Source: Klebsormidium nitens (Eukaryota; Plantae; Klebsormidiophyceae). From it: a stretch of 43,251 bases of DNA. Position numbers and translations under genes: made by a program. The stretch is from contig DF237628.1 in assembly GCA_000708835.1 (NCBI GenBank), positions 2,886-46,136 of the forward strand. Direction: 5' to 3'. The notes under the pieces were generated by a model that saw only the letters and a program-made list of their open reading frames with translations, was not told the DNA's origin and searched no databases. Of the stretch, positions 1 through 43,251 are shown one piece after another; within the stretch, counting starts at the first letter, position 1, and the number at the start of each line of letters is the position of its first letter.

Positions 1-2518
1 AAGGGGTCAGACGAGATGGAAGTCTGCCTATGCCCGATGACTTGATGAGGAAAAGACGCAGGTGTAGGACAGCAAAAAATGAAGTAATCAGAAACCTGAG
101 AGAACTTCAGTGACATCTTGCCAGGGCTGCAAACGTCGAAGACATGCAGCCAGAATTCAATCGACCCATAACAGAACAGCATAAGATGAAGGAACGAGCA
201 GCAAGCAACGGGCTTGGGCAAGAACTCAGACCTAGACCACAACGAGGTCCCAGATCACTTATCCATGAAGAAGTCGCTTTAGAGCGTCTGTTGACGTCGG
301 TCCAAACACTTACTTCCCCTTGACGAACTCCGCATAATTGTCTGCATTTGGCGAGCACAGCACCACCCAGCGGCCTTCACCCGGGAATTGCGTCTCGCGG
401 GGAGCTCGTCCATCTTGGAGTAGCCAGACAGAAGGGCACTTGCAGAGAGCTGTAGCCAGAGAGGACAGTCATTGCTATCGCTGGCTGATCATTGCTGGTG
501 AGCATGAGCAGAGCCCTATCACACACCACTTCGTCGATAGCAAGACCCAGAGAGAGTGCGTTGTCTTAGGTGATTACACCGTCACCTGACTTCAAGAGCA
601 AAGTGTGTTTGCATCGAGCATCAACCAACATACAAGCTTTAAAGTTATTTGAAGCCAGAAGCCAACTACACTTCGATGCCGAACAAGGGTTTCACAGTTG
701 CAATATCATGACACCTGTTTGCTTACCTCGAAGGGATCGCCAGTCAACATCGCCTTCCGAAGCCTGTTTGACATGGATTGCAGACGGATTGGAGAAATCA
801 AAGAAAAGGATGGTGTCCTTATTGATGGTGTCCGTGTACCTGCGAGGCAGACTGATAAAGTTGGGCACGTAGGGTTGGCACATAACAAGGAAGCATCTCT
901 CTCGTTGAGGAAGGCCTTGTTAGAAGCAGCGTGCTCAGCGACACAAGTCAAAGCACACAGTTACAGATTTGGCCAGCCAAGAGTGGTGTACGCGTACCTG
1001 TAGGCCACCTGTGCCCCCTGCTCTGCCAAGTGGTGCAGGAGGAGAACCGCAAAGGCAGACTTTCCGATGCCCGGGGTGCCACTCAGGACAACCGCAAAGT
1101 CGTTTCCAAGAGCCTCGAGCTTCTTCAGCACCAGGCGGTAGCACTCCCGAATTAGAATGCTGTCCTTTAGGCCTGGTGGCAATCCCTCCCTGAGCTCGGG
1201 CGGAATCTGGATGACTCCACTGGCGGTGTTCGCATGCGCGATGGACTCAGCATACTTCTGGAGCCTCTCTGGAAAAAAAAGCAAATCATCATTGTGGTGG
1301 GGACTGACCACCGGCAGATCAGACACTCTCGTGAGGATGCAAGAGTCTCCACATCAGCGAATCGCCTTTTGTGAATCGCTTTTGTGGTGGGCACTGCCCA
1401 GTGGCAAAATTTGAATTGTGCCCATGCAGAAACTCTACCACAGTCAAACAGCACCTGAAACAGCGATCAGATAGAAGACAATGCTGACAGGTGCGACAAG
1501 CGCTTCAGCACACCACGCCAACAGGTGGAGACAGGTACAAAGACTTACCCAAGACTGCAGGGTCTGTAAACCCCGCCGCTGCACACAACAGAAGCTTTCT
1601 GTCAGCAGTCCACACGCAGTGACTGGATAAGCCAACTGCAAATGCTAAGCAGGCTATGAGGTTGGAAAGAGTTTCGCTACACCGCAAAACCTTTCCACCT
1701 GCATGTTGTCATGACCCACAGAGCAACCCACCAACCTCAGGCAAACACAGATACAAAAACCCTTCTTAAGCAGCAACAATTGAGACAGATTGCCATGGCT
1801 CATTGAGCAGACACCTGAACTGCAGGCAAAGAGAGATAGAAAACCCTCTGTGCGGTGTGCCATACCACTCTCTTTGCGAAACATCGAGAAGCAGCAGGGG
1901 AATTGCCTGCAGCACAACATTGGCAGCAGAACGCCGCTCATGGTCTTTTCAAATATGTGCACTGGTTTGCTGGGCTGTTCCAAGGAGACCGCTCTCCATG
2001 CGTAAGACGACGGTAGAGATACCTGTTGTCTGCTGCAGCTTCAATTTTTCCACCTCCGCCTGCGCGAGCGCGGTCAGTCGCTGCTCCAGCGCGGCCTCCT
2101 TCTGCCGCAGCGCGGCCTTCTCCCGCTGCAAGAACTCTGTGCTCTCGCCTGCAGCCGCAGCAGTCTTGATCTGGTTCTCCACATCGTCAATCTCCTTCTC
2201 CACACGCTTGATGCTCGACTTGAGGAGCTGTGCCTCATCCTTGACCTGTTCAGCATGAGGCACGCTGTCAACCAAGTTGGAACTTCCGGGAGACTCTGCT
2301 CCATCCCGGGGAATGTCTGCTCTCGGCGAGAAACGCCTCAATCCTGACCCCACCCTGTAGTCGGAATGAAACCGGCCCAGCCTCAATCCCTCATACAGAG
2401 ATGGAGGAAGTGTCCTGAAAGCGAATCGCTGGGGCGTTGCAGGGGCAATGTCTGCCTGCCCGCGCGAACATAAAGTTTTTGCCCCAGCCACTTTGAAGAG
2501 CACTGCGGCAGACGCCAT
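1..2518 (-). CDS. Multi-exon Crinkler (CRN)/RHS-like P-loop NTPase with N-terminal coiled coil; 3' end runs off the window
   Basis: Exon near 998-1326 reads ILIRECY...VVLSGTPGIGKSAFAVLLLHHL (CRN/RHS-type Walker A context). GT-AG splicing joins AYR|YTDTINKDTILFF. A later exon reads DGRAPRETQFPGEGRWVVLCSPNADNYAEFVK (D..p...SP..y..f.K pattern), followed by LQPWQDVTEVL. The coiled-coil exon is at about 2030-2270. The start codon is uncertain. Confidence 0.65.
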
Positions 2519-4457
2519 TCACCTCACCAGTGACGTCCCGCAAAGACCAATGAATGCGGCGCCTGAGCCATTCCCCACTGCCACTCAGCCCTCGCCATCG
2601 CACTCAACTTCGATCATGATGTTGGTTGCAAAAGCTGAGGCCAGTCGCCCGAACGACCCTTGGCCCGTCCGATCGCGAGCAGCGCGCGCAAGAAGGGGCT
2701 TGCAAGGAAGAAGACTCTCGACTTCAGCATCCGAAGCGTCCAGCTGGCAGCACACTGCGGAGCTTTTTTTTTTGGCGCGCACACCAAGGGCGTTCAGAGC
2801 AAGGCGAAAGTCCTGCTTGAGTCAGCAGTCTGACTCAGGCCCTGACAAGGCCAACGCAAACAGGAGGTATTGGAAGCCCTGAACACTCAGCTCAAACACA
2901 TTCTGGAAACTCAGGCCAATGCAGCAAAGACTCAAGCAGCTTCAGTCCTGTCGCTTTGTTGGTAGCCTTCTAAAGGGTGACAATTTTCGGACAGCTAACG
3001 CAGCACTTTGGAAGGGTTAGGAAGCTTCTGCCAACGCAGCAGCCTGCCAACAAAGCAGAGGCTGCAGCTTTTTTGGATCATGCACAGTAATCGACTGAAT
3101 CCGCGTACTCATGGGATGTAAAGGGGCAATCTTTTGCTTTAATCCTTTCATTTGCAGATGAGCTTTTCCGGGACTCCCCTTCTTTTCAAATCTCACTCAT
3201 CTTTCCAAACGCCTGCGAGTATGGTCTACAGACACGCCGCCTAGAGTCGATGGTCCTTTTAGTAACCCAGATACCGCCTGCCATCATGGTAAGTCTTATG
3301 CTACTGAGACCTAGTGTAGCCTAAGCTAAGTCAACCCTGTGAAGCGCAGACTTGATGCTGACAATCAGCAGCTGAAGCTGATCAGGCTGTGAGCCTGACA
3401 GAGCTCTGGTCACATAAAGCTGGCTGGTTGCGTATGCCAGCTGAGCTGCCATGTCTTTCGACATGCACCTGCCTTGGGATTGGTGAGTGCTTTTCTGGAC
3501 AGCACTGGGGCTGGAAAGTGATTGGGGATCAGAATTGCAGACTGGGAGATGGGCGTGATGAGAGCGGAGTGACTATAAAGGCACGTGTTTTCAAAAAACG
3601 GTCCAAATATTATACTAGTGGTCAATCTCTAGTTGAGTTGCAGAGTTGCAGAGTTGCAGGATCAGCGGGGAAATGTTTGCGTCTAGTTCTGTCTAGGTCT
3701 GAACGCACTCAAGTATAGTGCAAGCTAAGATGCTCACAGGTATTCTGCTCATGTGTACAGTGATGTGTCAGAATCAGAAGGGACCCAAGGAGAGGACATC
3801 GAAGGTGCTGAGTATGCTGATCGATCTGTCGATGGATCTCAGTCTGGACAGTCACTACAAGGTTTCTTTGACGATCAAGATTCTGGCAGCATACAAGGTC
3901 CAAGCTTCTACTGGGCTCTCAACAATGAGGTTAGCGTCAACCCAGTCCAGTGGGCTTTTGGGTCCTACGAAATGACTTGCACGCACCATGTTGGCTTGAA
4001 AGTCTGTGTCTGAGATTTACACCAGGGTGTCTGCGCATTCTCTTGCAACTGCCTCGTGCAACATTGGTACCCGTTTATGCAAAACTGACCAGTGTCTTCT
4101 GCTGTCAAGCCACTTCTGGGTTTGCTGTGCTGTACAGGGTGTTTCACCCACCTCTCCGGTTGCCAACTGGTCTATCAACAGCGCTTTTAGAGAGCTGATT
4201 CCTGTATCACCGTCAAACAGATGCAAACGCAAGGTACGAACTGGATTGCGAAAAGCTGAGAGACATGAGCAACATGATGCCAGCGCAATTTGTCTCGATG
4301 CGACTTCGTTGGGTTGCTAAATCTGGTGTGCCGCTAAGGCACGCGTGCTTCGCAGCTGAAGCAATCTTGGCTTGTCATCAGGAAGGCGCCTGGTGACGCT
4401 GATTGATGGTGGACTGAAGTCCACACCGATCAGGCTTGTTGCGTGTCCTCTTTGCAG

Positions 4458-7400
4458 TCCTCCAACGGTGAAGGCGAGCGCTGCCCAGAAGGAGCTTGTC
4501 TCGAGGAGGACATTGTTGGGGTGGTATTCACAATGCGGGCGCTCGAGAGGAAGCGACGCCGTCCGATTCTCTCTCAAGAGATAGAGGAGGCGGAGGAGGA
4601 GCACGTGCCAACGCCGCAACCATTCTCACATGTGAGCCGCTCGTTGGTATGCTTGAGGAGCTCTTGTGCCCTGCAATATCCAAGAGAACTTAGGCACTCC
4701 GCCCTCTACAGGCTCATCGCGACTTTCATGTTGGCTGGGCGGAAAGTCCTGCCCCTGGTCTACACCTTGTCATTAGAATTAAGGAATCCAGACTTCTACC
4801 ATTTGCAAGGTGTAGGCCATAAGCAAGCCCGACCATACAGCCGTTGGCAAGAATGACGGTGGGCACGTGCCCGTCTCTGGTCCACACCTTGTCATTGGAA
4901 ATAAGGAATTCAGTCTTCTGTCGTCTGCAAGGTGGGCCATAAGCGAGCCCCTCCCCACAGTACGTGCCCCGCCTCTGGTCCACATCTTGTCATAGGAAAT
5001 AAGGATATCAGTCTCCTGCTATCCGCAAGGTGTAGCCCAAAGCAAGCGGTATTCGAAAATGAGGGTATGCTCGAATGCGAGTGTCCAGTGTGTGCTTCAT
5101 GCAGGTACTCGAGAGGGGCCAGGATGTGCGCTTGCGGCTTCAGGGGAACCCCGCTGAGGATCTGAGTAGCGCAGCAAGCCCACCCCCCGATGCAGAAGCT
5201 GGCAAGCACAGCGCAGCCCCCAACTTCGATCCGCCTTCTCATTCGGCGACCTGCGCTTCGGTTGGAGATGTAAGTCCCGATTGTGCAAAGACACTCAGTC
5301 TCGTCAAACTTCCAGTGTTGCACCTTGTCGATCGACCTGAGCTTACGGAATCTGTTTGGACCAGGCCATGCAAGCTCGATCCAAAGCGCAGATGGTGGGC
5401 AAATATCGGGTCCACACCTTTCATTGGGGATTGGGAACCAAGTTAATTGCCAATCGCAAGGTGTAGGCTATAAGCAAGCCCGACGAAAACCCGCGGTTCT
5501 CAGAGCCGAAAATGGGCATGCGTCATGCTTCTTGAGAACCGGGTCTACACCTTGTTATTGGAAGTAAGGAATTCAGGCTTTTGCCATCTGCAAGGTGTAG
5601 GCCACAAGCAGGCTCGACCACACCCTGCGATATTCAAAGCCGATGATGGGCACTTCCCTCTTCTTTCTGTTTTTCTCAACAGTCCACACATCGTCATTGG
5701 TGCAGACATTGAGTCTCTCCCCATCTGCAAGGTGTGGACCATATGGAAAGGGGGTTTTTGCTCGACGCTCATCATATGCGTGTCCATGTGTGCAGGAACT
5801 TGGCGTGGCAACAGGCGATGGTCATGATGTGTGCCAGCAGTCCACGGGATCCGCTGCAGGGGAGCTACATGTGAGTTGGACCATTTACTGATTCTCGATG
5901 CCGGAGGCTAGATCCGCCATCGTCTGCGCCAGGCTTAGGCAGTCTCCTTGACGCACTTGTAAGTGCTGCAAAGTAAACGTGCTCAAAAAGGCGCCTCGTC
6001 TGTGTCCCAGGTTCGTTCAGAAAAGCGAACGGCACTGCTACTCTCAGGTTCCATTCGACCACTTCGAGCCTCTTAATCGCATTGCAGTAATATTCCGTCG
6101 TCTAAAGTTGCCTCATATCTATGCCGGTTGCCCCTAAGCCCCTCGCCTTCTTCTTCTTGTGCAGTACATGGGCCCTTCCCCCGCTCCTCCGCATCCTGCC
6201 GATGAGCCTCGCTCTGCTGCTACGGAGCCCACACCTTCGGTGAGTCCACTTGCGAGGACCGCTCAGCTCCTTTTCCCACACGGCAGAGCAGTGCAAAATA
6301 AGGTACTTTAACCAGCCCGCGTGGTACAAGTGGTTGTACAAGTTCCCTTCCTCGATCCAGACAAGAGCTCGCTTGTATGGGGAGACCGTTCACTGTCAGT
6401 AGGAGGATAGGATCTGAAACGAGTTCCTTTTGGGGCTGGAGGCGCTTGCATACGTCTTGCTCAGTCCTGACCGGCCGCTTTCGACAACCTCACAAGGGAG
6501 CCGTAGGTCTTCCTCGTGGCAGTGGTCGTGCACAGCTTCAATATTTGAGCACTCACCCCTCCGCCATAGTGCTTCCCCCCAGGTTAAAGCAGCAAGGCGA
6601 TCAGAATCTTGGGTGCCAAAGGCTCGTCAAACGGTGAAGAAGAAATCACAGTGAGCTAGTCGTCCCCTCCTTTGTCATCTCGGGCTAGACTCTTGCCAGT
6701 GATCCTCGTTAGGATTCAGTCTGATCGGGTCACTGAGCCCACAGAGGCATCTTCATCCGACATAGGGACCTGGTGTCGACATAGGGACCTGGTGCATGCT
6801 TTTGTTCCCAGGGTAGCAAGCCTGTGGCTGAGGAGCTTTGGCCCGGCACTGACCTATTTCCTTCTTGCTTCACCCACAGCAAGCGTGCGAAGCCGATTTC
6901 TGCCCCAGTGGACGAGGCGGCTCGTGCAGAGATCCGGGCGGCTCGTGAGGCTCACTTCCGAACTTTGGAGGGATTGAAGCTTCAACCAAACGGGCAAGAG
7001 GTGCGAACGATTCTGGCTAACCTCGGAGTTCCGCTTGCAGCCCTTGCAGGCCCAGTTTTCAGTGTTGTGACTCGGGTTTAGCCTTGGTTTTTGTGGTTAG
7101 AGTTCCTCGCTGCCAAGGTGCAGCTTCCCGTGCACATCTCTCTGGAGATTGCTGAACTCCTTTCTGCCGTTCACCTAGATTCGACTGCGATGTTAAGCAG
7201 TCCAGATGGCCATTAACAGCCGCCACCTTAAGAACTGACGGAAACACGCGCTTGCTTCTTTTCGTAGGTGATGGCGCGGCCGATGTCCGAGGCGCAAGGA
7301 GGGGGGCATCAAGCCCCCCAAGAAGCAGTCGCGGCAGAGGCACTTGGCGAGCGCTCGTGCGTGGACGTGACGGTGGCCGAAGGCGGCGAGGAGGACCAGC

Positions 7401-10400
7401 AGGGTGGCGAGTGAGCCTTTGCTCTTGAATGACTCGTCAAGTCCGTGCCTGTGAGTGCAGGGCGTCTGATCATCATCAAAGACGTTCTCAGAACAGCAAA
7501 ACGTCCTCACGATGATCGCCAAGGTTATCACTCGCATACTTCCGATCGTCGCAGGCACCTCGTTGCGGCGGTGCGACAGTCCGTCCAGCACAGCCCATGG
7601 GAGGCGCTCAGGCAGGCTGAGGTGAGGCTAACGGTTATTAGAGAAGGCACGTGCTACGTTGTTAGAGGCTTTCATAGATTCATCAACGGGAAGATTTGCG
7701 GGACTGGCCTGCAGGGCCAGGCGGGTGTCAGGACCGTTCATGAGGGGTAAGGCATGCGGGGTCGGGTAATGCATCAATATCAGCGTCAGGCTTGGGTCCC
7801 ATTTGTTGGGTCAGACTAGGACGCAAGCTCGAGCCAGAGCGCGGATGGGCATGGTAGGCACGTGCCTTGCCTCTGGTCCACACCCTGTCGTTAGAAGTAA
7901 GGAACCAGCCTTTTGCCATCTGCAAGGTGTAGGCCATAAGCCAGCCCGGCCACACAGCGGTTGGCAGAATCGATAGTAGGCACGTGCCCTGCCTCTGGTC
8001 CACACCTTGTCTTTAGAAATAAGGAACCAAGCCCTCTGCCACTCGCAAGGTGTAGGCCAAATTAAGCGGTATGAGGGTAGGCTCGGATGCGAATGCCAAA
8101 TTCCGTGTGGACTTTACGCAGGAACTCGAGAGGCGCCAGGATGCGCGCCAGCGGCTCCAAGGGACCCTCGCCGCGAATTCCAGTGACGCATCAAGCCGGT
8201 CCCCCGTTGCAGAAGCCGGCGAGCCCAGCGCGGTCCCCAACTTCGATGCGCGTTCTCGACTCGCGACCTGCACTTCAATTGAAGATGTAAGTTCGGGTCG
8301 TGCAAAGGCATACGATCCCGCCAAACTCTTTGCCAAACTCTTTGCTTGACCTGAGCTACAAAGCCTGGCTGAACCATGCGATGCAAGCTCATCGACAGCG
8401 CAGATGGTGGGTGAGGGCCTGTCTCTCCCTTTAAGAGTTCGGTCTACACCTTGTCATTGGAAATTAGGAATTCAGCTTTTCGCCATCTGCAGGGTGTAGG
8501 CCATAAGCAAAGTCCGACCACGGCGCGCTCGGCAGACAACGAGCACGCAGCTAGTCTCTTCTCGTTGCCTGCTTGTTCGAAACCATGGTTCACGCCCCAA
8601 CTCTGGTATCAATGGGTCGCGTTTTTGGTCAGCTGCAAGGTGTGAACCAGAAGAAGCAATCTTCGAACTCTCGGCGCACGATGACAGGATCAAGTGCTCA
8701 CCTGTTCTGAACATGCACGCGTGTATGTGCAGGATTGTGGGGCAAGAGTGGACGAGAATCAGAGTACGCGCCAGCAACTCCCGGAGATTGCCGCTGAGGA
8801 TGTGATCAGCGCAATCACCCTGCAGAGTGCCGTGCGCCAATCGCTCCGGGGGATTGCCGTTGGAGTTGTCAGCCGCGCAGCAAGGCCGTCCTCTGTTGTG
8901 GATGCTGACCATCCCAGCATAGCCCCAAACCGAAACGAGCCTTCCCTCGAAGATGTAAGTTTCAACTGCTCGAAAAACGCATTGATGACTGATCGGATCA
9001 GGCATCACATTCTCTGTGTATGCGCGAAGTCCAAAGAGATCCTCTTCCTCCTTGTGTTTAGGCTTAATGAAGGCCTTCAGGATCCGCCTCCAAGAGATTG
9101 GTCACGTAGGGAGTGACTGTGCTCTGATCCCTGTCCTCGAAGCCGCCATCCTCTTTGAACTCCTCCACCAAGGGCGGCCAATCCAATACACTCGTATCAC
9201 CGCACCGGCTTGTTGGATGCAAGCTCGAGTCTGAGCCGGATGGCTATGGTATGCATGCGCCTCCGGTCTACACCTTGTCATTGGAAGTAAGAAACCAGTC
9301 TTCTGCCATCTGCAAGGTGTAGGCCATAAGCGAGCCCCTCCAAAACGAACGTGCCCGCCTCTGGTTCATATCTGGTCCATACCTTGTCATTAGTTCTAAG
9401 GAACCAGTCTTCTGCCATCTGCAAGGTGTAGGCCACAGCAAAGGGTGTTCTGAAAATCGAGGGCAGGCACGTTTGTGAGTGTTTGATTCCAGCATGCGCA
9501 TTTCTGCAGAAATCTGAGAGAAGTCAGGATGCGCGCCAGCGGCTCCAAGGGATCCCCTCCGACGATCTCAGCAGCGCAGCGAGCCTGCCCCCCGGTGCAG
9601 AAGCTAACGAGCCCAGCGCTCCCCCCGACTTCGACCCGCCTGCTCGGTTTGCGACCTTGGCTTCAGTTGAAGCTGTAAGTCCCGGTTGTGCAGAGACATT
9701 TCCATCCCGTTTGCACCTTGTCAATGGACATTCATGAGCTTCTGTAACCTGTCTGGGCCCTGAGATGCAAGCTCGATCGAAAGCGCAGAAAGTGGACGAG
9801 GTCTGTCGCTTCATATAGGAATTGGGAGTTGGTCCACACCTTGTCAATGGAAATGAAGAATCCAGTCTTTCACCCTTTGCAAGGTGTAGGCCAGAAGCAA
9901 GCCCGACCCTGGCATGCTCAGCACACAGTGAGCACGTACTTGTCGACGGGCAGCTAGCCTCTTCTCATTGTCGGCTCATTCAAACCTATGTTTTACGCCC
10001 TAATCTCGGCACCAATGAATACCGTTCAGCTGCAAGGTATGGACACAAGGAACCAAGCTTTGAAACTGCGGCGCATGTTTGCAGATCCGAGTGATGACTC
10101 GCTCTGACCGTGTATGCGTGCATGTGCAGGATCCTGAGGCAGGACGGGGCGAGGGCCACGACGAGCGCCAGCAGCTCCAGGCGATCGCAGATGAGGATGT
10201 CAGCCGCGCAACCACCCCGCCCCTCGATATAATGGCCGGCCAACCCAGCACAGCCCCCAACCAAAACGAGCCTCCTCGATCTGGGAACGAGGCTTCGATC
10301 GAAGATGTAAGTCTCAACCACTCAGAAGACGTTTACTGATGACCGATCAGATCAAAACGCATATGCGCCGCCTCTGGTCCACACCCTGTCCTTGGAAATA

Positions 10401-10797
10401 AGGAACCCAGTCTTTTGCCATCCGCAAGGTGTAGGCCATAAGCAAACCCGACAACACAAATGATTGGCAGAATTGCTGATGGGCACGTGTCCTGCCCCCG
10501 GTCCACACCCTGTCATTAGAAATCAGGAACCCAGCCTTAGCCATCCGCAAGGTGTAGGCCAACGCAAGCTCTTTTCGGAAGATGAGGGCAGGCTCGAAAG
10601 CAAGTTTCTGATTTCCAGCGTGCGCTTCGCAGGAAGTTGAGGGGAGCCAGGACGAGCGCCAGCAGCTCCGGGGAATTGCCGCTCAAGATTTCAGCTGCGC
10701 ACCCATATCGCCCCCTGTTGTGGATGCCGGCCAACCCAGCACAGCCCCCACCCGGAACGACACTTCTCGACCCCGAGATCAGGCTTTCGTCGAAGAT
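4458..10797 (+). other. Series of phase-0 exon cassettes, the probable N-terminal extension of the AEP-helicase gene
   Basis: AG...GT-bounded stop-free segments with lengths divisible by 3: 4458-4631, 5105-5269, 5796-5870, 6165-6239, 8122-8286, 8733-8954, 9510-9674, 10130-10306, 10633-10797. Four are exactly 165 nt and homologous (QDxRQxLQG...P..D..|GTAAGT). The AEP exon also begins in phase 0 (cag|GAT at 11284). Splicing is inferred, not shown. Confidence 0.55.
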
Positions 10798-13225
10798 GTA
10801 AGTCTAAACCCTCAGAACACGTTTACTGATGCCCAATGTGATCACATGTTTATGCGAAGTGGAGACAGATTTTCTTTGTCAAATAGCACGTCGTTGTCTT
10901 CTCCATTGTGGACAGGGACGTCTTCAGGATCCGTTTCCACAAGATAGGTAACATAGGTAGGGAGAGAGCCCGGATCCCGGTCCTCGAAGTCGCCATCCTC
11001 TGCGAACCCCTCGAACAAGGGCGGCCAACCGTTTTTGCATCACCGCGCTTGCCTATCTGACGAAGGTCGTCGATCTGCCCAAGCTGCTTCACGGAGCAGT
11101 CTTGTCCTGTCGCAAAGCATTCGGTCGTTGCGGTCAAGCTGAGTCAGATTTGGCACCAGTACCAGCTGTTGCGGTTGGAGACATGAGATTCTGCCTTTCT
11201 TCAGATTAGCGCTTCTTTAAATACGATTCCCGCAGCCGCTGTATGTCTCCCAGCAGTGACACGGTCTGGTTTCTTTCGTGCAGGATGCCTCATCAGTGGA
11301 CCCTCGCCTGTGCCCCGGCGAGATTGTCGTCCACAGCGAGCACGACGGGAAGTTGCTGACCGTCAAGAAGGCCGAGCTAGGCACCTTCCTCTTCGCCAAG
11401 CGCAAGTTCGACGACAAGGTCGACTACCAGGACGCGAAGAACGGGCCGCAGGGTTGCTGCCGTCGTTACGGCGAAGTGCTCGGCCATCAGGTCGAGATCC
11501 GGCGCCTGCGTCCCTCCCGGGAGTTCGGGTCTTACCCGGATTGGCCCTCAGCCTATCCCAAACTGCGCGGCGAGCCTCATCTGGAGGAGGCCATCAAAGC
11601 GGGGTGTCCCTGCAAGCCGTACCTGGATCTGGAACGAGACGGGGGCCTGCCGGATGGGGAGACCCTCGAGACGGTCATTGACGCCTTCGAGGGGGCGATC
11701 ACGGGCATCTTCGAATCGGAATACGGCCAGGAGCTCTCAAAGGAAGCCTTCAACTGGATCCCCTGTGATTATGGGCCGGGTGGCAAGTTTAGCCTGCACC
11801 TGGTCATCTCCTCCCACTCCCCCCAGTTTGTCTACCGCTCCAACCTGGCGCCCCCAGCGGACCCCCAAGGAGCGGGGCATCTCGCGAGAAAGCTCAGCCA
11901 GCTCTTGCCCGACCGCTACGCCGAGCTCATCGATCAATCGGTCTACACCAGAAACCGGGGGATCCGACTCCCCTTCTGTTCCAAACCCTCTAATCCTCGC
12001 AGCCGCCTGATTCCCTTGGACGAGAGTAAGCCGTACGCGGATGCCTGCATCACCTGGTTCGATGACCACGTGCAAACGATCAATGTCCCCGACGTCCTGT
12101 TCCGAGCAGTGCGCTCTCGCGAGAGGCCAGAGAATTCAAGCCACCTAAACCCCAAAGCCGCGAGCATGTATGAGGTGCAGCGGTGCACGGAGCTCATCCA
12201 GAATCTGCACCCAACGGCGTACCGCAGGGGGTCGGCGAACTCGCTGAACTACAGCTGGCACGATCGGAGCGAGCCGTGCTACTCGGGTAACGTGCATGCC
12301 GGGGGGCGGGACATCCTCTGTGTCGCGGATCGCGAGAGGAACGCCGTGTTCGCGGTGTGCAGCAGCGAGCGGTTCGATCCGGAGACGGGTGTGTGCTGCA
12401 AGGACCTGCCGGCCAAGTACCTTGGGCCGTACTGGGTGGACAACAAGACCTGGAAGGATGGTGCTGTGGAGATCGACATGGAGTACTTGGATCGGGACCC
12501 GTTGGCTGCCGCACCCATGAATCTGGCGCTGATCCGCGCCGGGGTCAGTCCTCTGACCGACAAGGTCGTCTTCAACGACATCGTGAACAAGTGAGGCCGT
12601 GCACTCATGCTTACAAGCCGTCGACGTGGCAGTGTTGCAGTGTCGCTTTTGTCAGTGCCGCGAGTCTGGCCGCTGACCAGTCCCTCACTTGAAGATTCTG
12701 GTAAACGGGTCCACACCTTGTCGTAGGAATGAAAGAATCCAGGCTTTTGCCACTTGCAAGGTGTAGGCCAGGTGCTTTGTGGGTATTTCTACAAAGAAGC
12801 GGTTGCTGGGCCGATTTAGGAAAGGCTTGTGGGTATAAAATTGGCTTGAATGAGTGGCTGGAAAGTGCGAACGGGCCCACACATCGTTCTTGGGATCTAA
12901 GGAACACAGTCATTCATCACCGGCAAAATGTAGTCCACTCTGACGATGAGAACAGGCTGCTTGATCAGTCATGGAAGCAGCTTTGTGAATTTGGAGTGGC
13001 TGGAATAAGTGGCTGGAACGTTTGAACGGGCCCACACCTTGTCATTGGAATTAAGGAATCCGGTCTTTCGCCATTTGCAAGGTGTAGGCCACAGGCAAAC
13101 TAGACCGCACCACCGCGACTGGCAAAACTGACACATGGGTACGTGGGCACATGCCCCGCCTCTGGTCTACACCCTGTCATTGGATATAATGGATCCAGGC
13201 TTTTGCCTTTTGCAAGGTGTAGGCC
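4757..13225 (+). repeat. Family of about 17 co-oriented 60-62 bp palindromic repeats (GGYCYACACCYTG-N35-36-CAAGGTGTAGGCC)
   Basis: Copies start at 4757, 4879, 4977, 5409, 5542, 5681 (degenerate), 7875, 7997, 8441, 9265, 9374, 9831, 10376, 10500, 12708, 13029, 13164. Right-arm-only remnants lie near 8637 and 10033. The arms are 13-14 bp inverted repeats. Confidence 0.95.
11284..12590 (+). CDS. Archaeo-eukaryotic primase (AEP/PrimPol, NCLDV/herpes-like) exon of a primase-helicase fusion
   Basis: Motif I YLDLE, motif II FSLHLVI and motif III IDQSVYTRNRGIRLP, plus a Cys/His-rich C-terminal region. The ORF stop coincides with a donor (AACAA|GTGAGG at 12590/12591). Splicing to the acceptor at 13318/13319 is in frame (N-K-W-L-E-G-R-Y). 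Confidence 0.88.
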
Positions 13226-13318
13226 ATATGTGAGGACAGGGATTCTACCGTTTCACTTTTGCTGGTTGACCGGCTTCGAAAGATGGAATCAAGTGTTCTG
13301 TCTCACCCCTTCGTGCAG

Positions 13319-15457
13319 GTGGCTCGAGGGCCGGTACAAGGCTCTGCCGATCAGGAGTCCCATGGGGAGCGGCAAAAGCACGCTTCTCGCGGCTCTTCTC
13401 GCCGAGGTCTCCAGATTCAAGAAGGTCTGCATGATCACTTACCGCCGCACGCAAGCTCTCGATGCGGCGAGCAAGCACCAGGCGTTCTCCCACTACGAAG
13501 ATCTCAAGCAGGCGGATGGACGTATGCTCGGCGATCGCTTCATCCCCCCTCTCGCCGACCGGGAGCTCCATCCCCGCGTCATCGTCCAGCTCGACAGCCT
13601 GCCCGGGCTGATCCCTGAAGACGACGAAGACGCCCCCGCGTTTGACCTACTCGTTCTTGACGAGAGCGAGTCGATTCTGGCGCATTTCTCGGCGGACACG
13701 CTTCGCGAGAGGCACAGAGTCATTCAGCTCCTTGTCGAGATGATGAGAAGAGCGCGGCGGATCGTCTGTCTGGACGGGCACTTGGGGCAACGGACGTACG
13801 AGTTCCTCACGATGAACGAGATATCATACTCCCCCGTGGTGATCAACAAGCATGCTCCTGAGAGGCCCCTCGAGATTGAGTTCCTCCAGGGCAAGAACGA
13901 AGGGCTTGCCAAGTGGGAGGGGGCGATTTTCGAGGCGCTGGGGGCTGGTCGCAACGTCTTTGTTGCGAGCATGTCCTCGGAAAAAGCGCAAGAGTTGGGG
14001 GCGACGGTCGTGGAGCGGGGTCTCGTCGAGGGTGACCAGGTCCTCATCATAACTCGCCACTCGGACGGTGCAGTCAAACGAGGGCTGCAGGATGTGAACA
14101 GGCAGTGGCGGAAACGGCTCGTGATCATCAGCCCCACGGTCGAAGCAGGCGTGGATTTCAACCAGGACTGGTTCCATCAGATGTTCTTGTACGTCTGCCA
14201 GAAGAGTACGCACCCGCGGGGACTCGACCAGATGAAGGGGCGTGTTCGGAAGTTGGCGAATCCACGGGTCTTGTGTTATGTCCAGGAGGGCATCTGGCTG
14301 CCAGTCGAACCGGGGCCATCAGGGGGTGGGTCCTCGAGGGAGACGAGCAGGTCGGGTAGCAAGGCAAGGCTGGGGGTCGAAGAGACCTACCAGTGGTTCC
14401 TCAATCAGAATTGCAGGGGCGGGCTGAACTGTGTGCATCCGATAACCCGACTTCTCGCTCACAACGAGAAGGAGATCTTCAACGGGCAGACGCATTTCTG
14501 CGAGGAGTTCACAGACTTGCTGCAGGCGGACGGACACGTCATCGTCAAGAACGTTTGCGTTGACGAAGAGGCGGTCGAAGTGAACGCGGGCCCATCAGAA
14601 GAAGGGGGGCGTGGGGGCAAGTATCTTCTGGAAGAGATGATCAGCGCCCCAAACATCTCGCATGCCCAATTCGTCGACATCGAACGGCGTTCTCGAAAGT
14701 ACGAAGATCGCCCAGGGGAACCGTGCAGATGGAGAAATTTCAGCTAGCACGGTTCTACGACGTCCCGTACCTCAGCGAGGAGTTCTTGCGAACCTTCGGG
14801 CCGAAGCCGATCCATGCCCTCGACTTCCTGGAGCAGGTGGTCGACGAAGACTTCAAGTACGACAGAAACGAGATCGGGCGGCACATGTACCCGCCTCAGA
14901 TGACAGCCATGGCCAGGGAGCTCTTGACGGTCATGGGATTCGAGCACGCGCTCGATGCTGCCCACGAGACCGATACTCTTAGCACAATGAGATCGCGTCT
15001 GGCCGGAACGGCCTTCTTTCGGAATTACTCGGAGAACGTCAAGCTGTTCCATCATCGAGCAGCTAGCGTGTCTGACGTTCTGGTTTATCAGAAGACGGCC
15101 ACGATTGCTCTGAACCACGTCTTCTCGGCGTTAGGGTTGCATCTCGAGGCAAAGAAGCTCGGCAGATTGGAGGTGAGGGATGTGCAGAGGGCGGAGAATG
15201 GAAACCGGAAACGGCTGTACCGATACGGAGGCTGGTTCCTGTCGCGAGAACCTCTGCGGACGACTCGGCCCGTGCAAGGGCCCCCGGGGGTGAACCTGAT
15301 GTGCCAATTGTTCAAGCTTCGTCTGGCGGATTCGGAGACTCTCAGGGAGAGGGTTCCGCCGGCTCTGCGGGAGTACTTGGACGGGATTCCGTTCCAGTGG
15401 CCGGAACTCGTCCAGCACAGGAGATGTGGTATTATTGTGGGTCCAGGAGAGGAGTAG
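13319..15457 (+). pseudogene. UL9-like replication origin-binding SF2 helicase exon, with one apparent frameshift at about 14720
   Basis: SPMGSGKST (Walker A), ITYRR, LLVLDESES (Walker B), IISPTVEAGVDF and DQMKGRVR are motifs typical of herpes UL9/NCLDV origin-binding proteins. The reading frame shifts at GAA CCG TG CAG ATG, continuing as QMEKFQLARFY to the stop at 15457. Confidence 0.82.
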
Positions 15458-15518
15458 AATGTCGTCGACAAGAACCCAAGTCTGAAATGCAAGTCAAGTG
15501 ATTATAGGCTACCCTGTA

Positions 15519-15825
15519 GTCCGCACGTTGCAAATGATATTTGGCGATACTTTCTTGGGAATTGTGGATGGTGTAAAGTATTGGGGATGGTGTGGATCAA
15601 CTTTATAGCTTGCTTGTTGTCTTGTATCATTGTAGTCTTGTTGGTGGTACTCACAATAATCGGTCGTCCTGTGCTGTAGTTGATGATAGGAGATGCGCAT
15701 TCATACAATGATTTCTGCTTGCCTTTTGCCTTTGTTGGCAGCAACTATAACAGGGGTTTGCTTGTGGTCTATACTGTGCAAGTCGTCTAGGACTAAATCC
15801 TAACAATCAATTGCAACGTGTGGAC
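15519..15825. repeat. 15-bp inverted repeat pair flanking a 277-bp spacer; arms related to the 62-bp palindrome family
   Basis: GTCCGCACGTTGCAA at 15519-15533 and TTGCAACGTGTGGAC at 15811-15825, with 1 mismatch. Confidence 0.7.
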
Positions 15826-16141
15826 CGTATTGTGCAATTAACAATGCCGCATGCAAATGGCTTGGTTTTGCAGACTTGCCGCCTAAAGACTGAAGTCGCT
15901 GTATGGTGGTAGCAACTCTCGGAGCCTATTTGAGCACATTAAATTACCCTCTTTCGCGGAATCGCATGCCGGGATATGATGAATGTAGGCTAGATGGTGG
16001 TAGTCTTTGAGCATGAATCCACCGCATGTGCGAGGAATAGCACTATGAACCCGAGCCTATACATGGCACTTGTAAAAGCGGTTTGATTGTATACATGGGC
16101 CATCGTCCACTTAAGCGAACGAGAGACCGGACTCTCTGCAA

Positions 16142-16657
16142 TCAATCCGAGTCTGAGTCTGAATTAGAATCAACCGATTCTGCCTTCTTTGCTTGGGCAG
16201 GCTTCTTTCCGGCGGTATTTGTTTTGGGCTTCTGAGTGGCTTTACTCAACTTCGAAAACTTCTTCGGAGACTTCATACTTTCGATATCTTCAATCTCCAT
16301 CTTTGTAGCTATACTCTGAAAGGTGCCCTCGAATGGCAGACCTGTTGGGCGATTACTTTTCTTCACCGGACCGATCTCGACCGAGTATCCATATTTCTTG
16401 TTCAAGGAACCTCGTGTGGTCTCCTGTATAAGGACAACTACCCTCTGTGGAAGAGAAACCTGTTTCCCCTGACATTTCTGCGTTCGAAACAGTTGAGATC
16501 CCGCTCGGGCCCCTGCTTGACAGACGCGCCCCTTCTTTGCATCGATTTCAAGTCGCGTATCCTTCAACAGAGCAAGGGCATCATTCCCCTTCGAATCGTA
16601 GGCAGCAATCACCCGAAAGCTTCGTTTCGTGGATTCCATATTGGATGTTTGGTGCAT
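16142..16657 (-). CDS. MC1-like non-histone DNA-bending protein (archaeal MC1 / giant-virus MC1-like family) with Lys-rich and acidic tail
   Basis: KRSFRVI..YDSKGND, CQAGARAG, VVLIQETTRGSLNKKYGY and SNRPTGLP align by eye with the MC1 pattern (RNFVLRDEDGNE / PRQAALKAA / IRLRE / KNRPAWMP) and with the viral ETTRGS..K.Y.Y variant. Confidence 0.72.
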   Translation of the reverse strand: MHQTSNMESTKRSFRVIAAYDSKGNDALALLKDTRLEIDAKKGRVCQAGARAGSQLFRTQKCQGKQVSLPQRVVVLIQETTRGSLNKKYGYSVEIGPVKKSNRPTGLPFEGTFQSIATKMEIEDIESMKSPKKFSKLSKATQKPKTNTAGKKPAQAKKAESVDSNSDSDSD

Positions 16658-16811
16658 TTCTAATGATAAGTTCGTAGAAAATAATAATCCCGCCCCCTAA
16701 TGCATATCTGACCATGCGGATTTAACAATCCCCGCTGCAAGCGATGATATATAGTGCATATGGAGTGAAACGCATGCGGAGAAACAAAGAAAAAGTGTCA
16801 AGTGCGTTTTA

Positions 16812-16852
16812 AATAACTAGTTATTCTCTTGAGAAATCTCGAGATTTCTCAA
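16812..16852. promoter_or_regulatory. Two adjacent perfect palindromes in the divergent MC1/YR intergenic region
   Basis: AATAACTAGTTATT at 16812-16825 (14 bp) and TTGAGAAATCTCGAGATTTCTCAA at 16829-16852 (24 bp). The sequence is certain; the function is unknown. Confidence 0.6.
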
Positions 16853-17008
16853 CAATTTTCGGCCCCCCGCACGCAGTTTCAAGAAAATAACCGTTTAGGA
16901 GAGGTTTCGATGTCAGTTTATTGCGACCGACCTTTTTGAAATAAATTGTTGCGAAATGAAAGACGTTATAAAAATATTTTCTTGCATCATCGTAGACGGG
17001 TGATAAGT

Positions 17009-17867
17009 ATGGATACTCTACGAAAGGTCTTAGCTGATGGGATTAGGACCGAAAGTTCCACAGAGCAGTATCTCAAAGGGATTCAGCTTCTATGGAATAT
17101 GGTTTTCGAGGATAAAATGCCCGAGGACCCCTCGTGGATAAAGAGCAAGGCTCAGAGTATCGTTGCAGCCGTTCTAGAGCGCTATGATAATCCTGGAAGC
17201 AGGCGTACTCGTTTAGCCCCTTTTCTTGCTCTTTGTCGCAGACTCGGTTATGCGGAGGCTTACCAAACCTACTATGAGCCGTTTCGGAAGGAAAACAAGG
17301 CTCTTGTCTGAAGGAGTCCGCTCAACGAAAGATTGAGACTAAGACCTCGGATGCCACATCGGAGATGACCGTTGAAGAGGTCGAAACACTTGGAAAGAAG
17401 CTTGCACGCAAGGTTAGACAGTTGAGTCTCGAGGACATGAATCGAGATCTCACTCCTAAGGAGGTGAAGATCTGCATGTGGCATCTCGTCCTCGAATGGC
17501 ATATGCTCTTGAGTAAGGAGCATCGTCGTCGGTTTAAATTGCACGAGCTTCCAATCCTGCGGAAGGGCCAACAGATCGGGGGTGCGAACTATTTGCTGCA
17601 GACCTCACGACGCAAGGGAGATTACAAACTCGTCTTCGAAGCCGGGGATCGAATCCCTCTTACAAAGATGCTAAGCAAGTATCTTCATCGAACCCTTCGA
17701 TTGATACCTCGAGATTCCTTCTTGACTTCGATCACTCAGCCGCAGACGGCTATGTCCGCTAGTAACTGGTCCATGTTCATGAGTAAGATCCAGTACAATG
17801 GAAAGCGCTTCATTCCAGATCGACTCTAATACGTTCGTATCTTACAAAAAATATCTGTGAAGATTAG
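17009..17867 (+). pseudogene. Frameshifted, truncated paralog of the adjacent tyrosine recombinase
   Basis: ORFs 17009-17311 and 17365-17829 join through a frameshift (KENKAL / LKESAQRKIE). Similarities to the intact YR: RTLRLIPRDSFL vs RSFNLIPRKYL, SNWSMFMSKI vs SNFTVVLNDL, and a frameshifted LIRSYLT vs LLRHISH. It ends before the catalytic GH...Y segment. Confidence 0.68.
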
Positions 17868-17891
17868 TAACAACGAGGCGGTTTCACGGCG

Positions 17892-18935
17892 ATGGAGTCC
17901 AACTTCGAAGCAGAGGTACGCAGAAAACTGAAGGTCCAATCTCCGGATAAGGCTCTCCGTGGAGCTCCGCCAAACAGATCAGATTCAACAGTGTCTGTCT
18001 ACATCAGGCAACTTAAAACCGTATATGCGGCTGGAGACTTTGGACCGGACGTGATGAACGGTCTCGACTGGATCGAGGACCACGAGCATGTGATTTCAAC
18101 CATAGAGAGTCTCACGTCGCGTGACGGCAAGCTTCTTAGATCATTGACGAAGAGTAATTATGCAGCCCCTTTTGCTATTCTTGCTTCTGGAGAGACGCAA
18201 TCAGCTTACTCGAAGTACATGCAGAGGATGAAGCCAACCGAGGAGGAGCTCGATCATTCTATGCAGAGGAAGACGCCGAAAGAAGTCGACAATTGGATTC
18301 CTTGGTCCGAAGTCTTAGAGAAGCGATCGGAACTTGATGACAAGATCAGTCGCTATGTCGTGCCAAGATTCCATAAGAAGGAACGCTTAGATCGCCATGA
18401 TAAGCAGCTGGTGATGGACCATCTGATCCTTTCCCTCTACACGATGCCGCTAGGACCTCTACGGAATGAGTACGCGGAATGCATTTTTTTGATGAGGGAA
18501 CACGAAAACGATTGCGTTGCGATCAAACCGGGTGACATCAACGTCGTCGAGTTGAACGACGATCCCAAGAAGTGTTTCTTTCACATTGGTCGACACAAGA
18601 CTCTCGAAAAGGATGGCGTTCGTTGCCTTGAAATTCCCGAAGATCTCGTAAAGGTTATACTCAGATCCTTCAATCTGATTCCTCGAAAATACTTGATTCT
18701 CAAGAGGCATTATCTCGTCTGGAAAGATGAACCGATATCGAATTTCACCGTAGTTCTCAATGATCTTGGTCAGCGCCATTTCGGTAGAAACCTCAGCTGC
18801 ACTTTGCTTCGACACATCTCACATACTGAACAGAGTCCGAAGTTGATGTCCCGTGGTGAAGTGAGAGCAAAGGCGCAATACATGGGCCATAGCATGAGGA
18901 CTGCGGATGAATTGTATAACAGACGATTCGAGTGA
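17892..18935 (+). CDS. Tyrosine recombinase/integrase, Polinton-like virus/NCLDV type, 347 aa, intact
   Basis: Catalytic set: R in PLRNEY, K in GRHKT, R in TLLRH (first His of HxxR replaced), H in YMGHS and Y in ELYNR. The N-terminal core-binding region contains STVSVYIRQLK. Confidence 0.88.
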   Translation: MESNFEAEVRRKLKVQSPDKALRGAPPNRSDSTVSVYIRQLKTVYAAGDFGPDVMNGLDWIEDHEHVISTIESLTSRDGKLLRSLTKSNYAAPFAILASGETQSAYSKYMQRMKPTEEELDHSMQRKTPKEVDNWIPWSEVLEKRSELDDKISRYVVPRFHKKERLDRHDKQLVMDHLILSLYTMPLGPLRNEYAECIFLMREHENDCVAIKPGDINVVELNDDPKKCFFHIGRHKTLEKDGVRCLEIPEDLVKVILRSFNLIPRKYLILKRHYLVWKDEPISNFTVVLNDLGQRHFGRNLSCTLLRHISHTEQSPKLMSRGEVRAKAQYMGHSMRTADELYNRRFE

Positions 18936-19027
18936 AATGTGGGCCAACTATGCAGATTGTTCGCGTTTTCTGAGAATGAATTTTTCTGTGCTACAATCAT
19001 CAGGGAAGTTTCAATTGCGTCCCGGCT

Positions 19028-19273
19028 ATGGAATCATCGAATCACAAACACGAATCGACTGCGTGTGCTGCTTGTTTAGAGGCGAGCCTCTATAAGGATG
19101 AACATCAGGCTAAGAAACGAGTGTATTCCAAAAGCTACTATCAGGTGCACAAAGACGAGATTCTCTTGAAAAAAGCTCTTGAGAGGATTGCAAAAGGATG
19201 TAAGACGAGAAGACGTACGAGAGAGGGGCTGAACGAGACACATATTGCAACCCCTTGGATCCGATCGTACTAA
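19028..19273 (+). CDS. Small basic hypothetical protein (81 aa)
   Basis: Intronless ATG-to-stop ORF packed between the YR and primase genes on the same strand. The KRVYSKSYYQVHKDEIL pattern resembles small viral proteins. Confidence 0.45.
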   Translation: MESSNHKHESTACAACLEASLYKDEHQAKKRVYSKSYYQVHKDEILLKKALERIAKGCKTRRRTREGLNETHIATPWIRSY

Positions 19274-19384
19274 CGAACGAGGCTTCACAAGATCCCGAAC
19301 AAGCGCCGCGTTCTTTTTCGACAAAAATTTTCTGGGGTTGAAACTTATAGGGGGCTCTTGACCCTTCTTCGGTCTTTGAAAAAC

Positions 19385-21390
19385 ATGACAACGGGTTCGA
19401 TTGCCAGTGTGTTGGAAGCATATGCACAAGAAGGGTTGTACGCTGTCCCCGCAAACGTGAGAGCAAAGGACGGATTGAAGCACATTATAACGATGCCTCA
19501 TACAAGAGGCGATGACGCTATAAGATCGGCCTCTGATTGGAGAGCGGCGGGAGGCCGGATTACGCAATTCATTGAAAAAGAACGATACAACTTTCTGGCT
19601 GTCAAGACGGGGGCCATTTCGGACATCTTCGTGCTCGATATTGATGTACGAGACAAACCGGAGAAAGATCTTCTAGCTGGCATGCCACTCTGGAACGAAC
19701 CGATTGCTGAGCACGGAGAGCCAGACACCTTGAAGGCCGTTTCTGCTAGCGGAGGCTTTCACTACTATTTTTCATATGGTTGTTCCATTAGAGATGGGCT
19801 TCAATCAGGAAAATGTTTTGCTGGAATTGATTACAAGGAGCATTACTTTGGCATAGACGCACGTGGAGATGGGGGCATCGTTCTGGCTCCACCGGGCTCA
19901 CCTGGAATCGGGTTGAGTTATACATGGTGTTCGAAACCCATAAGAAGCAGCATCAGAAGCGCTCCATCATGGCTAATCAAATTTCTCAATGATTCAACCG
20001 GGAGGTCTTTCAAGAGGAGTCTCGCGTCGGCCTGCAACAAGATCCAAGAGCAAGCAGTGGACGGCTCCGAGCTCGAGCAAACAAGGGGGCTCGAATCGAG
20101 CACCGTTGAAGAAGATATGCAAGTAGAGGTGGATATCAATGTCCCCCACAATACACAATCACTTGAGCACGAGAAGATTGCTGACGCTATGTTGAATCTA
20201 CTACAAGACGCTGGGCTCGCCACGAATGTTCGATTTTCTGGCAATGTGACCTTCCGTGGTCCGTACGGTATGCTCTATTCATTCATCTGTGACGGTCCCA
20301 GAACATGCATCCATGGCCATCATCATAACGGTAGCAACAATCTGACTCTTGTGAAGCGAGGGTGGAAGATCTTCTACCGTTGCTTTGGCAACGATTGCAC
20401 AGACAAGCCTCTCACGGAGCTTGGAAATATTCCAATATCGATCTCATTGTTGGATGCCAATCCAGTACGCTTGCACCCCACTCATGATTGGAGTACCTTT
20501 CCAAATAATATAAAAACGTTGTCAAACGATGCTGTGGAAGCACAGATGACACTCATTAGGCGGAACATGACGCAACGCTACCGCGGACTAGCGGCAATCT
20601 TCTCAGCTATATGTCTCGTTGACGGACGCGTCATCGCCGAGGGGAAGTCCTTTCAATACTGGAACGGTCGTCGGTGGATCATCGACAACGCGTTCCATAT
20701 ACAAGCCGTGTTTAGTAACCACATGGCTCGTATTATACACTGGTATTCGAACCAGAGACTGAATGCTTTCAAGCGAGAGATTTGTGCACATATAAGAGGC
20801 TCTGCAACACGGCATAATGCTTCGTCGACGATAGAATCAGCCCTTCCAGACTGGGCATTTGATCCAACTACCGATGAAGAAAGAAAAGCATGCAGTACCG
20901 CATGGAGGGTAGTCAACAAAACGTATCCTTTCCCAGCAAAAAGCGATCTGGTGGATCTAACACGGGGATCTGAGATCCGTGTGTGCCTCGAATTCGTCAT
21001 GAATTCCTTGCAAGCTCCTCAATCTCTGAGCGAGCTGATAAAAATTGCCAATCCGTTATTGTTCGCCTGCGCTAACGGTGTCATAGACACCCAAACGGGA
21101 AAGTTGCTCGCCTTTCATCCTGCTCATCTGTGTTCACGTGCGTCGAAAGCGACTTTCCGCGGAATGCCAAAGGCCGGAAGCCGATTTGAGAGGTTTTTGC
21201 TTGATTGTTTCAACGATGACAAAGAAGTTCTCGAATGGTATCAGCTCTTCTGCGGCTATTGCATGACCGCGGACATGAGCGAGCAGATTTTTCTTGTCAA
21301 ACAAGGCGCCGGATCTAATGGCAAGTCGTTGACAAAACTGGCAAGTCTCGAAGTTCTTGGGAGCTACGCTGTTGTTATGTCCGACGATTG
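19385..21390 (+). pseudogene. 5' part of a bifunctional Prim-Pol + D5-like SF3 primase-helicase, interrupted by the KDZ transposon
   Basis: Prim-Pol motifs AVKTG, FVLDIDV, SGGFHYYF and IDARGDGGIVLAPP. D5_N motifs FQYWNGRRW and FACANGVIDTQTG. Walker A GAGSNGKS. The frame breaks right after GACGATTG. Confidence 0.9.
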
Positions 21391-21540
21391 GAGTACACAT
21401 TAATGGCGGGCGTGAATACCAAAAAGGTGTCTTTCTGAAGTCATTCTGGAGGCATTCACGTGAACTTCTTTTACTCCCTGAATGAAAGGGTGCGCAGGCA
21501 GCTATACTCACCTGCCATCCTCTTCGACCATTCCCATGCC

Positions 21541-22730
21541 TTCAAACATTCAGGATTCAGATACGGTCTGAATCCGCCATGAATGAATGCATGTAAGTGC
21601 GCTCGANNNNNNNNNNNNNNNNNNNNNNNNNNNNNNNNNNNNNNNNNNNNNNNNNNNNNNNNNNNNNNNNNNNNNNNNNNNNNNNNNNNNNNNNNNNNNN
21701 NNNNNNNNNNNNNNNNNNNNNNNNNNNNNNNNNNNNNNNNNNNNNNNNNNNNNNNNNNNNNNNNNNNNNNNNNNNNNNNNNNNNNNNNNNNNNNNNNNNN
21801 NNNNNNNNNNNNNNNNNNNNNNNNNNNNNNNNNNNNNNNNNNNNNNNNNNNNNNNNNNNNNNNNNNNNNNNNNNNNNNNNNNNNNNNNNNNNNNNNNNNN
21901 NNNNNNNNNNNNNNNNNNNNNNNNNNNNNNNNNNNNNNNNNNNNNNNNNNNNNNNNNNNNNNNNNNNNNNNNNNNNNNNNNNNNNNNNNNNNNNNNNNNN
22001 NNNNNNNNNNNNNNNNNNNNNNNNNNNNNNNNNNNNNNNNNNNNNNNNNNNNNNNNNNNNNNNNNNNNNNNNNNNNNNNNNNNNNNNNNNNNNNNNNNNN
22101 NNNNNNNNNNNNNNNNNNNNNNNNNNNNNNNNNNNNNNNNNNNNNNNNNNNNNNNNNNNNNNNNNNNNNNNNNNNNNNNNNNNNNNNNNNNNNNNNNNNN
22201 NNNNNNNNNNNNNNNNNNNNNNNNNNNNNNNNNNNNNNNNNNNNNNNNNNNNNNNNNNNNNNNNNNNNNNNNNNNNNNNNNNNNNNNNNNNNNNNNNNNN
22301 NNNNNNNNNNNNNNNNNCTCGAACCACATAAGTGCCCAGTGTCCCAGCTCGTATGCTTTCAAACATTCAGGATTCAGGTACGGCCTGAATCCGCCATGAA
22401 TGAACGCATGTAAGTACGCTCGCTGCACACTTGAAGTGCCCAGAGTTCAACTCATGCGCCTTCAAACATTCAGGATTCAGGTACGGTCTGAATCCGCCAT
22501 GAATGAACGCATGTAAGCGGGCTCGAACCACACAAGTGCCCAGTGTCCCAGCTCATGCGCCTTCAAACATTCAGGATTCAGGTACGGCCTGAATGCGGCG
22601 TGAATGAATGAATGAGTCCAAGTGCGCTCGCTGCACACAAGTGCCCCGAGTCCCGGGTCGCATGCCTTCAAACATTCAGGATTCAGGTACGGTCTGAATC
22701 CGGCATGAATGAATGCATCTGAGAGTTGCT
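21541..22730 (+). repeat. Left subterminal tandem array (unit about 103 bp) with GGATTCAG-N7-CTGAATCC palindromes
   Basis: TTCAAACATTCAGGATTCAG recurs at 21541, 22358, 22461, 22562 and 22667. The array spans the N gap. Confidence 0.9.
21607..22317. other. Assembly gap (711 N)
   Basis: Run of N flanked on both sides by the same tandem repeat unit. Confidence 1.
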
Positions 22731-24468
22731 TCAGGTCAAAGCATTGCACAGGTGCCAGACTTCTGTTTCGTACGAATTAAACACTCGAGATTCAAGTACG
22801 GTCTGAATGTAACATGAAGGAATGAAGACAGTCCGGCAGCACACAGGTGGCCAACTCCCCGCTCGTACACCCTGCTCCCGGTTTCCTAAACTTTCAAACT
22901 TTGAAATTTCATGTACGTACTAAAGGCGGCTGGCCTAAACTTGTGATACACCCTAGCTCGTAGGACTCAAGAGCGCGGCTCCCAACTCGTCACAGACCTT
23001 CAATAATATTAGGAGTTAGGTGCGGCCTGATTGCGGCTAAATAGATAGGGCGAACGGAATCTTCAGAGCAAGCCCACGGCCAGCTTTATGTGGGCCCACC
23101 TCACTGCGCCCAAGTCCCCAAGTGGCAGGACGGTTTCCTTTGGGCAGGCCCGCGATTAACAACATGTAGCAGTTGCCCTCGCTGTGCCGCCTTCCCAGGC
23201 AGAGGCCGTTTGAAACCCCCTGACAGGCCCGCGATCAGGCAAAACAGGGCTGCCATTCCTGCACCGCCCCCCAGAATTGTTGCTGAAGGGATCCCTCCGG
23301 ACAAGCCCCCGGTCGTCGGCATGTGAGGGCTGCTTCCGCTGCGCCACTCCAATAGATTGGTGGGCGAAGGGATCCCCCCGACGGGCCAGCGGAAGAAAAC
23401 GTGGGGGCTGATCTTCTGCGCCGCCCCCCTGGAACTGTGGGCATTTGGACCCCTCCGCACAGACCCGCAGACAGAAACCCTGGGCTGCCCTCGCTGCGCA
23501 CCCCAGCTTGATTGCCAGGCAAAGGGATCCCCCCGGGCAGGGCCGTGGTTGCGGTCTGCTCTCGTTGCTGGAACGCAGTATGGAAAGACTACCGTGCGCC
23601 TCTGAAGTGGCAGGACCCTCACAGCCCTCCTTTCGCAAGCCCCTACGGTGTGGTGGCCTCCCCATCGCGGCTGTCTCCACCGCCTGAAGCGCCTGCATCT
23701 GCAGCGCCAACAGCGCTTTGGTGGGCCCCTGCTGCAGGCTGGCTACCAGGCGACCGGCGCCCCAGCAGCGCCTGTGCGGCGCGGGCGTCAACTCACCAGC
23801 CCCGTGCAGATGGTGGGGAATTCCGGAGCGCACGCGCCACGACCACTGGCAGCAGGAGAGGGGTTGCGCGTGCAGGGCTGAGCACAAAGCACATCACGCG
23901 GAGCACGAAGGGGGAAACCAGGATGTGGCCGCCACCGTACTGCGCAACAGCCCAGGATGTGTACTCCAGCCCAGCCCCCTCGAAATCTCCAAAACCGCTG
24001 AAACTGCATTGCCGTAGTAGAAGGCAGCGAGCAAGACGCCGTTGGTGGCCTGATCCTGGCGCTGCTTGATGGCGGCCGTGGTCAAGGCCATCAAAAAGGC
24101 TAAGCGCTCCAGGTAAGCCACCAGGGTGAAAGCGAACCTACACAGGCTACAGTTGGATGTGCTGGCCAGCAGAGACCACTTTTGCGGTGCACACTCCACA
24201 GCCATCGATCAACCTGCATCGTCGACTCGCAAATTCAACAAACCAGGATGGATTTGACACTGTCCCAAAAGCCGGCATCAAAAGTTGTGCCGTCGGTCGG
24301 TCAGTTTCAACCAGTGCCAGGTCGACCGGCAAACCTCCCGGCGAGCAGTGTCAATTAATCTGATTAACAATTAGGTAATTGATGACCTGCTCCCAGATCT
24401 GAGCGATGAAGCTGTAGCCCTAGGAGAAGCTCAAGGTTGGATGTTGGAAGCAAAGCAAAGTAGACGCC

Positions 24469-27400
24469 ATGGCGTCTGGTCAAGGCAAGCAGCAAGGGGG
24501 GACCCTGCCGTGGCAGAAGAATAAGGATAAGGACAGGGGCAACAGGCCACTGTTCACAGGCGGGCAGAGTGCTGAAAACCAACGGGTGTCTGCCGGAGTT
24601 CCATCCATTAGCTCTCATCAAAGACCTCGGTCCTCGGTGTTTCCTCCAAACTCAAGCATAAAAGATACACAGCAGACTGAGGTACCCCAGGACATGGGTC
24701 TAGGAAAGGAAGCAACAATGCTGTCTCTAGTGATGGAACCCCTCAACATGGCCGAGTTTCTCACACTGCTTGCAGCCCTAGACCTCTACCCGCAGCCATT
24801 CCCAGAGCGTAGCAACTACATTGCTGACATAATCAACAACGAGAGGGCAGCCCTGTCTGCTAAGGTCACGTCAATCGAAGTAAGCTCTATCATTGAGAAG
24901 ATCAGGCTGCATGATGCAGCTCCAGAACATGCAGGGAACACAATCCGGCACCACTTCCCTGCTGCTTTCACTGCTAAGAGCCTGAATCTGCTGCATGTGG
25001 TTATGCCCAGCGTCACCAAGTGCTTCAGCTGTGCTGACGAGCCAGATCTAGCATGGGTGGCACGGCCAATAAGCCCTTTGTTCTTTCCATACGAAGGAGA
25101 ACCAAGGCAAGGCAAAGTGTTTCGGAAGTTCTGTCCCAAATGTGGCGCAGTATATCATCTGAATTTCTTCTGCCCACAAGGCTTGAGTGGGCCCGCTGTG
25201 CCGTATCCTAAAGAGCAAGACTGTGAGCAGTGGTTCCAGCAGTCGCGAGAAACCGTGATCTCGAGGAAACTTCTTGAGGCCCACGACTACAACCTGTGAG
25301 CCCACCAGCCCTTCAGTCCCCTTCTCGTGTTGATACAGTTTGCAAAAAGGCTGCAGAATCTTCTGTCTCTTATTTCCAGGTGTGGCGACCACCGCTCGTC
25401 AGATCCATTGTTTCTCATGCACATTTGCAACGGTCATCAATTCGATTGGTTCTGCTACCAATGATCTAGCCAGTGCTCTTTCTTTCCAAGAGCACAACAG
25501 CGCACTCACTCATTTCCCACATCCGTCCAGGTACTGAAATCAGGCAAGCTTTCTCGGAGCTGTCCGCACACACAACTCAACTGAACAGCTTCAGCGCCAC
25601 TCTGGCTACGCCCATCTAGCTCATACGCCGCTCGTCGCTCGAAGGTCAATTCGTGGAGAGCTGAATCGCGATCGGTTTGAAGAAGCCTACCTGCGTCATT
25701 GGGCGATCAGATTTGCGCAACAGATTGGTCTTAAGTTGCTGAATCAACTTGATCTTAGAAAGTCTACCAACGATCTGATTGCCCAGGTCAAAGACAACGC
25801 TTGGGAGCACCTTAGGCGTGAGGCGCACGAGCACGCGCAGGCAGGCTGCTCTAACCCAATGTGCTCGCGATACATACACGTAGACGGACAGGCTAAGTGT
25901 GTCCGAGCTGTGTGTGCCGAGAAATCTGTAGAGCAATTCACGACGGCAATAGGGAGGGTTGTCAAGGGCTGCACGCATACGCCCCTCCCCCGCAAAAAGT
26001 TTTGCAAGCTCCACATGCCGCAGGCATCACAAGCAGAGGCAGCGTCAGAAGCAGTAGGCGAAGAGGCAGAAGAAGAGTTAGGATTAGTAGAGCCAGATGA
26101 AGAAGAGCCCGAAACTGAATGCTCAAAAACTGACGTGTACGAAGACATCAGCGGTGATCTCGACGAAGAGGTGGTCTTCATCTCTGAATCTAGATCCAGA
26201 CCCCCTGAGCTAGAGAACCCTCAATCAAAAAAGCAGAAACAAGTTGAAGTGCAGGACCCAATAGCTCGGATTGCAGATGCACCTTGGTCACTCCGCACAA
26301 GGCGGGGGCAGGCACGTGTTGAGGACGAGAATGTGTACAACGTGGAGCGCGTCATCAAGAGCAGGATCAGGAATGGGGTAAGAAGGCCAGATCAGAAATA
26401 GGGATGCCAACTTTGTAAACCTCTTGCGAATCAAGTGCTCTCGCAACCAAAGCAGTCAGTACCTTTTTTGCTTCTGCCTAGGTACCCTGCCTCTTTTCCT
26501 CTTATGCCTCTGATTCTCTTCATCGCCCGCAATCTGTTTGAGATTCTTTGAGGGACCCCCTCATACCCCTCTTTACGCATTTTCCCTCATGGTTTATCCG
26601 CAGAAGGAAGAGTTCTGGACGAAATGGGAAGGGGAAAGTGTGTGCACATGGGAGACGGAAGAAAACCTCACTTGCTTTGGGTCTGAGTGTGTAGAAGACT
26701 ACAGAAGAGCTCAGCTTCCAGGTGCGTGGCTGTGTGCTGAATCTGACTGTTGCTGAGCGCTTCATCTTCAAAACTTATACCCTGTGCAACAGACTTGGCT
26801 CAGGCATATGCGCTAGAACCCGGCATCTTGCATCTTCATGAGAAAGAGCAGTGAGCATCAGACTGTCGAGAGCAAAGGAAAGCTGCTTTCTGAAAACTCT
26901 TCTCTCCCCACTACAGGAAACTTCTACGAAGCAGACCGCACGGATCTGCAGCCAGATGATGCAGAGCAGGGAGATGACAAGACGCAAAGAGTCAAGGCCC
27001 AGTCCTGCTCCCCGCGCACGTATGCTGAGCTTGGGAAAGGACGCACTGCAGGCTCTCTTTGGGCTTTCCGTGCGTGCGGGTACAGCTTCCCGCCAAACGA
27101 AACTGTCCTTTGTGAATCATCTACACAGGTGAGCCATACTTGCCCATTCGCTCCGGTGCTGTAGTTGCTATGCTTACATCAGCTGTGTGAAGACTTGTCA
27201 TATCGACCTTCACACTTCCACCGTCTCGCACTGTCTTCCAGCATCGTAACAGCAAGCAATTGAAAGTAGATCAACAATGGGTCATCAGTTCAATGCAATG
27301 TCCTTTCTGGCGCCACCTGACATCAAGAAGCCTCATTGCAGGTTTGGCACTACCTCTGTGAGCTCTTCCGCGATACCGACTTCCCCGAGTTCGTTGGCTT

Positions 27401-28056
27401 TGATGACATGTGTCATCTTGCGCGGTTCATACTCTCCGGGGAGAGGACCGCTGTTTGCCCCAAAGCGGCGGAGTTCGCAAGGGTCAAAGCAGTGGGTAAG
27501 TAGCACCCTAGGAGCAGTGCAACTCTGATTCGGCAAATGCTCAATACGCTAGGATCCCAACAGTGCATCGCTTGCATGGGCATCGCTTGTAGAGGAACAT
27601 AGGCTGTTCGAAAACCCTAACAGCAGGAGGCATTCCATGTTGCAGTCGACAAATTCCACTTCGACAAGAACCACGTGGGGAAGTGGTGCAAGGAGCACGT
27701 GAACCCGCACCACCATCCAGAGCTCACGAAAGCAAACATGAGCATCTGTGAGCAGCGTTTCAGCTGGTTCGGGAAGTACAAGCACATACTCAGGTAAGAG
27801 TCTGCGAAGCGAGCGCAGAGAGTCATTGACAGAATTAAGGACACGTCTGTGATCAGCACAGCTACTTCTGTCCTGAAGCACCTTGTCTTGAAGTACAGAG
27901 GAAATGCACGACCAACTGCAACCTCCTAGAACCTTCTTATGCAGGAAGATGAACGAGCACCGGTTCCACTTCCTGCTCCTGATTCTGTGCCAGATTGACC
28001 ACATCCAGCGGGACCGCGACCTAGCGCTGCGACGTGCAGCAATCTTATCAGCTTAG
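24469..28056 (+). CDS. Multi-exon KDZ transposase with CxC clusters and an inserted chromodomain
   Basis: CxC5-like KCFSC...FCPKCGAVYHLNFF; HVDGQAKCVRAVC (first Asp); CTHTP...FCKLH; chromodomain YNVERVIKSRIRNG|KEEFWTKWEGESVCTWETEENL; RTAG...ACG...ESSTQV; VGFDDMCHL (second Asp); VDKFHFDKNH...WC; NMSICEQRFSWF (Glu); final exon KMNEHRFHFLL to the stop at 28056. GT-AG junctions are consistent where checked. Confidence 0.9.
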
Positions 28057-28117
28057 ATAACTTCTATATCAGGCGAGGACTCAGAAACTCCGTGCTTCTC
28101 AGGAACCAGCTTCTTCG

Positions 28118-30604
28118 TTGGCGTTGAAAGGAGCACCCCTGCAAGCAGTCAATCTGAAGCTGAGTCAGAAATCTCAAAGTGCAGCAACAGCTAAGAATCC
28201 TTGCCAGATTGCCTTCTCAAAGAATTCTTCATGTCCTTGCAGATCAGCAGCACCAAGGATTCAACAGAATTGCTTTTGCAACAACGGCTTAGAAGGTGAG
28301 CTCACACTTCATTCCTCATGTGGTCCACCCTGCTCGGTAGGTAGTCTTGGAAGGTAAGCTGGTTGCAGCCGGTTGCAAAGAGTCAGGTACTCGGACGGGC
28401 AGCTGGGGATGATCTTGCGGAAGAGGTCGTTTGGACGAACCATGCCCGGAAGGGTGCCAGCCTCTGTAGACCCGAAGAAGTGTGTGTCGTCGTCATCGTG
28501 AGAAGAAAGGTGATCCCAGAGGCGGATGATGTCCTGCTTCTTGCCAAACGTCTTCTTGCTCACGACCGCAGTGATGTTGATGACCTCGTCCTTGAAGGTC
28601 TGGAAGAAGCGCTTGATGCAGAGCTGCTCTTCGCTCTGCAGAAGATTCGAAATAGGCAATCAGCGAGTTTGCAGATTTGAGTTTGCCTCAGATGCTTCAG
28701 TACATTTGTGGAATTCTTGCTAAAGGTTTTCCCCTGTTCTCGCAGATAAGTGACTTACCAAGACATCCCCTGAATTGAGCCGCCCTCGCCTGGACCCGTC
28801 GTCGTCCCCACTGTCCTCATCCAGGTCAGGAAGTTCCCACTCCCAGAACTCATTGCAGAATCGGATCATGCTCTCGTCACCCTCGAACAGAACACGCTGC
28901 TTCAGCACCAGCTGCGAAATCTTGATTGCACAGTCCATGGCCTCGCTGCTGATTTCAAGCATCTCGTCTCTAGGGTCGAGCGAGTCGCCGGTTTCTGGAT
29001 TCTCAGCCTCCTTGAGCATGACGACAAGGATGTGCAGAGCAGCTGCGATCTGGAGAGCTTCTCCTTTCACTTTACCGAAGACTCCTGCACGTTAAACATA
29101 AGCAGCAGGGTCAAGAAAACCACCGTTAACCTCAGGATATGAACCCCTCGTTTCTTCTGATCTGACCCCTTACTTAGCGATCAAGATTCTGCGCTGCTTT
29201 TGTCTTGGTCCTTACCTGCTTTCGAGAACATGGAGTTGCTCGCTAACTCCGCGAGAAAGTCCTGGACTTTGTCGAAGAAGCTGGCGTGCATCTTGTAGGC
29301 TTCACCACGCACCACAAAGGCGCGTTTCAGAGCTGCTCCGGTATCAATGTTGTGCGCAAAGTCAAATATGAAGAGGAATACCTGGAGAGACCACATGACA
29401 ATGCCTTTGTTTGACCTGCACTTTATCTTTGTTTCAAATCAAAAGCAAACACGAAGTTCCAGGTCATTAGATTCGTCAACAGTCATGCGTGTCGAAGTAA
29501 ATTCGTACCTTCATGAGCAAGTCATCGAAGTCGGTGATGGTCTTTCTCCAATCGTCGCCGCTGATTTTGAGTTTGTCTGCAGGATAACCATATGAATACG
29601 TCAACTTCAAGCTCCTCCAATATTGCGTTGCACTTTTGGACATCTCAATCAAGATACTTCCTGCTCGATGGACAGGCAGTCTTTCGAAAACAAAGAGCGA
29701 GGTGAGAAACGTCTTACCTAAGTGCTCAAACACGCCAGGAATGAACGTGATCAAGAACCGGTTTAGCAAACCGTCCTTCGGAGTCTTGAAGAGCTCGACA
29801 CTGAGCGGCTGAGGCTGCATGTAGCCCGAAGGGATGAAGTGCGTAAAAGGAATGCTTGAATTTGGTCGGCCAACAGTCTCCCTGTCCCATGACGAACCCC
29901 CCTTCAGTGAGAGTATCTGCGTTCGGTCTCCTTCTCCCTTCTTGTAACCGTCCATCCAGGCGAAGAAGTAGCCGAATTCCTCAAGAAACATCATTCGGGC
30001 ATGGTTGACGTCATGTTTCAGCTCCTGGAATAACGCCTCCAGAGTCGCCTGTAAACGAGTTACAATATTTCAGAGAATTGCGTGGGACATTTTCCTGATG
30101 CGAGATGATCAATTCTAGAATTGGCAACCAGTGGAGTTGCAACGAAGGACAGCAATAAATGATCGGACAGAAATGGCTGGAACTCACACTTTTAGCAAAG
30201 AAACTGAATGGTTTGATTTCTTCGTCCTCGTCCTTGTCCTCAAGAGCTTTCGTTTTGATCCTCTCGTTGATCTTCGTTTCGACTGCAGTAGCAATCTGCT
30301 TCAGCTTCTTGAACGCAGGAGTCTTTCCGATGGCGCTGTACGCTACAATGATACACCACAGGAGCAGGCGCTCCTCCCATTCGTGTCCCTCAACTTCGAC
30401 AGTGGCATGCGGACCAAGCAAAAGACAGGTGAGGCTCAAGATTGGCAAGAACAGATGCCAGGATGACAGACTCGCACGGCGGCAGAAAGACTCGCACAGC
30501 GCATAGAGTTTCTCAGGCACACACTCCTTCAGCGCCTCTTCTGTTGCAACGGAACTTGCTTGTCGCATCGCCTTATCAACCGCGGCGTCCGAGGTCCTCG
30601 CCAT
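28118..30604 (-). CDS. Multi-exon DUF3987 (YfjI-like) P-loop NTPase/helicase
   Basis: LLWCIIVAYSAIGKT (Walker A variant), MFLEEF (Walker B), DRTQILSL.GGSSWDRET, GYMQP and DGLLNRFL match the DUF3987 signature. The 3' end is approximate. Confidence 0.75.
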
Positions 30605-30960
30605 GTTGCAAGCCACAAAGAAGCCGTTCAAAACAGTGAAAGCGATTCTCGAAATGACAAAATCTGCAAGTCAGGCTCCCCTTTTGTACCCAGGACTCGG
30701 TTGCCAGTCTTCCTTGGCAGTCTGGCTTTAACAACACTAGTCAGACTGCTTTCGACGAACAGCGTGTTTCGAACCTGGAATTCCATCGAAATCGAATCGG
30801 GAATGAACATCGGCATCGACATCGAATGGCAGGATTCAGCTGAACGCAAAGCTTTGCAAGTCAAGTCTGGTTGGTTGAGGCTTGAAGAATCAAAGTAGGT
30901 TTGATCCGCGTCAATTGTTCTTCGCAGAAGGATTGTAAAACAGCAACAATCTCAGCGCCA

Positions 30961-33900
30961 ATGGCGCAAACAGGCGCTGTGCGCAAATCCTTCTGGATGA
31001 GATTTCCAAGGCAGGCCGCAATGCTCAAAGCATGGGAAAAGTGCGGACACGATAACGCCAAGCCGTTTGCATCACAGGATCACCAAACGGGAACATACAG
31101 CTATATTCTCACCACGTACGACGAGATCTGGGCCAGGGCCCTCGGTCGATACTTCCCGACAGGCACAAGGCACCTGTATGAGCTCATCCACGAGGTAAGA
31201 ATGCTCTAACGAATAGGCTTCTGACACGTGTCTTTCCAATCTTGAAAATACCAGAAACTTACGTTATTTACGTACTTGTGCAGGGCTCCTCTGTTCATCT
31301 GTACATCGACTTCGAGTTCGACCCCACCCTAAATCCCAACCGGAATCCGGATGCTATGGTCGATGCTCTGCTAGAGGTGATCGCCAGGCTACTATACGAC
31401 ACATACGATGCACAGATTGACGAGGGGGGGATCGTCGAGTTAGACGCATCCTGGTCAGGTGAGATGCTAATAACCAAAAGTCTCGTTTTTCTTGTCTTGT
31501 ATGTTCTAAAGCTGCCAGACTATCAGGGTTCGAGGAGTCTCGTGTTTCGTCCTGCTATCGGATCATTTGCTCCCTTCCTTTTAATGCCAGCAGACAGACT
31601 TTTGGAACAAGGACTGTACTCTTGCTTTCTAGTCTGCTCAGGTGCTTTATTAGGGTTCTAAGGGCTGGATGTGTGTTCTTGTACTACACTCAAACATTTT
31701 CTGCATATTCTGCATTCTCTGCACTCTGATCGAATGCTTTCATTCATTTCCTTGCAGTCAGAAGTGAAATTGCATGTCTTCTGAAACGGTCTTGACCATC
31801 AGGGTTCGAAATGGCCATGTCTTTCTGTTTCTTGAATGCCGGCAGACGGTCTCCTGGTACAAAATCTGTACTCTCTCTTTTAAGCGTTTTCGTGCGCACT
31901 ATCAGGGTTCGAGGTGTCGTGTTTGTCATACTCTGCTACACTCACAAATTGAGCGTTCAGTCATTTCTTTGCAGCACAGCAGAGAAGTTACCTGTCTGTT
32001 ACCTTTCGCTTATGTTCTAAAGCTGCCAGAATATCAGGGTTCGAGGGGTCTCGTGTTTCTTCCTACTAACAGATCCTTTGCTCTCCCTTCAATACCAGCA
32101 GACAGACTTCTTCAACAAAGACAGTACTCTCGCTTTCCAATCTGCGCTCGTGCATTATCAGGATTCTAGGGGCTGAATGTGTGTTGCTGTCACTACACTA
32201 ACACAATCTCTACATATTCTGCCTTTTCTGCACTCTGAATGCATTCATACATTTCGTTGCAGTCAAAATTGAACTTGCATGTCCCCTGCTCTTCTTCCAA
32301 AGCTGCCTGACCATCAGGGTTCCAAATGGCCATGTCTTTCTGTTTCTTGAATGCCGGCAGCCGGTCTTCTGGTACAAAATCTGTACTCTCTCTTTTAGGT
32401 ATTTTCTTGCGCACTATCAGGGTTCGAGGGGTTGTGTGTGTGCTGCTGCGCTGCGCCCCACGGATTGAACATTCATTTATTTCCTTGCAGGAAAGATCTC
32501 GAGGCACATTGTGGTACATCTAAAAGACTGCGTGTTTTCCGACAACTCCTATCATCTGAAATGGTTCATGAACAAGAAGGTGAGATCGCCACAATGAAGT
32601 CACATCTCAAGATGTTACTTTCTAAACGGTTTCCTGGACAGATACCGTTGCCTTTTTCTACAGAAAAGCGCAATATCAGGTGAACATATATGCTTGTGTC
32701 ACGTGCTCGCAGGTCGTTGATTACATTCTCAGCAAGCGCGACAGCGACGAGCTGTGCACAATCCTGTTCGTCAACAAACGGAACGGAGACACATCGTACA
32801 CTGGCTTGTGCTTTGACACAGCCGTATACAGCCGCAACCGCCTCTTTCGCCTTGTATACTCGACGAAGCACAATCGGTCTGAACAATTCATTCCGACTCA
32901 CCGACGCAGGCCTTCACAGGTGATCACAGGGCTCGATGCACCCCAAAACTCAAAGATTCTTACATTCACATATCTTCGAGCAAGGCTTGTCCAGATCCTG
33001 GCCGCTTGTACATGCTGACAACCAGCTCACTGTCCTCTCTCTTTCCATACAGGGCCCGATGGAAGATTTTTTCGCCACACTCGTCTGCAATACAAACGAT
33101 GAAGCACGCCAGCTGGAGTGCCCTCGGATGGTAAGCGAAGCATCTGCCGCTTGCAGCACAAATCTTACATCCTCCTTCGCTTCTAGGTTCAATTCTGTCA
33201 GCGTCAACCCCATAAACCGTCCAGTACTTTCTGAATCCCACTCCGGGGGTGTGCGTGCGGTGGTTCGTGAATACATTCACTTGTTAAATTGCAGGCCCTC
33301 CCCTTCCGTTCTCCTAGCTCGAGACCCAACTACCAGCACGAAGATTCAACGGCAACTTACAGGGAGCTCTCAGAGTACGTCAAGGCCGTTGCTTCACAGA
33401 ACGGTCGACAGGGTGAGCATTGATAACGTGACTCATAGATTGACATACAGCCAGTCTCTCAGCTTGCAGCTCTGAATTGAAGAACAATCGGTTTTAGGGT
33501 TTCAGAACTAGAAACCCTAAAACCCTAAATGGAACATTCGGTTGCTCAAGGGTTCTCCGCTTACGAAAACTCGTTAAGATTTGGTGTTGAGATTTCTCTG
33601 CCATTCTGGAGTCCGGACATCAATCTTCCCAACATCAAGCTCATTTCGCTCTGTCTTGATTGCAGCCTGCATACGCGACATGAAAGTGTGAAGATTTCTC
33701 TGCCAATCTGGAGTCCGCACATGATCAATCTTCCGCAACATCAAGCTCATTTCGTTCTGTCTTAACTGCAGCCTTCATACGCGCCATGAAAGTGTACAAC
33801 GGGATCATCTCCTACGAGATTGCCGGCAACCACTATTGCGCCAACATCGGACGTGAACATACCAGGAATAACGGTGAGCCAATTCTCACAAGCCTCTTCT

Positions 33901-34367
33901 CTTAAAAGCCTTCATAGCACACTGTCCTGGGACGCTTTGGCATTCGTGTTGTAAGCAGCATCAAACGCTGTTCCTTAAGAACTTCAGCAACCGATTAGTC
34001 AGACAGCCCCTCTGTTTGCAGTGTACTATGTGGCGGACCTGCGCAGCGAAGAGTGCACCCTAACACAAAAGTGTCACGACTCTTACAGCTGCGACGGTGA
34101 GACAAACCGGCTCATGACTCGATATTTACCAGCAGCAAATCGATGATTCCCGGATCGATCAGCGTCGCTGCAAGCTCTAGAACTCTGAAGTTGTCAAAAG
34201 CGTAAATGCGGAAACGTGCAAGTCCTGCCTGAAGTTCGTTCTTGCTTTCAGGTTACCGGTCACCACCGCTACACATCCCCCACGCCATCGCGAAAGTTAC
34301 AAGAGAGCATCTCCAGAAAGCAAACGACGGTGCGTATGCGGGCCTGCTCTTCGTTTTCGAGGGCTGA
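30961..34367 (+). CDS. PRIMPOL: Multi-exon PRIMPOL-like primase-polymerase carried by the transposon
   Basis: RHLYELIHE|GSSVHLYIDFEF (motif I DxE), KISRH (motif II SxH), FDTAVYSRNRLFRL (motif III) and FFATLVCN. UL52-type Zn finger YCANIGREHTRNN|VYYVADL...QKCHDSYSCD|GYRSPPLHIP. Exons were read across GT-AG junctions. It may not be the host ortholog. Confidence 0.88.
31499..32490. repeat. Tandem duplication (period about 512 bp) inside PRIMPOL intron 2, with nested ATCAGGGTTC repeats
   Basis: TATGTTCTAAAGCTGCCAGA occurs at about 31500 and 32012. GGCCATGTCTTTCTGTTTCTTGAATGCCGGCAG occurs twice. ATCAGGGTTC occurs six times. Confidence 0.85.
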
Positions 34368-34744
34368 CACTGCTATCGTAACCACGCGGGCCTTCAATTG
34401 GCCAGCTTCAGTGAAGCTGCTGATTGTTCTGTCCATGCTTGCTGCCTTACTCATGCAACGTATCCCCTGCAAAAATGTGTCGGATCAGTAAGAAAGCAAT
34501 CTTTCACTGCAGGTCATGACGCTGGCGAAAGCCAGTCAGGCGACGACCAATGGGACTCAGAGTTTTCGAGTCTTGCTGTTGCTCTACTGGACAGGGTGTC
34601 AAAAAGAGTTTCTAGATCAGCCAACAGTCCGCAGCTGCCAAATTTGTTTGCAGCAATGGACGTGTAAGGGAGAGACGCATCTTGTATAGATTTGCTCTCG
34701 TGAGTAGAAAATGGCAAAACATGGTGTCCAGTATTCACAATCGG

Positions 34745-35295
34745 TTCATTCAGGCTTCACGTGAATCCTGAATGAATGAACCCCTAGCTCCACAGAGTAG
34801 GTGGCTCCTGATCTTATCCACGTCGATTTTTGAATAGTGATACGATCATTCAGGTTTGCTTCATTCAGGCTTCACGTGAATCCTGAATGAATGAACCCCT
34901 AGCTCCGCAGAGTAGGTGGCTCCTGATCTTATCCACGTTGATTTTGAATAGTGATACGATCATTCAGGTTCGCTTCATTCAGGCTTCACGTGAATCCTGA
35001 ATGAATGAATCACCGCGTGGGAGTATGACGACAATATTACTAGCCATAGCCGAAAGTGTAGAAACGACCATTCATGTCCCATTCATTCACGATTCATTCA
35101 GGCATCACGTGAATCCCGACTGAATGCCGATTGCATGAATGAATATGCTGTTCATTCACGATTCATTCAGGCATCACGTGAATCCTGAATGCCGATTGCA
35201 TGAAGCAATGAATGACACTGACGTAGAGGTTCAAATTGAAGTGATCCATGTTCAATTCATTCATGAATCGTTCAAAGTTCACCTGAATCCTGAAG
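34745..35295. repeat. Right subterminal palindromic repeats of the KDZ transposon
   Basis: The near-perfect 32-bp palindrome TTCATTCAGGCTTCACGTGAATCCTGAATGAA occurs at 34745, 34860 and 34974 (period about 115 bp), with variant copies from 35090 to 35295. Confidence 0.9.
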
Positions 35296-35354
35296 TGTCA
35301 ATGAACGTTCAGAAACGGAATTCAGAGCAGCCATTAATTAATAGTGGACGATTG

Positions 35355-36186
35355 CATTATCGAGGCGGGAAAAAGATCGGCTGGCTCAGCTTCGAGCCAC
35401 ATCATGGCTCTTCGGGGCGGGCGGCTCGCAGAAACCGATGAATCGGGTGAGAAAGCGGTCTTGAACGAGGCTGCGATGAAAGCTGTATCGGCAAGGGGAA
35501 AAGCCACAGCACGCGAGCTGCAATGCAGACAAGAGACATTCGAGCTTACCGCGAAGCCCGTCCTCAATACCAACTACCGGCCTATTCTTCAGAACGTGTC
35601 CTATTGTGTTACCCGACGCTTGGCACTCCTCCCGATGCTAGTCACTTTTTTACCTCCTCACAAATTCGACCCTGGGAAACCGCGCCAAAAGCTCATTGAC
35701 ACAACACTTGAAACCTATCTGACAAGTGACCAGGGGCGGGACGAAGGTCTTTCTTGGTATACACAGGGGGCGAAACGTTATCATGACCTGAAGCGAGCAA
35801 ATCCAAACACGTTACCACTGATGCGCCGTCCGCGTGTTATGGAGGAAGCTGTCAAAGCATACATCAACGATTCAGACATTGCCACGCGGTTGATCGCTGA
35901 TTGTCTTGAATTCGAAGACATTCAATCCGGAGAAAAAGCAGAATGGCACTTAGCGGTTGGTGAACGGCTTGGAGAAGCCTTTCGAACTTGGTTGAAGGAA
36001 GAAGACCTACACAGCGCGTTGTCGGCAACGCAGCTGAAAAAGCGCATTCTGGAGTATGCTGAGGGGAAAAATCGGATAGTCAAGGACGGGCAATTTACGG
36101 ATAGCCAGGTACAATATCCAGGACAGTTTAAAGGCCTTTCGGGGGTTCGACTAGTGCCTGGCCGCGAGTCCAACGCGTTGGAGTAG
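35355..36186 (+). pseudogene. 3' part of the interrupted D5-like SF3 helicase
   Basis: LRGGRLAETDE (Walker B), ARELQ, PVLNTNYRP (motif C) and TRRLALLP. It is in frame with 19385-21390 after excision, giving a 945-aa product. Confidence 0.9.
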
Positions 36187-36367
36187 ATGAAGGCAACCAT
36201 GATGAGCGCAGGTAATGATGCGCCGAGAGAGATTCTGCAGATTGGTTCTTGTTTTTCCATATTCTATGTGCATAGCCGACATGTCATTATGATGTGAATT
36301 GCTCCAACAATCGTCTGAGATGTCACCAGCTTACATCGCTAGTCGCTCTATATGGCCGTGCCTCTCT

Positions 36368-36729
36368 GCAGACCAACAGTCTAGAAGACCAAAATTCTAA
36401 GAATTTTTTATTTCAGAATCTCTCAGAGGTCATAATTGCTATAATCGAAAAGATACAAATACGCGGTCTTTTAGACTTTTGGTCTGCGGCAGTGCTACCA
36501 AGGTGTACCTCTGCATGCGATGATGATGACTCCGAGATTGTGTTCATGCTTCAGATCCATAAGTAGGAGTAATTCAAAGATGCTTCATAATTGAACATTG
36601 GATGTTGCAGACCAAAAGTCTAGAAGACCAAGATTCTAAAAATATTTTATTTCAGAATCTCTCAGAGGTCATAATTGCTATAATCGAAAAGACATGAATA
36701 CGCGGTCTTCTGGCCTTTTGGTCTGCGGC
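36368..36729. repeat. Two direct copies of a 123-bp hairpin element with 23-bp inverted arms
   Basis: Copies at 36368-36490 and 36607-36729. Arms GCAGACCAAAAGTCTAGAAGACC / GGTCTTCTGGCCTTTTGGTCTGC match at 21/23 in each copy. Confidence 0.85.
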
Positions 36730-36885
36730 CCTAGCTAGGTACGATCATGAGCACAAAACATTCCACTTGGTGTGTGTGCAGCGGCATACGATGTAGAAAG
36801 TGCACGTCAATAGTGGTGAATATATGCAGCATACCTGCAAATTACAATACATTCTGAACTTGACGTCGTTGTTTCACTAGAGGCT

Positions 36886-39800
36886 CTAACACAACAAGAG
36901 ATGTTGCCGTACAGCCGGCCACCACGTGTCCGCTCTGCCCGCAATGCGCAGCTTCGGTTCGTCAACCCGTTTCAGATCGCTATTCCTTCCACTGACGAGG
37001 TTAGCAAGGATGATCATGAGCGCAACGAGGCTCCTGTACCATGCTTGCGTCTTGAAGTTCACGAGAAAGGCGTTGCATGACTCGACCGCAGAGGTGTTGA
37101 CCCATCGCACAGAGTCGTAGTAATCTGCACGTGAATGAACAGAAGAATTGATTGCGACCTCTTGAAAATCCGAGTTGCATCCTTTGTGAATGCCGTGTAA
37201 AATGAACACTTCTGCAAAGATATTTAGAACTTGTCGCCTTCTATAGAGATCATCGGAAGCATTGAACTCGCTTCCTCAGTGCGCGTCGCCGCGTCTGCAG
37301 GAGCCTAAGAAAGATGCCGGCGTGTTCAGACTAGGCCCGTTGATATTCTTACGCATTCAGAACGCAGCGCATGATCAAATGCTCAGTCAAAAGCCGCCTC
37401 CTTCTTCTATGTGAAAGGTGGGGCGATATTGACTGTATTGCTCCAACCCCACCTCCTACACACACTCTGACTTGGCGCCTTCCTCGACTCGGATCGAAGC
37501 ATATGTACCATCATCCTGCAGACGCGTCAGGATCTTACCTGGGTTGTACGACGGGCCACATTTGTGAGCTTCGGAAGTTGTGCGTTGAAAGTGAAATCTG
37601 CATGGATGGCGCATGGATTAGGATCAGGACAAAAAGTGCACAATCGAATGGGATTGCGACCATTGTATGGCACTGGCGTAGGGCTCATAGAAACCTCTTC
37701 GATTGAAGCTGCCACATAGCTTGCAAAAATTTTCGCTTACCTGTCGACGAGAAATCGAACTTCCGCAAAGAACGTTGGCTCTCTCCGCATCACGTAGGCA
37801 CGCAGCTTGCAGGCGTTGTCGTAGACCAGGTACGCGGGGAGATCGTGGCGATTGAGGCGGGTGTATAAGACCGTGAACGGGTCTCGCGGCGACTCCCCAC
37901 GAAGCATCACGTGGAACCCATATATCACGCGATGCGAGCAGCAGAAAACGAACCCGCCCTTGGTGTGCCGTCGGAGACTCCTTGCCTTTTTCACCCCGCT
38001 CTCGAGGGCGATCTTGGCATCGAATTCGCCGACCATTAGCCCGCTCCGGCAACGATGCTCCTCGTTGGGCTGGAGAGACCTCCCGAGGTCGTCCTCGAAC
38101 GGCTCGTATTGCGGGAGGGGCCGTTTTTGCTCCCACCCTGGAAGCGGGTAGCAACCCAACTCTCGTTGCTCCCGACCGTAGGGATGATCCGCGGGCAAGG
38201 GCCCTGGCTCCGACCCGTCTGGCTCGAGACCAAGTCTGTCATTGAGCAACGTCCTCTCTGGCGGGAGCAGAGCGTACTCGTGCGGTGCGGGAGGGGAAAG
38301 GTTTTCGACCCCGGGGAGGAGCGCGTTTGCCCGGGCTGCCCAAAAGTCGAAGGCCTGCTGCTGCTCGACGGTCAGAGGGTTCGGCTCTCGCCCTAGCCAG
38401 ACGCAGACATCGAGGCCTTCGATGGCCGACAACGCCCATCCCGCCCGCCCCACCCCGAGTCCCACGGCTCCACGTCCAAAGAGCGTCAACCGGTAGAGAT
38501 GATGTAGCGTCGGATAGAAGAAGCGAGGGTACCGGTCGCCGTAGTGGTCCAGCAGCCGACGCAGGATTGGAGAGTGCTCTGCTAGCACGACCTTGTCGTC
38601 ATCGTTTGCGGCTCCCCCGAGGAGCAGCTTGCGAATGACACTCAGGGCCTTCCCATGCTGGATGAGATTGGAGTCGTCCGAGACTGAGTGCGGCGCGCCG
38701 AGAGTGTAGACCAGCTCCGCCCATCTGCTGGGGCAGTGCGGAGGCCAGCAAGCCTCCTCTTGCATGGCTTCTCTCTCGATGCCGTCGTGCAGCTCGTGCG
38801 CTGCTTTGTTCTTCGATCGCATCTGGCCGACCTGGTCCGCCCGGACCCAACGGCGCCAGTGCAGGAGGACGGGGTCCGCGTCGGCATCATCCGGGTCCGG
38901 AACGAAGTCTGTGACGCCTTGCACGTCGTCTCTATTGAGCGCGATCTGCACACAAAGACTCCGTGTCAGAGCATCGAACGCCTCAATCGTCGATGTTTTG
39001 TTTACTTGGAATAAAGGATTGACATATTGGTACAGATCGGACAGCTTCTTAGGAACATCAGCAGCGCGAGTCCAGGTCGGAACTCACCAGAAGCTCCTCA
39101 TATTCTCGCGCACTAGGAGTCTTTCCCAGCTCTGGATCGGCAGTGTGGTGGGCGCTATATCGGGCTATAAGCGTGCGGATTTCCGGCTGCTGCACTAAAC
39201 GCGTCTTCAACCCTCCACCGAAAAGAGACGCCGCGCAGTAGTTGCTTCCGGCCTCCATGACCTTCCGCACGTTGCCTCCGTCGGTGCCTTGACTGGGCGC
39301 TGTGAATGGTCGGAGCTGAGCGGCATCCGTTCCAGCCAGACCGCCCTCTGACGCGTGGCGTCAGCGCAAGCGAGCCCCGCGATGCCGTCGCAAAGGAGAA
39401 CCTAGTGTTCACAAAAAAGTGACCACCCTTGTCGATATGATTCACATGGACAACAATCTAGCGCTCTTGCGGCCGTAGAACCCACAAGTCTAGCTGCCTC
39501 CGCATCAGAAGGTCACTGCCTCTATGCCAACGACGTGCCTCCACTCCCATCCCATGCAGAAATCGTTACTACTTCGTCTCATCAGCAGCGGAAGCAGAAA
39601 GTGGAGACAATTTTGTGATTGAAAGTTTCTCAAGTGCCTTCTTTGTTACCGACAGAAGAGCGTGGCAACACATACCTCTGGATGTGGACCGCAAATGCTG
39701 CAGCACTCCATGATCTGCCGTCCGCACAGCTTGTAGAAGCCGAGGCTCGCTTTGCGCCAAGTCTCTTTGGTCAAGAGAGTCGCGTTGGGGTCGTAGAGAC

Positions 39801-42740
39801 TCCGTGCCGTACCTCCGGCTGCCACGAGTGCATTAAAAGCGGCTCCTGAGTGTTGTACGGACCGAAGCATAAGCTGGCATGCGGCTTGCGTAATGACCAC
39901 CCCTCGTTTCCATGCGTACAGACCGAGTGCCTCGCCGTTGAAGTGAACGGTGTGCTTCTCGGGACACACGCAGCAATAGATCCGGAGCTTGACCTGCACG
40001 AAAACAGAATCCAAATACTAGCGCCATATGTTGATTGACAGCTTTTCTTTGAATTACTATAATATCACGGTTGAATTGAAGATTCAAATACTAGACATTG
40101 CAAGGCTTTAACTTATCAACCATGCGCGTGCTCTGATCCAATTGAGAGAATTCCGCGTAGATGTCTTTATATGCCGTCGGACACTCTTATCTCAATCAGC
40201 ATTTGCAAGCAGAACAAAGGCTACAGAGCTAGGCATTGTAATGTTTACCTCCTGGGACCAACCCAAGTCGTGAATTTGTGCTCTCTGCCAGAGCCCCAAC
40301 CATTCGGTCCCGCAAGGTGGAGCCGTTCTGGGGCACGGAGCTGAGAGGGCCCCCGCAGCACTCAGCTCTCCGAAATCCCGTGCCGTCAGCTCGCTAACCC
40401 TGACAGGGTTTCGCAGCAGCAGCACCTCGGGGTCATGGACTTGCCAAGAGTCATTGGGGCGAACGAGCTTGGGCACCTCCAGCTGAACGCCCTCGGCATC
40501 CATGGGTAGGACCGTTGCAACACCGCTCGAGGCACCGTGCGGGCACGTACTGGAGGGGCACGCGCAGGCGTTACACACCGGGATGAGGAACGGTGCTTGA
40601 TCATCGATCCGGAGGGCGTTATCCGTTCTCCGCCCCGTCTCGTCCGCGAAAGCCTCATCCTCATCCGGCTCGACCTGCCCCATGCTACCATTTGCAGCTT
40701 CTGACTTCTCCGTTTCTGCGTGCTCCGGGTCAGCGGCCGCCCAGTATGATTTGCACCCCCTCCGTTTGATCGATCTTGCGGATGCCCCAGCAACATCACC
40801 AGAACTTTCTGCTTGCTCCGATCGAGCTCGCTTTCCGTTCGTTTGAGCAGAAGTGCAACACCTTGCCGTGCAGGGCTCCTCATTGGGTTGATTGCCCCCC
40901 AACGCCCTCGGATGCTGCTTGCAGAAGCAGTCCGGCCCTGCGCATGCGGCCCTCTCATGGCTCCCAACGACCAGCTCCGCGATGTATCCGTCCACGTCGA
41001 AGGCTGTGGTACTCGGCCCGCCGTGGGCCGTGACACCCCCTCCCCGACTATCTACCACCCTCGTCCTCAGAGACGTCACTGCCAGCTCGAGCTGGCTCTC
41101 CGAAAATACACTGTTGGCCGGTTTGTCCGCACCGCCCGGTCGATCCAAAGCTCGTTTTACCTCTTTGATATGTGAGCAGTCGGCCCTCTTGCTGCAACCG
41201 TCCTTCTCTCCCTCACAAAACCAACCCATCTGCGCCGCCTCTCCGTAGTGAACCATCGTCCTCTTCGGTGAGGGCGAGCCAGCATTCCAACACACTCCAA
41301 ATACCCGCTCTCCAGCTCTGTCGCATGGTACCTCCACCACCCTTGGGCCTTTCTGCAGCGACACGGCGCTCGCTAGCCTCGGCGACTCCAATGCCTGCAG
41401 GGCAAGCTTGTGGACGCAGGGCGCCCGCGAGTACAACCGGCCCCGGTCGCAGGTGCAGCTGATGTCCCCCGTTGTGTCTCGATGCACTGTCTCAAGCAGC
41501 GCGCACGCCTTGCTTGGTCGCCCAAGAGGCTTGATCCTGGCGGCGTTGTGATTCCAAACTTGTGCTAGCCAAGTAGACCGTACTGGCAGACCCCTGCTCG
41601 CCGACGCTGTAGAGAGCGAACTCCCCCGACTGAACGCCATCAAGGAACATTTTAGCCTGGTCGACGATGGTCCGCTGATTTCCTGCGCCGGACGCTTCTA
41701 CAGCCTCTGTGTCGATATGCCCCTGCATCCATTCCAGGGTTGCCAATCAGATATGCTACAAACCGAATATGAACTTGTGCTCTAGATGAACACCCGTCAA
41801 CGCTCCTAGATCAAGTTGGATTCATCAGCCCATTATCTATCAATTCTGTCAGCAGCATGGAGACCCGGGTCCATATTGTTCACACCTAGTGGCCGTCCAG
41901 ACACTCACATCCTGTTGACATTCAGAGTCTGATGACGTTAGTAGCGGCCGATGATAAAAAGCCGGTGATATCCTTGGACACTTGGACAGATTGTTGAATG
42001 CTTCACTACTGTAGTATGGACCGTATATAGGCTTGCAAAAGAAGCACCCGGTAGCACACAGATGCACAAGCAGAGGCATTTCTAGGGTTTGACGATTCAT
42101 AGTTGTGCCTTACCAATGCTTGTGCACTAGATCTTGGTATTTCCCCCGCCTTCCGTCCCCTATTCAGTGATGCTTGTGCCGCAGTATTCTTGTGCTTCCC
42201 ACTGAAGGCAACTTACCGATCCTCTTGCTCTTTCTTTTCCAGGTTGCCGACCTCTTCTCCCGAAAGCTCCTTCACTTGGCTCCATGCTACTACTTGCGTC
42301 TTGCGCTAGAACCAGATCTCAGATGAAGCCACGAGGCCCCGGTCTTTCCTTGCTACGGTGACTGTGAGTTTGTTGGCACACTGGGTCACAGGACCATAAT
42401 ATCGCTTCACGCACTCGAGGCAGATAGGCTGACGCTTTCTCTTACCCTTGGCTAGAGAATCGGGTGCGCTGATTGCGAAACCCCTCAGTGGGTGGTTTTT
42501 GCGACATGCAAGCTGGTAACCCTGATGATGCTTTTTAAGCAGTGGTTGAAAGCAAAGAGGGCACTTGGATGCTAGTGAGTTGGCGGGAATGGTCTGAAGC
42601 GCTTGCAGATCTACGATAAAATCGCCGCGTGTGACATGGCTCTGACTGCAGGGGTGCAAAGCGTAGCTTGGGGTGCTAGGGTTGTTCGCTCGGGCCGCAC
42701 TAGATCCTGGAGTTGGTTGCATCTTCTCCGAGCTCCTCAA
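36886..42740 (-). pseudogene. Second KDZ/Zisupton (HMGXB3-like) transposase with SWIM finger, apparently frameshifted
   Basis: SWIM CTCDRGRLYSRAPCVHKLAL; CSICGPHPE|VLLCDG (first Asp); HTKGGFVFCCSHRVIYGFHVMLRGESPRD; LVYDNACKL (second Asp); RREPTFF...FLVDR; HKGC...VNTSAVESCNAFL (Glu). Frame discontinuities lie near 41580, 39370 and 37210. Termini were not identified. Confidence 0.82.
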
Positions 42741-42902
42741 GATCCTAGGTCGTGGCCGGTAGTTAGTGGAGGTTATATCAGAGCGGCTGGCGACTTCTCC
42801 TTAAATAGACGCTTTGGTCATTCCGGGCCCTTTTCCCAGTCTACTCATGAGATATCCCCGGACACTAGGTTTACGGTCCCGTCCGGCGGGTTCTGGTAGT
42901 GA

Positions 42903-43251
42903 GTTGGGTCGGAATATCTACCCTTGCAGCACGTCGCAATGCCTCCAACCTGGCGCCTGATTTGGGATCTGTCAAAGCTTCAAGACACCGCCATCTGCGA
43001 ACAGTATCAAAGTAAATTGGCTAAACTTTTAGATGTCAATGATAAAATCAACTCAAAATTGGTATCTCCTGCTGAAATGCTAAAATTGCCGTTTATTCTT
43101 CGCCAATCTCTCCACACGATAACAGCTCTCTTCACCCATCAAGTCACGGTGGCTCTCGCTGACACAATCCCAGTTAAGAAGGTGAGATTTGACAGCAAAC
43201 CTTATTGGGATGAACAGTTGCGCGATTTACAATCGTTACGTACATCTGCTT
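42903..43251 (+). mobile_element. Fragment of a non-LTR retrotransposon ORF2 (endonuclease-RT linker)
   Basis: An open frame to the window end reads WDLSKLQD...YQSKL...VALADTIPVKKVRFDSKPYWDEQLRDLQSLR, which resembles the LINE linker ending in kPwWde.l. No catalytic motif lies inside the window. Confidence 0.55.

Follow-up and report, generated by a model that had tools for sequence, protein, structure and literature searches.

Imperfect palindromes in the introns of a Klebsormidium nitens primase-helicase gene: possible sites for a UL9-like origin-binding domain

What are the short palindromes that recur in the introns of a Klebsormidium nitens primase-helicase gene, and what might recognise them? 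In the window (the whole 43,251-nucleotide stretch of DNA that was analysed), we identified 17 co-oriented imperfect palindromes of 60-62 bp and three decayed copies, all on the + strand. These units span positions 4757-13225 and the rest of the window is free of them, in agreement with an earlier note on this DNA that had counted about 17. Their arms, GGTCYACACCTTG and CAAGGTGTAGGCC, are 13 nt each (14 if a fixed T.G pair is counted), differ from one another at fixed positions and enclose a core of 34-36 nt. The core has an A+T content of 57%, compared with 48% for the unit-bearing introns overall. Ten units are 62 nt long, five are 61 nt and two are 60 nt, a length that is fixed although the neighbouring intron alignment is gap-rich. 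Sixteen units were recovered by pairing each left arm with a right arm 50-75 nt away; the 17th (4879-4938) has a right arm that is 2 nt short. With two mismatches tolerated, the right-arm word GCAAGGTGTAGGCC has 21 matches in the window, all within 4757-13225 (16 on the + strand, which are right arms, and 5 on the - strand, which are left arms read backwards). Shuffled sequences gave an expectation of 0.27 matches and reached 21 in 0 of 100 shuffles. At up to three mismatches, just two unpaired right-arm-like words, at 15826 and 40325, occur beyond this span.

The units are located in an expressed, spliced primase-helicase gene (4136-15454, + strand), the 5' end of which lies further upstream. 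GT..AG joints in three RNA-type contig sets from three studies (X4, X9 and X14) define at least 16 exons; the DNA-type set X1 lacks such joints. The joined exons maintain an open reading frame of 1505 aa with a stop at 14744.

All 17 units fall within eight introns of this one gene. The intron at 4632-5104 contains units 1 (4757-4818, 62 nt), 2 (4879-4938, 60 nt) and 3 (4977-5038, 62 nt). The intron at 5270-5795 contains units 4 (5409-5469, 61 nt), 5 (5542-5603, 62 nt) and 6 (5681-5740, 60 nt), the last of which has a variant right arm, GGTGTGGACC, that pairs perfectly with its own left arm. Units 7 (7875-7935, 61 nt) and 8 (7997-8058, 62 nt) are in the intron at 7620-8119, and unit 9 (8441-8502, 62 nt) shares the intron at 8287-8732 with a decayed unit (8586-8649) in which both arms are altered and 11 bp are still paired. 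Units 10 (9265-9325, 61 nt) and 11 (9374-9434, 61 nt) are assigned to an intron at 8955-9509 and unit 12 (9831-9892, 62 nt) to an intron at 9675-10129, in both cases from repeat-exon homology and the unbroken reading frame. Module alignment and folding identify a second decayed unit (9990-10050) as the positional homologue of 8586-8649. Units 13 (10376-10437, 62 nt) and 14 (10500-10560, 61 nt) are in the intron at 10307-10632. The intron at 12591-13318 contains units 15 (12708-12769), 16 (13029-13090) and 17 (13164-13225), each of 62 nt, as well as the third decayed unit (12875-12936); unit 16 is also present with identical flanks in a contig of organism C. The earlier note had placed every palindrome outside the exons and three of them between the primase and helicase parts. 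The splice joints bear this out, with 14 of the 17 units in directly shown introns, three in inferred introns, and units 15-17 (plus a decayed one) between the two parts. In all eight introns the last unit, decayed ones included, stops 55-93 nt ahead of the 3' splice site.

The gene product is of the mimivirus R8/UL9 type, comprising disordered repeat exons, an AEP-like primase part, an SF2 helicase and a UL9 origin-binding-domain-like C-terminal domain. Spliced contigs and homologues support the intron-rich primase/origin-binding-helicase model that had been proposed. Joints and translations reveal a repeat exon of 165 nt (5105-5269, + strand) and paralogous repeat exons, also on the + strand, at 8120-8286, 8733-8954, 9510-9674 (inferred), 10130-10306 (start inferred) and 10633-10797. 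The exon at 11284-12590 (+ strand) encodes a sequence 67-71% identical to K. nitens proteins P0001-P0004, and its closest named clusters have AEP_C962R and Herpes_UL52 (score 0.95). A Pfam search with this exon returned no match and human PrimPol matched at just E = 0.33; the cluster similarities hint that the part preceding the helicase is an AEP primase. The exon at 13319-14744 (+ strand), which runs to an in-frame stop, matches Pfam Herpes_ori_bp (E = 3.2e-21) and, in the PDB, four distinct UL9 chain sequences over the helicase domain only (E = 2e-9 to 4e-9). These matches identify a UL9-type SF2 helicase in the predicted product.

A 1-nt frameshift near 14720, evident from comparison with P0013, P0002 and P0003, puts the C-terminal domain (14723-15454, + strand) in a separate frame; P0013, a relative that is 81% identical, lacks the frameshift. 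Both DNA-type and RNA-type contigs match the window at this position, and the product of this gene copy would therefore lack the domain. Modelled alone (pLDDT 78), the domain has one match at Z >= 5 among 48,161 solved chains, HSV-1 UL9 residues 547-832 on oriS DNA (Z 5.3, 175 aligned residues, rmsd 7.5 Å; runner-up Z 3.7), a score to be read against the tool's remark that unrelated models commonly have a best Z of 7-8. In BFVD it is matched best by giant-virus proteins, either SF2 helicases or 'replication origin-binding proteins' (E = 1.4e-4, 8.6e-4 and 1.6e-3), and HHV-6 UL9 matches at E = 0.04. Foldseek against the PDB gave zero matches at E <= 0.001, and sequence and profile searches of the PDB with this domain did not reach UL9. 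The structural models tentatively suggest that the domain has the fold of the UL9 origin-binding domain.

The units multiplied by tandem and module duplication along with their flanks, not by insertion. Self-comparison and alignment identified four diverged repeat modules of 1.1-1.4 kb (~4740-5800, 7800-9214, 9200-10365 and 10355-11100, + strand; 65-81% identity), all of which combine one or two repeat exons with 2-6 units. Modules two to four are in tandem, and non-repeat exons separate the first from the second. Within introns, the units have a period of 98-167 bp. When a 401-bp two-unit stretch was compared with the 108,136 contigs of X1, 46 contigs matched some part of it at >=80% likeness, one of them being a second copy of the entire stretch; 15 of the 17 window units also reach >=80% likeness to the query unit. 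The 103-Mb source assembly holds only some tens of unit copies. Metagenome and viral collections yielded 47 pattern matches, none of which (0/47) has full arms. The earlier note had considered an ordinary MITE, with hundreds of dispersed copies and target-site duplications. We found some tens of copies and no target-site duplications at unit flanks: the units are not an ordinary MITE.

Several comparisons show that the units have changed less than the DNA around them. When homologous columns are compared between the four modules, left arms are 91% identical (175/193), right arms 96% (182/189), cores 75% (390/521), repeat exons 69% (768/1117) and other intron sequence 58% (1443/2485). Fisher tests distinguish the arms from the intron (p = 2e-49) and from the exons (p = 6e-26), and the core from the intron (p = 3e-13). 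Over all unit pairs, the arms are 87% and 93% alike, whereas the 40-nt flanks are 49-53% alike. No modelled pair (0/21) has changes in both partners, and shuffled sequences pair at least as well. Of the 17 units, 11 have an uncompensated C.A mismatch at arm position 5 and 4 have one at position 11. What is conserved in the arms appears to be their sequence, not their pairing. We conclude that the units probably represent a functional cis element restricted to this gene lineage, and their greater constancy than the gene's own repeat exons suggests that they may be docking sites for the family's origin-binding domain.

We therefore tentatively favour, at a probability of roughly 0.38, the reading in which this protein family's origin-binding domain recognises the units as its cognate sites in double-stranded DNA, and in which the units have an oriS-like layout. 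The family's UL9-like C-terminal domain would bind both inverted boxes of a unit at once, with a dimer of an intact family member seating one C-terminal domain on each arm. The better conserved right arm would be the stronger box, and the mildly A+T-richer core of 34-36 bp would be the bent or opened stretch, as in herpes simplex oriS. Occupancy might start DNA synthesis, making the unit an origin, or might merely tune transcription of the gene, making it an autoregulatory site or a sink. The earlier proposal of origin iterons for the encoded origin-binding protein leads on circumstantial grounds, because the family has a UL9-like C-terminal domain, the units are lineage-private and the arms are constrained without covariation; what connects protein and unit is neighbourhood and layout. 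The DNA-site reading is weakened because this gene copy is frameshifted ahead of the C-terminal domain, because the core (75% identity, 57% A+T) is too conserved for a mere spacer, and because several features suit an RNA reading at least as well. There is no sign of autonomous replication at this locus, and the gene, with its 16 or more exons, has the expression of a resident nuclear gene. In a crude screen of 53 giant-virus loci with helicase homologues, recurrent short-range inverted repeats appeared in one, an A+T-rich contig, and nothing there was comparable. The earlier note had spoken of an undescribed eukaryotic system; our literature search found no description, and the claim to a new system is one that we do not make.

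The main rival, unlikely on balance though well ahead of the readings that follow it, is that the units form hairpins in sense-strand intron RNA, with a 13-14-bp stem and partly kept inner stems. Such hairpins could steer how these long introns with their repeats are spliced or processed, or the introns could release them as small or structured RNAs, as in intronic RNA clusters. All 17 units are intronic and oriented as the gene, and the last-unit position ahead of the 3' splice site would suit a role in RNA. Non-Watson-Crick states occupy 51 of 224 arm cells, and G.U accounts for 32 of the 51 on the sense strand vs 16 on the antisense. The mean sense fold is -22.5 kcal/mol vs -20.4 for the antisense (z -3.4 vs -2.7), and the 11-bp stem of the decayed unit at 8586-8649 survives changes in both arms. 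Hairpin RNA genes have arms more conserved than the middle and a middle more conserved than the flanks, which is the profile observed here, and the units are better kept than the host exons as well. The lack of compensatory change among the 21 pairs argues against pairing as the conserved feature, however, and a C.A mismatch inside the stem is the commonest state (11/17 units). An Rfam search over 4000-14000 at E <= 1 returned nothing save one chance-level SECIS match elsewhere, no C/D or H/ACA boxes were seen by eye, and the arms are not continued by a lower stem on which Dicer- or Drosha-type processing could act. Few contigs cover unspliced introns (depth 10 vs ~650 for exons in X4). Adjacent repeat exons are spliced together in contigs (8286>8733 and 10306>10633), which indicates that the units do not impose mutually exclusive splicing.

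If a protein reads the DNA, it could instead be an unrelated host transcription factor dimer, with the units as intronic enhancer or silencer modules and the primase-helicase uninvolved; we regard this as improbable. The constraint pattern would apply equally, the units are arrayed in repeated modules, and 7 of the 17 units have an ACGTG word in the 30 nt upstream of them, four times as a GGCACGTG-type palindrome. One GGGCACGTGCCC-type palindrome (4862-4873) is ~5-10 nt upstream of a left arm, and others are near 7857, 7979 and 10482. On this reading, a bZIP or bHLH factor would read these neighbouring CACGTG palindromes. A host factor should have its sites at many genes, but there are only some tens of copies, those seen share module flanks, and the tools used matched no known motif. 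We give a similarly low chance to a low-copy selfish foldback or MITE-like element, or an intronic minisatellite, that is useless to the gene and keeps its arms solely because a transposase or repair process requires them. The short inverted arms, small size and intronic place would fit. Three other introns contain blocks 72-76% identical to a ~200-bp two-unit block of the non-module intron 12591-13318, so units can move or be copied inside the gene. Module number also seemingly varies between gene copies, and in one spliced contig a repeat exon resembling 8831-8954 separates exons 5105-5269 and 5796-5870. The co-duplicated flanks without target-site duplications and the low copy number count against this reading, and neutral decay of dead copies cannot explain arms at 91-96% in an intron at 58% after duplication. 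The window contains no transposase with matching ends, and the KDZ-type ORFs at 39.6-41.7 kb lack such arms in their vicinity. It is very improbable that the units are integron-attC-like sites for a tyrosine recombinase, the other option in the earlier note, although they are co-oriented arrays of ~60-bp imperfect palindromes and a tyrosine-recombinase-like ORF (17871-18932) lies 4.6 kb downstream. The nearest Atlas clusters to this ORF (score 0.98) are Preplasmiviricota proteins, and in one cluster at 0.97, 16% of members carry Phage_integrase. The ORF itself has no Pfam match and looks like a polinton-like-virus recombinase. It lies in a block with a G+C of 0.45-0.51 vs 0.54-0.60, adjacent to its own Prim-Pol/D5_N gene, and therefore belongs to a separate polinton-like element. 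Helicase exons separate it from the nearest unit, no unit flanks the element or occurs past 13225, and splicing removes the units from a single continuous gene. DNA contigs show no unit-unit joints, although rare events are invisible in contigs. Least probable of all are remnants of a minus-strand repeat-protein gene, a reading suggested by recurring minus-strand peptides such as GLAYGLHLADGK and FLISNDKVWT with a period of ~40 codons. The peptide halves are in different frames within the 62-nt units, many copies contain stop codons, and none of 13 minus-strand ORFs matched Pfam at E <= 10. An 87-aa ORF found no match of longer or similar length among 5.8 billion clusters, and a 13-nt inverted repeat in each blade would be coincidental.

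The reading of the units as DNA sites for the family's origin-binding domain draws on two known systems. An excerpt of PMC2373305 describes AEP fused to a UL9-like helicase in mimivirus R8 and in an Ectocarpus genomic copy, and the Klebsormidium gene product matches the R8 architecture. An excerpt of PMC13483431 describes oriS as Box I and Box II flanking an A+T-rich spacer, with a UL9 homodimer required. The left arm agrees with the Box I oligo given there at 9 of 13 positions, which is near chance given the offsets, arms and strands available. As a lead only, all four differences from that oligo are transitions, and the orientation toward the spacer is alike. In layout, HSV oriS, as the excerpt presents it, places two boxes around an A+T-rich spacer, and the Klebsormidium units place two inverted arms around a mildly A+T-richer core.

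We identified 21 matches to the right-arm word GCAAGGTGTAGGCC (up to 2 mismatches) in the 43,251-base window, where 0.27 are expected; none of 100 shuffles reached this number. All 21 matches fall within 4757-13225, and beyond this interval the window contains merely two unpaired arm-like words at up to 3 mismatches. Pairing of arms yields 16 units, and a 17th (4879-4938) has a right arm that is two bases short. All 17 units lie on the + strand and measure 62 nt (10 units), 61 nt (5 units) or 60 nt (2 units). Each has two arms of 13-14 nt, GGTCYACACCTTG and CAAGGTGTAGGCC, which are 85-92% complementary among the pairs listed. The arms flank a core of 34-36 nt that shows a mild excess of A+T (57%, compared with 48% in the host introns). 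This arrangement, inverted boxes on both sides of a fixed-length spacer, is the layout of oriS-type origins. Three decayed units are located at 8586-8649, 9990-10050 and 12875-12936. The array of about 17 co-oriented palindromes that an earlier note had read from this DNA is thus real, and its copies are indeed absent from the rest of the window.

The gene that hosts the units is spliced and expressed. We aligned contigs from three studies (sets X4, X9 and X14; the RNA type of these sets, and of X13, is a software guess) to positions 4000-15600 at 95% likeness. GT..AG joints are present in all three sets and missing from X1, a DNA-type contig set of 103 Mb that contains 94% of the words of the stretch and from which the window probably derives. 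Joints among those listed are 4231>4456, 4631>5105, 5269>5796, 5870>6165, 6238>6582, 6650>6880, 6998>7266, 7410>7555, 7619>8120, 8286>8733, 10306>10633, 10797>11284 and 12590>13319. Exons spliced at the listed joints form one open frame, and the addition of exons 9510-9674 and 10130-10306, which are homologous to the repeat exons, extends this to a 1505-codon frame with a stop at 14744. The primase-helicase gene has at least 16 exons. Contigs join adjacent repeat exons, and we therefore rejected mutually exclusive splicing of these exons.

Fourteen of the 17 units lie in directly shown introns: three each in 4632-5104, 5270-5795 and 12591-13318, two each in 7620-8119 and 10307-10632, and one in 8287-8732. 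We infer that the units at 9265, 9374 and 9831 also lie within introns. The proposal that the palindromes occupy an intron-rich primase/origin-binding-helicase gene but avoid its exons is borne out, as is the placement of three of them between the AEP and helicase exons (intron 12591-13318). Seven introns have no unit (4232-4455, 5871-6164, 6239-6581, 6651-6879, 6999-7265, 7411-7554 and 10798-11283). Unit-bearing introns contain one to three intact units, or two to four when decayed units are counted. The distance between the 5' splice site and the first unit is 69-310 nt, and that between the last unit, decayed ones included, and the 3' splice site is 55-93 nt. The genome that carries the units is most likely the nuclear genome of the alga.

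Several contigs depart from the window's gene model. Spliced contigs of X4 and X14 carry an exon that resembles 8831-8954, with another start, between exons 5105-5269 and 5796-5870. The exon order of the window cannot give this arrangement, which we therefore read as a second expressed gene copy that differs in the number or order of its repeat modules. We rejected a circular-RNA back-splice as the source of the joint 8954>5796, which 'goes back' along the window, because the exon start in the same contigs differs from that of the window. Joint 5865>6170, with ten other letters between its sides, occurs beside 5870>6165 in all three RNA-type sets; we attribute it to an allele or paralogue, or else to a micro-exon used alternatively.

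The closest proteins to the gene product are four K. nitens proteins, one of which is named 'replication origin binding protein'. They share 55-62% identity with the helicase exon and about 70% with the preceding exon. Exon 13319-14744 encodes a UL9-type SF2 helicase (Herpes_ori_bp, Pfam accession PF02399, E = 3.2e-21, 75.6 bits, cut-off 20). A sequence search of the PDB recovered four distinct sequences of UL9 chains (E = 2e-9 to 4e-9); the alignments span residues 89-235 and 343-412 of 854 and are confined to the helicase domain. Helicase homologues on giant-virus contigs share 20-31% identity.

A Pfam search gave no match for exon 11284-12590. Its nearest named ESM Atlas clusters carry AEP_C962R and Herpes_UL52 (score 0.95, 204 of 256 shared features), and it has a very weak match to human PrimPol (E = 0.33). 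On this basis, the exon likely encodes an AEP primase. By eye, it also contains DxE, sxH and D..Y..R..R stretches that resemble catalytic motifs. A structure model of the AEP exon, built from six sequences, has a pLDDT of 41 and is too poor for searching. The N-terminus consists of 600 residues encoded by low-complexity repeat exons and is not shared by the four K. nitens relatives.

Relatives extend about 245 residues past the helicase. The counterpart in the window (14723-15454) is open in another frame, and a 1-nt frameshift near 14720 (14696-14760), relative to P0002 and P0003 of the K. nitens proteins and to P0013, directly precedes this C-terminal domain. The frame after the frameshift is open for 244 codons. 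DNA-type and RNA-type contigs both match the window at this position, and P0013 (JGI/IMG), from a contig of up to 46.6 kb, is 81% identical and does not have the frameshift; a search of viral contigs for a relative of P0013 returned nothing. The frameshift could be a recent disabling change, could give a truncated isoform or could reflect programmed frameshifting.

Modelled alone from 17 sequences, the C-terminal domain reaches a pLDDT of 78. Foldseek found nothing in the PDB at E <= 0.001 for this model, and neither phmmer nor a profile search of PDB sequences led to UL9. An all-against-all structure search (VIA-align, 48,161 chains) gave a sole match at Z >= 5, HSV-1 UL9 on oriS DNA (residues 547-832; 175 aligned residues, rmsd 7.5 A), with a Z of 5.3 that is low by the tool's own yardstick; the next match has a Z of 3.7. 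The predicted fold nonetheless suggests the expected domain in the expected order. In BFVD, a library of viral structures, the best matches (E = 1.4e-4, 8.6e-4 and 1.6e-3) are SF2 helicases or 'replication origin-binding proteins' of giant viruses, and proteins of Bodo saltans virus, Hyperionvirus and Indivirus are among the matches; HHV-6 UL9 matches at E = 0.04.

Conservation of the arms is our strongest result. The region comprises four diverged modules of 1.1-1.4 kb with 65-81% identity, each containing two to six units and one or two repeat exons with conserved bounds (CAG|G and GAT|GTAAGT). In homologous columns of the four modules, identity is 58% in other intron sequence (1443/2485), 69% in repeat exons (768/1117), 75% in the core (390/521), 91% in the left arm (175/193) and 96% in the right arm (182/189). 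These differences are significant by Fisher tests (arms vs intron, p = 2e-49; arms vs exons, p = 6e-26; core vs intron, p = 3e-13). Across all unit pairs, 40-nt flanks are 49-53% alike, compared with 87% and 93% for the arms. Unit length is held at 60-62 nt despite a gap-rich alignment of the surrounding intron. The units, and above all their arms, are thus under selection or subject to a process that acts on exactly these 13-nt words.

Inside introns, units and linkers recur with a period of 98-167 bp. A two-unit block in intron 12591-13318, which is not part of a module, shares 72-76% identity with blocks from three further introns. Inspection of the flanks revealed no target-site duplication at any of the 17 units, and the flanks are homologous between copies. 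These observations show that copies arose from duplication of unit-bearing DNA and not from independent insertion.

Related copies are few. With a 401-bp probe that contains two units (10250-10650), we identified 46 of 108,136 X1 contigs matching any part at 80% likeness. In one contig the complete probe stretch recurs as a second copy, with 55 differences and 8 gaps. Since 15 of the 17 window units are at least 80% like the probe unit, this locus and the second copy can explain most of these 46 matches. At 95% likeness, extra copies carry arms similar to those of the window, different cores and upstream flanks that resemble module flanks. The count points to tens of copies, not hundreds. It is approximate, since identical repeats merge within contigs and diverged copies may escape the aligner. 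The earlier note had named hundreds of dispersed copies with target-site duplications as the mark of an ordinary MITE, and this pattern was not found.

Further contig sources also contain unit-like sequence. A contig of organism C carries the unit at 13029 with the window's own flanks, and organism D contigs contain 18 matching pieces. An exact pattern scan matched 46 metagenome loci and one IMG/VR locus once each; none of the 47 has full arms, and we therefore take them as chance matches. A crude and weak exact-10-mer screen of 53 giant-virus loci with helicase homologues found recurrent short-range inverted repeats solely at one A+T-rich locus (L014), and nothing comparable to the units.

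Downstream of the gene, the window changes character. ORF 17871-18932, the putative tyrosine recombinase, has no Pfam match and no PDB sequence match. Its nearest Atlas clusters (0.98) are Preplasmiviricota proteins, and in one further cluster, which scores 0.97, 16% of the members carry Phage_integrase. A Prim-Pol/D5_N ORF (19274-21400) shares its block, which has a G+C of 0.45-0.51, compared with 0.54-0.60 in the primase-helicase gene. We assign ORF 17871-18932 to a polinton-like element of its own and consider it unlikely to partner with the units.

The lower-G+C block as a whole (15500-37000) has features of polinton-like viruses, contains DUF3987 fragments at 29479-30670 (-) and probably represents one or two integrated elements. 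Two further tandem arrays occur at 21535-22718 (across an N gap at 21607-22317) and at 34741-35204, with periods of 105 and 115 bp. Each repeat in both arrays holds its own palindrome, built on CATTCAGG...CCTGAATG, and the second array has a perfect 16+16-nt palindrome centred on CACGTG. These arrays, 12 kb apart, may mark ends or origins of a polinton-like element. At 33490-33529, telomere-like words of plant type (TTTAGGG / CCCTAAA) form a perfect inverted repeat of 14 nt. Elsewhere in the window, ORFs at 39649-41697 (-) have a weak KDZ-type transposase CxC4 cysteine cluster (E = 0.0017) and adjoin a 501-aa ORF without a family, and an ORF fragment at 964-1353 (-) contains an nSTAND3 / AAA_16-type P-loop that scores below the Pfam cut-off (25.5 bits, cut-off 27.2).

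The units are better kept in their arms than the neighbouring repeat exons, and a function is therefore called for. We tentatively favor double-stranded DNA sites, predicted to be read by the UL9-like C-terminal domain of this protein family, and assign this reading a probability of roughly 0.38. It is suggested by selection that acts on sequence rather than pairing, by two inverted boxes at a fixed distance with one better kept, and by the restriction of the sites to the gene lineage whose own product is a UL9-type protein with a predicted UL9-like DNA-binding-domain fold. The oriS precedent, as set out in the available text of PMC13483431, argues in the same direction. The weak fold score and the frameshift in this copy count against it, as do the conserved core (75%), the RNA-compatible features of the units, the lack of comparable arrays at the 53 giant-virus loci and the ordinary nuclear-gene look of the locus. 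Sense-RNA hairpins are a possible, if somewhat unlikely, alternative. Non-Watson-Crick cells of the arms (51 of 224) include G.U in 32 on the sense strand and 16 on the antisense strand, and sense folds are somewhat more stable (mean -22.5 kcal/mol, z -3.4, vs -20.4 kcal/mol, z -2.7; -9.7 and -9.3 with DNA parameters). In the decayed unit at 8586-8649, both arms have changed and an 11-bp stem is retained, within a single lineage. Yet an uncompensated C.A mismatch occurs at arm position 5 in 11 of the 17 units and at position 11 in 4, and the two arms deviate from perfect symmetry at fixed positions. RNAalifold draws a 13-bp stem with no pair changed on both sides, a covariation test of little power as 6 of the 13 stem pairs are invariant. 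When two inner stems are included (21 pairs), 88% of cells pair, which is not above shuffles, and compensatory changes again number 0. Rfam cmscan of 4000-14000 matched no unit at E <= 1.

Other explanations seem less probable still. CACGTG palindromes neighbour 7 of the 17 units, and the units could serve an unrelated host factor together with them, which we consider unlikely. We are similarly doubtful of a selfish foldback or satellite without function, which the conservation of the arms argues against. Recombination sites, the second role that the earlier note had offered, are very improbable: the presumed recombinase ORF is 4.6 kb distant, within a block that differs in G+C and has its own replication gene, and no unit occurs past 13225. 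Minus-strand coding remains can practically be dismissed, as none of 13 ORFs has a Pfam match at E <= 10 and no protein relative, longer or of similar length, was found.

If the units are DNA sites, they might fire as origins or merely regulate the gene. A fuller scenario, which we regard as a long shot, is that in a streptophyte alga an endogenised giant-virus primase/OBP helicase still works with its own origin. The introns would then carry oriS-like arrays that are bound and fired by intact family members, and firing would cause local re-replication and thereby give rise to the tandem modules. In that case, the arm would be the first recognition sequence known for an origin-binding protein of the mimivirus R8 type.

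The gene type itself is already known. AEP/UL9-like fusions have been described, and the gene thus belongs to an established type of gene derived from viruses, in this case expressed and rich in introns. Among the literature matches listed for Klebsormidium and for Herpes_ori_bp/UL9-like helicases, judged mostly from listings, we found no description of this Klebsormidium gene or its units, nor of conserved palindromes arrayed within introns of a gene of this type. A well-expressed cellular copy with a private, strongly constrained family of inverted boxes thus offers a candidate recognition sequence for giant-virus-type origin-binding proteins. If the sites are bound, this would be, to our knowledge, the first case of an initiator-type protein with its sites in spliceosomal introns of the nuclear gene that encodes it. 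Bound sites would also provide a handle on how endogenised viral replication genes become tamed or reused. If the units instead act as RNA, they would constitute a new lineage-specific family of intronic hairpins in a streptophyte alga.

Known systems resemble the locus in different respects. At HSV oriS, Box I and Box II flank an A+T-rich spacer and are read by a homodimer of UL9 (PMC13483431). The units share inverted boxes around a spacer, here with one box better kept than the other, and the gene encodes a UL9-type helicase; the model of the domain that comes after it has the UL9 origin-binding domain as its best match. The left arm equals the Box I oligo given there at 9 of 13 positions, with four transitions and the same spacer-ward orientation, a likeness that is near chance once offsets, arms and strands are allowed for and that we treat as a lead only. 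Unlike oriS, which is present in one to three copies, the units number 17 and sit inside introns of the initiator-like gene, and their spacer is 34-36 bp with 57% A+T and thus not a pure A+T run. The protein adds a likely AEP primase part and a long disordered N-terminus that HSV UL9 does not have, and the units are candidate binding sites and candidate origins.

Mimivirus R8 and a copy in the Ectocarpus genome have been described as fusions of an AEP to a UL9-like helicase, in the same domain order (PMC2373305). In the available portions of two papers, no DNA site is given for the origin-binding proteins of giant viruses (mimivirus R1/R8 type). In contrast to the R8 type, the gene identified here has at least 16 exons, is spliced and expressed, and has a lineage-specific N-terminus of repeat exons. 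Baculovirus hr regions and the iterons of phage and plasmid initiator genes reside in intergenic or coding DNA of viral and plasmid genomes and have proven origin or enhancer activity. These systems likewise feature imperfect palindromes in direct repeats of about 100 bp, and sites in or next to the gene for their own binding protein, a relationship that is a candidate one here. The units differ in occupying spliceosomal introns of a cellular locus and in having a candidate activity where that of the others is proven.

MITEs and introners share short inverted ends, small size and intronic location with the units. The units have terminal inverted repeats as MITEs do, but they lack target-site duplications and many dispersed copies and so do not fit an ordinary MITE; copies number in the tens, their flanks are co-duplicated and their arms are conserved far beyond neutral expectation. 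They do not fit introners either, because the units neither make one intron each nor abut splice sites: introns hold several units, and splice sites are 55-310 nt away. Intronic RNA clusters, such as snoRNA hosts and polycistronic miRNAs, also contain intronic units that are kept better than the host exons. They occur, like the units, in tandem sense-oriented copies, and the units match them further in a predicted hairpin of pre-miRNA size with arms kept better than the loop. The units differ from such clusters in having no Rfam match, snoRNA boxes or basal stem and, in a test of little power, no covariation.

Follow-up and report, generated by a model that had tools for sequence, protein, structure and literature searches.

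Tandem exon-plus-intron units and intronic hairpin repeats in the front part of a virus-type primase-helicase gene of Klebsormidium

How does a eukaryotic gene come to carry a row of similar, in-frame exons with palindromes between them? We addressed this question in a 43,251-nt stretch of contig DF237628.1 from Klebsormidium nitens (the window). A sequence-only reading had described its region 4458-11290 as integron-like, with phase-0 exon cassettes separated by palindromic sites upstream of a replication enzyme. We found that this region belongs to the 5' portion of an expressed and spliced algal gene that encodes a primase-helicase of viral type. Multiplication of the exons that code for its N-terminus was probably due to unequal homologous recombination among tandem units of exon plus intron, the palindromes being intronic hairpin repeats that were copied along with those units. 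Real exons, their in-frame joining upstream of the primase-helicase, a tail with no predicted fold, and the gain or loss of units over evolutionary time are what stands of the earlier interpretation; site-specific recombination at the palindromes is not supported.

A spliced gene with a repeat-built N-terminus

The best-matching gene models for the locus came from Klebsormidium nitens, and the start at 3463 agrees with the N-terminus of P0024, the closest annotated copy.

3463..15457, + strand: whole gene, 18 exons (open frame across the joined exons; GT..AG junctions in RNA-like contigs)
11284..12590, + strand: primase exon, archaeo-eukaryotic primase of PrimPol/giant-virus type (family profile against human PrimPol structures, E 3.4e-12)
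13319..15457, + strand: helicase exon, UL9-like SF2 (Pfam Herpes_ori_bp, E 3.2e-21; profile against origin-binding protein structures, E 3.7e-15)

An acidic, structure-poor N-terminus of 689 residues precedes the PrimPol-type primase exon and then the UL9-like helicase exon. The joined exons upstream of the primase run for 689 codons without a stop. Structure prediction returned a pTM of 0.14 and called no secondary structure, and 72% of the residues in this tail are disorder promoting, in agreement with the disordered N-terminus that had been proposed. The primase profile (A3) matched the PrimPol chains 5l2x and 7jk1, and its nearest Atlas clusters were Nucleocytoviricota AEP_C962R/Herpes_UL52. 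Residues D115, H172, and D217, which we take to be the acidic/histidine catalytic motif positions, were invariant in 13 of 13 aligned sequences. These matches place the predicted primase in the archaeo-eukaryotic PrimPol/viral clade. Likewise, the Herpes_ori_bp score (75.6 bits against a curated cutoff of 20) assigns the predicted helicase to the UL9-like SF2 group; near 14.72 kb, the reading frame of the helicase exon breaks in this copy.

Thirteen exons lie between 4458 and 11290.

4458..4631, + strand: unique exon, 174 nt, phase 0-0 (RNA-contig junctions)
5105..5269, + strand: cassette exon A1, 165 nt (junctions in 4/4 RNA-like runs)
5796..5870, + strand: exon B', 75 nt, a B-type cassette of which the first 25 codons remain (alignment with the beginnings of B2 and B3; RNA-contig junctions)
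6165..7621, + strand: five non-repeat exons, 6165-6239 (75 nt), 6583-6650 (68), 6880-7000 (121), 7268-7410 (143), and 7555-7621 (67) (RNA-contig junctions)
8122..8286, + strand: cassette exon A2, 165 nt (RNA-contig junctions)
8733..8954, + strand: cassette exon B2, 222 nt (RNA-contig junctions, cassette alignment)
9510..9674, + strand: cassette exon A3, 165 nt (junctions in X9 and X15)
10130..10306, + strand: cassette exon B3, 177 nt (RNA-contig junctions)
10633..10797, + strand: cassette exon A/B4, 165 nt, a chimera (111 diagnostic columns)

Exon lengths and splice sites first read from the sequence were fixed by the RNA-contig junctions, and the earlier description was confirmed. Nine exons have a length divisible by three, phase-0 borders, and no stop codon, as claimed, a set that includes the non-repeat exon 6165-6239; the four asymmetric exons (68, 121, 143, and 67 nt) had gone uncounted. 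The four 165-nt copies and their 222- and 177-nt relatives were recovered as well. B2 owes its length to an internal 22-codon insertion that repeats an RQ.L..IA motif. Across 15 pairs of cassettes, dN/dS ranged from 0.43 to 1.19. The codons have evolved near neutrality with frame and splice sites retained. The cassettes are not shared with other genes: a search of 1.84 billion representatives gave only nine matches at an E value of 0.001 or better, the five best each consisting of one cassette that reads through into intron.

All of the cassettes enter a single spliced mRNA. In RNA-like contigs taken from several studies, all predicted exons were joined in order via GT..AG junctions; of 24 junctions, 15 were listed, and 12 of those 15 were consecutive GT..AG junctions. 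Exon 4458-4631 is delimited by 4231>4456 (cut +2) and then 4631>5105; the latter and 5269>5796, which bound A1, were present in all four RNA-like runs. The borders of A2 are set by 7619>8120 (cut +2) and 8286>8733, those of A3 by 8954>9510 and 9674>10130 in runs X9 and X15, and the primase-helicase intron by 12590>13319. Between 7000 and 11400, seven GT..AG junctions were listed, all connecting neighboring exons; X9 and X15 contained 7/7 and X5 contained 4/7. The DNA run X1 contained none of these junctions, even though its contigs cross the introns.

Hairpin repeats in the introns

The palindromes are real. The motif of their right arm occurred 21 times at up to two mismatches against an expectation of 0.27, and none of 100 shuffles reached 21. 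A profile scan (nhmmer) recovered 18 full hairpin copies on the + strand, from 4755 to 13235, plus remnants. All 18 share the orientation of the gene and are confined to it within the 43 kb, with no full copy in the remaining ~31 kb of the window.

4755..5045, + strand: three hairpins (4755-4830, 4877-4948, 4975-5045) in the intron before A1 (nhmmer E 1.8e-23, 3.5e-21, 3.3e-19)
5407..5750, + strand: hairpins 5407-5481 and 5540-5615 and a partly decayed one, 5682-5750 (nhmmer)
7873..8065, + strand: double-hairpin module (7873-7946, 7995-8065) ending ~57 nt before the A2 3' splice site (nhmmer, unit alignment)
8440..8655, + strand: hairpin 8440-8513 and a "half-site," 8588-8655, with left arm decayed and right arm retained (nhmmer E 3.9e-22 and 5.9e-4)
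9263..9445, + strand: double-hairpin module (9263-9335, 9372-9445) before A3 (nhmmer)
9830..10044, + strand: hairpin 9830-9904 and right-arm remnant 10027-10044 (nhmmer, unit alignment)
10374..10568, + strand: double-hairpin module (10374-10448, 10499-10568) before A/B4 (nhmmer)
12706..13235, + strand: four hairpins (12706-12775, 12872-12942, 13027-13100, 13162-13235) in the primase-helicase intron (nhmmer)
15756..15827, - strand: weak inverted hairpin copy at the 3' untranslated end (nhmmer E 2e-6)

Each unit carries one to three hairpins upstream of its cassette, the last ending 56 to 94 nt before the cassette 3' splice site. The proposed order of two palindromes, exon A, one palindrome, a half-site, and exon B describes units 2 and 3, but unit 1 has extra hairpin copies. 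By unit alignment, each half-site is a second hairpin that has decayed, with only its right arm retained. The profile scan found no hairpins in the introns of the five non-repeat exons. The intron 12591-13318 holds no cassette exon but four hairpins, which the earlier reading had missed, so the hairpins are more than a mere part of the cassette unit.

Origin of the exon array

Seven exon-plus-intron units align collinearly, each with a leader, hairpin 1, a spacer, hairpin 2, the 3' splice site, the exon, and the start of the next intron. It follows that the palindromes were copied together with the exons. Units 2 and 3 (7819-8823 and 9215-10220) are 69.7% identical over 1,041 nt, through exons and introns, and a three-unit alignment was collinear too. 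Two units, A and B, make up a higher-order repeat of ~1.4 kb. One large-scale breakpoint could be mapped. A/B4 is A-like to 10643 (65 diagnostic columns A-like, 4 B-like, 10 neither) and B-like from 10664 (25 B-like, 3 A-like, 4 neither), which puts the switch within exon 10633-10797, ~85 to 100 nt beyond the nearest hairpin. This sole mapped breakpoint speaks against the palindromes as breakpoint sites. Unit 1 shows a register shift within its hairpin array, where 4750-4945 matches 7868-8068 at 81% and 4872-5484 matches 9258-9907 at 71%. These two events, one in an exon and one among hairpins, are too few for a pattern.

The closest annotated copy has the modules in another arrangement. P0024, a paralogue or another strain's orthologue, has the order e0 e1 e2 B' e5-e9 A B B' e5-e9 A B A/B, against e0 e1 e2 A B' e5-e9 A B A B A/B at 3463-15457, and junctions in RNA agree with both orders. 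The exon types are shared, number and order differ, and the frame is intact; units have thus been gained or lost over evolutionary time. This is the part of the claim of cassette gain and loss without frame breakage that held; the part concerning exon skipping found no listed junction in three RNA-like runs. A close copy, P0035, is 88% identical in exon and 88% in intron read-through, again in line with weak constraint on cassette sequence. In copies further removed, at 70% identity, the N-termini are unrelated. Both the collinear homology of exons with their flanking introns and the variation of unit number and order with frame kept are what tandem exon duplication would be expected to leave in the sequence.

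We propose that out-of-register homologous exchange or replication slippage would occur at any stretch where units resemble each other, including the hairpin arrays. Selection may act mainly on the open frame, so that the downstream primase-helicase is still made, and the encoded tail would be an acidic, disordered spacer that tolerates change. A separate constraint probably acts on the hairpins, which likely serve as a cis element close to the 3' splice site.

Two results count against tandem duplication as the full account. One is the presence of hairpins in the cassette-free intron. The other is the conservation of hairpin 1: pooled over 21 unit pairs, hairpin 1 was 84.5% identical (1,108/1,311), compared with 65.9% for exons and 54.6% for other intron sequence, a degree of conservation that passive co-duplication alone does not predict. 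It is plausible, if tentative, that selection keeps the hairpins as a functional cis element, be it a structure in the pre-mRNA close to the 3' splice site, a precursor of small RNAs, or a protein-bound DNA site. In every unit pair, hairpin 1 was 78 to 92% identical against 43 to 74% for flanking intron; the right arm is almost invariant across the 18 copies, which are uniformly sense oriented and confined to this gene; the expected stem folds in 16 of 18; and double modules end 57 to 84 nt before 3' splice sites, including that of the noncassette helicase exon. Yet none of 12 stem pairs showed compensatory change, left-arm changes being uncompensated, and folding energy had no sense/antisense bias (sense more stable in 11/18, mean difference -0.8 kcal/mol). 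Rfam gave no family match at the gathering score in the window, with one chance-level match elsewhere in 4400-13400 (E 0.54), and neighboring copies are sometimes most alike (0.89 to 0.90), which is compatible with local gene conversion. A related idea is that hairpins guide the choice among symmetric exons skipped in combinations, yielding N-terminal isoforms. All cassettes are phase 0-0, so skipping would preserve the frame, and a hairpin ends 56 to 94 nt before the 3' splice site of each. Nevertheless, we consider such a device improbable: the seven junctions between 7000 and 11400 all join neighbors in up to three RNA-like runs, with no skipped-exon junction listed (contigs can miss rare isoforms), and the odd junctions 8954>5796 and 5270>8831 fit the exon order of P0024. 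Minor skipped isoforms are possible, as contigs drop rare variants.

Mobility of the hairpins was also weighed. A MITE-like or introner-like element could have spread into, or created, introns of the gene family, with cassettes as by-products. The 13-nt inverted arms fit such an element, as do RNA and DNA contigs that end at hairpin borders (9830, 5740/5741, 13226, 9328) and continue into other flanks; one such copy has mutually reverse-complement flanks, indicative of a longer palindrome at another site. Moreover, the primase domain resembles those of giant viruses, which mostly lack such introns, so introns here would be secondary. We think this unlikely given that inspection of 18 copies by eye revealed no target-site duplication, that copies in a single orientation occupy matching places in collinear units and are missing from the rest of the window, that viral and metagenome collections gave no matches, and that the other flanks may simply be paralogous copies of the same gene. 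Doubtful, too, is a bolder version in which a 62-nt hairpin with a short tail is a self-propagating intron module that intronized a giant-virus-derived replication gene and is still adding in-frame exons. The position of each double hairpin, ~60 to 85 nt ahead of a 3' splice site, would then reflect that it supplies or defines this site, and selection on it would be stricter than on the exons. Extremely improbable, finally, is a dedicated recombinase that inserts, excises, or reorders exon cassettes at the palindromes. Every cassette is flanked by hairpins, cassette order differs between copies, and the cassettes are all in-frame modules. But integrons have an adjacent integrase, the tyrosine recombinase IntI, and recombinase (tyrosine or serine), integrase, and transposase families were absent by Pfam from 150 of 180 stop-to-stop ORFs of at least 90 aa and from 34 ORFs scanned earlier (intron-split genes can escape). 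Integrons also place one attC hairpin at each cassette end as the recombination point; here there are one to three upstream hairpins per unit, others in a cassette-free intron, and an exon-internal breakpoint at 10643-10664. Nor are the cassettes separate promoterless genes, being exons spliced GT..AG into one reading frame, in units whose collinearity extends across entire introns, as simple tandem duplication would leave them.

Relation to known systems

Unequal crossing-over that duplicates exons in tandem is familiar from repeat-built proteins such as human LPA with its two-exon kringle IV-2 unit, nebulin, and mucin-type arrays. As in those arrays, in-frame exons were copied with their introns, the higher-order unit has two exons, copy number and order vary between copies, and the two events located here lie where units are alike. 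In contrast, the Klebsormidium repeats encode an unfolded acidic tail instead of a folded domain, and each unit bears an intronic hairpin better kept than its exon. The likeness to bacterial integrons (IntI integrase, attI, attC hairpins, gene cassettes) is one of picture only, modules parted by imperfect, hairpin-capable palindromes; this locus is a eukaryotic spliced gene whose modules are exons of one mRNA, with variable hairpin numbers and no integrase in the scanned ORFs. With MITEs and introner elements the hairpins share short length, inverted arms, intronic position, and some copies with other flanks in RNA and DNA contigs, but not target-site duplications (by eye), and they differ in single orientation and collinear positions. 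The catalytic part resembles giant-virus and herpesvirus PrimPol/UL52-type primase and UL9 helicase, whereas both domains are here fused in a nuclear, 18-exon, multicopy gene with a long repeat-built N-terminus. Giant-virus-like genes in Klebsormidium have been published (PMC5294986).

As the integron analogue fails, the strong claim cannot be upheld. Left standing is a transcribed, well-documented protein tail built by tandem exon duplication in a multicopy virus-like primase-helicase gene, in a streptophyte alga from near the lineage of land plants. The notable feature is a hairpin in the introns whose conservation exceeds that of the adjoining coding exons and which, within 43 kb, is restricted to the introns of one gene. 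If the hairpin has only been homogenized by gene conversion, the locus is ordinary. If it takes part in splicing, gives rise to small RNAs, or spreads introns, the locus would bear on how endogenized viral genes gain introns and coding sequence.

Exon structure and product of the primase-helicase gene

None of the sequencing runs was recorded as RNA; we labeled runs as presumed RNA because their contigs carried GT..AG junctions that were absent from the DNA run. Such junctions were carried by Logan contigs of five presumed RNA runs from several studies (X5, X9, X14, X15, and X17). Contigs of the DNA run (X1) were continuous through the introns, with none of these junctions. The following exons were set in this way.

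Exons set by contig junctions
5' group, plus strand: 3761-3929; 4138-4233; 4458-4631; 5105-5269; 5796-5870; 6165-6239
Middle group, plus strand: 6583-6650; 6880-7000; 7268-7410; 7555-7621; 8122-8286; 8733-8954
3' group, plus strand: 9510-9674; 10130-10306; 10633-10797; 11284-12590; 13319 onward

The first coding exon is 20 nt long and starts at 3463. The first junction (3480-3761 area) was listed as TG..AC because the contig came from another copy, which reads ..WDSDV.. as in P0024, the closest annotated homolog. The window's own first intron is GT..AG at 3483-3760 and yields ..WDCDV.. at this point.

Joined together, the exons before the primase exon provide 689 stop-free codons. Nine of the 13 exons in 4458-11290 have a length divisible by three and phase-0 borders, in agreement with the symmetric phase-0 exons, at least nine, claimed from the sequence alone; the other four measure 68, 121, 143, and 67 nt. 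The four 165-nt exons and their 222-nt and 177-nt relatives are also as that reading described them. Its suggestion that alternative splicing might vary the N-terminus fared less well. All seven GT..AG junctions listed in 7000-11400 connect adjacent exons (7/7 in X9 and X15, 4/7 in X5), and no exon-skipping junction was among those listed there for RNA-like contigs, which rare forms can escape. Dscam-like mutually exclusive exons were dropped because every exon was included together.

The predicted product joins a PrimPol-type primase to a UL9-like helicase. The family profile matched human PrimPol (E = 3.4e-12) within the part encoded by 11284-12590, and solved structures of herpesvirus origin-binding proteins (UL9; E = 3.7e-15) within the helicase part. 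Pfam returned Herpes_ori_bp on 13104-14744 (E = 3.2e-21). In a protein atlas, the primase exon adjoined clusters of Nucleocytoviricota AEP_C962R / Herpes_UL52 primases (score 0.95, 204/256 features). Based on these matches, the replication enzyme proposed downstream of the cassettes is real.

The window is eukaryotic. For the 436-residue open reading frame (ORF) at 11284-12591, 23 relatives are similar in length and 11 are longer; those with an organism name, at least nine, are all Klebsormidium nitens gene models, several of them named replication origin-binding protein. Identity to the window is never complete, the top values being 90% (P0024) and 89% (P0001). Loci related to the primase exon were found among neither metagenome nor viral contigs. 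Within exon 13319-15457, the helicase frame is broken near 14.72 kb: frame 0 has a stop at ~14747, and the +2 frame stays open for ~245 codons to 15457, matching the C-terminus of P0025, an intact copy. RNA contigs of several runs (14375-15762) are gap-free across the break, which is either a recent frameshift in the window copy or a read-through frameshift.

Origin of the cassette array

The six full cassettes comprise type A exons (5105, 8122, and 9510), type B exons (8733 and 10130), and a mixed exon (10633); the exon at 5796, 75 nt long, is a shortened B type (B'). In a self-comparison, homology extended past the exon borders, with 7819-8823 matching 9215-10220 at 69.7% over 1041 nt and comparable matches to 4858-5484. 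Seven units, each an exon with flanking intron, aligned collinearly throughout: leader, hairpin 1, spacer, hairpin 2, ~60-90 nt, 3' splice site, exon, and the start of the next intron. The A and B units are thus ancient duplicates of a single unit of ~0.6-0.7 kb, and together an A-B pair makes up a higher-order repeat of ~1.4 kb. The half-sites of the sequence-only reading are decayed second hairpins of B units, with the right arm kept and the left arm lost. Tandem Repeats Finder reported neither the hairpin arrays nor the cassette units. Introns after B-type exons have a 107-nt piece in common (9075-9181 and 10922-11028, 80% alike), the minus strand of which is open and coding-like; X5 contigs lie over 9027-9322, and 8475-9101 (minus strand) had no Pfam match.

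The best explanation for the exon array is that its exon-plus-intron units would have multiplied by plain duplication in tandem and by unequal exchange between homologous copies. Frame and splice sites would have been preserved by selection because the catalytic domains lie downstream. We examined the last unit at 111 diagnostic columns where two A units agree, two B units agree, and the types differ. Up to 10643, 65 columns were A-like, 4 B-like, and 10 neither; from 10664 on, 25 were B-like, 3 A-like, and 4 neither. The switch from A to B thus falls 11-31 nt within exon 10633-10797, a distance of 85-100 nt beyond the closest hairpin. In addition, the three-hairpin array of unit 1 matches unit 2 (4750-4945 versus 7868-8068, 81%) but aligns with unit 3 one hairpin out of step, as would be expected of out-of-register exchange between direct repeats.

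Comparing cassette order across copies, as had been proposed from the sequence, revealed that P0024 (1235 aa) is arranged differently from the window.

Order of exon blocks (e) and cassettes
P0024: e0 e1 e2 B' e5-e9 A B B' e5-e9 A B A/B
Window: e0 e1 e2 A B' e5-e9 A B A B A/B

The P0024 order agrees with two unusual RNA junctions, 8954>5796 and 5270>8831 (with inserted letters). P0024 is either a paralogue or another strain's orthologue. In copies of ~70% identity (P0025 to P0028), the acidic N-termini are unrelated and lack these cassettes. A ..GG(V/I)E(S/P)NPGW.. motif in the N-termini of P0025 and P0026 resembles the 2A ribosome-skipping motif but has W in place of its P.

The dN/dS comparison likewise proposed for the cassettes gave 0.43-1.19 across 15 pairs (0.49-1.02 within types). 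P0035, a close copy available solely as an ORF that reads through, is 88% identical to the window over both exon A1 and the intron after it. The N-terminus had been described as disordered, and it is predicted to be so: 72% of its residues are disorder-promoting, its net charge is -48, and a cassette folded with five relatives gave a pTM of 0.14, a mean pLDDT of 63.5, and no secondary structure. A six-cassette profile matched only 9 proteins among 1.84 billion representatives at an E value of 0.001 or better. The five best were single cassettes with intron read-through, and the remaining four were weak, multi-stretch matches in long proteins. Given so few matches, the cassettes are private to this gene lineage and not modules shared among genes.

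The integron-like architecture proposed from the sequence failed every defining test that could be made. Pfam scans of window ORFs (150 of 180 ORFs of at least 90 aa, plus 34 ORFs scanned separately) found no recombinase. The rule of one site per cassette is not obeyed in the hairpin profile, the mapped breakpoint lies within exon 10633-10797 and away from the hairpins, and the supposed cassettes are instead exons of one mRNA joined at GT..AG junctions.

Surroundings of the gene

A giant-virus-like insert may adjoin the gene at 16000-37000, where GC falls to 45-49%. An intronless 709-aa ORF with Prim-Pol and D5_N domains lies at 19274-21400, and pieces of a DUF3987 protein lie at 29479-30670 (minus strand). 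No close relative of the D5-like neighbor turned up among viral contigs. The 711 N at 21607-22317, either a gap or a withheld stretch, account for a low-GC bin and for the six-frame open ORFs at this place. Upstream (300-2520, minus strand), a neighboring gene has a coiled-coil-like exon and a P-loop that matches STAND NTPases weakly (nSTAND3, E = 1.2e-5, below the cut-off). PMC5294986 reports core genes of giant-virus type in Klebsormidium genomes, a D5 helicase among them; what PMC10530073 says about a K. nitens Fanzor has no bearing on the primase-helicase locus. Our literature search found nothing on the gene family, the exon array, a Klebsormidium hairpin repeat, or introners in Klebsormidium.

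Conservation and distribution of the intronic hairpins

Segment identities, pooled across 21 unit pairs, differed among parts of the unit.

Pooled identity by segment
Hairpin 1: 1108/1311, 84.5%
Exons: 1800/2730, 65.9%
Hairpin 2: 831/1285, 64.7%
Other intron: 1917/3514, 54.6%

Hairpin 1 was 78-92% identical in 21/21 unit pairs. The right arm is nearly invariant, and changes in the left arm are uncompensated, with 0/12 stem pairs covarying. The expected stem formed in 16/18 copies on folding, without a sense/antisense bias (the sense strand was more stable in only 11/18). The hairpins matched no Rfam family, and a tRNA/tmRNA search returned nothing. A snoRNA or miRNA cluster was dropped because there was no family match and the stem is only about 14+3 bp.

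Within two mismatches, the right-arm motif occurs 21 times against 0.27 expected, always between 4757 and 13225. A hairpin profile found 18 full copies in eight introns, all on the plus strand, with remnants at 8588, 9714, and 10027. It also found a weak inverted copy in the 3' untranslated end (15756-15827, minus strand, E = 2e-6) and none elsewhere in the 43-kb window. In several runs the RNA contigs stop at 15756-15821, as they should if a repeat interrupts assembly. The cassette-free intron between primase and helicase (12591-13318) holds four copies, and its position is common to 8 of the 20 homologous ORFs listed, whose last residues coincide. The 3' splice sites at 5105, 8122, 9510, 10633, and 13319 each follow the end of a double-hairpin module by 57-84 nt.

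One alternative is that gene conversion conserves the hairpins: some adjacent copies are mutual closest relatives (0.89-0.90), a likeness that fits some local conversion. Another is an origin from a mobile element. RNA and DNA contigs break at hairpin borders and continue into other flanks, so there are copies elsewhere, possibly only in paralogous genes. A hairpin pattern search yielded 0 matches in viral and 0 in metagenome contigs, and a minus-strand ORF spanning two hairpins returned 92 candidates as a protein query, 0 of them significant. Some RNA contigs sharing the hairpin (loose ends at 9830 and 5740) have left and right flanks that are mutually reverse complements, pointing to a longer palindromic family member elsewhere in the transcriptome. 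The best-kept part of each unit is the hairpin, a feature that passive co-duplication would not predict by itself, and we lean toward the view that it is under its own constraint, as a cis element close to the 3' splice site.

Follow-up and report, generated by a model that had tools for sequence, protein, structure and literature searches.

On balance, we read the interval from 11284 to 36186 in the window (the whole stretch of 43,251 nucleotides of Klebsormidium nitens DNA that we analysed) as a mosaic of three units, a view that we hold with moderate confidence. Unit 1 is an AEP-OBP primase-helicase gene; unit 2 is a module of a tyrosine recombinase (YR) and a D5-type primase-helicase, about 8 kb in size and likely a capsid-less integrative replicon; and unit 3 is a 13,956-bp TIR transposon that splits the D5 gene. 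Of the 25 kb, 14 are therefore part of a separate element, this insertion in the D5 gene. The GC content is 0.58 at 11-15 kb versus 0.47 at 15-21 kb, and every unit brings its own primase: an AEP in unit 1, a Prim-Pol in unit 2, and another AEP in unit 3. The preliminary description had proposed one capsid-less, YR-integrating element with two distinct primase-helicases, with which GC, introns, depth, and the contigs of relatives all disagree. What survives of the capsid-less YR element is the narrower YR and primase-helicase module, not the whole of 11284..36186.

Unit 1 is a multi-exon gene on the forward strand (9515..15856), with its stop at 14747 and GT..AG joints in the contigs of runs X6 and X9. 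The kind of these two runs is an automatic guess, and none of the runs listed for this sequence is recorded as RNA; should X9 be DNA, its joined sequence would represent an intron-less copy and not a transcript. The joints are 9674>10130, 10306>10633, 10797>11284, and 12590>13319, with GTAAGT or GTGAGG donors and acceptors ending in CAG. The upstream exons are repeated and extend to 9.5 kb or further, while the 3' ends of the run contigs over this unit fall at 15849-15856. The last joint skips a 728-nt intron (12591..13318, +) that is filled with three MITE-like hairpin repeats of family D2 (12704-12770, 13025-13091, and 13160-13226); joining 12590 to 13319 gives an open, in-frame 920 aa. The K. 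nitens protein P0036 aligns on either side of the intron, its residues 1211-1675 covering 13317-14720 in a tblastn search.

The AEP and OBP-type helicase domains claimed earlier are both borne out. The AEP exon (11284..12590, +) lies in ORF 11260-12594(+), which has no Pfam match; it is matched by 182 library representatives at E<=1e-3, and an HMM of these relatives matches it at 8.8e-183. Among 18 relatives scanned, Herpes_ori_bp was found in 16, PriCT_2 in three, and a weak DNA_primase_S in one, and most relatives are about 1050-1160 aa long with the AEP domain N-terminal to Herpes_ori_bp. The ORF contains DLE, SLHLV, and YTRNRGIRLPFCSK, which we take to be AEP motifs I-III. The SF2 helicase exon (13319..14747, +), of the Herpes_ori_bp or UL9-like type, lies in ORF 13104-14747(+), where Pfam PF02399 matches at 3.2e-21. 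Unit 1 encodes the AEP domain N-terminal to the Herpes_ori_bp helicase in one protein.

The same arrangement occurs in giant viruses. An AEP-domain HMM found 21 viral loci, some of them in giant-virus MAGs and in contigs that measure from 150 kb to 1.15 Mb, with fusion to an OBP-type helicase in seven and to a D5-type helicase in nine or ten. Giant-virus AEP primases are thus, like unit 1, fused to a UL9/OBP-like SF2 helicase (others to a D5-like SF3 helicase), whereas unit 1 differs from them in its introns, its repeated upstream exons, its K. nitens paralogues of about 70% identity, and its location in cellular DNA. The closest relatives of the AEP-OBP gene are K. nitens proteins, and the paralogues at about 70% identity keep the same intron position. 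We infer that a primase-helicase gene of giant-virus type has resided in the host genome for a long time as unit 1, with introns, paralogues, and contigs that appear transcribed. Its summed contig depth lies below that of the YR-D5 part.

Unit 2, which starts at about 16.1 kb, has a different set of genes, among which the recombinase (17892..18935, +) is intact, at 347 aa from its ATG within ORF 17871-18935. No Phage_integrase or related YR model in Pfam matches this ORF even at E<=10, and its profile finds nothing at E<=1 among PDB sequences. The family proposed earlier was recovered through structure: in Foldseek, tyrosine recombinases are the top matches of a low-confidence AF2 model (pLDDT 61), the best being XerH at 1.8e-3 (probability 0.97-0.99, TM about 0.35-0.38). 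XerH, Cre, and XerA fill the top 18 PDB rows, and Flp and the Tn1549 Int come lower down. In a viral structure library, the model has 13 matches at E<=1e-3, of which the best come from giant viruses and, in one case, from a virophage; two, from giant viruses, are named integrase or Tyr recombinase. An alignment of 13 sequences shows K243, R314, and H315 invariant and R198 near-invariant, and close relatives have a GHS motif and, towards the C-terminus, a Tyr; these may be the catalytic R...K...(H)xxR...H/W...Y residues of tyrosine recombinases. Judged by its modelled fold, the protein belongs to the tyrosine recombinase superfamily.

Relatives of the unit 2 genes fall into two tiers. Close relatives number 17 for the YR, ten for D5, and nine for the small ORF discussed below. 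Scans of viral contigs with the single YR and D5 sequences gave no relative, and a metagenome scan with the YR returned distant YRs but no close ones. The distant YR relatives in viral contigs number 97, and four of six sampled loci carry virophage capsid genes (Sputnik-type MCP and penton); YR identity to the virophage systems is just 20-28%.

The primase-helicase of unit 2 matches the earlier assignment to Prim-Pol and D5: ORF 19274-21403(+) carries Prim-Pol at 4.9e-12 and D5_N at 7.2e-12. The gene is in two parts. The 5' part (19385..21390, +) of this Prim-Pol-D5_N-SF3 helicase gene, in which Pfam recognises Prim-Pol and D5_N, ends just past the Walker A sequence GAGSNGKS, and the 3' part (35355..36186, +) runs from a Walker B-like AETDESGE to the stop. 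The 3' part is 81% identical to P0020, a D5 relative that one source names 'P4 family phage/plasmid primase-like', and the D5 protein of the virophage locus L075, which encodes a Prim-Pol, PriCT_2, and D5_N gene, aligns to 35389-35670. Intact D5 homologues of 931-971 aa read VVMSEDCIIEAGK across the junction, where the window has VVMSDD/WSTH-stop on the left and LIV/DDCIIEAGK on the right. With the insertion and a single TSD copy taken out, the D5 ORF is open for 945 aa. The D5 helicase would thus have been cut between Walker A and Walker B by a Zisupton/KDZ-like transposon, for which reason the present copy of unit 2 is presumably dead. The closest viral relatives of D5 are in tailed-phage contigs; among 80 such loci, one carries a virophage MCP and none a matching YR.

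The transposon itself, unit 3 (21391..35346), splits D5 at 21390/35347 and is flanked by an 8-bp TSD, GACGATTG, at 21383..21390 on the left and 35347..35354 on the right, with both copies in the same D5 codon phase. The two ends of its imperfect 30-nt TIR agree in 20 positions and share a 9-nt core, ATTAATGGC, without mismatch. Tandem repeats with units of about 105-115 nt occupy subterminal positions on the left (21528-22739) and, in inverted orientation, on the right (34713-35296), and a gap of 711 N occupies 21607-22317. The candidate transposase is a group of Cys-rich ORFs (24424..26401, +), a lead from the ESM Atlas, where 18 of 30 matches fall in CxC5 clusters and others in CxC4 (both being cysteine clusters linked to KDZ transposases), with a top score of 0.97; no ORF of the insertion has a Pfam match to a KDZ transposase or CxC domain. 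The cargo includes replication genes. A DUF3987-type helicase (29476..30670, -) is present as two ORF pieces, one matching PF13148 at 2.4e-07 with 30.7 bits against a cut-off of 27 and the other at 7.3e-04, and the third AEP primase of the interval (31182..33475, +) is recognised by the AEP-domain HMM at 32626-33015 (3.2e-9) and 31182-31658 (2e-4), the two pieces being separated by a gap of about 1.1 kb filled with repeats D9, D13, and D18.

These features suggest that unit 3 is a Zisupton/KDZ-like transposon, since it has in common with that group the 8-bp TSD, the TIRs, and, through the ESM Atlas, a CxC5/CxC4-like cysteine cluster. It differs from the group in giving no Pfam KDZ transposase, and hAT elements likewise produce 8-bp TSDs. 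In the available part of PMC12730594, Zisupton is described as making 8-bp TSDs, as hAT usually does too, and KDZ elements as carrying passenger genes such as TET/JBP; an AEP primase and a DUF3987 helicase are not among the passengers named in that part. From about 37.7 kb, GC-rich long ORFs mark a probable second transposon, and in blastp, the Cys-rich ORFs of unit 3 match none of the long ORFs at 37.7-41.7 kb at E<=0.01.

Two further ORFs precede the recombinase. The small ORF (16142..16696, -), with nine relatives at 57-89% identity, has an N-terminal part rich in beta strands, followed by a Lys-rich tail with an acidic end, and its model (pLDDT 60) consists mostly of beta strands, without a long helix. 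One relative lies on a 54068-nt contig, a size shared with YR and D5 relatives, and another on a contig of 31246 nt, a size at which a YR relative occurs. The protein may bind DNA. Its earlier identification as MC1 found no support: MC1 is absent from its Pfam matches even at E<=10, from its PDB matches by sequence and by profile, and from its top 50 Foldseek matches, where the best E is 0.53. An ESM Atlas search with the same ORF gave no usable match. ORF183 (17278..17829, +) has no Pfam match; aligned with the YR by hhalign, it resembles the central YR part faintly and below significance (E = 0.17).

Taken together, unit 2 is plausibly a small capsid-less YR and primase-helicase element of roughly 8 kb. 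Relatives of YR and D5 have four longest-contig sizes in common (54068, 91093, 8654, and 10087 nt), their co-occurrence being judged from these equal sizes and not from the contig sequences themselves. Apart from the 13,956-bp insertion, the YR and D5 ORFs are uninterrupted, and unit 2 has neither introns nor MITE-like repeats. The unit is multi-copy. In X1, summed contig depth, which is not the same as copy number, reaches 212-437 at 16157-19103 versus about 24 in the two preceding bins, and it is also high over unit 2 in X5, a second sample. It drops to 28-130 over the D5 part (19104-21208), and many copies may therefore carry the YR part alone. The contigs of X6 and X9 leave 16157-21600 uncovered (0.8 at most).

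On the left, the 3' end of the unit 1 contigs sets a limit to unit 2 within about 300 nt. The right end is undefined, so the unit could continue past 37.7 kb or past the end of the window, and blastn (word size 8, E<=5) found no repeat linking 15.5-16.4 kb with 36.15-37.75 kb. Downstream of D5 lie two 124-nt palindromic repeats of family D14 (36367-36490 and 36606-36729; 92% identity), with a DNA fold z of -4.47; they may belong to unit 2.

As had been claimed, the window holds no recognisable capsid, packaging ATPase, or PolB gene. A Pfam scan of all 198 of its stop-to-stop ORFs of at least 85 aa matched none to capsid, A32/FtsK ATPase, or PolB families, including Sputnik_MCP_1st, MCP_V20_C, V18-19, and Capsid_NCLDV; the same approach detected virophage capsid genes in four of six viral loci. 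Searches of the window by tblastn gave best E-values of 0.34 for three virophage MCPs and three pentons, 0.73 for one A32 ATPase, and 2.8 for one Ulp1 protease. Of the giant-virus core set (NCLDV MCP, PolB, A32, VLTF3, and primase-helicase), genes of the primase-helicase type are the only ones found in the window, and no tRNA gene was found there.

Could the three gene sets nevertheless form a single integrated element with AEP-OBP, Prim-Pol-D5, and YR, as first described? Their genes are neighbours on the same strand, and two viral contigs (L001/L024 and L033/L186) each carry relatives of both the YR and the AEP(-helicase), on account of which the adjacency of units 1 and 2 could be a relic of one ancestral virus. 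As an account of the present interval, we nonetheless regard this reading as very improbable. Units 1 and 2 differ in GC; introns and MITE-like repeats are found in unit 1 and neither in unit 2; the upstream exons of unit 1 run out to 9.5 kb or further; and the AEP-OBP intron position is common to paralogues just 70% identical. The contigs of AEP-OBP relatives match none of those of YR/D5 relatives in size, and the K. nitens homologues of the three genes are spread over five different scaffolds. YR and D5 do recur together elsewhere, but AEP-OBP does not recur with them, and the single-element part of the preliminary description fails because its genes do not co-occur elsewhere, a condition set beforehand.

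A stronger challenge concerns unit 2 on its own, which might be what is left of a larger insert from an endogenous virophage, a polinton-like virus (PLV), or a giant virus, its morphogenetic genes either lost by deletion or located past the second transposon or the window end. We judge this unlikely, though it deserves more weight than the other alternatives. Its appeal lies in the virophage contigs with Sputnik-type MCP and penton that carry the YR family, in the Prim-Pol, PriCT_2, and D5_N of the L075 virophage locus, in the giant-virus and virophage proteins that best match the YR model, and in a window that stops 7 kb past D5 with no right boundary to the unit. Against it, the 43 kb give no capsid, ATPase, protease, or PolB signal, the contigs of another gene confine the unit on its left, two of the contigs with both YR and D5 relatives measure just 8.7 and 10.1 kb, and the closest viral D5 relatives sit in tailed-phage contigs and not in virophages. 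The giant-virus fragment offered earlier as an alternative is neither shown nor refuted by these searches. The depth profile would also fit a multi-copy unit of about 3 kb that resembles a Crypton and consists of the small ORF, ORF183, and YR, with Prim-Pol-D5 a neighbour or occasional passenger, as would the excess of close YR relatives over those of D5 and the small ORF; Cryptons are named as YR-encoding DNA transposons in PMC12220804. This we consider quite improbable, as YR and D5 share four contig sizes, two of them below 10.1 kb, and as the D5 relative on the 54068-nt contig is 77% identical while the YR relative there is 92% identical, so that too few D5 copies would be counted at a nucleotide threshold of 85%.

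Returning to unit 2 as a compact YR and primase-helicase element, we would expect it to excise as a circle and to integrate through its YR, leaving no target duplication, and to replicate as an episome, with host or helper-virus polymerases working on DNA that Prim-Pol-D5 has primed and unwound. As it lacks a capsid, the element would be passed on by vertical inheritance, by reintegrating, or by travelling along with a virus. Tentatively, Klebsormidium-related streptophyte algae may be home to a family of replicon-transposons that measure about 8 kb and have no capsid, perhaps riding giant-virus or virophage particles, and in this locus also to a Zisupton/KDZ-like cut-and-paste transposon with a giant-virus-type AEP and a DUF3987 helicase as cargo. 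As part of the same tentative proposal, the family would combine a virophage/giant-virus-type YR, a phage/plasmid-type Prim-Pol-D5, and a lineage-specific small basic protein, which would make it the equivalent, in eukaryotes, of integrative plasmids and P4-like satellites. Those parts of the literature that our search reached describe no capsid-less YR and Prim-Pol-D5 element in algae.

Several consequences follow if these readings hold. In an alga close to land plants, a giant-virus-type primase-helicase would have become a spliced, multi-copy cellular gene, and a large TIR transposon with replication genes is documented in the same alga. Three unrelated routes would have brought viral primases into one 25-kb stretch, and runs of viral replication genes in eukaryotes should have their nested insertions and introns mapped before they are called one provirus. 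If YR and Prim-Pol-D5 are complete, eukaryotic genomes host plasmid-like, self-priming, capsid-less integrative elements, and such an element, built from virophage/giant-virus and phage/plasmid genes, would stand between Cryptons, virophages, and transpovirons.

Each of these systems shares part of its organisation with unit 2. Transpovirons, which belong to the world of giant viruses, are small DNA elements of about 7 kb that encode a helicase and have no capsid; they are linear with long TIRs and no YR, whereas unit 2 has a YR and no terminal repeats were found around it. Cryptons resemble unit 2 in encoding a YR and in being capsid-less, multi-copy, and without TIRs or obvious TSD, a likeness of organisation and not of compared YR sequences; to our knowledge, they carry no primase-helicase, unlike unit 2. 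Sputnik-type virophages and YR-encoding PLVs have the YR family in common with unit 2, and L075 the Prim-Pol/PriCT_2/D5_N as well, but the window lacks their MCP, penton, A32 ATPase, and protease, and the apparent size of unit 2 is about 8 kb versus 17-30 kb. The available part of PMC12220804 describes YR elements, virophages and PLVs included, as integrating into eukaryotic genomes without TSD. P4-like satellites and prokaryotic integrative plasmids have the same two-gene core as unit 2 and no capsid gene. The pair of YR integrase and Prim-Pol/D5 defines P4-like elements; unit 2 departs from them in its eukaryotic setting, among spliced neighbour genes and eukaryotic transposons, and in a YR that is not of the Pfam Phage_integrase type and groups with the YRs of giant viruses and virophages.

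The interval 11284..36186, which the preliminary description read as a single capsid-less tyrosine recombinase (YR) element with two primase-helicases, is a nested mosaic, and the pairing of the two helicases in one element is an artefact of reading that mosaic as a single unit. An AEP-OBP gene (unit 1) lies beside a group comprising a small ORF, ORF183, the YR, and a Prim-Pol-D5 gene (unit 2), and the D5 region of the latter is split by an insertion at 21391-35346 (unit 3). The observation was therefore confirmed in part and the interpretation supported in part: a narrower YR and Prim-Pol-D5 module remains plausible, and the single two-helicase element is improbable.

The window consists of eukaryotic-looking DNA with fragmented ORFs and an assembly gap of 711 N at 21607-22317, and for several of its proteins the nearest named relative is from the streptophyte alga K. 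nitens (64-76% identity). The reported lack of a recognisable capsid, packaging ATPase, or PolB holds for the window: none of these families has a Pfam match among all 198 ORFs of at least 85 aa, and tblastn with eight virophage morphogenesis proteins gave a best E of 0.34. Pfam can detect virophage capsids, with Sputnik MCP and penton domains found in four of six viral loci scanned. At the window's left edge, a P-loop ORF at 961-1353(-), with a weak nSTAND3/AAA_16 NTPase match (1.2e-05, under the curated cut-off), may be a piece of a STAND/NLR-like host gene.

The AEP and SF2 OBP assignments of unit 1 were both upheld, the helicase by a Herpes_ori_bp match on ORF 13104-14747 (Pfam 3.2e-21) and the AEP, ORF 11260-12594, by its relatives. 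The latter ORF has no Pfam match, yet 182 relatives at E<=1e-3 emerged when 1.84 billion representatives were searched in full with HMMER; among 18 relatives scanned, Herpes_ori_bp is C-terminal to this type of domain in 16, PriCT_2 occurs in three, and a sub-threshold DNA_primase_S in one. An AEP-domain HMM made from 159 aligned relative rows retrieved 21 loci from viral contigs, some of them in giant-virus MAGs or in contigs as long as 1.15 Mb. Because the fusion partner in these viral loci is an OBP-type or a D5-type helicase, the domain is a giant-virus-type AEP.

Contigs from two sequencing runs, X6 (guessed to be RNA) and X9 (guessed to be DNA, with the same profile as X6), were placed on 9000-21600, where they cover 9.4-15.86 kb, end at 15849-15856, and carry GT..AG joints at 9674>10130, 10306>10633, 10797>11284, and 12590>13319. 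They are probably transcripts, the run kinds being guesses. The last joint takes out 728 nt and unites the AEP and helicase ORFs in one open 920-aa frame; the K. nitens relative P0036 aligns on either side of the same gap, and 11284, the start coordinate of the proposed element, is an exon start. AEP-OBP is a separate, spliced gene. Dense MITE-like hairpin repeats (~67-104 nt, up to 19 copies, ends GGTCCACACCTTG...CAAGGTGTAGGCCA) occupy 4700-13261, and since three copies lie within the intron 12591-13318, such repeats may have helped to build or enlarge the introns of this gene. A 165-199-nt unit occurs five times in 5096-10822 (at 5118, 8135, 9523, 10155, and 10646), each copy ending GAAGAT/GTAAGT; the last three copies match exons joined in the run contigs, so the gene seems to have an N-terminal region of repeated exons, possibly extending back to about 5 kb. 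A 297-aa ORF at 14564-15457(+) overlaps the end of the helicase ORF in another frame, within the contigs that reach ~15856. Diverged X6 and X9 contigs contain 1-nt indels at 14693-14719, so there may be a frame shift with respect to a longer C-terminal domain, either in the window's copy or in the gene models.

In unit 2, the YR (17871-18935) has no Pfam match and no PDB sequence match, and residues R198, K243, and R314-H315 are kept in its alignment with 12 relatives. Its identity is confirmed by Foldseek: although the AF2 model is weak (pLDDT 61), the top of its PDB list consists entirely of tyrosine recombinases, with XerH first (1.8e-3), followed by Cre, XerA, Flp, and Tn1549 Int. Against a viral structure library, the model gave 13 matches at E<=1e-3, to proteins of algal and protist giant viruses, the next being a Qinghai Lake virophage protein (2.3e-3), and 97 distant relatives lie in viral contigs mostly of 17-30 kb, several of which are virophages. 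A virophage-like metagenome/viral contig of 20.3 kb (L001, also L024) represents a small eukaryotic virus carrying DNA-modification genes; it encodes an A32-type ATPase, a YR of the unit 2 family, a lipase, a Tet_JBP dioxygenase together with a TET-associated glycosyltransferase, and a Herpes_ori_bp helicase within a protein of >875 aa. Directly upstream of the window's YR, ORF183 (17278-17829(+)) aligns weakly with the central YR region (hhalign E = 0.17; RIPLTKMLSKYLHRTLRLIPRD vs CLEIPEDLVKVILRSFNLIPRK) and is possibly a remnant or a YR-like partner. The label MC1 for the small ORF at 16142-16696(-) found no backing in Pfam (E<=10), PDB (sequence and profile), Foldseek, or ESM Atlas.

The Prim-Pol and D5 gene was correctly recognised (Pfam Prim-Pol 4.9e-12 and D5_N 7.2e-12 on ORF 19274-21403). 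Close relatives fall into 17 clusters for the YR (46-92% identity) and 10 for D5, and four longest-contig sizes are common to both, co-occurrence being read indirectly from equal sizes. Among the nine relatives of the small ORF, two contig sizes recur among YR relatives, and D5 relatives have one of these two as well.

How these genes belong together can be weighed from composition, depth, and kin. GC is 0.58 in the AEP-OBP gene vs 0.47 in the YR-D5 part; summed contig depth in run X1, a figure distinct from copy number, is 35-95 over the AEP-OBP gene, ~24 in unique-looking bins at 15.3-16.2 kb, and 212-437 over 16157-19103. The nearest AEP-OBP relatives are on contigs of 13302, 12033, and 61232 bp, those of YR/D5 on contigs of 54068, 91093, 8654, and 10087 bp, and K. 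nitens D5 and small-ORF homologues on contigs of 13723, 105864, and 12514 bp; with no size common to AEP-OBP and YR/D5 relatives, no co-occurrence was seen outside the window by this comparison. GC, introns, depth, and the relatives' contigs thus set AEP-OBP apart, and although distant YR and AEP(-helicase) relatives do occur together on two viral contigs (L001/L024 and L033/L186), a single two-helicase element is very improbable.

Unit 2 could itself be what remains of a virophage, PLV, or giant-virus insert. The YR has viral kin in giant viruses and virophages; among 94 viral D5 relatives, a virophage MCP occurs in one of the 80 loci kept and a unit 2-type YR in none of them, and the three best viral D5 loci, which have terminase and portal genes, are contigs of tailed phages. 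The two core genes differ in kin, and we regard such an insert as a minority possibility. Alternatively, the YR could belong to a Crypton-like unit of ~3 kb to which D5 is a neighbour or a passenger. The fall in depth over D5 favours this, the contig sizes shared by YR and D5 relatives speak against it, and we consider such a unit rather doubtful.

The YR and Prim-Pol-D5 module begins between 15856 and about 16157. The D5 stop is followed by a low-GC stretch of 1.2 kb. It contains two palindromic repeats of 124 nt (36367-36490 and 36606-36729; 92% identical, inverted ends of ~26 nt, z = -4.47 for the DNA fold), possible MITEs or a possible cis site of the element (origin or recombination site). 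From 37.7 kb, GC-rich long ORFs follow with no Pfam match; those at 37737-39083(-) and 40192-41697(-), of 448 and 501 aa, the second with CxC/CxH-type cysteine patterns, presumably resemble another DNA-transposase gene, lack blastp similarity to the insertion's Cys-rich ORFs, and may hide the module's right end. With limits at about 16.1 and 37.4 kb, and the insertion subtracted, unit 2 would measure about 8 kb. No report of the module was found in the literature searched, and, narrower than the element first proposed, it remains undescribed and worth following. Such a module would use its YR to insert and release a circular form, leaving no TSD. Copying of the episome by a polymerase of the host or a helper virus would rely on priming and unwinding by the Prim-Pol-D5 protein, and the small basic protein may bind DNA; for want of its own capsid, the element would be passed on via reintegration or hitch-hiking.

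The Prim-Pol-D5 ORF meets a stop directly after Walker A, at 21403, and the Walker B region resumes in ORF 35338-36186. The sequence VVMSEDCIIEAGKRSAG, which spans the junction in intact D5 homologues (931-971 aa), corresponds in the window to VVMSDD/WSTH and the stop at the left side and to LIV/DDCIIEAGKRSAG at the right side. The octamer GACGATTG is present as a TSD at 21383-21390 and 35347-35354, in the same codon phase, and removal of 21391-35346 with one octamer restores an open 945-aa ORF (from the first Met). We infer that this copy of unit 2 was inactivated by a transposon; since the TSD is intact and the half-ORFs are still open, the event seems not to be ancient. The ends of the 13,956-bp insertion match at 20 of 30 terminal nt, with a perfect 9-nt core, and inside both lie arrays of tandem repeats, each repeat 105-115 nt long, in inverted orientation. 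The insertion contains a DUF3987 helicase (Pfam, minus strand), a further AEP of unit 1's family (HMM 3.2e-9 and 2e-4), and Cys-rich ORFs at 24424-26401, for which 18 of 30 ESM Atlas matches (top score 0.97) fall in CxC5/CxC4 clusters associated with KDZ transposases, a tie we treat as a lead. Its GC-rich part at 23100-24100 (0.59), where ORFs overlap on both strands and 54-nt repeats recur at 77-78-nt spacing, is probably low-complexity repeat rather than coding. Pfam found no KDZ transposase in the insertion, whose superfamily may be Zisupton or hAT: PMC12730594 gives an 8-bp TSD for Zisupton and, usually, for hAT, and that of the insertion fits both.

Follow-up and report, generated by a model that had tools for sequence, protein, structure and literature searches.

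Giant KDZ elements with 8-bp target-site duplications (TSDs) are already known from fungi as well as from green and brown algae. Zisupton and Dileera elements are described as giving 8-bp TSDs (PMC12730594), and sizes of 9-31 kb appear in the papers that report them. KDZ1 of Cryptococcus, for example, is given as 10,944 bp long with an 8-bp TSD, terminal inverted repeats (TIRs) and CxCn, and the same account names KDZ, CxC4 and SWIM as the canonical Zisupton domains (PMC11343200). For Chlamydomonas the excision of a 31.7-kb Zisupton is in print (PMC9977147), and for Ectocarpus curated families of giant KDZ elements are reported that bear accessory genes and whose transposases have often become pseudogenes (PMC12477816). 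A first-pass annotation of our locus remarked that exact ends have seldom been defined for KDZ elements of algae; in the light of these Chlamydomonas and Ectocarpus cases, this remark is dated.

The element described here was found in Klebsormidium nitens. Like Zisupton-1_PGr, Cryptococcus KDZ1-3, Chlamydomonas Zisupton-3_cRei and the Ectocarpus KDZ elements, as far as the sources portray them, it possesses an 8-bp TSD and TIRs, is with 14 kb similarly giant, encodes an N-terminal CxC-type cysteine cluster before the transposase core and carries accessory genes. A further likeness concerns the frequent loss of an intact transposase and movement in trans, as these reports describe it (PMC12730594, PMC11343200, PMC9977147, PMC12477816). 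In contrast to the Zisupton/Dileera elements, its KDZ core is only weakly recognised by Pfam, no SWIM domain was found, and a chromodomain and an acidic stretch lie between the DGN motif and the remaining core. In addition, its accessory genes are PrimPol-like and DUF3987-like instead of TET/JBP, and its host is a streptophyte alga. The related transposase superfamily Kyakuja, likewise KDZ and reported from green algae too (bioRxiv 10.1101/2020.06.13.149070), is described with 7-bp TSDs, CA..TG termini and no TIRs (PMC12730594). Our element differs from it in the 8-bp TSD, the GAG..GTG termini and the presence of TIRs.

Within the window, the whole stretch of 43,251 nucleotides that was analysed, the transposon comprises positions 21391-35346 (13,956 bp) and lies inside a D5-type primase-helicase gene. 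It is flanked by a perfect 8-bp repeat, GACGATTG, with a left copy at 21383-21390 and a right copy at 35347-35354 (both without strand). The adjoining nucleotides differ between the two copies (C versus G before, G versus C after), and consequently the duplication is exactly 8 bp long. If 21391-35354 is removed, the open reading frames (ORFs) 19358-21403 and 35344-36186 become a single frame, and the rejoined ORF comprises 945 codons counted from the first ATG at 19385. Thus the perfect TSD claimed by the first-pass annotation was recovered on both sides with differing outer bases, and its 945-codon ORF on excision is borne out by the in-frame join and by profiles that span the break. We conclude that this is a transposon insertion with exact ends and an 8-bp TSD, upon whose removal the D5-type gene is restored. 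The perfect TSD and the two ORF halves, both still open, are consistent with a recent insertion.

The interrupted gene shows the domain order AEP primase, D5_N and superfamily-3 helicase (Pfam, TIGR01613, PHROG). Its left part (19385-21390, + strand, 668 codons plus 2 nt) encodes Prim-Pol, D5_N and the start of a P4-type helicase domain, whose GAGSNGKS P-loop we take to be the Walker A motif. Both Pfam matches of this half, PF09250 (residues 21-205, E 4.5e-12) and PF08706 (residues 424-618, E 6.5e-12), lie above the cut-off. The right part (35355-36186, + strand, 1 nt plus 276 codons and stop) supplies the remaining helicase domain, as seen with PHROG and TIGR01613 and in a match to residues 671-779 of the ASFV C962R primase (E 3.9e-8). 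Five PHROG DNA-primase profiles end on the left half and resume on the right half at positions 590/596 (phrog_1156), 534/545 (phrog_6088), 537/545 (phrog_1829), 612/624 (phrog_2478) and 590/605 (phrog_16950), and NCBIfam TIGR01613 covers positions 5-106 on the left and 120-296 on the right. Only 6-15 profile positions are missing across the break, and since these matches are collinear, both halves belong to one gene. The insertion site falls between the P-loop and the remaining helicase domain, and the gene was thus likely inactivated.

With its Prim-Pol, D5_N and P4-type helicase C-terminal part, the target gene resembles the D5-type primase-helicases of large DNA viruses and P4-type phage or plasmid primases; however, its NCBIfam scores are far under the family cut-offs of such primase-helicases. 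Its origin is probably viral or from a mobile element. Searching IMG/VR with the left half gave four pattern matches, none of them confirmed, and no close relative. An endogenous giant-virus (NCLDV) insert finds no support in the neighbouring genes, since no NCLDV core gene (MCP, packaging ATPase, PolB, VLTF3) was found in the 73 frames of at least 100 aa outside the element; a Herpes_ori_bp-like helicase was all that appeared. Phycodnavirus-like core genes are reported from elsewhere in the K. nitens genome (PMC5294986).

At both ends of the transposon a TIR is followed by subterminal repeats of 105-115 bp in inverted arrays. The left TIR (21391-21407, + strand) and the reverse complement of the right TIR (35330-35346, + strand) match at 12 of 17 nucleotides and share ATTAATGGC at positions 9-17, which corresponds to 21399-21407 on the left and, as GCCATTAAT, to 35330-35338 on the right. 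Each of the two 9-mers occurs once within the 43-kb window. The right TIR ends in TAGTG, and the element termini read GAG...GTG. The imperfect 17-bp TIRs proposed earlier are therefore real, given the 12 matches and the common 9-mer at equal offset. They are short compared with the 236-bp TIR given for Cryptococcus KDZ1, whereas the subterminal arrays are long. On the left, the subterminal region (21408-21606, + strand) contains a first CATTCAGGATTCAG...CTGAATCC...ATGAATGAA unit at 21536-21593 and leads into a tandem array with a period of about 105 bp (22318-22830, + strand). The right repeats (34741-35300, + strand), inverted relative to the left ones, consist of a 115-bp array at 34741-35009 with more units to about 35300. 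A run of 711 N (21607-22317, no strand), which the first-pass annotation did not mention, begins 216 bp inward of the left end. The repeat units on its two sides are 92-95% alike and one contig of run X5 joins 21604 to 22525 across it; most likely it is an assembly gap within the left tandem array.

Other copies of the element confirm its ends. In public runs, the contigs of such copies have match limits precisely at 21390/21391 on the left, where they begin to match, and at 35346-35348 on the right, where they leave the window; beyond these limits they continue into other flanks. The left loose ends lie at 21390 (X3), 21391 (X4) and 21391 (X5), with flanks that differ from one to the next, and the right ones at 35346 and 35348 (X5) and at 35347 (X1). 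A further insertion site, where the element is bordered by a different 8-bp repeat, GCCACAAC, emerges if the left flank in X4, which terminates in ...GCCACAAC, is paired with the right flank in X1, which reads G (matched at 35347) and then CCACAAC on a contig of 6,303 bp with a depth of 15.3. The first-pass annotation, whose precise ends are upheld by these breaks, had named the lack of any other copy with the same termini as evidence against its reading; such copies exist, one of them with the TSD GCCACAAC. An empty-site joint (21390 to 35355) was not found in the contigs of four public runs, a negative result of little weight as the runs represent at most two samples, one of which is probably the assembled strain.

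The right tip of the element is far more abundant than the element body. In X1 the depth reaches 241-533 at 35239-35342, compared to 16.4 in the flank and 16.6 in the element body, so that the right tip is present at about 15-30 times single-copy depth. The abundant short form has the same right tip as the 14-kb element. The depth is furthermore raised to 26-44 at 31700-32260, an internal repeat.

One might suspect that repeat-rich DNA was misplaced by the assembly between the halves of an intact gene. The 711-N gap so close to the left end would fit such an artefact, as would the right junction at 35356-35394, which is bridged by none of the X1 or X3 contigs listed, even if a hole between contigs proves nothing. 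However, a misjoin would not yield a flawless duplication of 8 bp and, with it, a restored frame of 945 codons, nor would it give inverted tips that share a 9-mer at the same offset and end where other copies end. In addition, a contig of 8,174 bp and its neighbours span 22673-34774 with 0 differences. We therefore consider this explanation hardly credible.

The only transposase-like gene within the element (24469-28056, + strand) contains several introns and corresponds to KFL_006790040 (P0005), a gene model that omits 24886-26020. By tblastn it is collinear with P0001, P0003, P0004, P0037 and P0005, and six K. nitens paralogues (KFL_012810030, 011160030, 007310030, 001820010, 000580360 and 003600140) share 39-55% identity. 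The motifs occur in the order CxC5-like cluster, HVDGQAK, Cys cluster, acidic stretch, chromodomain, CG..FPP.E..ES, FDDMCH, VDKFHFDKNHVGKWC and N..CEQRF. In general form, a DGN motif precedes the chromodomain, and DDxCH and DKFHxxxNHxGxxC follow it; the transposase motifs are kept in all eight aligned relatives. If intron 1 is spliced as homology suggests (25296-25530, with GTGAGC at 25296 and CCAG at 25527-25530), the frame runs into L-Y-stop at an in-frame TGA (25535-25537), and a weaker acceptor at 25548 is the only one that preserves the frame. Together with the missing empty-site joint in the four runs, this potential TGA makes the activity that the first-pass annotation held probable no more than putative. 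An AlphaFold model on the eight-sequence family alignment was useless (pLDDT 39.1, pTM 0.26).

To which superfamily does this gene belong? The Pfam KDZ core PF18758 matched residues 382-477 of P0005 at profile positions 119-209 of 217, with E 0.017 and 15.3 bits, below the cut-off of 26.6; the other four of the five family members scanned remained without a match up to E 10. We infer that a chromodomain splitting the KDZ core would lower such a single-domain score. CxC5 likewise matched the window ORF 24424-25296 under its cut-off (E 0.022, 15.3 bits versus 26.9). Phmmer relatives of this ORF (E 1e-7 to 7e-4, aligned over residues ~177-291) reach the cut-off in 5 of the 26 scanned: P0014 (27.9 bits), P0015 (26.9), P0016 (34.6), P0018 (27.2) and P0029 (27.2). 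Thus the CxCn cluster of the window gene is given by transitive homology and not by its own score. In the Atlas comparison, which uses protein-language features, PF18758 is present in each of the top three named clusters (score 0.90, 207 shared features), and the domain occurs on 27-47% of the members in the nearest named clusters. When the C-terminal core served as query of a profile search, only Klebsormidium paralogues and P0039 were retrieved, none with a precomputed KDZ domain, and P0039 has no Pfam KDZ match. No SWIM zinc finger was found in the 142 element frames or in P0001-P0005, P0037 and P0038, nor did these frames and paralogues show any further zinc finger of the canonical Zisupton type. 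Consequently, the element is placed in KDZ with its clade left unplaced, and is not canonical Zisupton. The KDZ assignment of the first-pass annotation is likely, if short of proof: CxC5 in the relatives and the Atlas clusters speak for it, the sub-threshold Pfam core against it.

The weak KDZ core would also agree with a different origin of the ends. They might stem from another superfamily with 8-bp TSDs, such as a hAT, P or MULE relative, with the KDZ-like gene as passenger or nested element. Short imperfect TIRs and subterminal repeats are typical for hAT, and P elements give 8-bp TSDs as well. For hAT elements TSDs of 8 bp are reported (PMC12730594), and our element resembles the Ac/Ds type in the length of its TSD, in having TIRs that are short and imperfect, and in its repeated subterminal motifs; moreover, the abundant short copies share nothing but the ends. 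However, a Pfam scan of 142 frames of at least 45 aa (23796-35573, E up to 0.05) detected no hAT, BED, THAP, P-element, MULE or KDZ-core domain, and thus neither the BED finger nor the hAT C-terminal dimerisation domain; matches to ADK_lid, CoV_NSP2_N, P460, F-box and similar were below cut-off and dismissed as noise. The KDZ-like gene is the sole transposase-like gene inside the element and has KDZ-type features, with CxC5 and the Atlas favouring KDZ. An origin of the ends from another superfamily is accordingly improbable.

Besides the KDZ-type gene, the element contains two divergently oriented genes. Pieces of a DUF3987 (helicase-like) gene lie at 28312-30670 (- strand), where PF13148 matched 30014-30670 with E 2.4e-7 (30.7 bits, cut-off 27) and 29479-30069 with E 7.3e-4; below 29479 its extent is suggested by open frames only. 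It is likely an accessory gene. The PrimPol-like gene pieces (31182-33475, + strand) have a DFE motif in 31182-31658 and match human PrimPol (5l2x) at residues 102-172 with E 0.008, an alignment that was inspected; the downstream exons were assigned by eye. A duplication of 480 bp (31500-31974 and 32011-32490) lies within this gene. NCBIfam and PHROGs gave no match on the accessory frames, the Atlas was uninformative for the PrimPol-like frame (top score 0.79), and a PDB match of the frame 32626-33015 was discarded as chance. A derivation of the cargo from the D5 gene was rejected, as tblastn of the D5 halves matches only themselves.

Such a separate divergent pair raises the question whether the unit is composite, that is, a smaller KDZ element into which a later nested insertion brought the PrimPol-like and DUF3987 genes (~28.1-34.7 kb), so that they are not family cargo. 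For Ectocarpus, giant KDZ families are reported in which nested insertions have become fixed (PMC12477816), and the raised depth of the internal repeat would fit as well. However, self-comparison gave no direct or inverted repeat pair bounding 28-34.7 kb, and none was among the 25 of 115 inverted pairs listed. Furthermore, neither a second transposase nor an integrase came to light in the element, and GC is even along its body. A composite origin thus appears unlikely.

Taken together, we regard it as quite probable that a 13,956-bp DNA transposon interrupts the 945-codon ORF and was cut and pasted there, likely by its own divergent DDE transposase of the KDZ superfamily (Zisupton/Dileera-like). 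This transposase would bind both the ATTAATGGC tips and the CATTCAGGATTCAG / TGAATGAA units that are repeated behind them, and would cut the target with a stagger of 8 bp. Its putative catalytic triad comprises the D of HVDGQAK, the D of FDDMCH and the E of CEQRF. The chromodomain, which separates the first catalytic part from the second, may guide the element to chromatin that bears marks. As accessory cargo, the element would carry the PrimPol-like and DUF3987 genes, and the abundant short copies may be mobilised in trans. One might speculate further, if with little confidence, about a separate streptophyte KDZ lineage whose core-embedded chromodomain targets silenced DNA with histone marks, endogenous viral genes for example, and whose own PrimPol and helicase form a working module by which a cut-and-paste element of 14 kb is repaired or replicated.

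The transposon has clean boundaries but is otherwise a rather ordinary case, and the known workings of giant KDZ elements are unchanged by the Klebsormidium case. A literature search found no paper naming both Klebsormidium and Zisupton. What the locus provides is a base-exact giant KDZ-type element from a streptophyte alga, complete with ends, TSD and subterminal repeats, together with a second insertion site and a family of short derivatives. The annotated KFL_006790040 is revealed as a mis-modelled transposase, and a D5-type primase-helicase gene of K. nitens turns out to be disrupted by a transposon; this disruption may be the reason that the gene escapes surveys. Finally, the Klebsormidium element can seed curation of the poorly described KDZ superfamily near the base of the land plants.

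The 8-mer GACGATTG is present at 21383-21390 and again at 35347-35354, and since the bases adjoining its two copies are unlike, the repeated stretch measures 8 bp and no more. It encloses 13,956 bp of inserted DNA (21391-35346). Once 21391-35354 is removed, the open reading frames 19358-21403 and 35344-36186 (table 11) fuse in frame, and the fused frame, with its first ATG at 19385, comprises 668 + 1 + 276 = 945 codons. Thus the perfect target-site duplication (TSD) and the restored 945-codon frame described in the first-pass annotation are both borne out.

That the two frames are halves of one gene split by the insertion follows from collinear profile matches. The left half matches the Pfam families Prim-Pol (E 4.5e-12) and D5_N (E 6.5e-12). 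Phage DNA-primase profiles (PHROG) match both halves, and the right match starts where the left one stops: the left half extends to profile position 590 and the right half resumes at 596 in phrog_1156, at 534 and 545 in phrog_6088, 537 and 545 in phrog_1829, 612 and 624 in phrog_2478, and 590 and 605 in phrog_16950. For TIGR01613, the C-terminal part of P4-family primases, these positions are 106 and 120, and the right half also matches residues 671-779 of the ASFV C962R primase (E 3.9e-8). The break lies between the motif GAGSNGKS, which we take to be the P-loop, and the remaining helicase domain of this D5-type primase-helicase. Within the left half, contigs of 90-95% identity from public sequencing runs depart at 20330, 20809, 21074 and 21266, and depth is tripled over 19919-20479; such loose ends and raised depth point to diverged D5 paralogues elsewhere in the genome.

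The tips of the element form imperfect 17-bp terminal inverted repeats (TIRs), as claimed earlier: once 35330-35346 is reverse-complemented, 12 of its 17 bases are identical to those of 21391-21407. Both tips share ATTAATGGC at positions 9-17, which occurs once in each orientation in the whole window. Inside the tips, a repeated unit of the form CATTCAGGATTCAGG...CTGAATCC...ATGAATGAA is arrayed at both ends, on the left at 22325-22718 with a 105-bp period (first unit 21536-21593), on the right at 34741-35009 with a 115-bp period and more units to about 35300. The two arrays are mutually inverted (71-83% complementarity), an arrangement that would be typical of subterminal repeats bound by a transposase. 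A run of 711 Ns (21607-22317) lies within the left 105-bp tandem array, 216 bp inside the left end. Since the units flanking it are 92-95% alike and one contig of run X5 joins 21604 to 22525, the Ns most probably stand for a gap left by the assembly within the tandem array, which may be longer or shorter than written.

Other copies with the same termini were sought in the public runs containing the D5 left half (5 runs, 2 samples, 2 studies, contigs only), compared over 19358-36186 and over 35200-35560. Contigs break off exactly at the proposed element ends and continue into unrelated sequence, on the left at 21390 (X3), 21391 (X4) and 21391 (X5), on the right at 35346 and 35348 (X5) and 35347 (X1). 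The left flank in X4 ends in ...GCCACAAC, and the right flank in X1 shows a G matched to 35347 and then CCACAAC, on a 6,303-bp contig whose depth of 15.3 corresponds to a single copy. Because these flanks agree, they mark another insertion in the same sample, flanked by a different 8-bp TSD, GCCACAAC; we estimate the chance of an 8-mer match with a handful of flanks at about 1e-4. In X5, C>T and G>A differences number in the hundreds and the two kinds keep to separate contigs, which looks more like bisulfite-converted data than diverged copies; the X5 flanks were therefore left out of this pairing. The joint of an empty site (21390 to 35355) was not seen in the public-run contigs, and 35356-35394 is covered by none of the contigs listed for X1 or X3.

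In X1, depth climbs to 241-533 over the final ~110 bp of the element, compared with 16.4 in the D5 flank and 16.6 in its body. Roughly 15-30 copies therefore carry the right tip; the full-length body is single-copy at an identity of at least 90%. A 288-bp contig dominates (depth 241.5, ~15 times single copy); seen in X1 and X3, it joins the left array to the last 110 bp (22688 to 35237) and is unlike the window copy upstream of 35237. Its joint and depth suggest abundant short, non-autonomous derivatives. The insertion is a real, precisely bounded transposon of a multi-copy family.

A Pfam scan of the 142 stop-to-stop frames of at least 45 aa in the element gave weak plus-strand matches to CxC5 (24424-25296, E 0.022) and Chromo (26514-26753, E 0.0012), and minus-strand matches to DUF3987 at 30014-30670 (E 2.4e-7, above cut-off) and 29479-30069 (E 7.3e-4); the remaining weak matches lay below cut-off and were set aside as noise. 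In a full HMMER scan, frame 24424-25296 is 99% identical to P0005, the annotated K. nitens gene KFL_006790040, and a word-indexed search with frame 25538-26398 retrieved four proteins of Klebsormidium nitens named 'chromo domain-containing' (36-46% identity). By tblastn, the exons of P0005 fall on the window at 24469-24885, 26021-26377, 26604-26741, 26916-27137, 27327-27794 (itself split by an intron) and 27937-28053, thus the transposase gene has introns. The public model (502 aa) treats 24886-26020 as an intron and consequently omits the transposase's N-terminal half. The open frames 24691-25296 and 25532-26380 align collinearly with four K. nitens paralogues (P0001, P0003, P0004, P0037), and the conserved frames in the skipped stretch include the region of the DGN motif as well as a CxC5-like cluster. 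The true product is therefore longer than the model, by our estimate about 800 aa.

An alignment of 8 family sequences gives the order CxC5-like cluster, h-DGN-x-KV-x-R, second cysteine cluster, acidic stretch, chromodomain (E 1e-8 to 1e-15 in the paralogues), C..R...G...CG..FPP.E..ES, DD.CH, VDKFH...NH.G..C and N...EQ.F. P0039, a 635-aa protein from a public assembly (32% identity), has the DGN motif, a chromo-like insert, CG..FPP.E, YDDACH and VDKFHFNENH, so the chromodomain-in-core form also exists outside the paralogues of K. nitens. For intron 1, the splice pair fitting the paralogue alignment, which combines the strong donor GTGAGC (25296) with the acceptor CCAG (last base 25530), yields ...N-L-Y-stop, with a TGA at 25535-25537, two codons past the acceptor. 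When all GT/GC-AG pairs were tried, the sole stop-free partner of this donor was a weaker acceptor at 25548, at the cost of six codons. As an 8,174-bp X1 contig has 0 differences from the window here, the sequenced sample does contain the TGA; this transposase copy may be defective, or rescued by the alternative acceptor.

The first-pass annotation had assigned the element to KDZ, the superfamily that includes Zisupton, Dileera and Kyakuja, and we consider this membership quite probable, while assigning no clade. It is supported by CxC5 relatives, by a weak match of P0005 to the KDZ core, by Atlas (protein-language feature clusters), and by the TSD, the size and the accessory genes. The CxC5 region matches its relatives among 1.8 billion proteins (phmmer, E 1.2e-7 to 7e-4); of 26 relatives scanned, 5 score at or above the CxC5 gathering threshold and 8 more match CxC5 below it. 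In Atlas, the three named clusters nearest to the C-terminal core of P0001 all carry PF18758, the KDZ core (score 0.90, 207/256 features), such nearness being by the tool's own statement a lead and not a test. The PF18758 profile itself stayed below cut-off: P0005 gave E 0.017 and 15.3 bits (cut-off 26.6) over profile positions 119-209 of 217, a stretch including DD.CH and DKFH, and the other four family members gave no match at E up to 10. None of the proteins retrieved by a core profile search had a KDZ domain precomputed, and the structure model of the family (pLDDT 39.1) is too poor to support a fold.

As the first-pass annotation stated, Zisupton makes 8-bp TSDs, as does Zisupton-1_PGr (Dileera) and as found here, whereas Kyakuja is described with 7-bp TSDs and CA..TG termini without TIRs (PMC12730594). 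Canonical Zisupton combines KDZ, CxC4 and SWIM (PMC11343200), but no SWIM domain was found in the element frames or paralogues. Cryptococcus KDZ1 has 10,944 bp, an 8-bp TSD, 236-bp TIRs and several genes (PMC11343200), Ectocarpus giant KDZ families carry extra genes and often a pseudogenised transposase (PMC12477816), and a Chlamydomonas mutation-accumulation line showed excision of Zisupton-3_cRei, a single-copy element of 31.7 kb (PMC9977147); Zisupton and Kyakuja families are curated for Chlamydomonas relatives (bioRxiv 10.1101/2020.06.13.149070). TSD, size and accessory genes fit these published elements. We found no literature naming both 'Klebsormidium' and 'Zisupton'. The element belongs to a known kind; the observation is confirmed and its earlier interpretation supported. 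The family may or may not be active at present.

Frame 31182-31658 matches residues 102-172 of human PrimPol (5l2x, E 0.008), including a D-x-E motif and an LD-S stretch; the frame downstream shows an AEP motif-III-like stretch by eye, where the PDB search was uninformative. This PrimPol-like gene runs divergent from the DUF3987 gene, and the pair is either family cargo or a nested insertion. The D5 gene was rejected as a source, since neither resembles it. Inside the PrimPol-like gene lies a 480-bp tandem duplication (31500-31974 and 32011-32490, 81% identity), which may represent a small family of intronic repeats; its read depth is raised (26-44 vs 16.6). Upstream of the transposase start, a 64% GC block (23000-24100) holds long overlapping open frames on both strands without a family match.

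The element sits in a lower-GC stretch (about 45-49% over 16-37 kb), while the flanks mostly have 54-60%, with dips to about 51-53% at 15-16, 37-38 and 42-43 kb. Long intron-free frames of this stretch (17871-18932, 16145-16696, 36889-37275) gave no Pfam matches, and the D5 gene may lie in a larger region, 15500-37500, of foreign or mobile nature. At 13104-14744, a 547-codon intron-free frame resembles Herpes_ori_bp helicases (E 3e-21); weak matches to the first ~80 residues of this frame recur at eight sites upstream (4748-12809). No NCLDV core genes were found in the window, and the D5 left half had no confirmed relative in IMG/VR. Phycodnavirus-like DNAP, MCP, ATPase and VLTF3 were listed for Klebsormidium flaccidum by Gallot-Lavallee and Blanc (2017), with the D5 column of their table empty (PMC5294986); one might speculate that this is linked to the broken D5 gene. 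Taken together, the points of interest are modest: the chromodomain inside the transposase core, the pair of PrimPol-like and DUF3987 genes, and the target gene.

Follow-up and report, generated by a model that had tools for sequence, protein, structure and literature searches.

A KDZ transposon of Klebsormidium nitens with genes for a predicted MCM-like helicase and a predicted primase-polymerase

In the textbook view, eukaryotic DDE transposons move by cut-and-paste and depend on host repair to gain copies. A helicase and a primase form the minimal set in many plasmids and phage satellites, and Polintons/Mavericks, casposons and Teratorn have a family B polymerase, with virion genes as well in Polintons and Teratorn. 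Among KDZ elements, SWIM, SAP or SUMO-protease domains belong to Zisupton and Dileera, and CxC5/CxC6, after Iyer et al. 2014, reportedly mark Kyakuja. AcademH, a DDE transposon, is grouped with KolobokH for comparison.

The closest described systems are the KDZ transposons, which, in the portion of Kojima 2025 (PMC12730594) available to us, have a DDE transposase with cysteine clusters and accessory genes within the element ends; Zisupton and Dileera have 8-bp target-site duplications (TSDs) and terminal inverted repeats (TIRs), and fungal Kyakuja has 7-bp duplications and CA..TG ends and lacks TIRs. The element described here lies in a window of 43,251 nucleotides of K. nitens DNA, the whole stretch analysed, and shares the transposase, the internal accessory genes, the 8-bp duplication and the TIRs. 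The known KDZ cargo in that source is TET/JBP, as the initial annotation had noted, whereas the genes here encode an MCM-like ATPase and a PRIMPOL. In the same portion of the source the word 'helicase' occurs once, for Helitrons, and 'primase' nowhere. No description of a KDZ element with a primase-helicase module was found in the literature searched, a scope outside which lie Repbase, the Kojima supplementary sequences and Iyer et al. 2014. Nor did that literature yield a paper linking Zisupton with a helicase plus a primase, or PrimPol with Klebsormidium, and the papers on DUF3987 and transposons were bacterial or phage papers only.

A helicase as the fixed accessory of a eukaryotic DDE transposon is described, in the accessible part of PMC9587614, for KolobokH and Kolobok-1_CCri; that helicase is RecQ, a monomeric SF2 enzyme, whereas the element here combines a predicted MCM-like AAA+ ring with a primase-polymerase. 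In IEE (Insertion-sequence Excision Enhancer), as far as the available text goes (bioRxiv 10.1101/2023.06.07.543989), an AEP PrimPol and a helicase act with a DDE transposase, either while DNA is synthesised in copy-out transposition or when the donor site is repaired. Unlike the two genes inside a eukaryotic element reported here, IEE is bacterial, joins its PrimPol to an SF2 helicase in one protein, and is encoded outside the insertion sequences whose loss it promotes. Polintons/Mavericks, casposons and Teratorn also place an integrase and replication genes inside terminal repeats (PMC6431247, in part). The window element differs from these self-synthesising transposons: between its ends no ORF or Pfam match to a family B DNA polymerase was found, a 711-N gap being too small for one, and no processive polymerase, single-strand-binding protein, capsid gene or other virion gene was seen. 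Phage and plasmid proteins likewise couple a DUF3987 ATPase to a primase, an association noted by the initial annotation; of seven Atlas structure rows, four show a phage DUF3987 protein fused with a Prim-Pol, PriCT or NrS-1-type domain, and PHROG 2373 carries the label 'DNA helicase'. Because PRIMPOL here is separate, intron-rich and eukaryotic, as opposed to a fused prokaryotic Prim-Pol, the two partners seem to have been brought together anew and not inherited as a pair.

The element spans 21391..35346 (13,956 bp, of which ~711 N at 21607-22317 are an assembly gap; Table 1). A TSD-bounded unit had been proposed at 24469-34367; the 8-bp duplication GACGATTG is real, with copies starting at 21383 and 35347, and the bounds lie further out. 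Source-sample contigs from another copy of the host gene connect 21381 to 35353 with length unchanged, an empty site. The insertion lies inside a primase-helicase gene whose uninterrupted form is present elsewhere in the genome. Foreign flanks agree with these limits: on the left, the match to a contig of run X6 begins at 21391, and on the right, the match to a contig of run X5 ends at 35348, with differing letters outside both. Run X5 was excluded as independent support because C>T or G>A accounts for 1326 of its 1576 changes and A>G or T>C for 112, a bias that looks like chemical conversion or one-way mutation; uncovered parts in run X6 were not counted as absence.

Table 1. Features of the transposon and its insertion site, in window coordinates
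Feature	Position	Strand	Basis or remark
Target gene 5' part, a primase-helicase ORF (Prim-Pol/D5) belonging to a multicopy virus-like element	19274..21390	+	outside transposon
Left target-site duplication GACGATTG	21383..21390	+	empty site in another host-gene copy
Left imperfect TIR	21391..21420	+	18/27 and 20/30 matches to right end, ungapped
Left subterminal array, 27-bp part-palindromic motif, 5 sites seen	21547..22707	+	interrupted by N gap
G+C-rich (59%) single-copy stretch	22714..24400	.	between left array and transposase
KDZ transposase gene, 7 exons, 805 codons	24469..28056	+	spliced model with one in-frame stop, codon 278
Transposase exons	24469-25295, 25531-26377, 26604-26721, 26917-27128, 27342-27495, 27646-27793, 27945-28056	+	
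In-frame TGA of transposase	25535..25537	+	seven-exon model
DUF3987 MCM-like AAA+ ATPase gene, 6 exons, 544 aa, intact	28309..30604	-	Pfam, fold, splicing
DUF3987 exons	30188-30604, 29718-30048, 29509-29576, 29216-29381, 28759-29084, 28309-28635	-	
Spacer between divergent helicase and primase start codons, 356 bp	30605..30960	.	
PRIMPOL gene, 10 predicted exons, 436 aa, no stop	30961..34667	+	GT-AG splice model, motifs
PRIMPOL exons 1-5	30961-31194, 31284-31458, 32491-32579, 32713-32919, 33053-33130	+	
PRIMPOL exons 6-10	33295-33412, 33772-33873, 34022-34096, 34252-34329, 34513-34667	+	
Right subterminal array, same motif inverted, 5 sites	34747..35191	-	
Right imperfect TIR	35317..35346	-	ungapped comparison with left end
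Right target-site duplication GACGATTG	35347..35354	+	8-mer match to left copy
Target gene 3' part	35355..36186	+	outside transposon; matches to same phage primase profiles go on

Each end carries an array of a 27-bp motif, and all 15 matches to it in the window, at 10 sites, fall within the two arrays, with none in 100 shuffles; a sixth, weaker site of the right array lies near 35255-35305. These arrays are likely to be transposase-binding sites. The ends are mobile, at a depth of ~15-21x single-copy in run X1 against 1x for the interior. Source-run contigs contain many short end copies with different interiors, and the element interior is single-copy in that run. Ordinary cut-and-paste families likewise leave short end copies with other interiors. 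The window has a second KDZ gene, at 37.7-41.7 kb; the end motif is absent from its vicinity, and it was set aside for that reason as a candidate for mobilising these ends. Within the element, 6-9-bp duplications and TIRs occur at chance level only (seven 9-mers, about six expected), for which reason a 9-mer at 23238/34713 was rejected as an inner duplication. The G+C-rich stretch left of the transposase contains 13 ORFs without a Pfam match at E<=1, and no Rfam match.

The match of its transposase to that of L001, an unrelated metagenome contig, together with a cysteine cluster and an 8-bp TSD with an empty site (7 or 8 bp being typical), places the element in the KDZ superfamily. It departs from the fungal definition of Kyakuja in the available part of PMC12730594: 8 bp is the simplest reading of the duplication, the foreign flank in run X6 matching from 21391 and not 21390, and the ends are TG on the right and GA on the left, with imperfect TIRs. 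The 8-bp TSD and TIRs are those given there for Zisupton and Dileera. No Pfam match to SWIM, SAP or SUMO-protease was seen on the exons scanned, where short exons lose matches. A Helitron would have an HUH Rep nuclease and no TSD; here there are a DDE transposase and an 8-bp TSD.

The transposase model contains a CxC5-like cluster, a second cysteine cluster and a chromodomain, with the motifs D, D-x-x-C, D-x-x-H and E and predicted catalytic residues D394, D689-690 and E755. It had been called intact, which it is not, since the model contains one in-frame stop. This TGA aligns ungapped with a Phe of a related transposase, and its bypass by an in-frame alternative splice would cost 18 residues of the aligned stretch. 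The CxC5 match on exon 1 (E 0.022) is weaker than the Pfam cut-off, and no Pfam KDZ match came from the window's exons taken singly. A tblastn match to L001 (E 3e-10) was lost at a stricter cut-off, and blastp and phmmer confirmed it (phmmer E 2.7e-15 in a two-sequence test). A relative in run X6 shows dN/dS ~0.12, with 20 of 29 listed differences synonymous (p 1e-6). Among three RNA-labelled runs, X8 gave one contig and X7 and X10 none; the X8 contig is spliced from donor 26377 to acceptor 26916/7, skips the exon encoding the chromodomain and does not keep the reading frame. From gene rank we infer that kfl00679_0040 is the window's transposase. The element genes listed have 0 TPM in all 36 samples, in expression rows that leave out host PRIMPOL and kfl00679_0050/0060.

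The neighbouring gene had been read as a DUF3987 NTPase, and its spliced model proved identical in every letter to database protein P0001, with a Pfam DUF3987 score of 72.3 bits (cut-off 27). The best 11 matches of its AlphaFold model (pLDDT 82) in a structure search are MCM proteins only, the best at Z 17.4 and rmsd 4.2 over 274 residues. K94, E163, Q217, R236 and K332 are the conserved residues of their alignment columns; Walker A/B residues are present, as are those that we take, from the alignment to MCM, to be the sensor and arginine finger. The product is a predicted MCM-like ring helicase. Protein searches with a DUF3987 exon and P0001 returned P0001 as the sole match. No loci were found in viral contigs scanned with P0001, alignments A1 and A2, a transposase exon and the end motif, or in metagenome contigs scanned with alignment A1.

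PRIMPOL bears the three AEP motifs and zinc finger first noted in it: DFE 87-89 (DxE), SRH 140-142 (SxH), FD 200-201 (hD) and a C-H-C-C finger at residues 323-358, the motifs I-III and UL52-type finger of eukaryotic PRIMPOL. Its frame is free of stops in 9- or 10-exon GT-AG models. Without the last intron the protein would have 397 aa and end at 34367; judging by splice signals, the end is probably that of the tenth exon, 34667. Exon 2 matches human PrimPol 5L2X at E 0.028 and exon 7 Herpes_UL52 at E 0.095, and a protein search with exon 4 gave no match. The gene shares an OrthoFinder group with At5g52800 and is predicted to encode a primase-polymerase, whose acidic tail may dock on host RPA. 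The divergent spacer, put at about 356 bp in the initial annotation, has exactly that length between start codons and is likely a shared promoter. The orthogroup contains four Klebsormidium genes, two in spruce, one in each of six other species and none in two. The host orthologue is kfl00085_0050, which lies among conserved genes, and by orthogroup comparison the element gene is an extra paralogue. The source run holds no second PRIMPOL copy at 80% nucleotide identity. Tandem copies in intron 2 have diverged down to 81% identity and the reading frame is still open; in neutral simulations at 8-10% change, 2-5% of frames remain open.

On L001 a transposase with ORF matches to CxC5 (37.5 bits, exceeding the cut-off) and to KDZ (E 5e-5) lies beside a DUF3987 gene of the same clade. 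The two genes are head-to-head on L001 and tail-to-tail in the window element. The other six of seven metagenome loci are 1.2-2.5 kb, too short for neighbours. Within Klebsormidium, where linkages for DUF3987 and PRIMPOL come from published gene lists or rank and not DNA, KFL_000580370 and KFL_001880190 (DUF3987) are adjacent in rank to members of the kfl00679_0040 orthogroup, so that adjacency by locus number holds for 2 of the 3 other named paralogues (chance 2e-6 to 3e-4). The window's DUF3987 gene belongs to a clade with members beside KDZ transposases elsewhere. Of the three genes, whose retention in other copies the initial annotation proposed to test, the helicase-transposase pair recurs; at loci 58 and 188, which have that pair, the gene lists show no PRIMPOL-family neighbour. 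One of the two extra PRIMPOLs beyond the window's, kfl00182_0030, and a gene of the transposase orthogroup are two ranks apart and ordered as in the window (chance 0.003, rising to 0.02-0.04 when computed in a gene pool rich in transposons), a linkage by gene rank only, with the unassigned kfl00182_0020 between them. The scaffold of the other, kfl01441_0020, is without a member of the transposase orthogroup in the gene lists. Scaffold 679 is missing altogether from the Hori 2014 table, so the gaps in that table are uninformative. A chance capture of both genes in this copy only, under relaxed selection, is not what was found.

The reading we favour, by a narrow balance of probability, is that of a now-interrupted KDZ transposon whose predicted MCM-like helicase partner and added PRIMPOL would likely unwind and prime the element during transposition. 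The ring helicase is likely a built-in partner of the KDZ transposase, and PRIMPOL was likely added in one algal sub-lineage. The transposase would bind the end arrays and link both ends to target DNA with an 8-bp stagger; the helicase would load on a nicked or cut end and unwind the element; PRIMPOL would lay primers on it, its acidic tail possibly on host RPA, and host polymerases would do the bulk of the copying. Through such priming the donor copy would be kept or rebuilt, by copy-out or gap refill, and copy number would rise. The primase seems optional for these elements, as sister elements apparently move with only the helicase. The first proposal of a self-replicating transposon is partly supported; full self-replication is unlikely because the element has no processive polymerase, its transposase is interrupted and two loci show no PRIMPOL-family neighbour.

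It is possible, if on the doubtful side, that the ATPase is a second lineage gene for target choice or transpososome remodelling, as MuB and TnsC are, and that PRIMPOL is once-captured host-lineage cargo of little role. PRIMPOL is absent beside two of the three transposase-plus-ATPase loci (the window being the third), is of ordinary eukaryotic type with a possible RPA-binding tail, and sits in a superfamily that swaps accessory genes such as TET/JBP (PMC12730594, in the part available); two PRIMPOL-bearing copies can stem from one capture, inherited passively. However, the ATPase fold is MCM-like (Z 15-17), whereas TnsC and MuB reach Z 5.4-6.0, and DUF3987 partners primase in phages; moreover, PRIMPOL has kept an open frame although its intron duplications are old, differs by >20% from any other source-run copy, and shares its short divergent spacer with the ATPase gene.

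We regard as improbable a true replicon, excised in circular or linear form and amplified extrachromosomally through the helicase and primase that it encodes, the transposase serving integration only. The DUF3987-primase fusions, the palindromic end arrays, which could act as origins, and the location of the element within another primase-helicase element are all in keeping with it. Yet the interior is single-copy in the source run, and a right-end-to-left-end joint is absent among the joints listed; plant PrimPol is also called low-fidelity in the accessible part of PMC8523556, and sister loci lack the primase. Least probable is that this is not one unit but a non-autonomous 8-bp-duplication element with nested or captured pieces, the other neighbourhoods arising by chance in transposon-rich regions: multicopy ends around a single-copy interior, fungal Kyakuja with its different ends (PMC12730594, in part), run X6 identities of 84-93% for the transposase and 98-99% for ATPase, spacer and PRIMPOL, and 1.7 kb of unexplained DNA between left array and transposase are weighed against the lack of inner duplications above chance, close gene packing (the transposase and ATPase stop codons are separated by 252 bp, the final PRIMPOL exon and the right array by 78 bp) and the transposase-ATPase pair found again on L001 DNA and by rank at two loci (chance <3e-4).

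Returning to the KDZ transposon with helicase partner and added primase, the same partners likely lie beside related transposons, and the element would therefore likely help to start its own DNA copying. That it represents a new class of eukaryotic DDE transposon, with a ring helicase in algal and animal KDZ elements and PRIMPOL in Klebsormidium, copied out and amplified without a family B polymerase as a self-priming replicative transposon, we regard as unlikely. A KDZ lineage with an MCM-like helicase and an added primase suggests that some DDE transposons start DNA synthesis themselves, and its three proteins offer a direct test of copy-out versus cut-and-paste. If this reading is true, it would give eukaryotic DUF3987 proteins their first role and would mean that a host repriming enzyme has been recruited by a transposon.

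The transposon, which carries a KDZ-superfamily transposase gene (plus strand), a DUF3987 ATPase gene (minus) and PRIMPOL (plus), is larger than the initial annotation proposed: a unit bounded by target-site duplications does exist, but it runs from 21391 to 35346, between two copies of an 8-mer, instead of from 24469 to 34367. An assembly gap of approximately 711 bp lies within it. Contigs of two sequencing runs from one sample, X1 and X4 (possibly the source of the window DNA), connect 21381 to 35353 across seven letters, which is as long as one duplication copy should leave; the genome therefore has another copy of the target gene without the insertion. In metagenome run X6, a contig match starts at 21391, preceded by foreign flank, and in run X5 one ends at 35348, followed by foreign flank. 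The ends form an imperfect inverted repeat, with 18 of 27 positions matching. Close to either end lie five sites of a 27-bp motif, in opposite orientations on the two sides; the motif is absent from the rest of the window and turned up in 0 of 100 shuffles. In X1, the ends are covered approximately 15-21 times as deeply as the interior; at 80% identity the interior is single-copy, short exon matches excepted. No inner duplication above chance level was found inside the element. The stretch 22714-24400 is G+C-rich, matches no family and contains three AAGGGATCCC-type motifs; X5 cover is nearly nil at 23057-23707, though the flanks on both sides are covered.

These ends imply that a DDE transposase inserts the element at a cut staggered by 8 bp. 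The element works like a KDZ element and shares the duplication and terminal repeat pattern of Zisupton and Dileera, a likeness that rests on its ends, whereas it falls outside the end criteria of fungal Kyakuja. Identities as a Polinton, casposon or Helitron were rejected.

The insertion interrupts a Prim-Pol/D5 primase-helicase ORF, with the same phage primase profiles stopping in the left part and resuming in the right. This ORF belongs to the target, a virus-like element present in multiple copies (11260-21390 and 35355-about 37000), which has 6-16 times single-copy depth in X1 across 18.5-21.1 kb and in which two ORFs have no Pfam or PHROG match. A 65-bp unit with inverted arms (ACACCTTG...CAAGGTGT) recurs in approximately 16 scattered copies at 4742-13239, one of which falls between the AEP-like ORF and the helicase ORF. 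The second KDZ gene in the window lacks the end motif of the element studied here.

Features of the element ends, the target and the rest of the window
Feature	Position	Strand	Remarks
Target-site duplication, 8-mer GACGATTG	21383-21390 and 35347-35354		encloses 13,956 bp
AEP-like ORF of virus-like target element	11260-12594		weak match to PRIMPOL model, E 1.6e-6
Herpes origin-binding-type helicase of virus-like target element	13104-15457		Pfam E 3e-21
Two ORFs of virus-like target element	17278-18935		ends resemble tyrosine recombinases by motif
Second KDZ gene, different type	37737-41697	minus	SWIM-like Cys/His motif (by eye), Pfam KDZ E 0.014
P-loop NTPase gene exons, coiled-coil N-terminal part	961-2518	minus	Pfam nSTAND3 E 1e-5

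Both accessory genes first noted in the element hold up. The six-exon ATPase model scores above the Pfam DUF3987 cut-off and is identical to database protein P0001, named KFL_006790050 of Klebsormidium nitens. The top 11 structural matches of its AlphaFold model (pLDDT 82) are all MCM proteins, the best at Z 17.4 and rmsd 4.2 across 274 residues, and Foldseek concurs; D5/SF3 helicases reach Z ~6-7 and TnsC/MuB Z 5-6. Walker A K94, Walker B E163, Q217, R236 and K332 are each the commonest residue in their column. E<=0.001 is reached by 238 of 1.84 billion representatives. A tree was built from 45 rows picked from the best 150 matches plus L001, a metagenome contig bearing a KDZ transposase and a DUF3987 gene; 17 rows are eukaryote-like, an inferred label, as P0002 and most such rows have no recorded taxon, and 28 are others. 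The algal, ribbon-worm and L001 ATPases group together on the same side of a branch (support 90/95), and a quick 97-row tree gives support 99 for the branch grouping them. Phage DUF3987 proteins are fused to primase domains in an Atlas structure comparison. The clade has several copies in the ribbon worm Tubulanus polymorphus (P0059, P0154, P0155) and is found in Chara braunii (P0018), where the gene model also takes in part of ribosomal L22, probably through wrong joining in the annotation. Eukaryotes make up 94% of the nearest Atlas cluster, most of them rotifers.

PRIMPOL, with AEP motifs I-III and a zinc finger, is an open frame over nine or ten GT-AG exons, the tenth likely adding an acidic tail that contains D-x-x-F. 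This tail resembles the human PrimPol RPA-binding motif, D519/F522 in the available text of PMC5457501, and faintly suggests a putative RPA contact. The host orthologue is kfl00085_0050, whose best match in the supplement entries of PMC4052687 is At5g52800, the Arabidopsis PrimPol in the available text of PMC8523556; the PRIMPOL of the element is therefore an extra paralogue. It is not a recent duplicate, because X1 holds no second copy at 80%. Intron 2 is a tandem duplication (31500-32490) with 81% identity, made up of approximately four 255-bp units. In intron 6, the exon-7 acceptor region is duplicated (33584-33795, 88%), and short TTTTAGGG/CCCTAAAA repeats, which we take to resemble a telomere repeat, lie near 33490-33530. 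The frame stayed open while the intron-2 copies drifted to 81%; neutral simulations kept it open in 2-5% of cases at 8-10% change and in 14% at 5%. This shows that the gene lineage has been under selection, which may have acted inside the element or outside it.

The transposase, first described as intact, carries TGA at codon 278 of 805 in a seven-exon GT-AG model. We read this as a nonsense mutation because the codon aligns gap-free to Phe of the L001 transposase; a phase-compatible alternative splice would bypass it with loss of 18 residues. The model has two cysteine clusters, the first of them CxC5-like, the acidic residues expected for a KDZ core and an inserted chromodomain (Pfam Chromo E 2e-4), which is divided between two exons and occupies 26325-26377 and 26604-26721. 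The single spliced contig seen, from the RNA-labelled run X8, is joined at predicted donor 26377 and acceptor 26916/7, omitting exon 3 and going out of frame; such chromodomain-exon skipping could be a way to hold transposase low. Two X6 contigs of a relative of the transposase have 42 differences; among the 29 listed, 21 are at third codon positions and 20 are synonymous (dN/dS ~0.12, p 1e-6). Purifying selection acted on the lineage; the copy in the window is probably dead or nearly dead. X6 pieces of the ATPase, spacer and PRIMPOL are 98-99% identical to the window, and all four longer transposase pieces are 84-93% identical (24498-32965); transposase and helicase-primase modules may have been exchanged between element copies. 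In X5, 84% of changes over 18500-38000 are C>T or G>A, which, if that run was chemically converted, would indicate dense cytosine methylation of the element, given its good cover.

The transposase-ATPase pair recurs, in L001 and at two loci by gene rank; a PRIMPOL lies two ranks from a transposase-group gene at one further locus, also by rank. The eukaryote-like ATPase alignment found seven metagenome loci, and in the one long enough to show a neighbour, L001, a CxC5/KDZ transposase lies head-to-head with the ATPase; none of the seven showed a PRIMPOL, though their flanks are too short to exclude it. Klebsormidium neighbourhoods are gene ranks, not DNA, from the supplement lists of PMC6374488, with genes named by scaffold and rank. 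Those lists give 8 genes in the orthogroup of kfl00679_0040, by rank the transposase of the element, and 4 Klebsormidium genes in that of PRIMPOL. Two of the three other named DUF3987 paralogues adjoin a transposase-orthogroup gene (0058_0360/0370, 0188_0185/0190), and the third adjoins none in these lists. The series 0182_0010 (transposase group), 0020 (no orthogroup assigned) and 0030 (PRIMPOL) has the rank order of 0679_0040/0050/0060; it holds one of the two other extra PRIMPOL copies, the second being on a scaffold where the lists place no transposase-group gene. With a gene total of 16,000 assumed, or a transposon-rich pool of 1,500-3,000 genes, chance would give the ATPase neighbourhoods at 2e-6 to 3e-4 and the PRIMPOL neighbourhood at 0.003 to 0.04. 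Those element genes listed in the expression table are at 0 TPM in all 36 samples. On scaffold 58, the lists place a silent porphobilinogen deaminase model, kfl00058_0355, between conserved 0350 and transposase-family 0360, an arrangement that might come from duplication or splitting of a host gene by a sister element.

A KDZ element with DUF3987 and PRIMPOL genes is real, and apparently without earlier description in the literature searched: none with either gene was found, in a search whose reach stopped short of Repbase and supplementary sequence sets. The nearest described eukaryotic case of a helicase-bearing element, in the available text of PMC9587614, is that of RecQ-carrying Kolobok lineages. 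According to the available text of bioRxiv 10.1101/2023.06.07.543989, PrimPol and helicase of bacterial IEE can act at the DNA-synthesis step with DDE transposases. The most economical role for a ring helicase paired with a repriming enzyme in a transposon is DNA synthesis on the element itself, a reading slightly more likely than not. That the ATPase has a non-replicative role, with PRIMPOL as passive cargo, seems unlikely, that the element is a free replicon is distinctly doubtful, and a nested chance assembly of the genes is very improbable. Under synthesis on the element, the DDE transposase would insert it at a staggered 8-bp cut, the ring helicase would unwind its DNA from a nicked or cut end, PRIMPOL would prime synthesis and host polymerases would extend the primers, so that the donor copy would be retained or rebuilt. 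The helicase looks like an old, fixed partner of the transposase; the primase seems to have joined later and to be optional.
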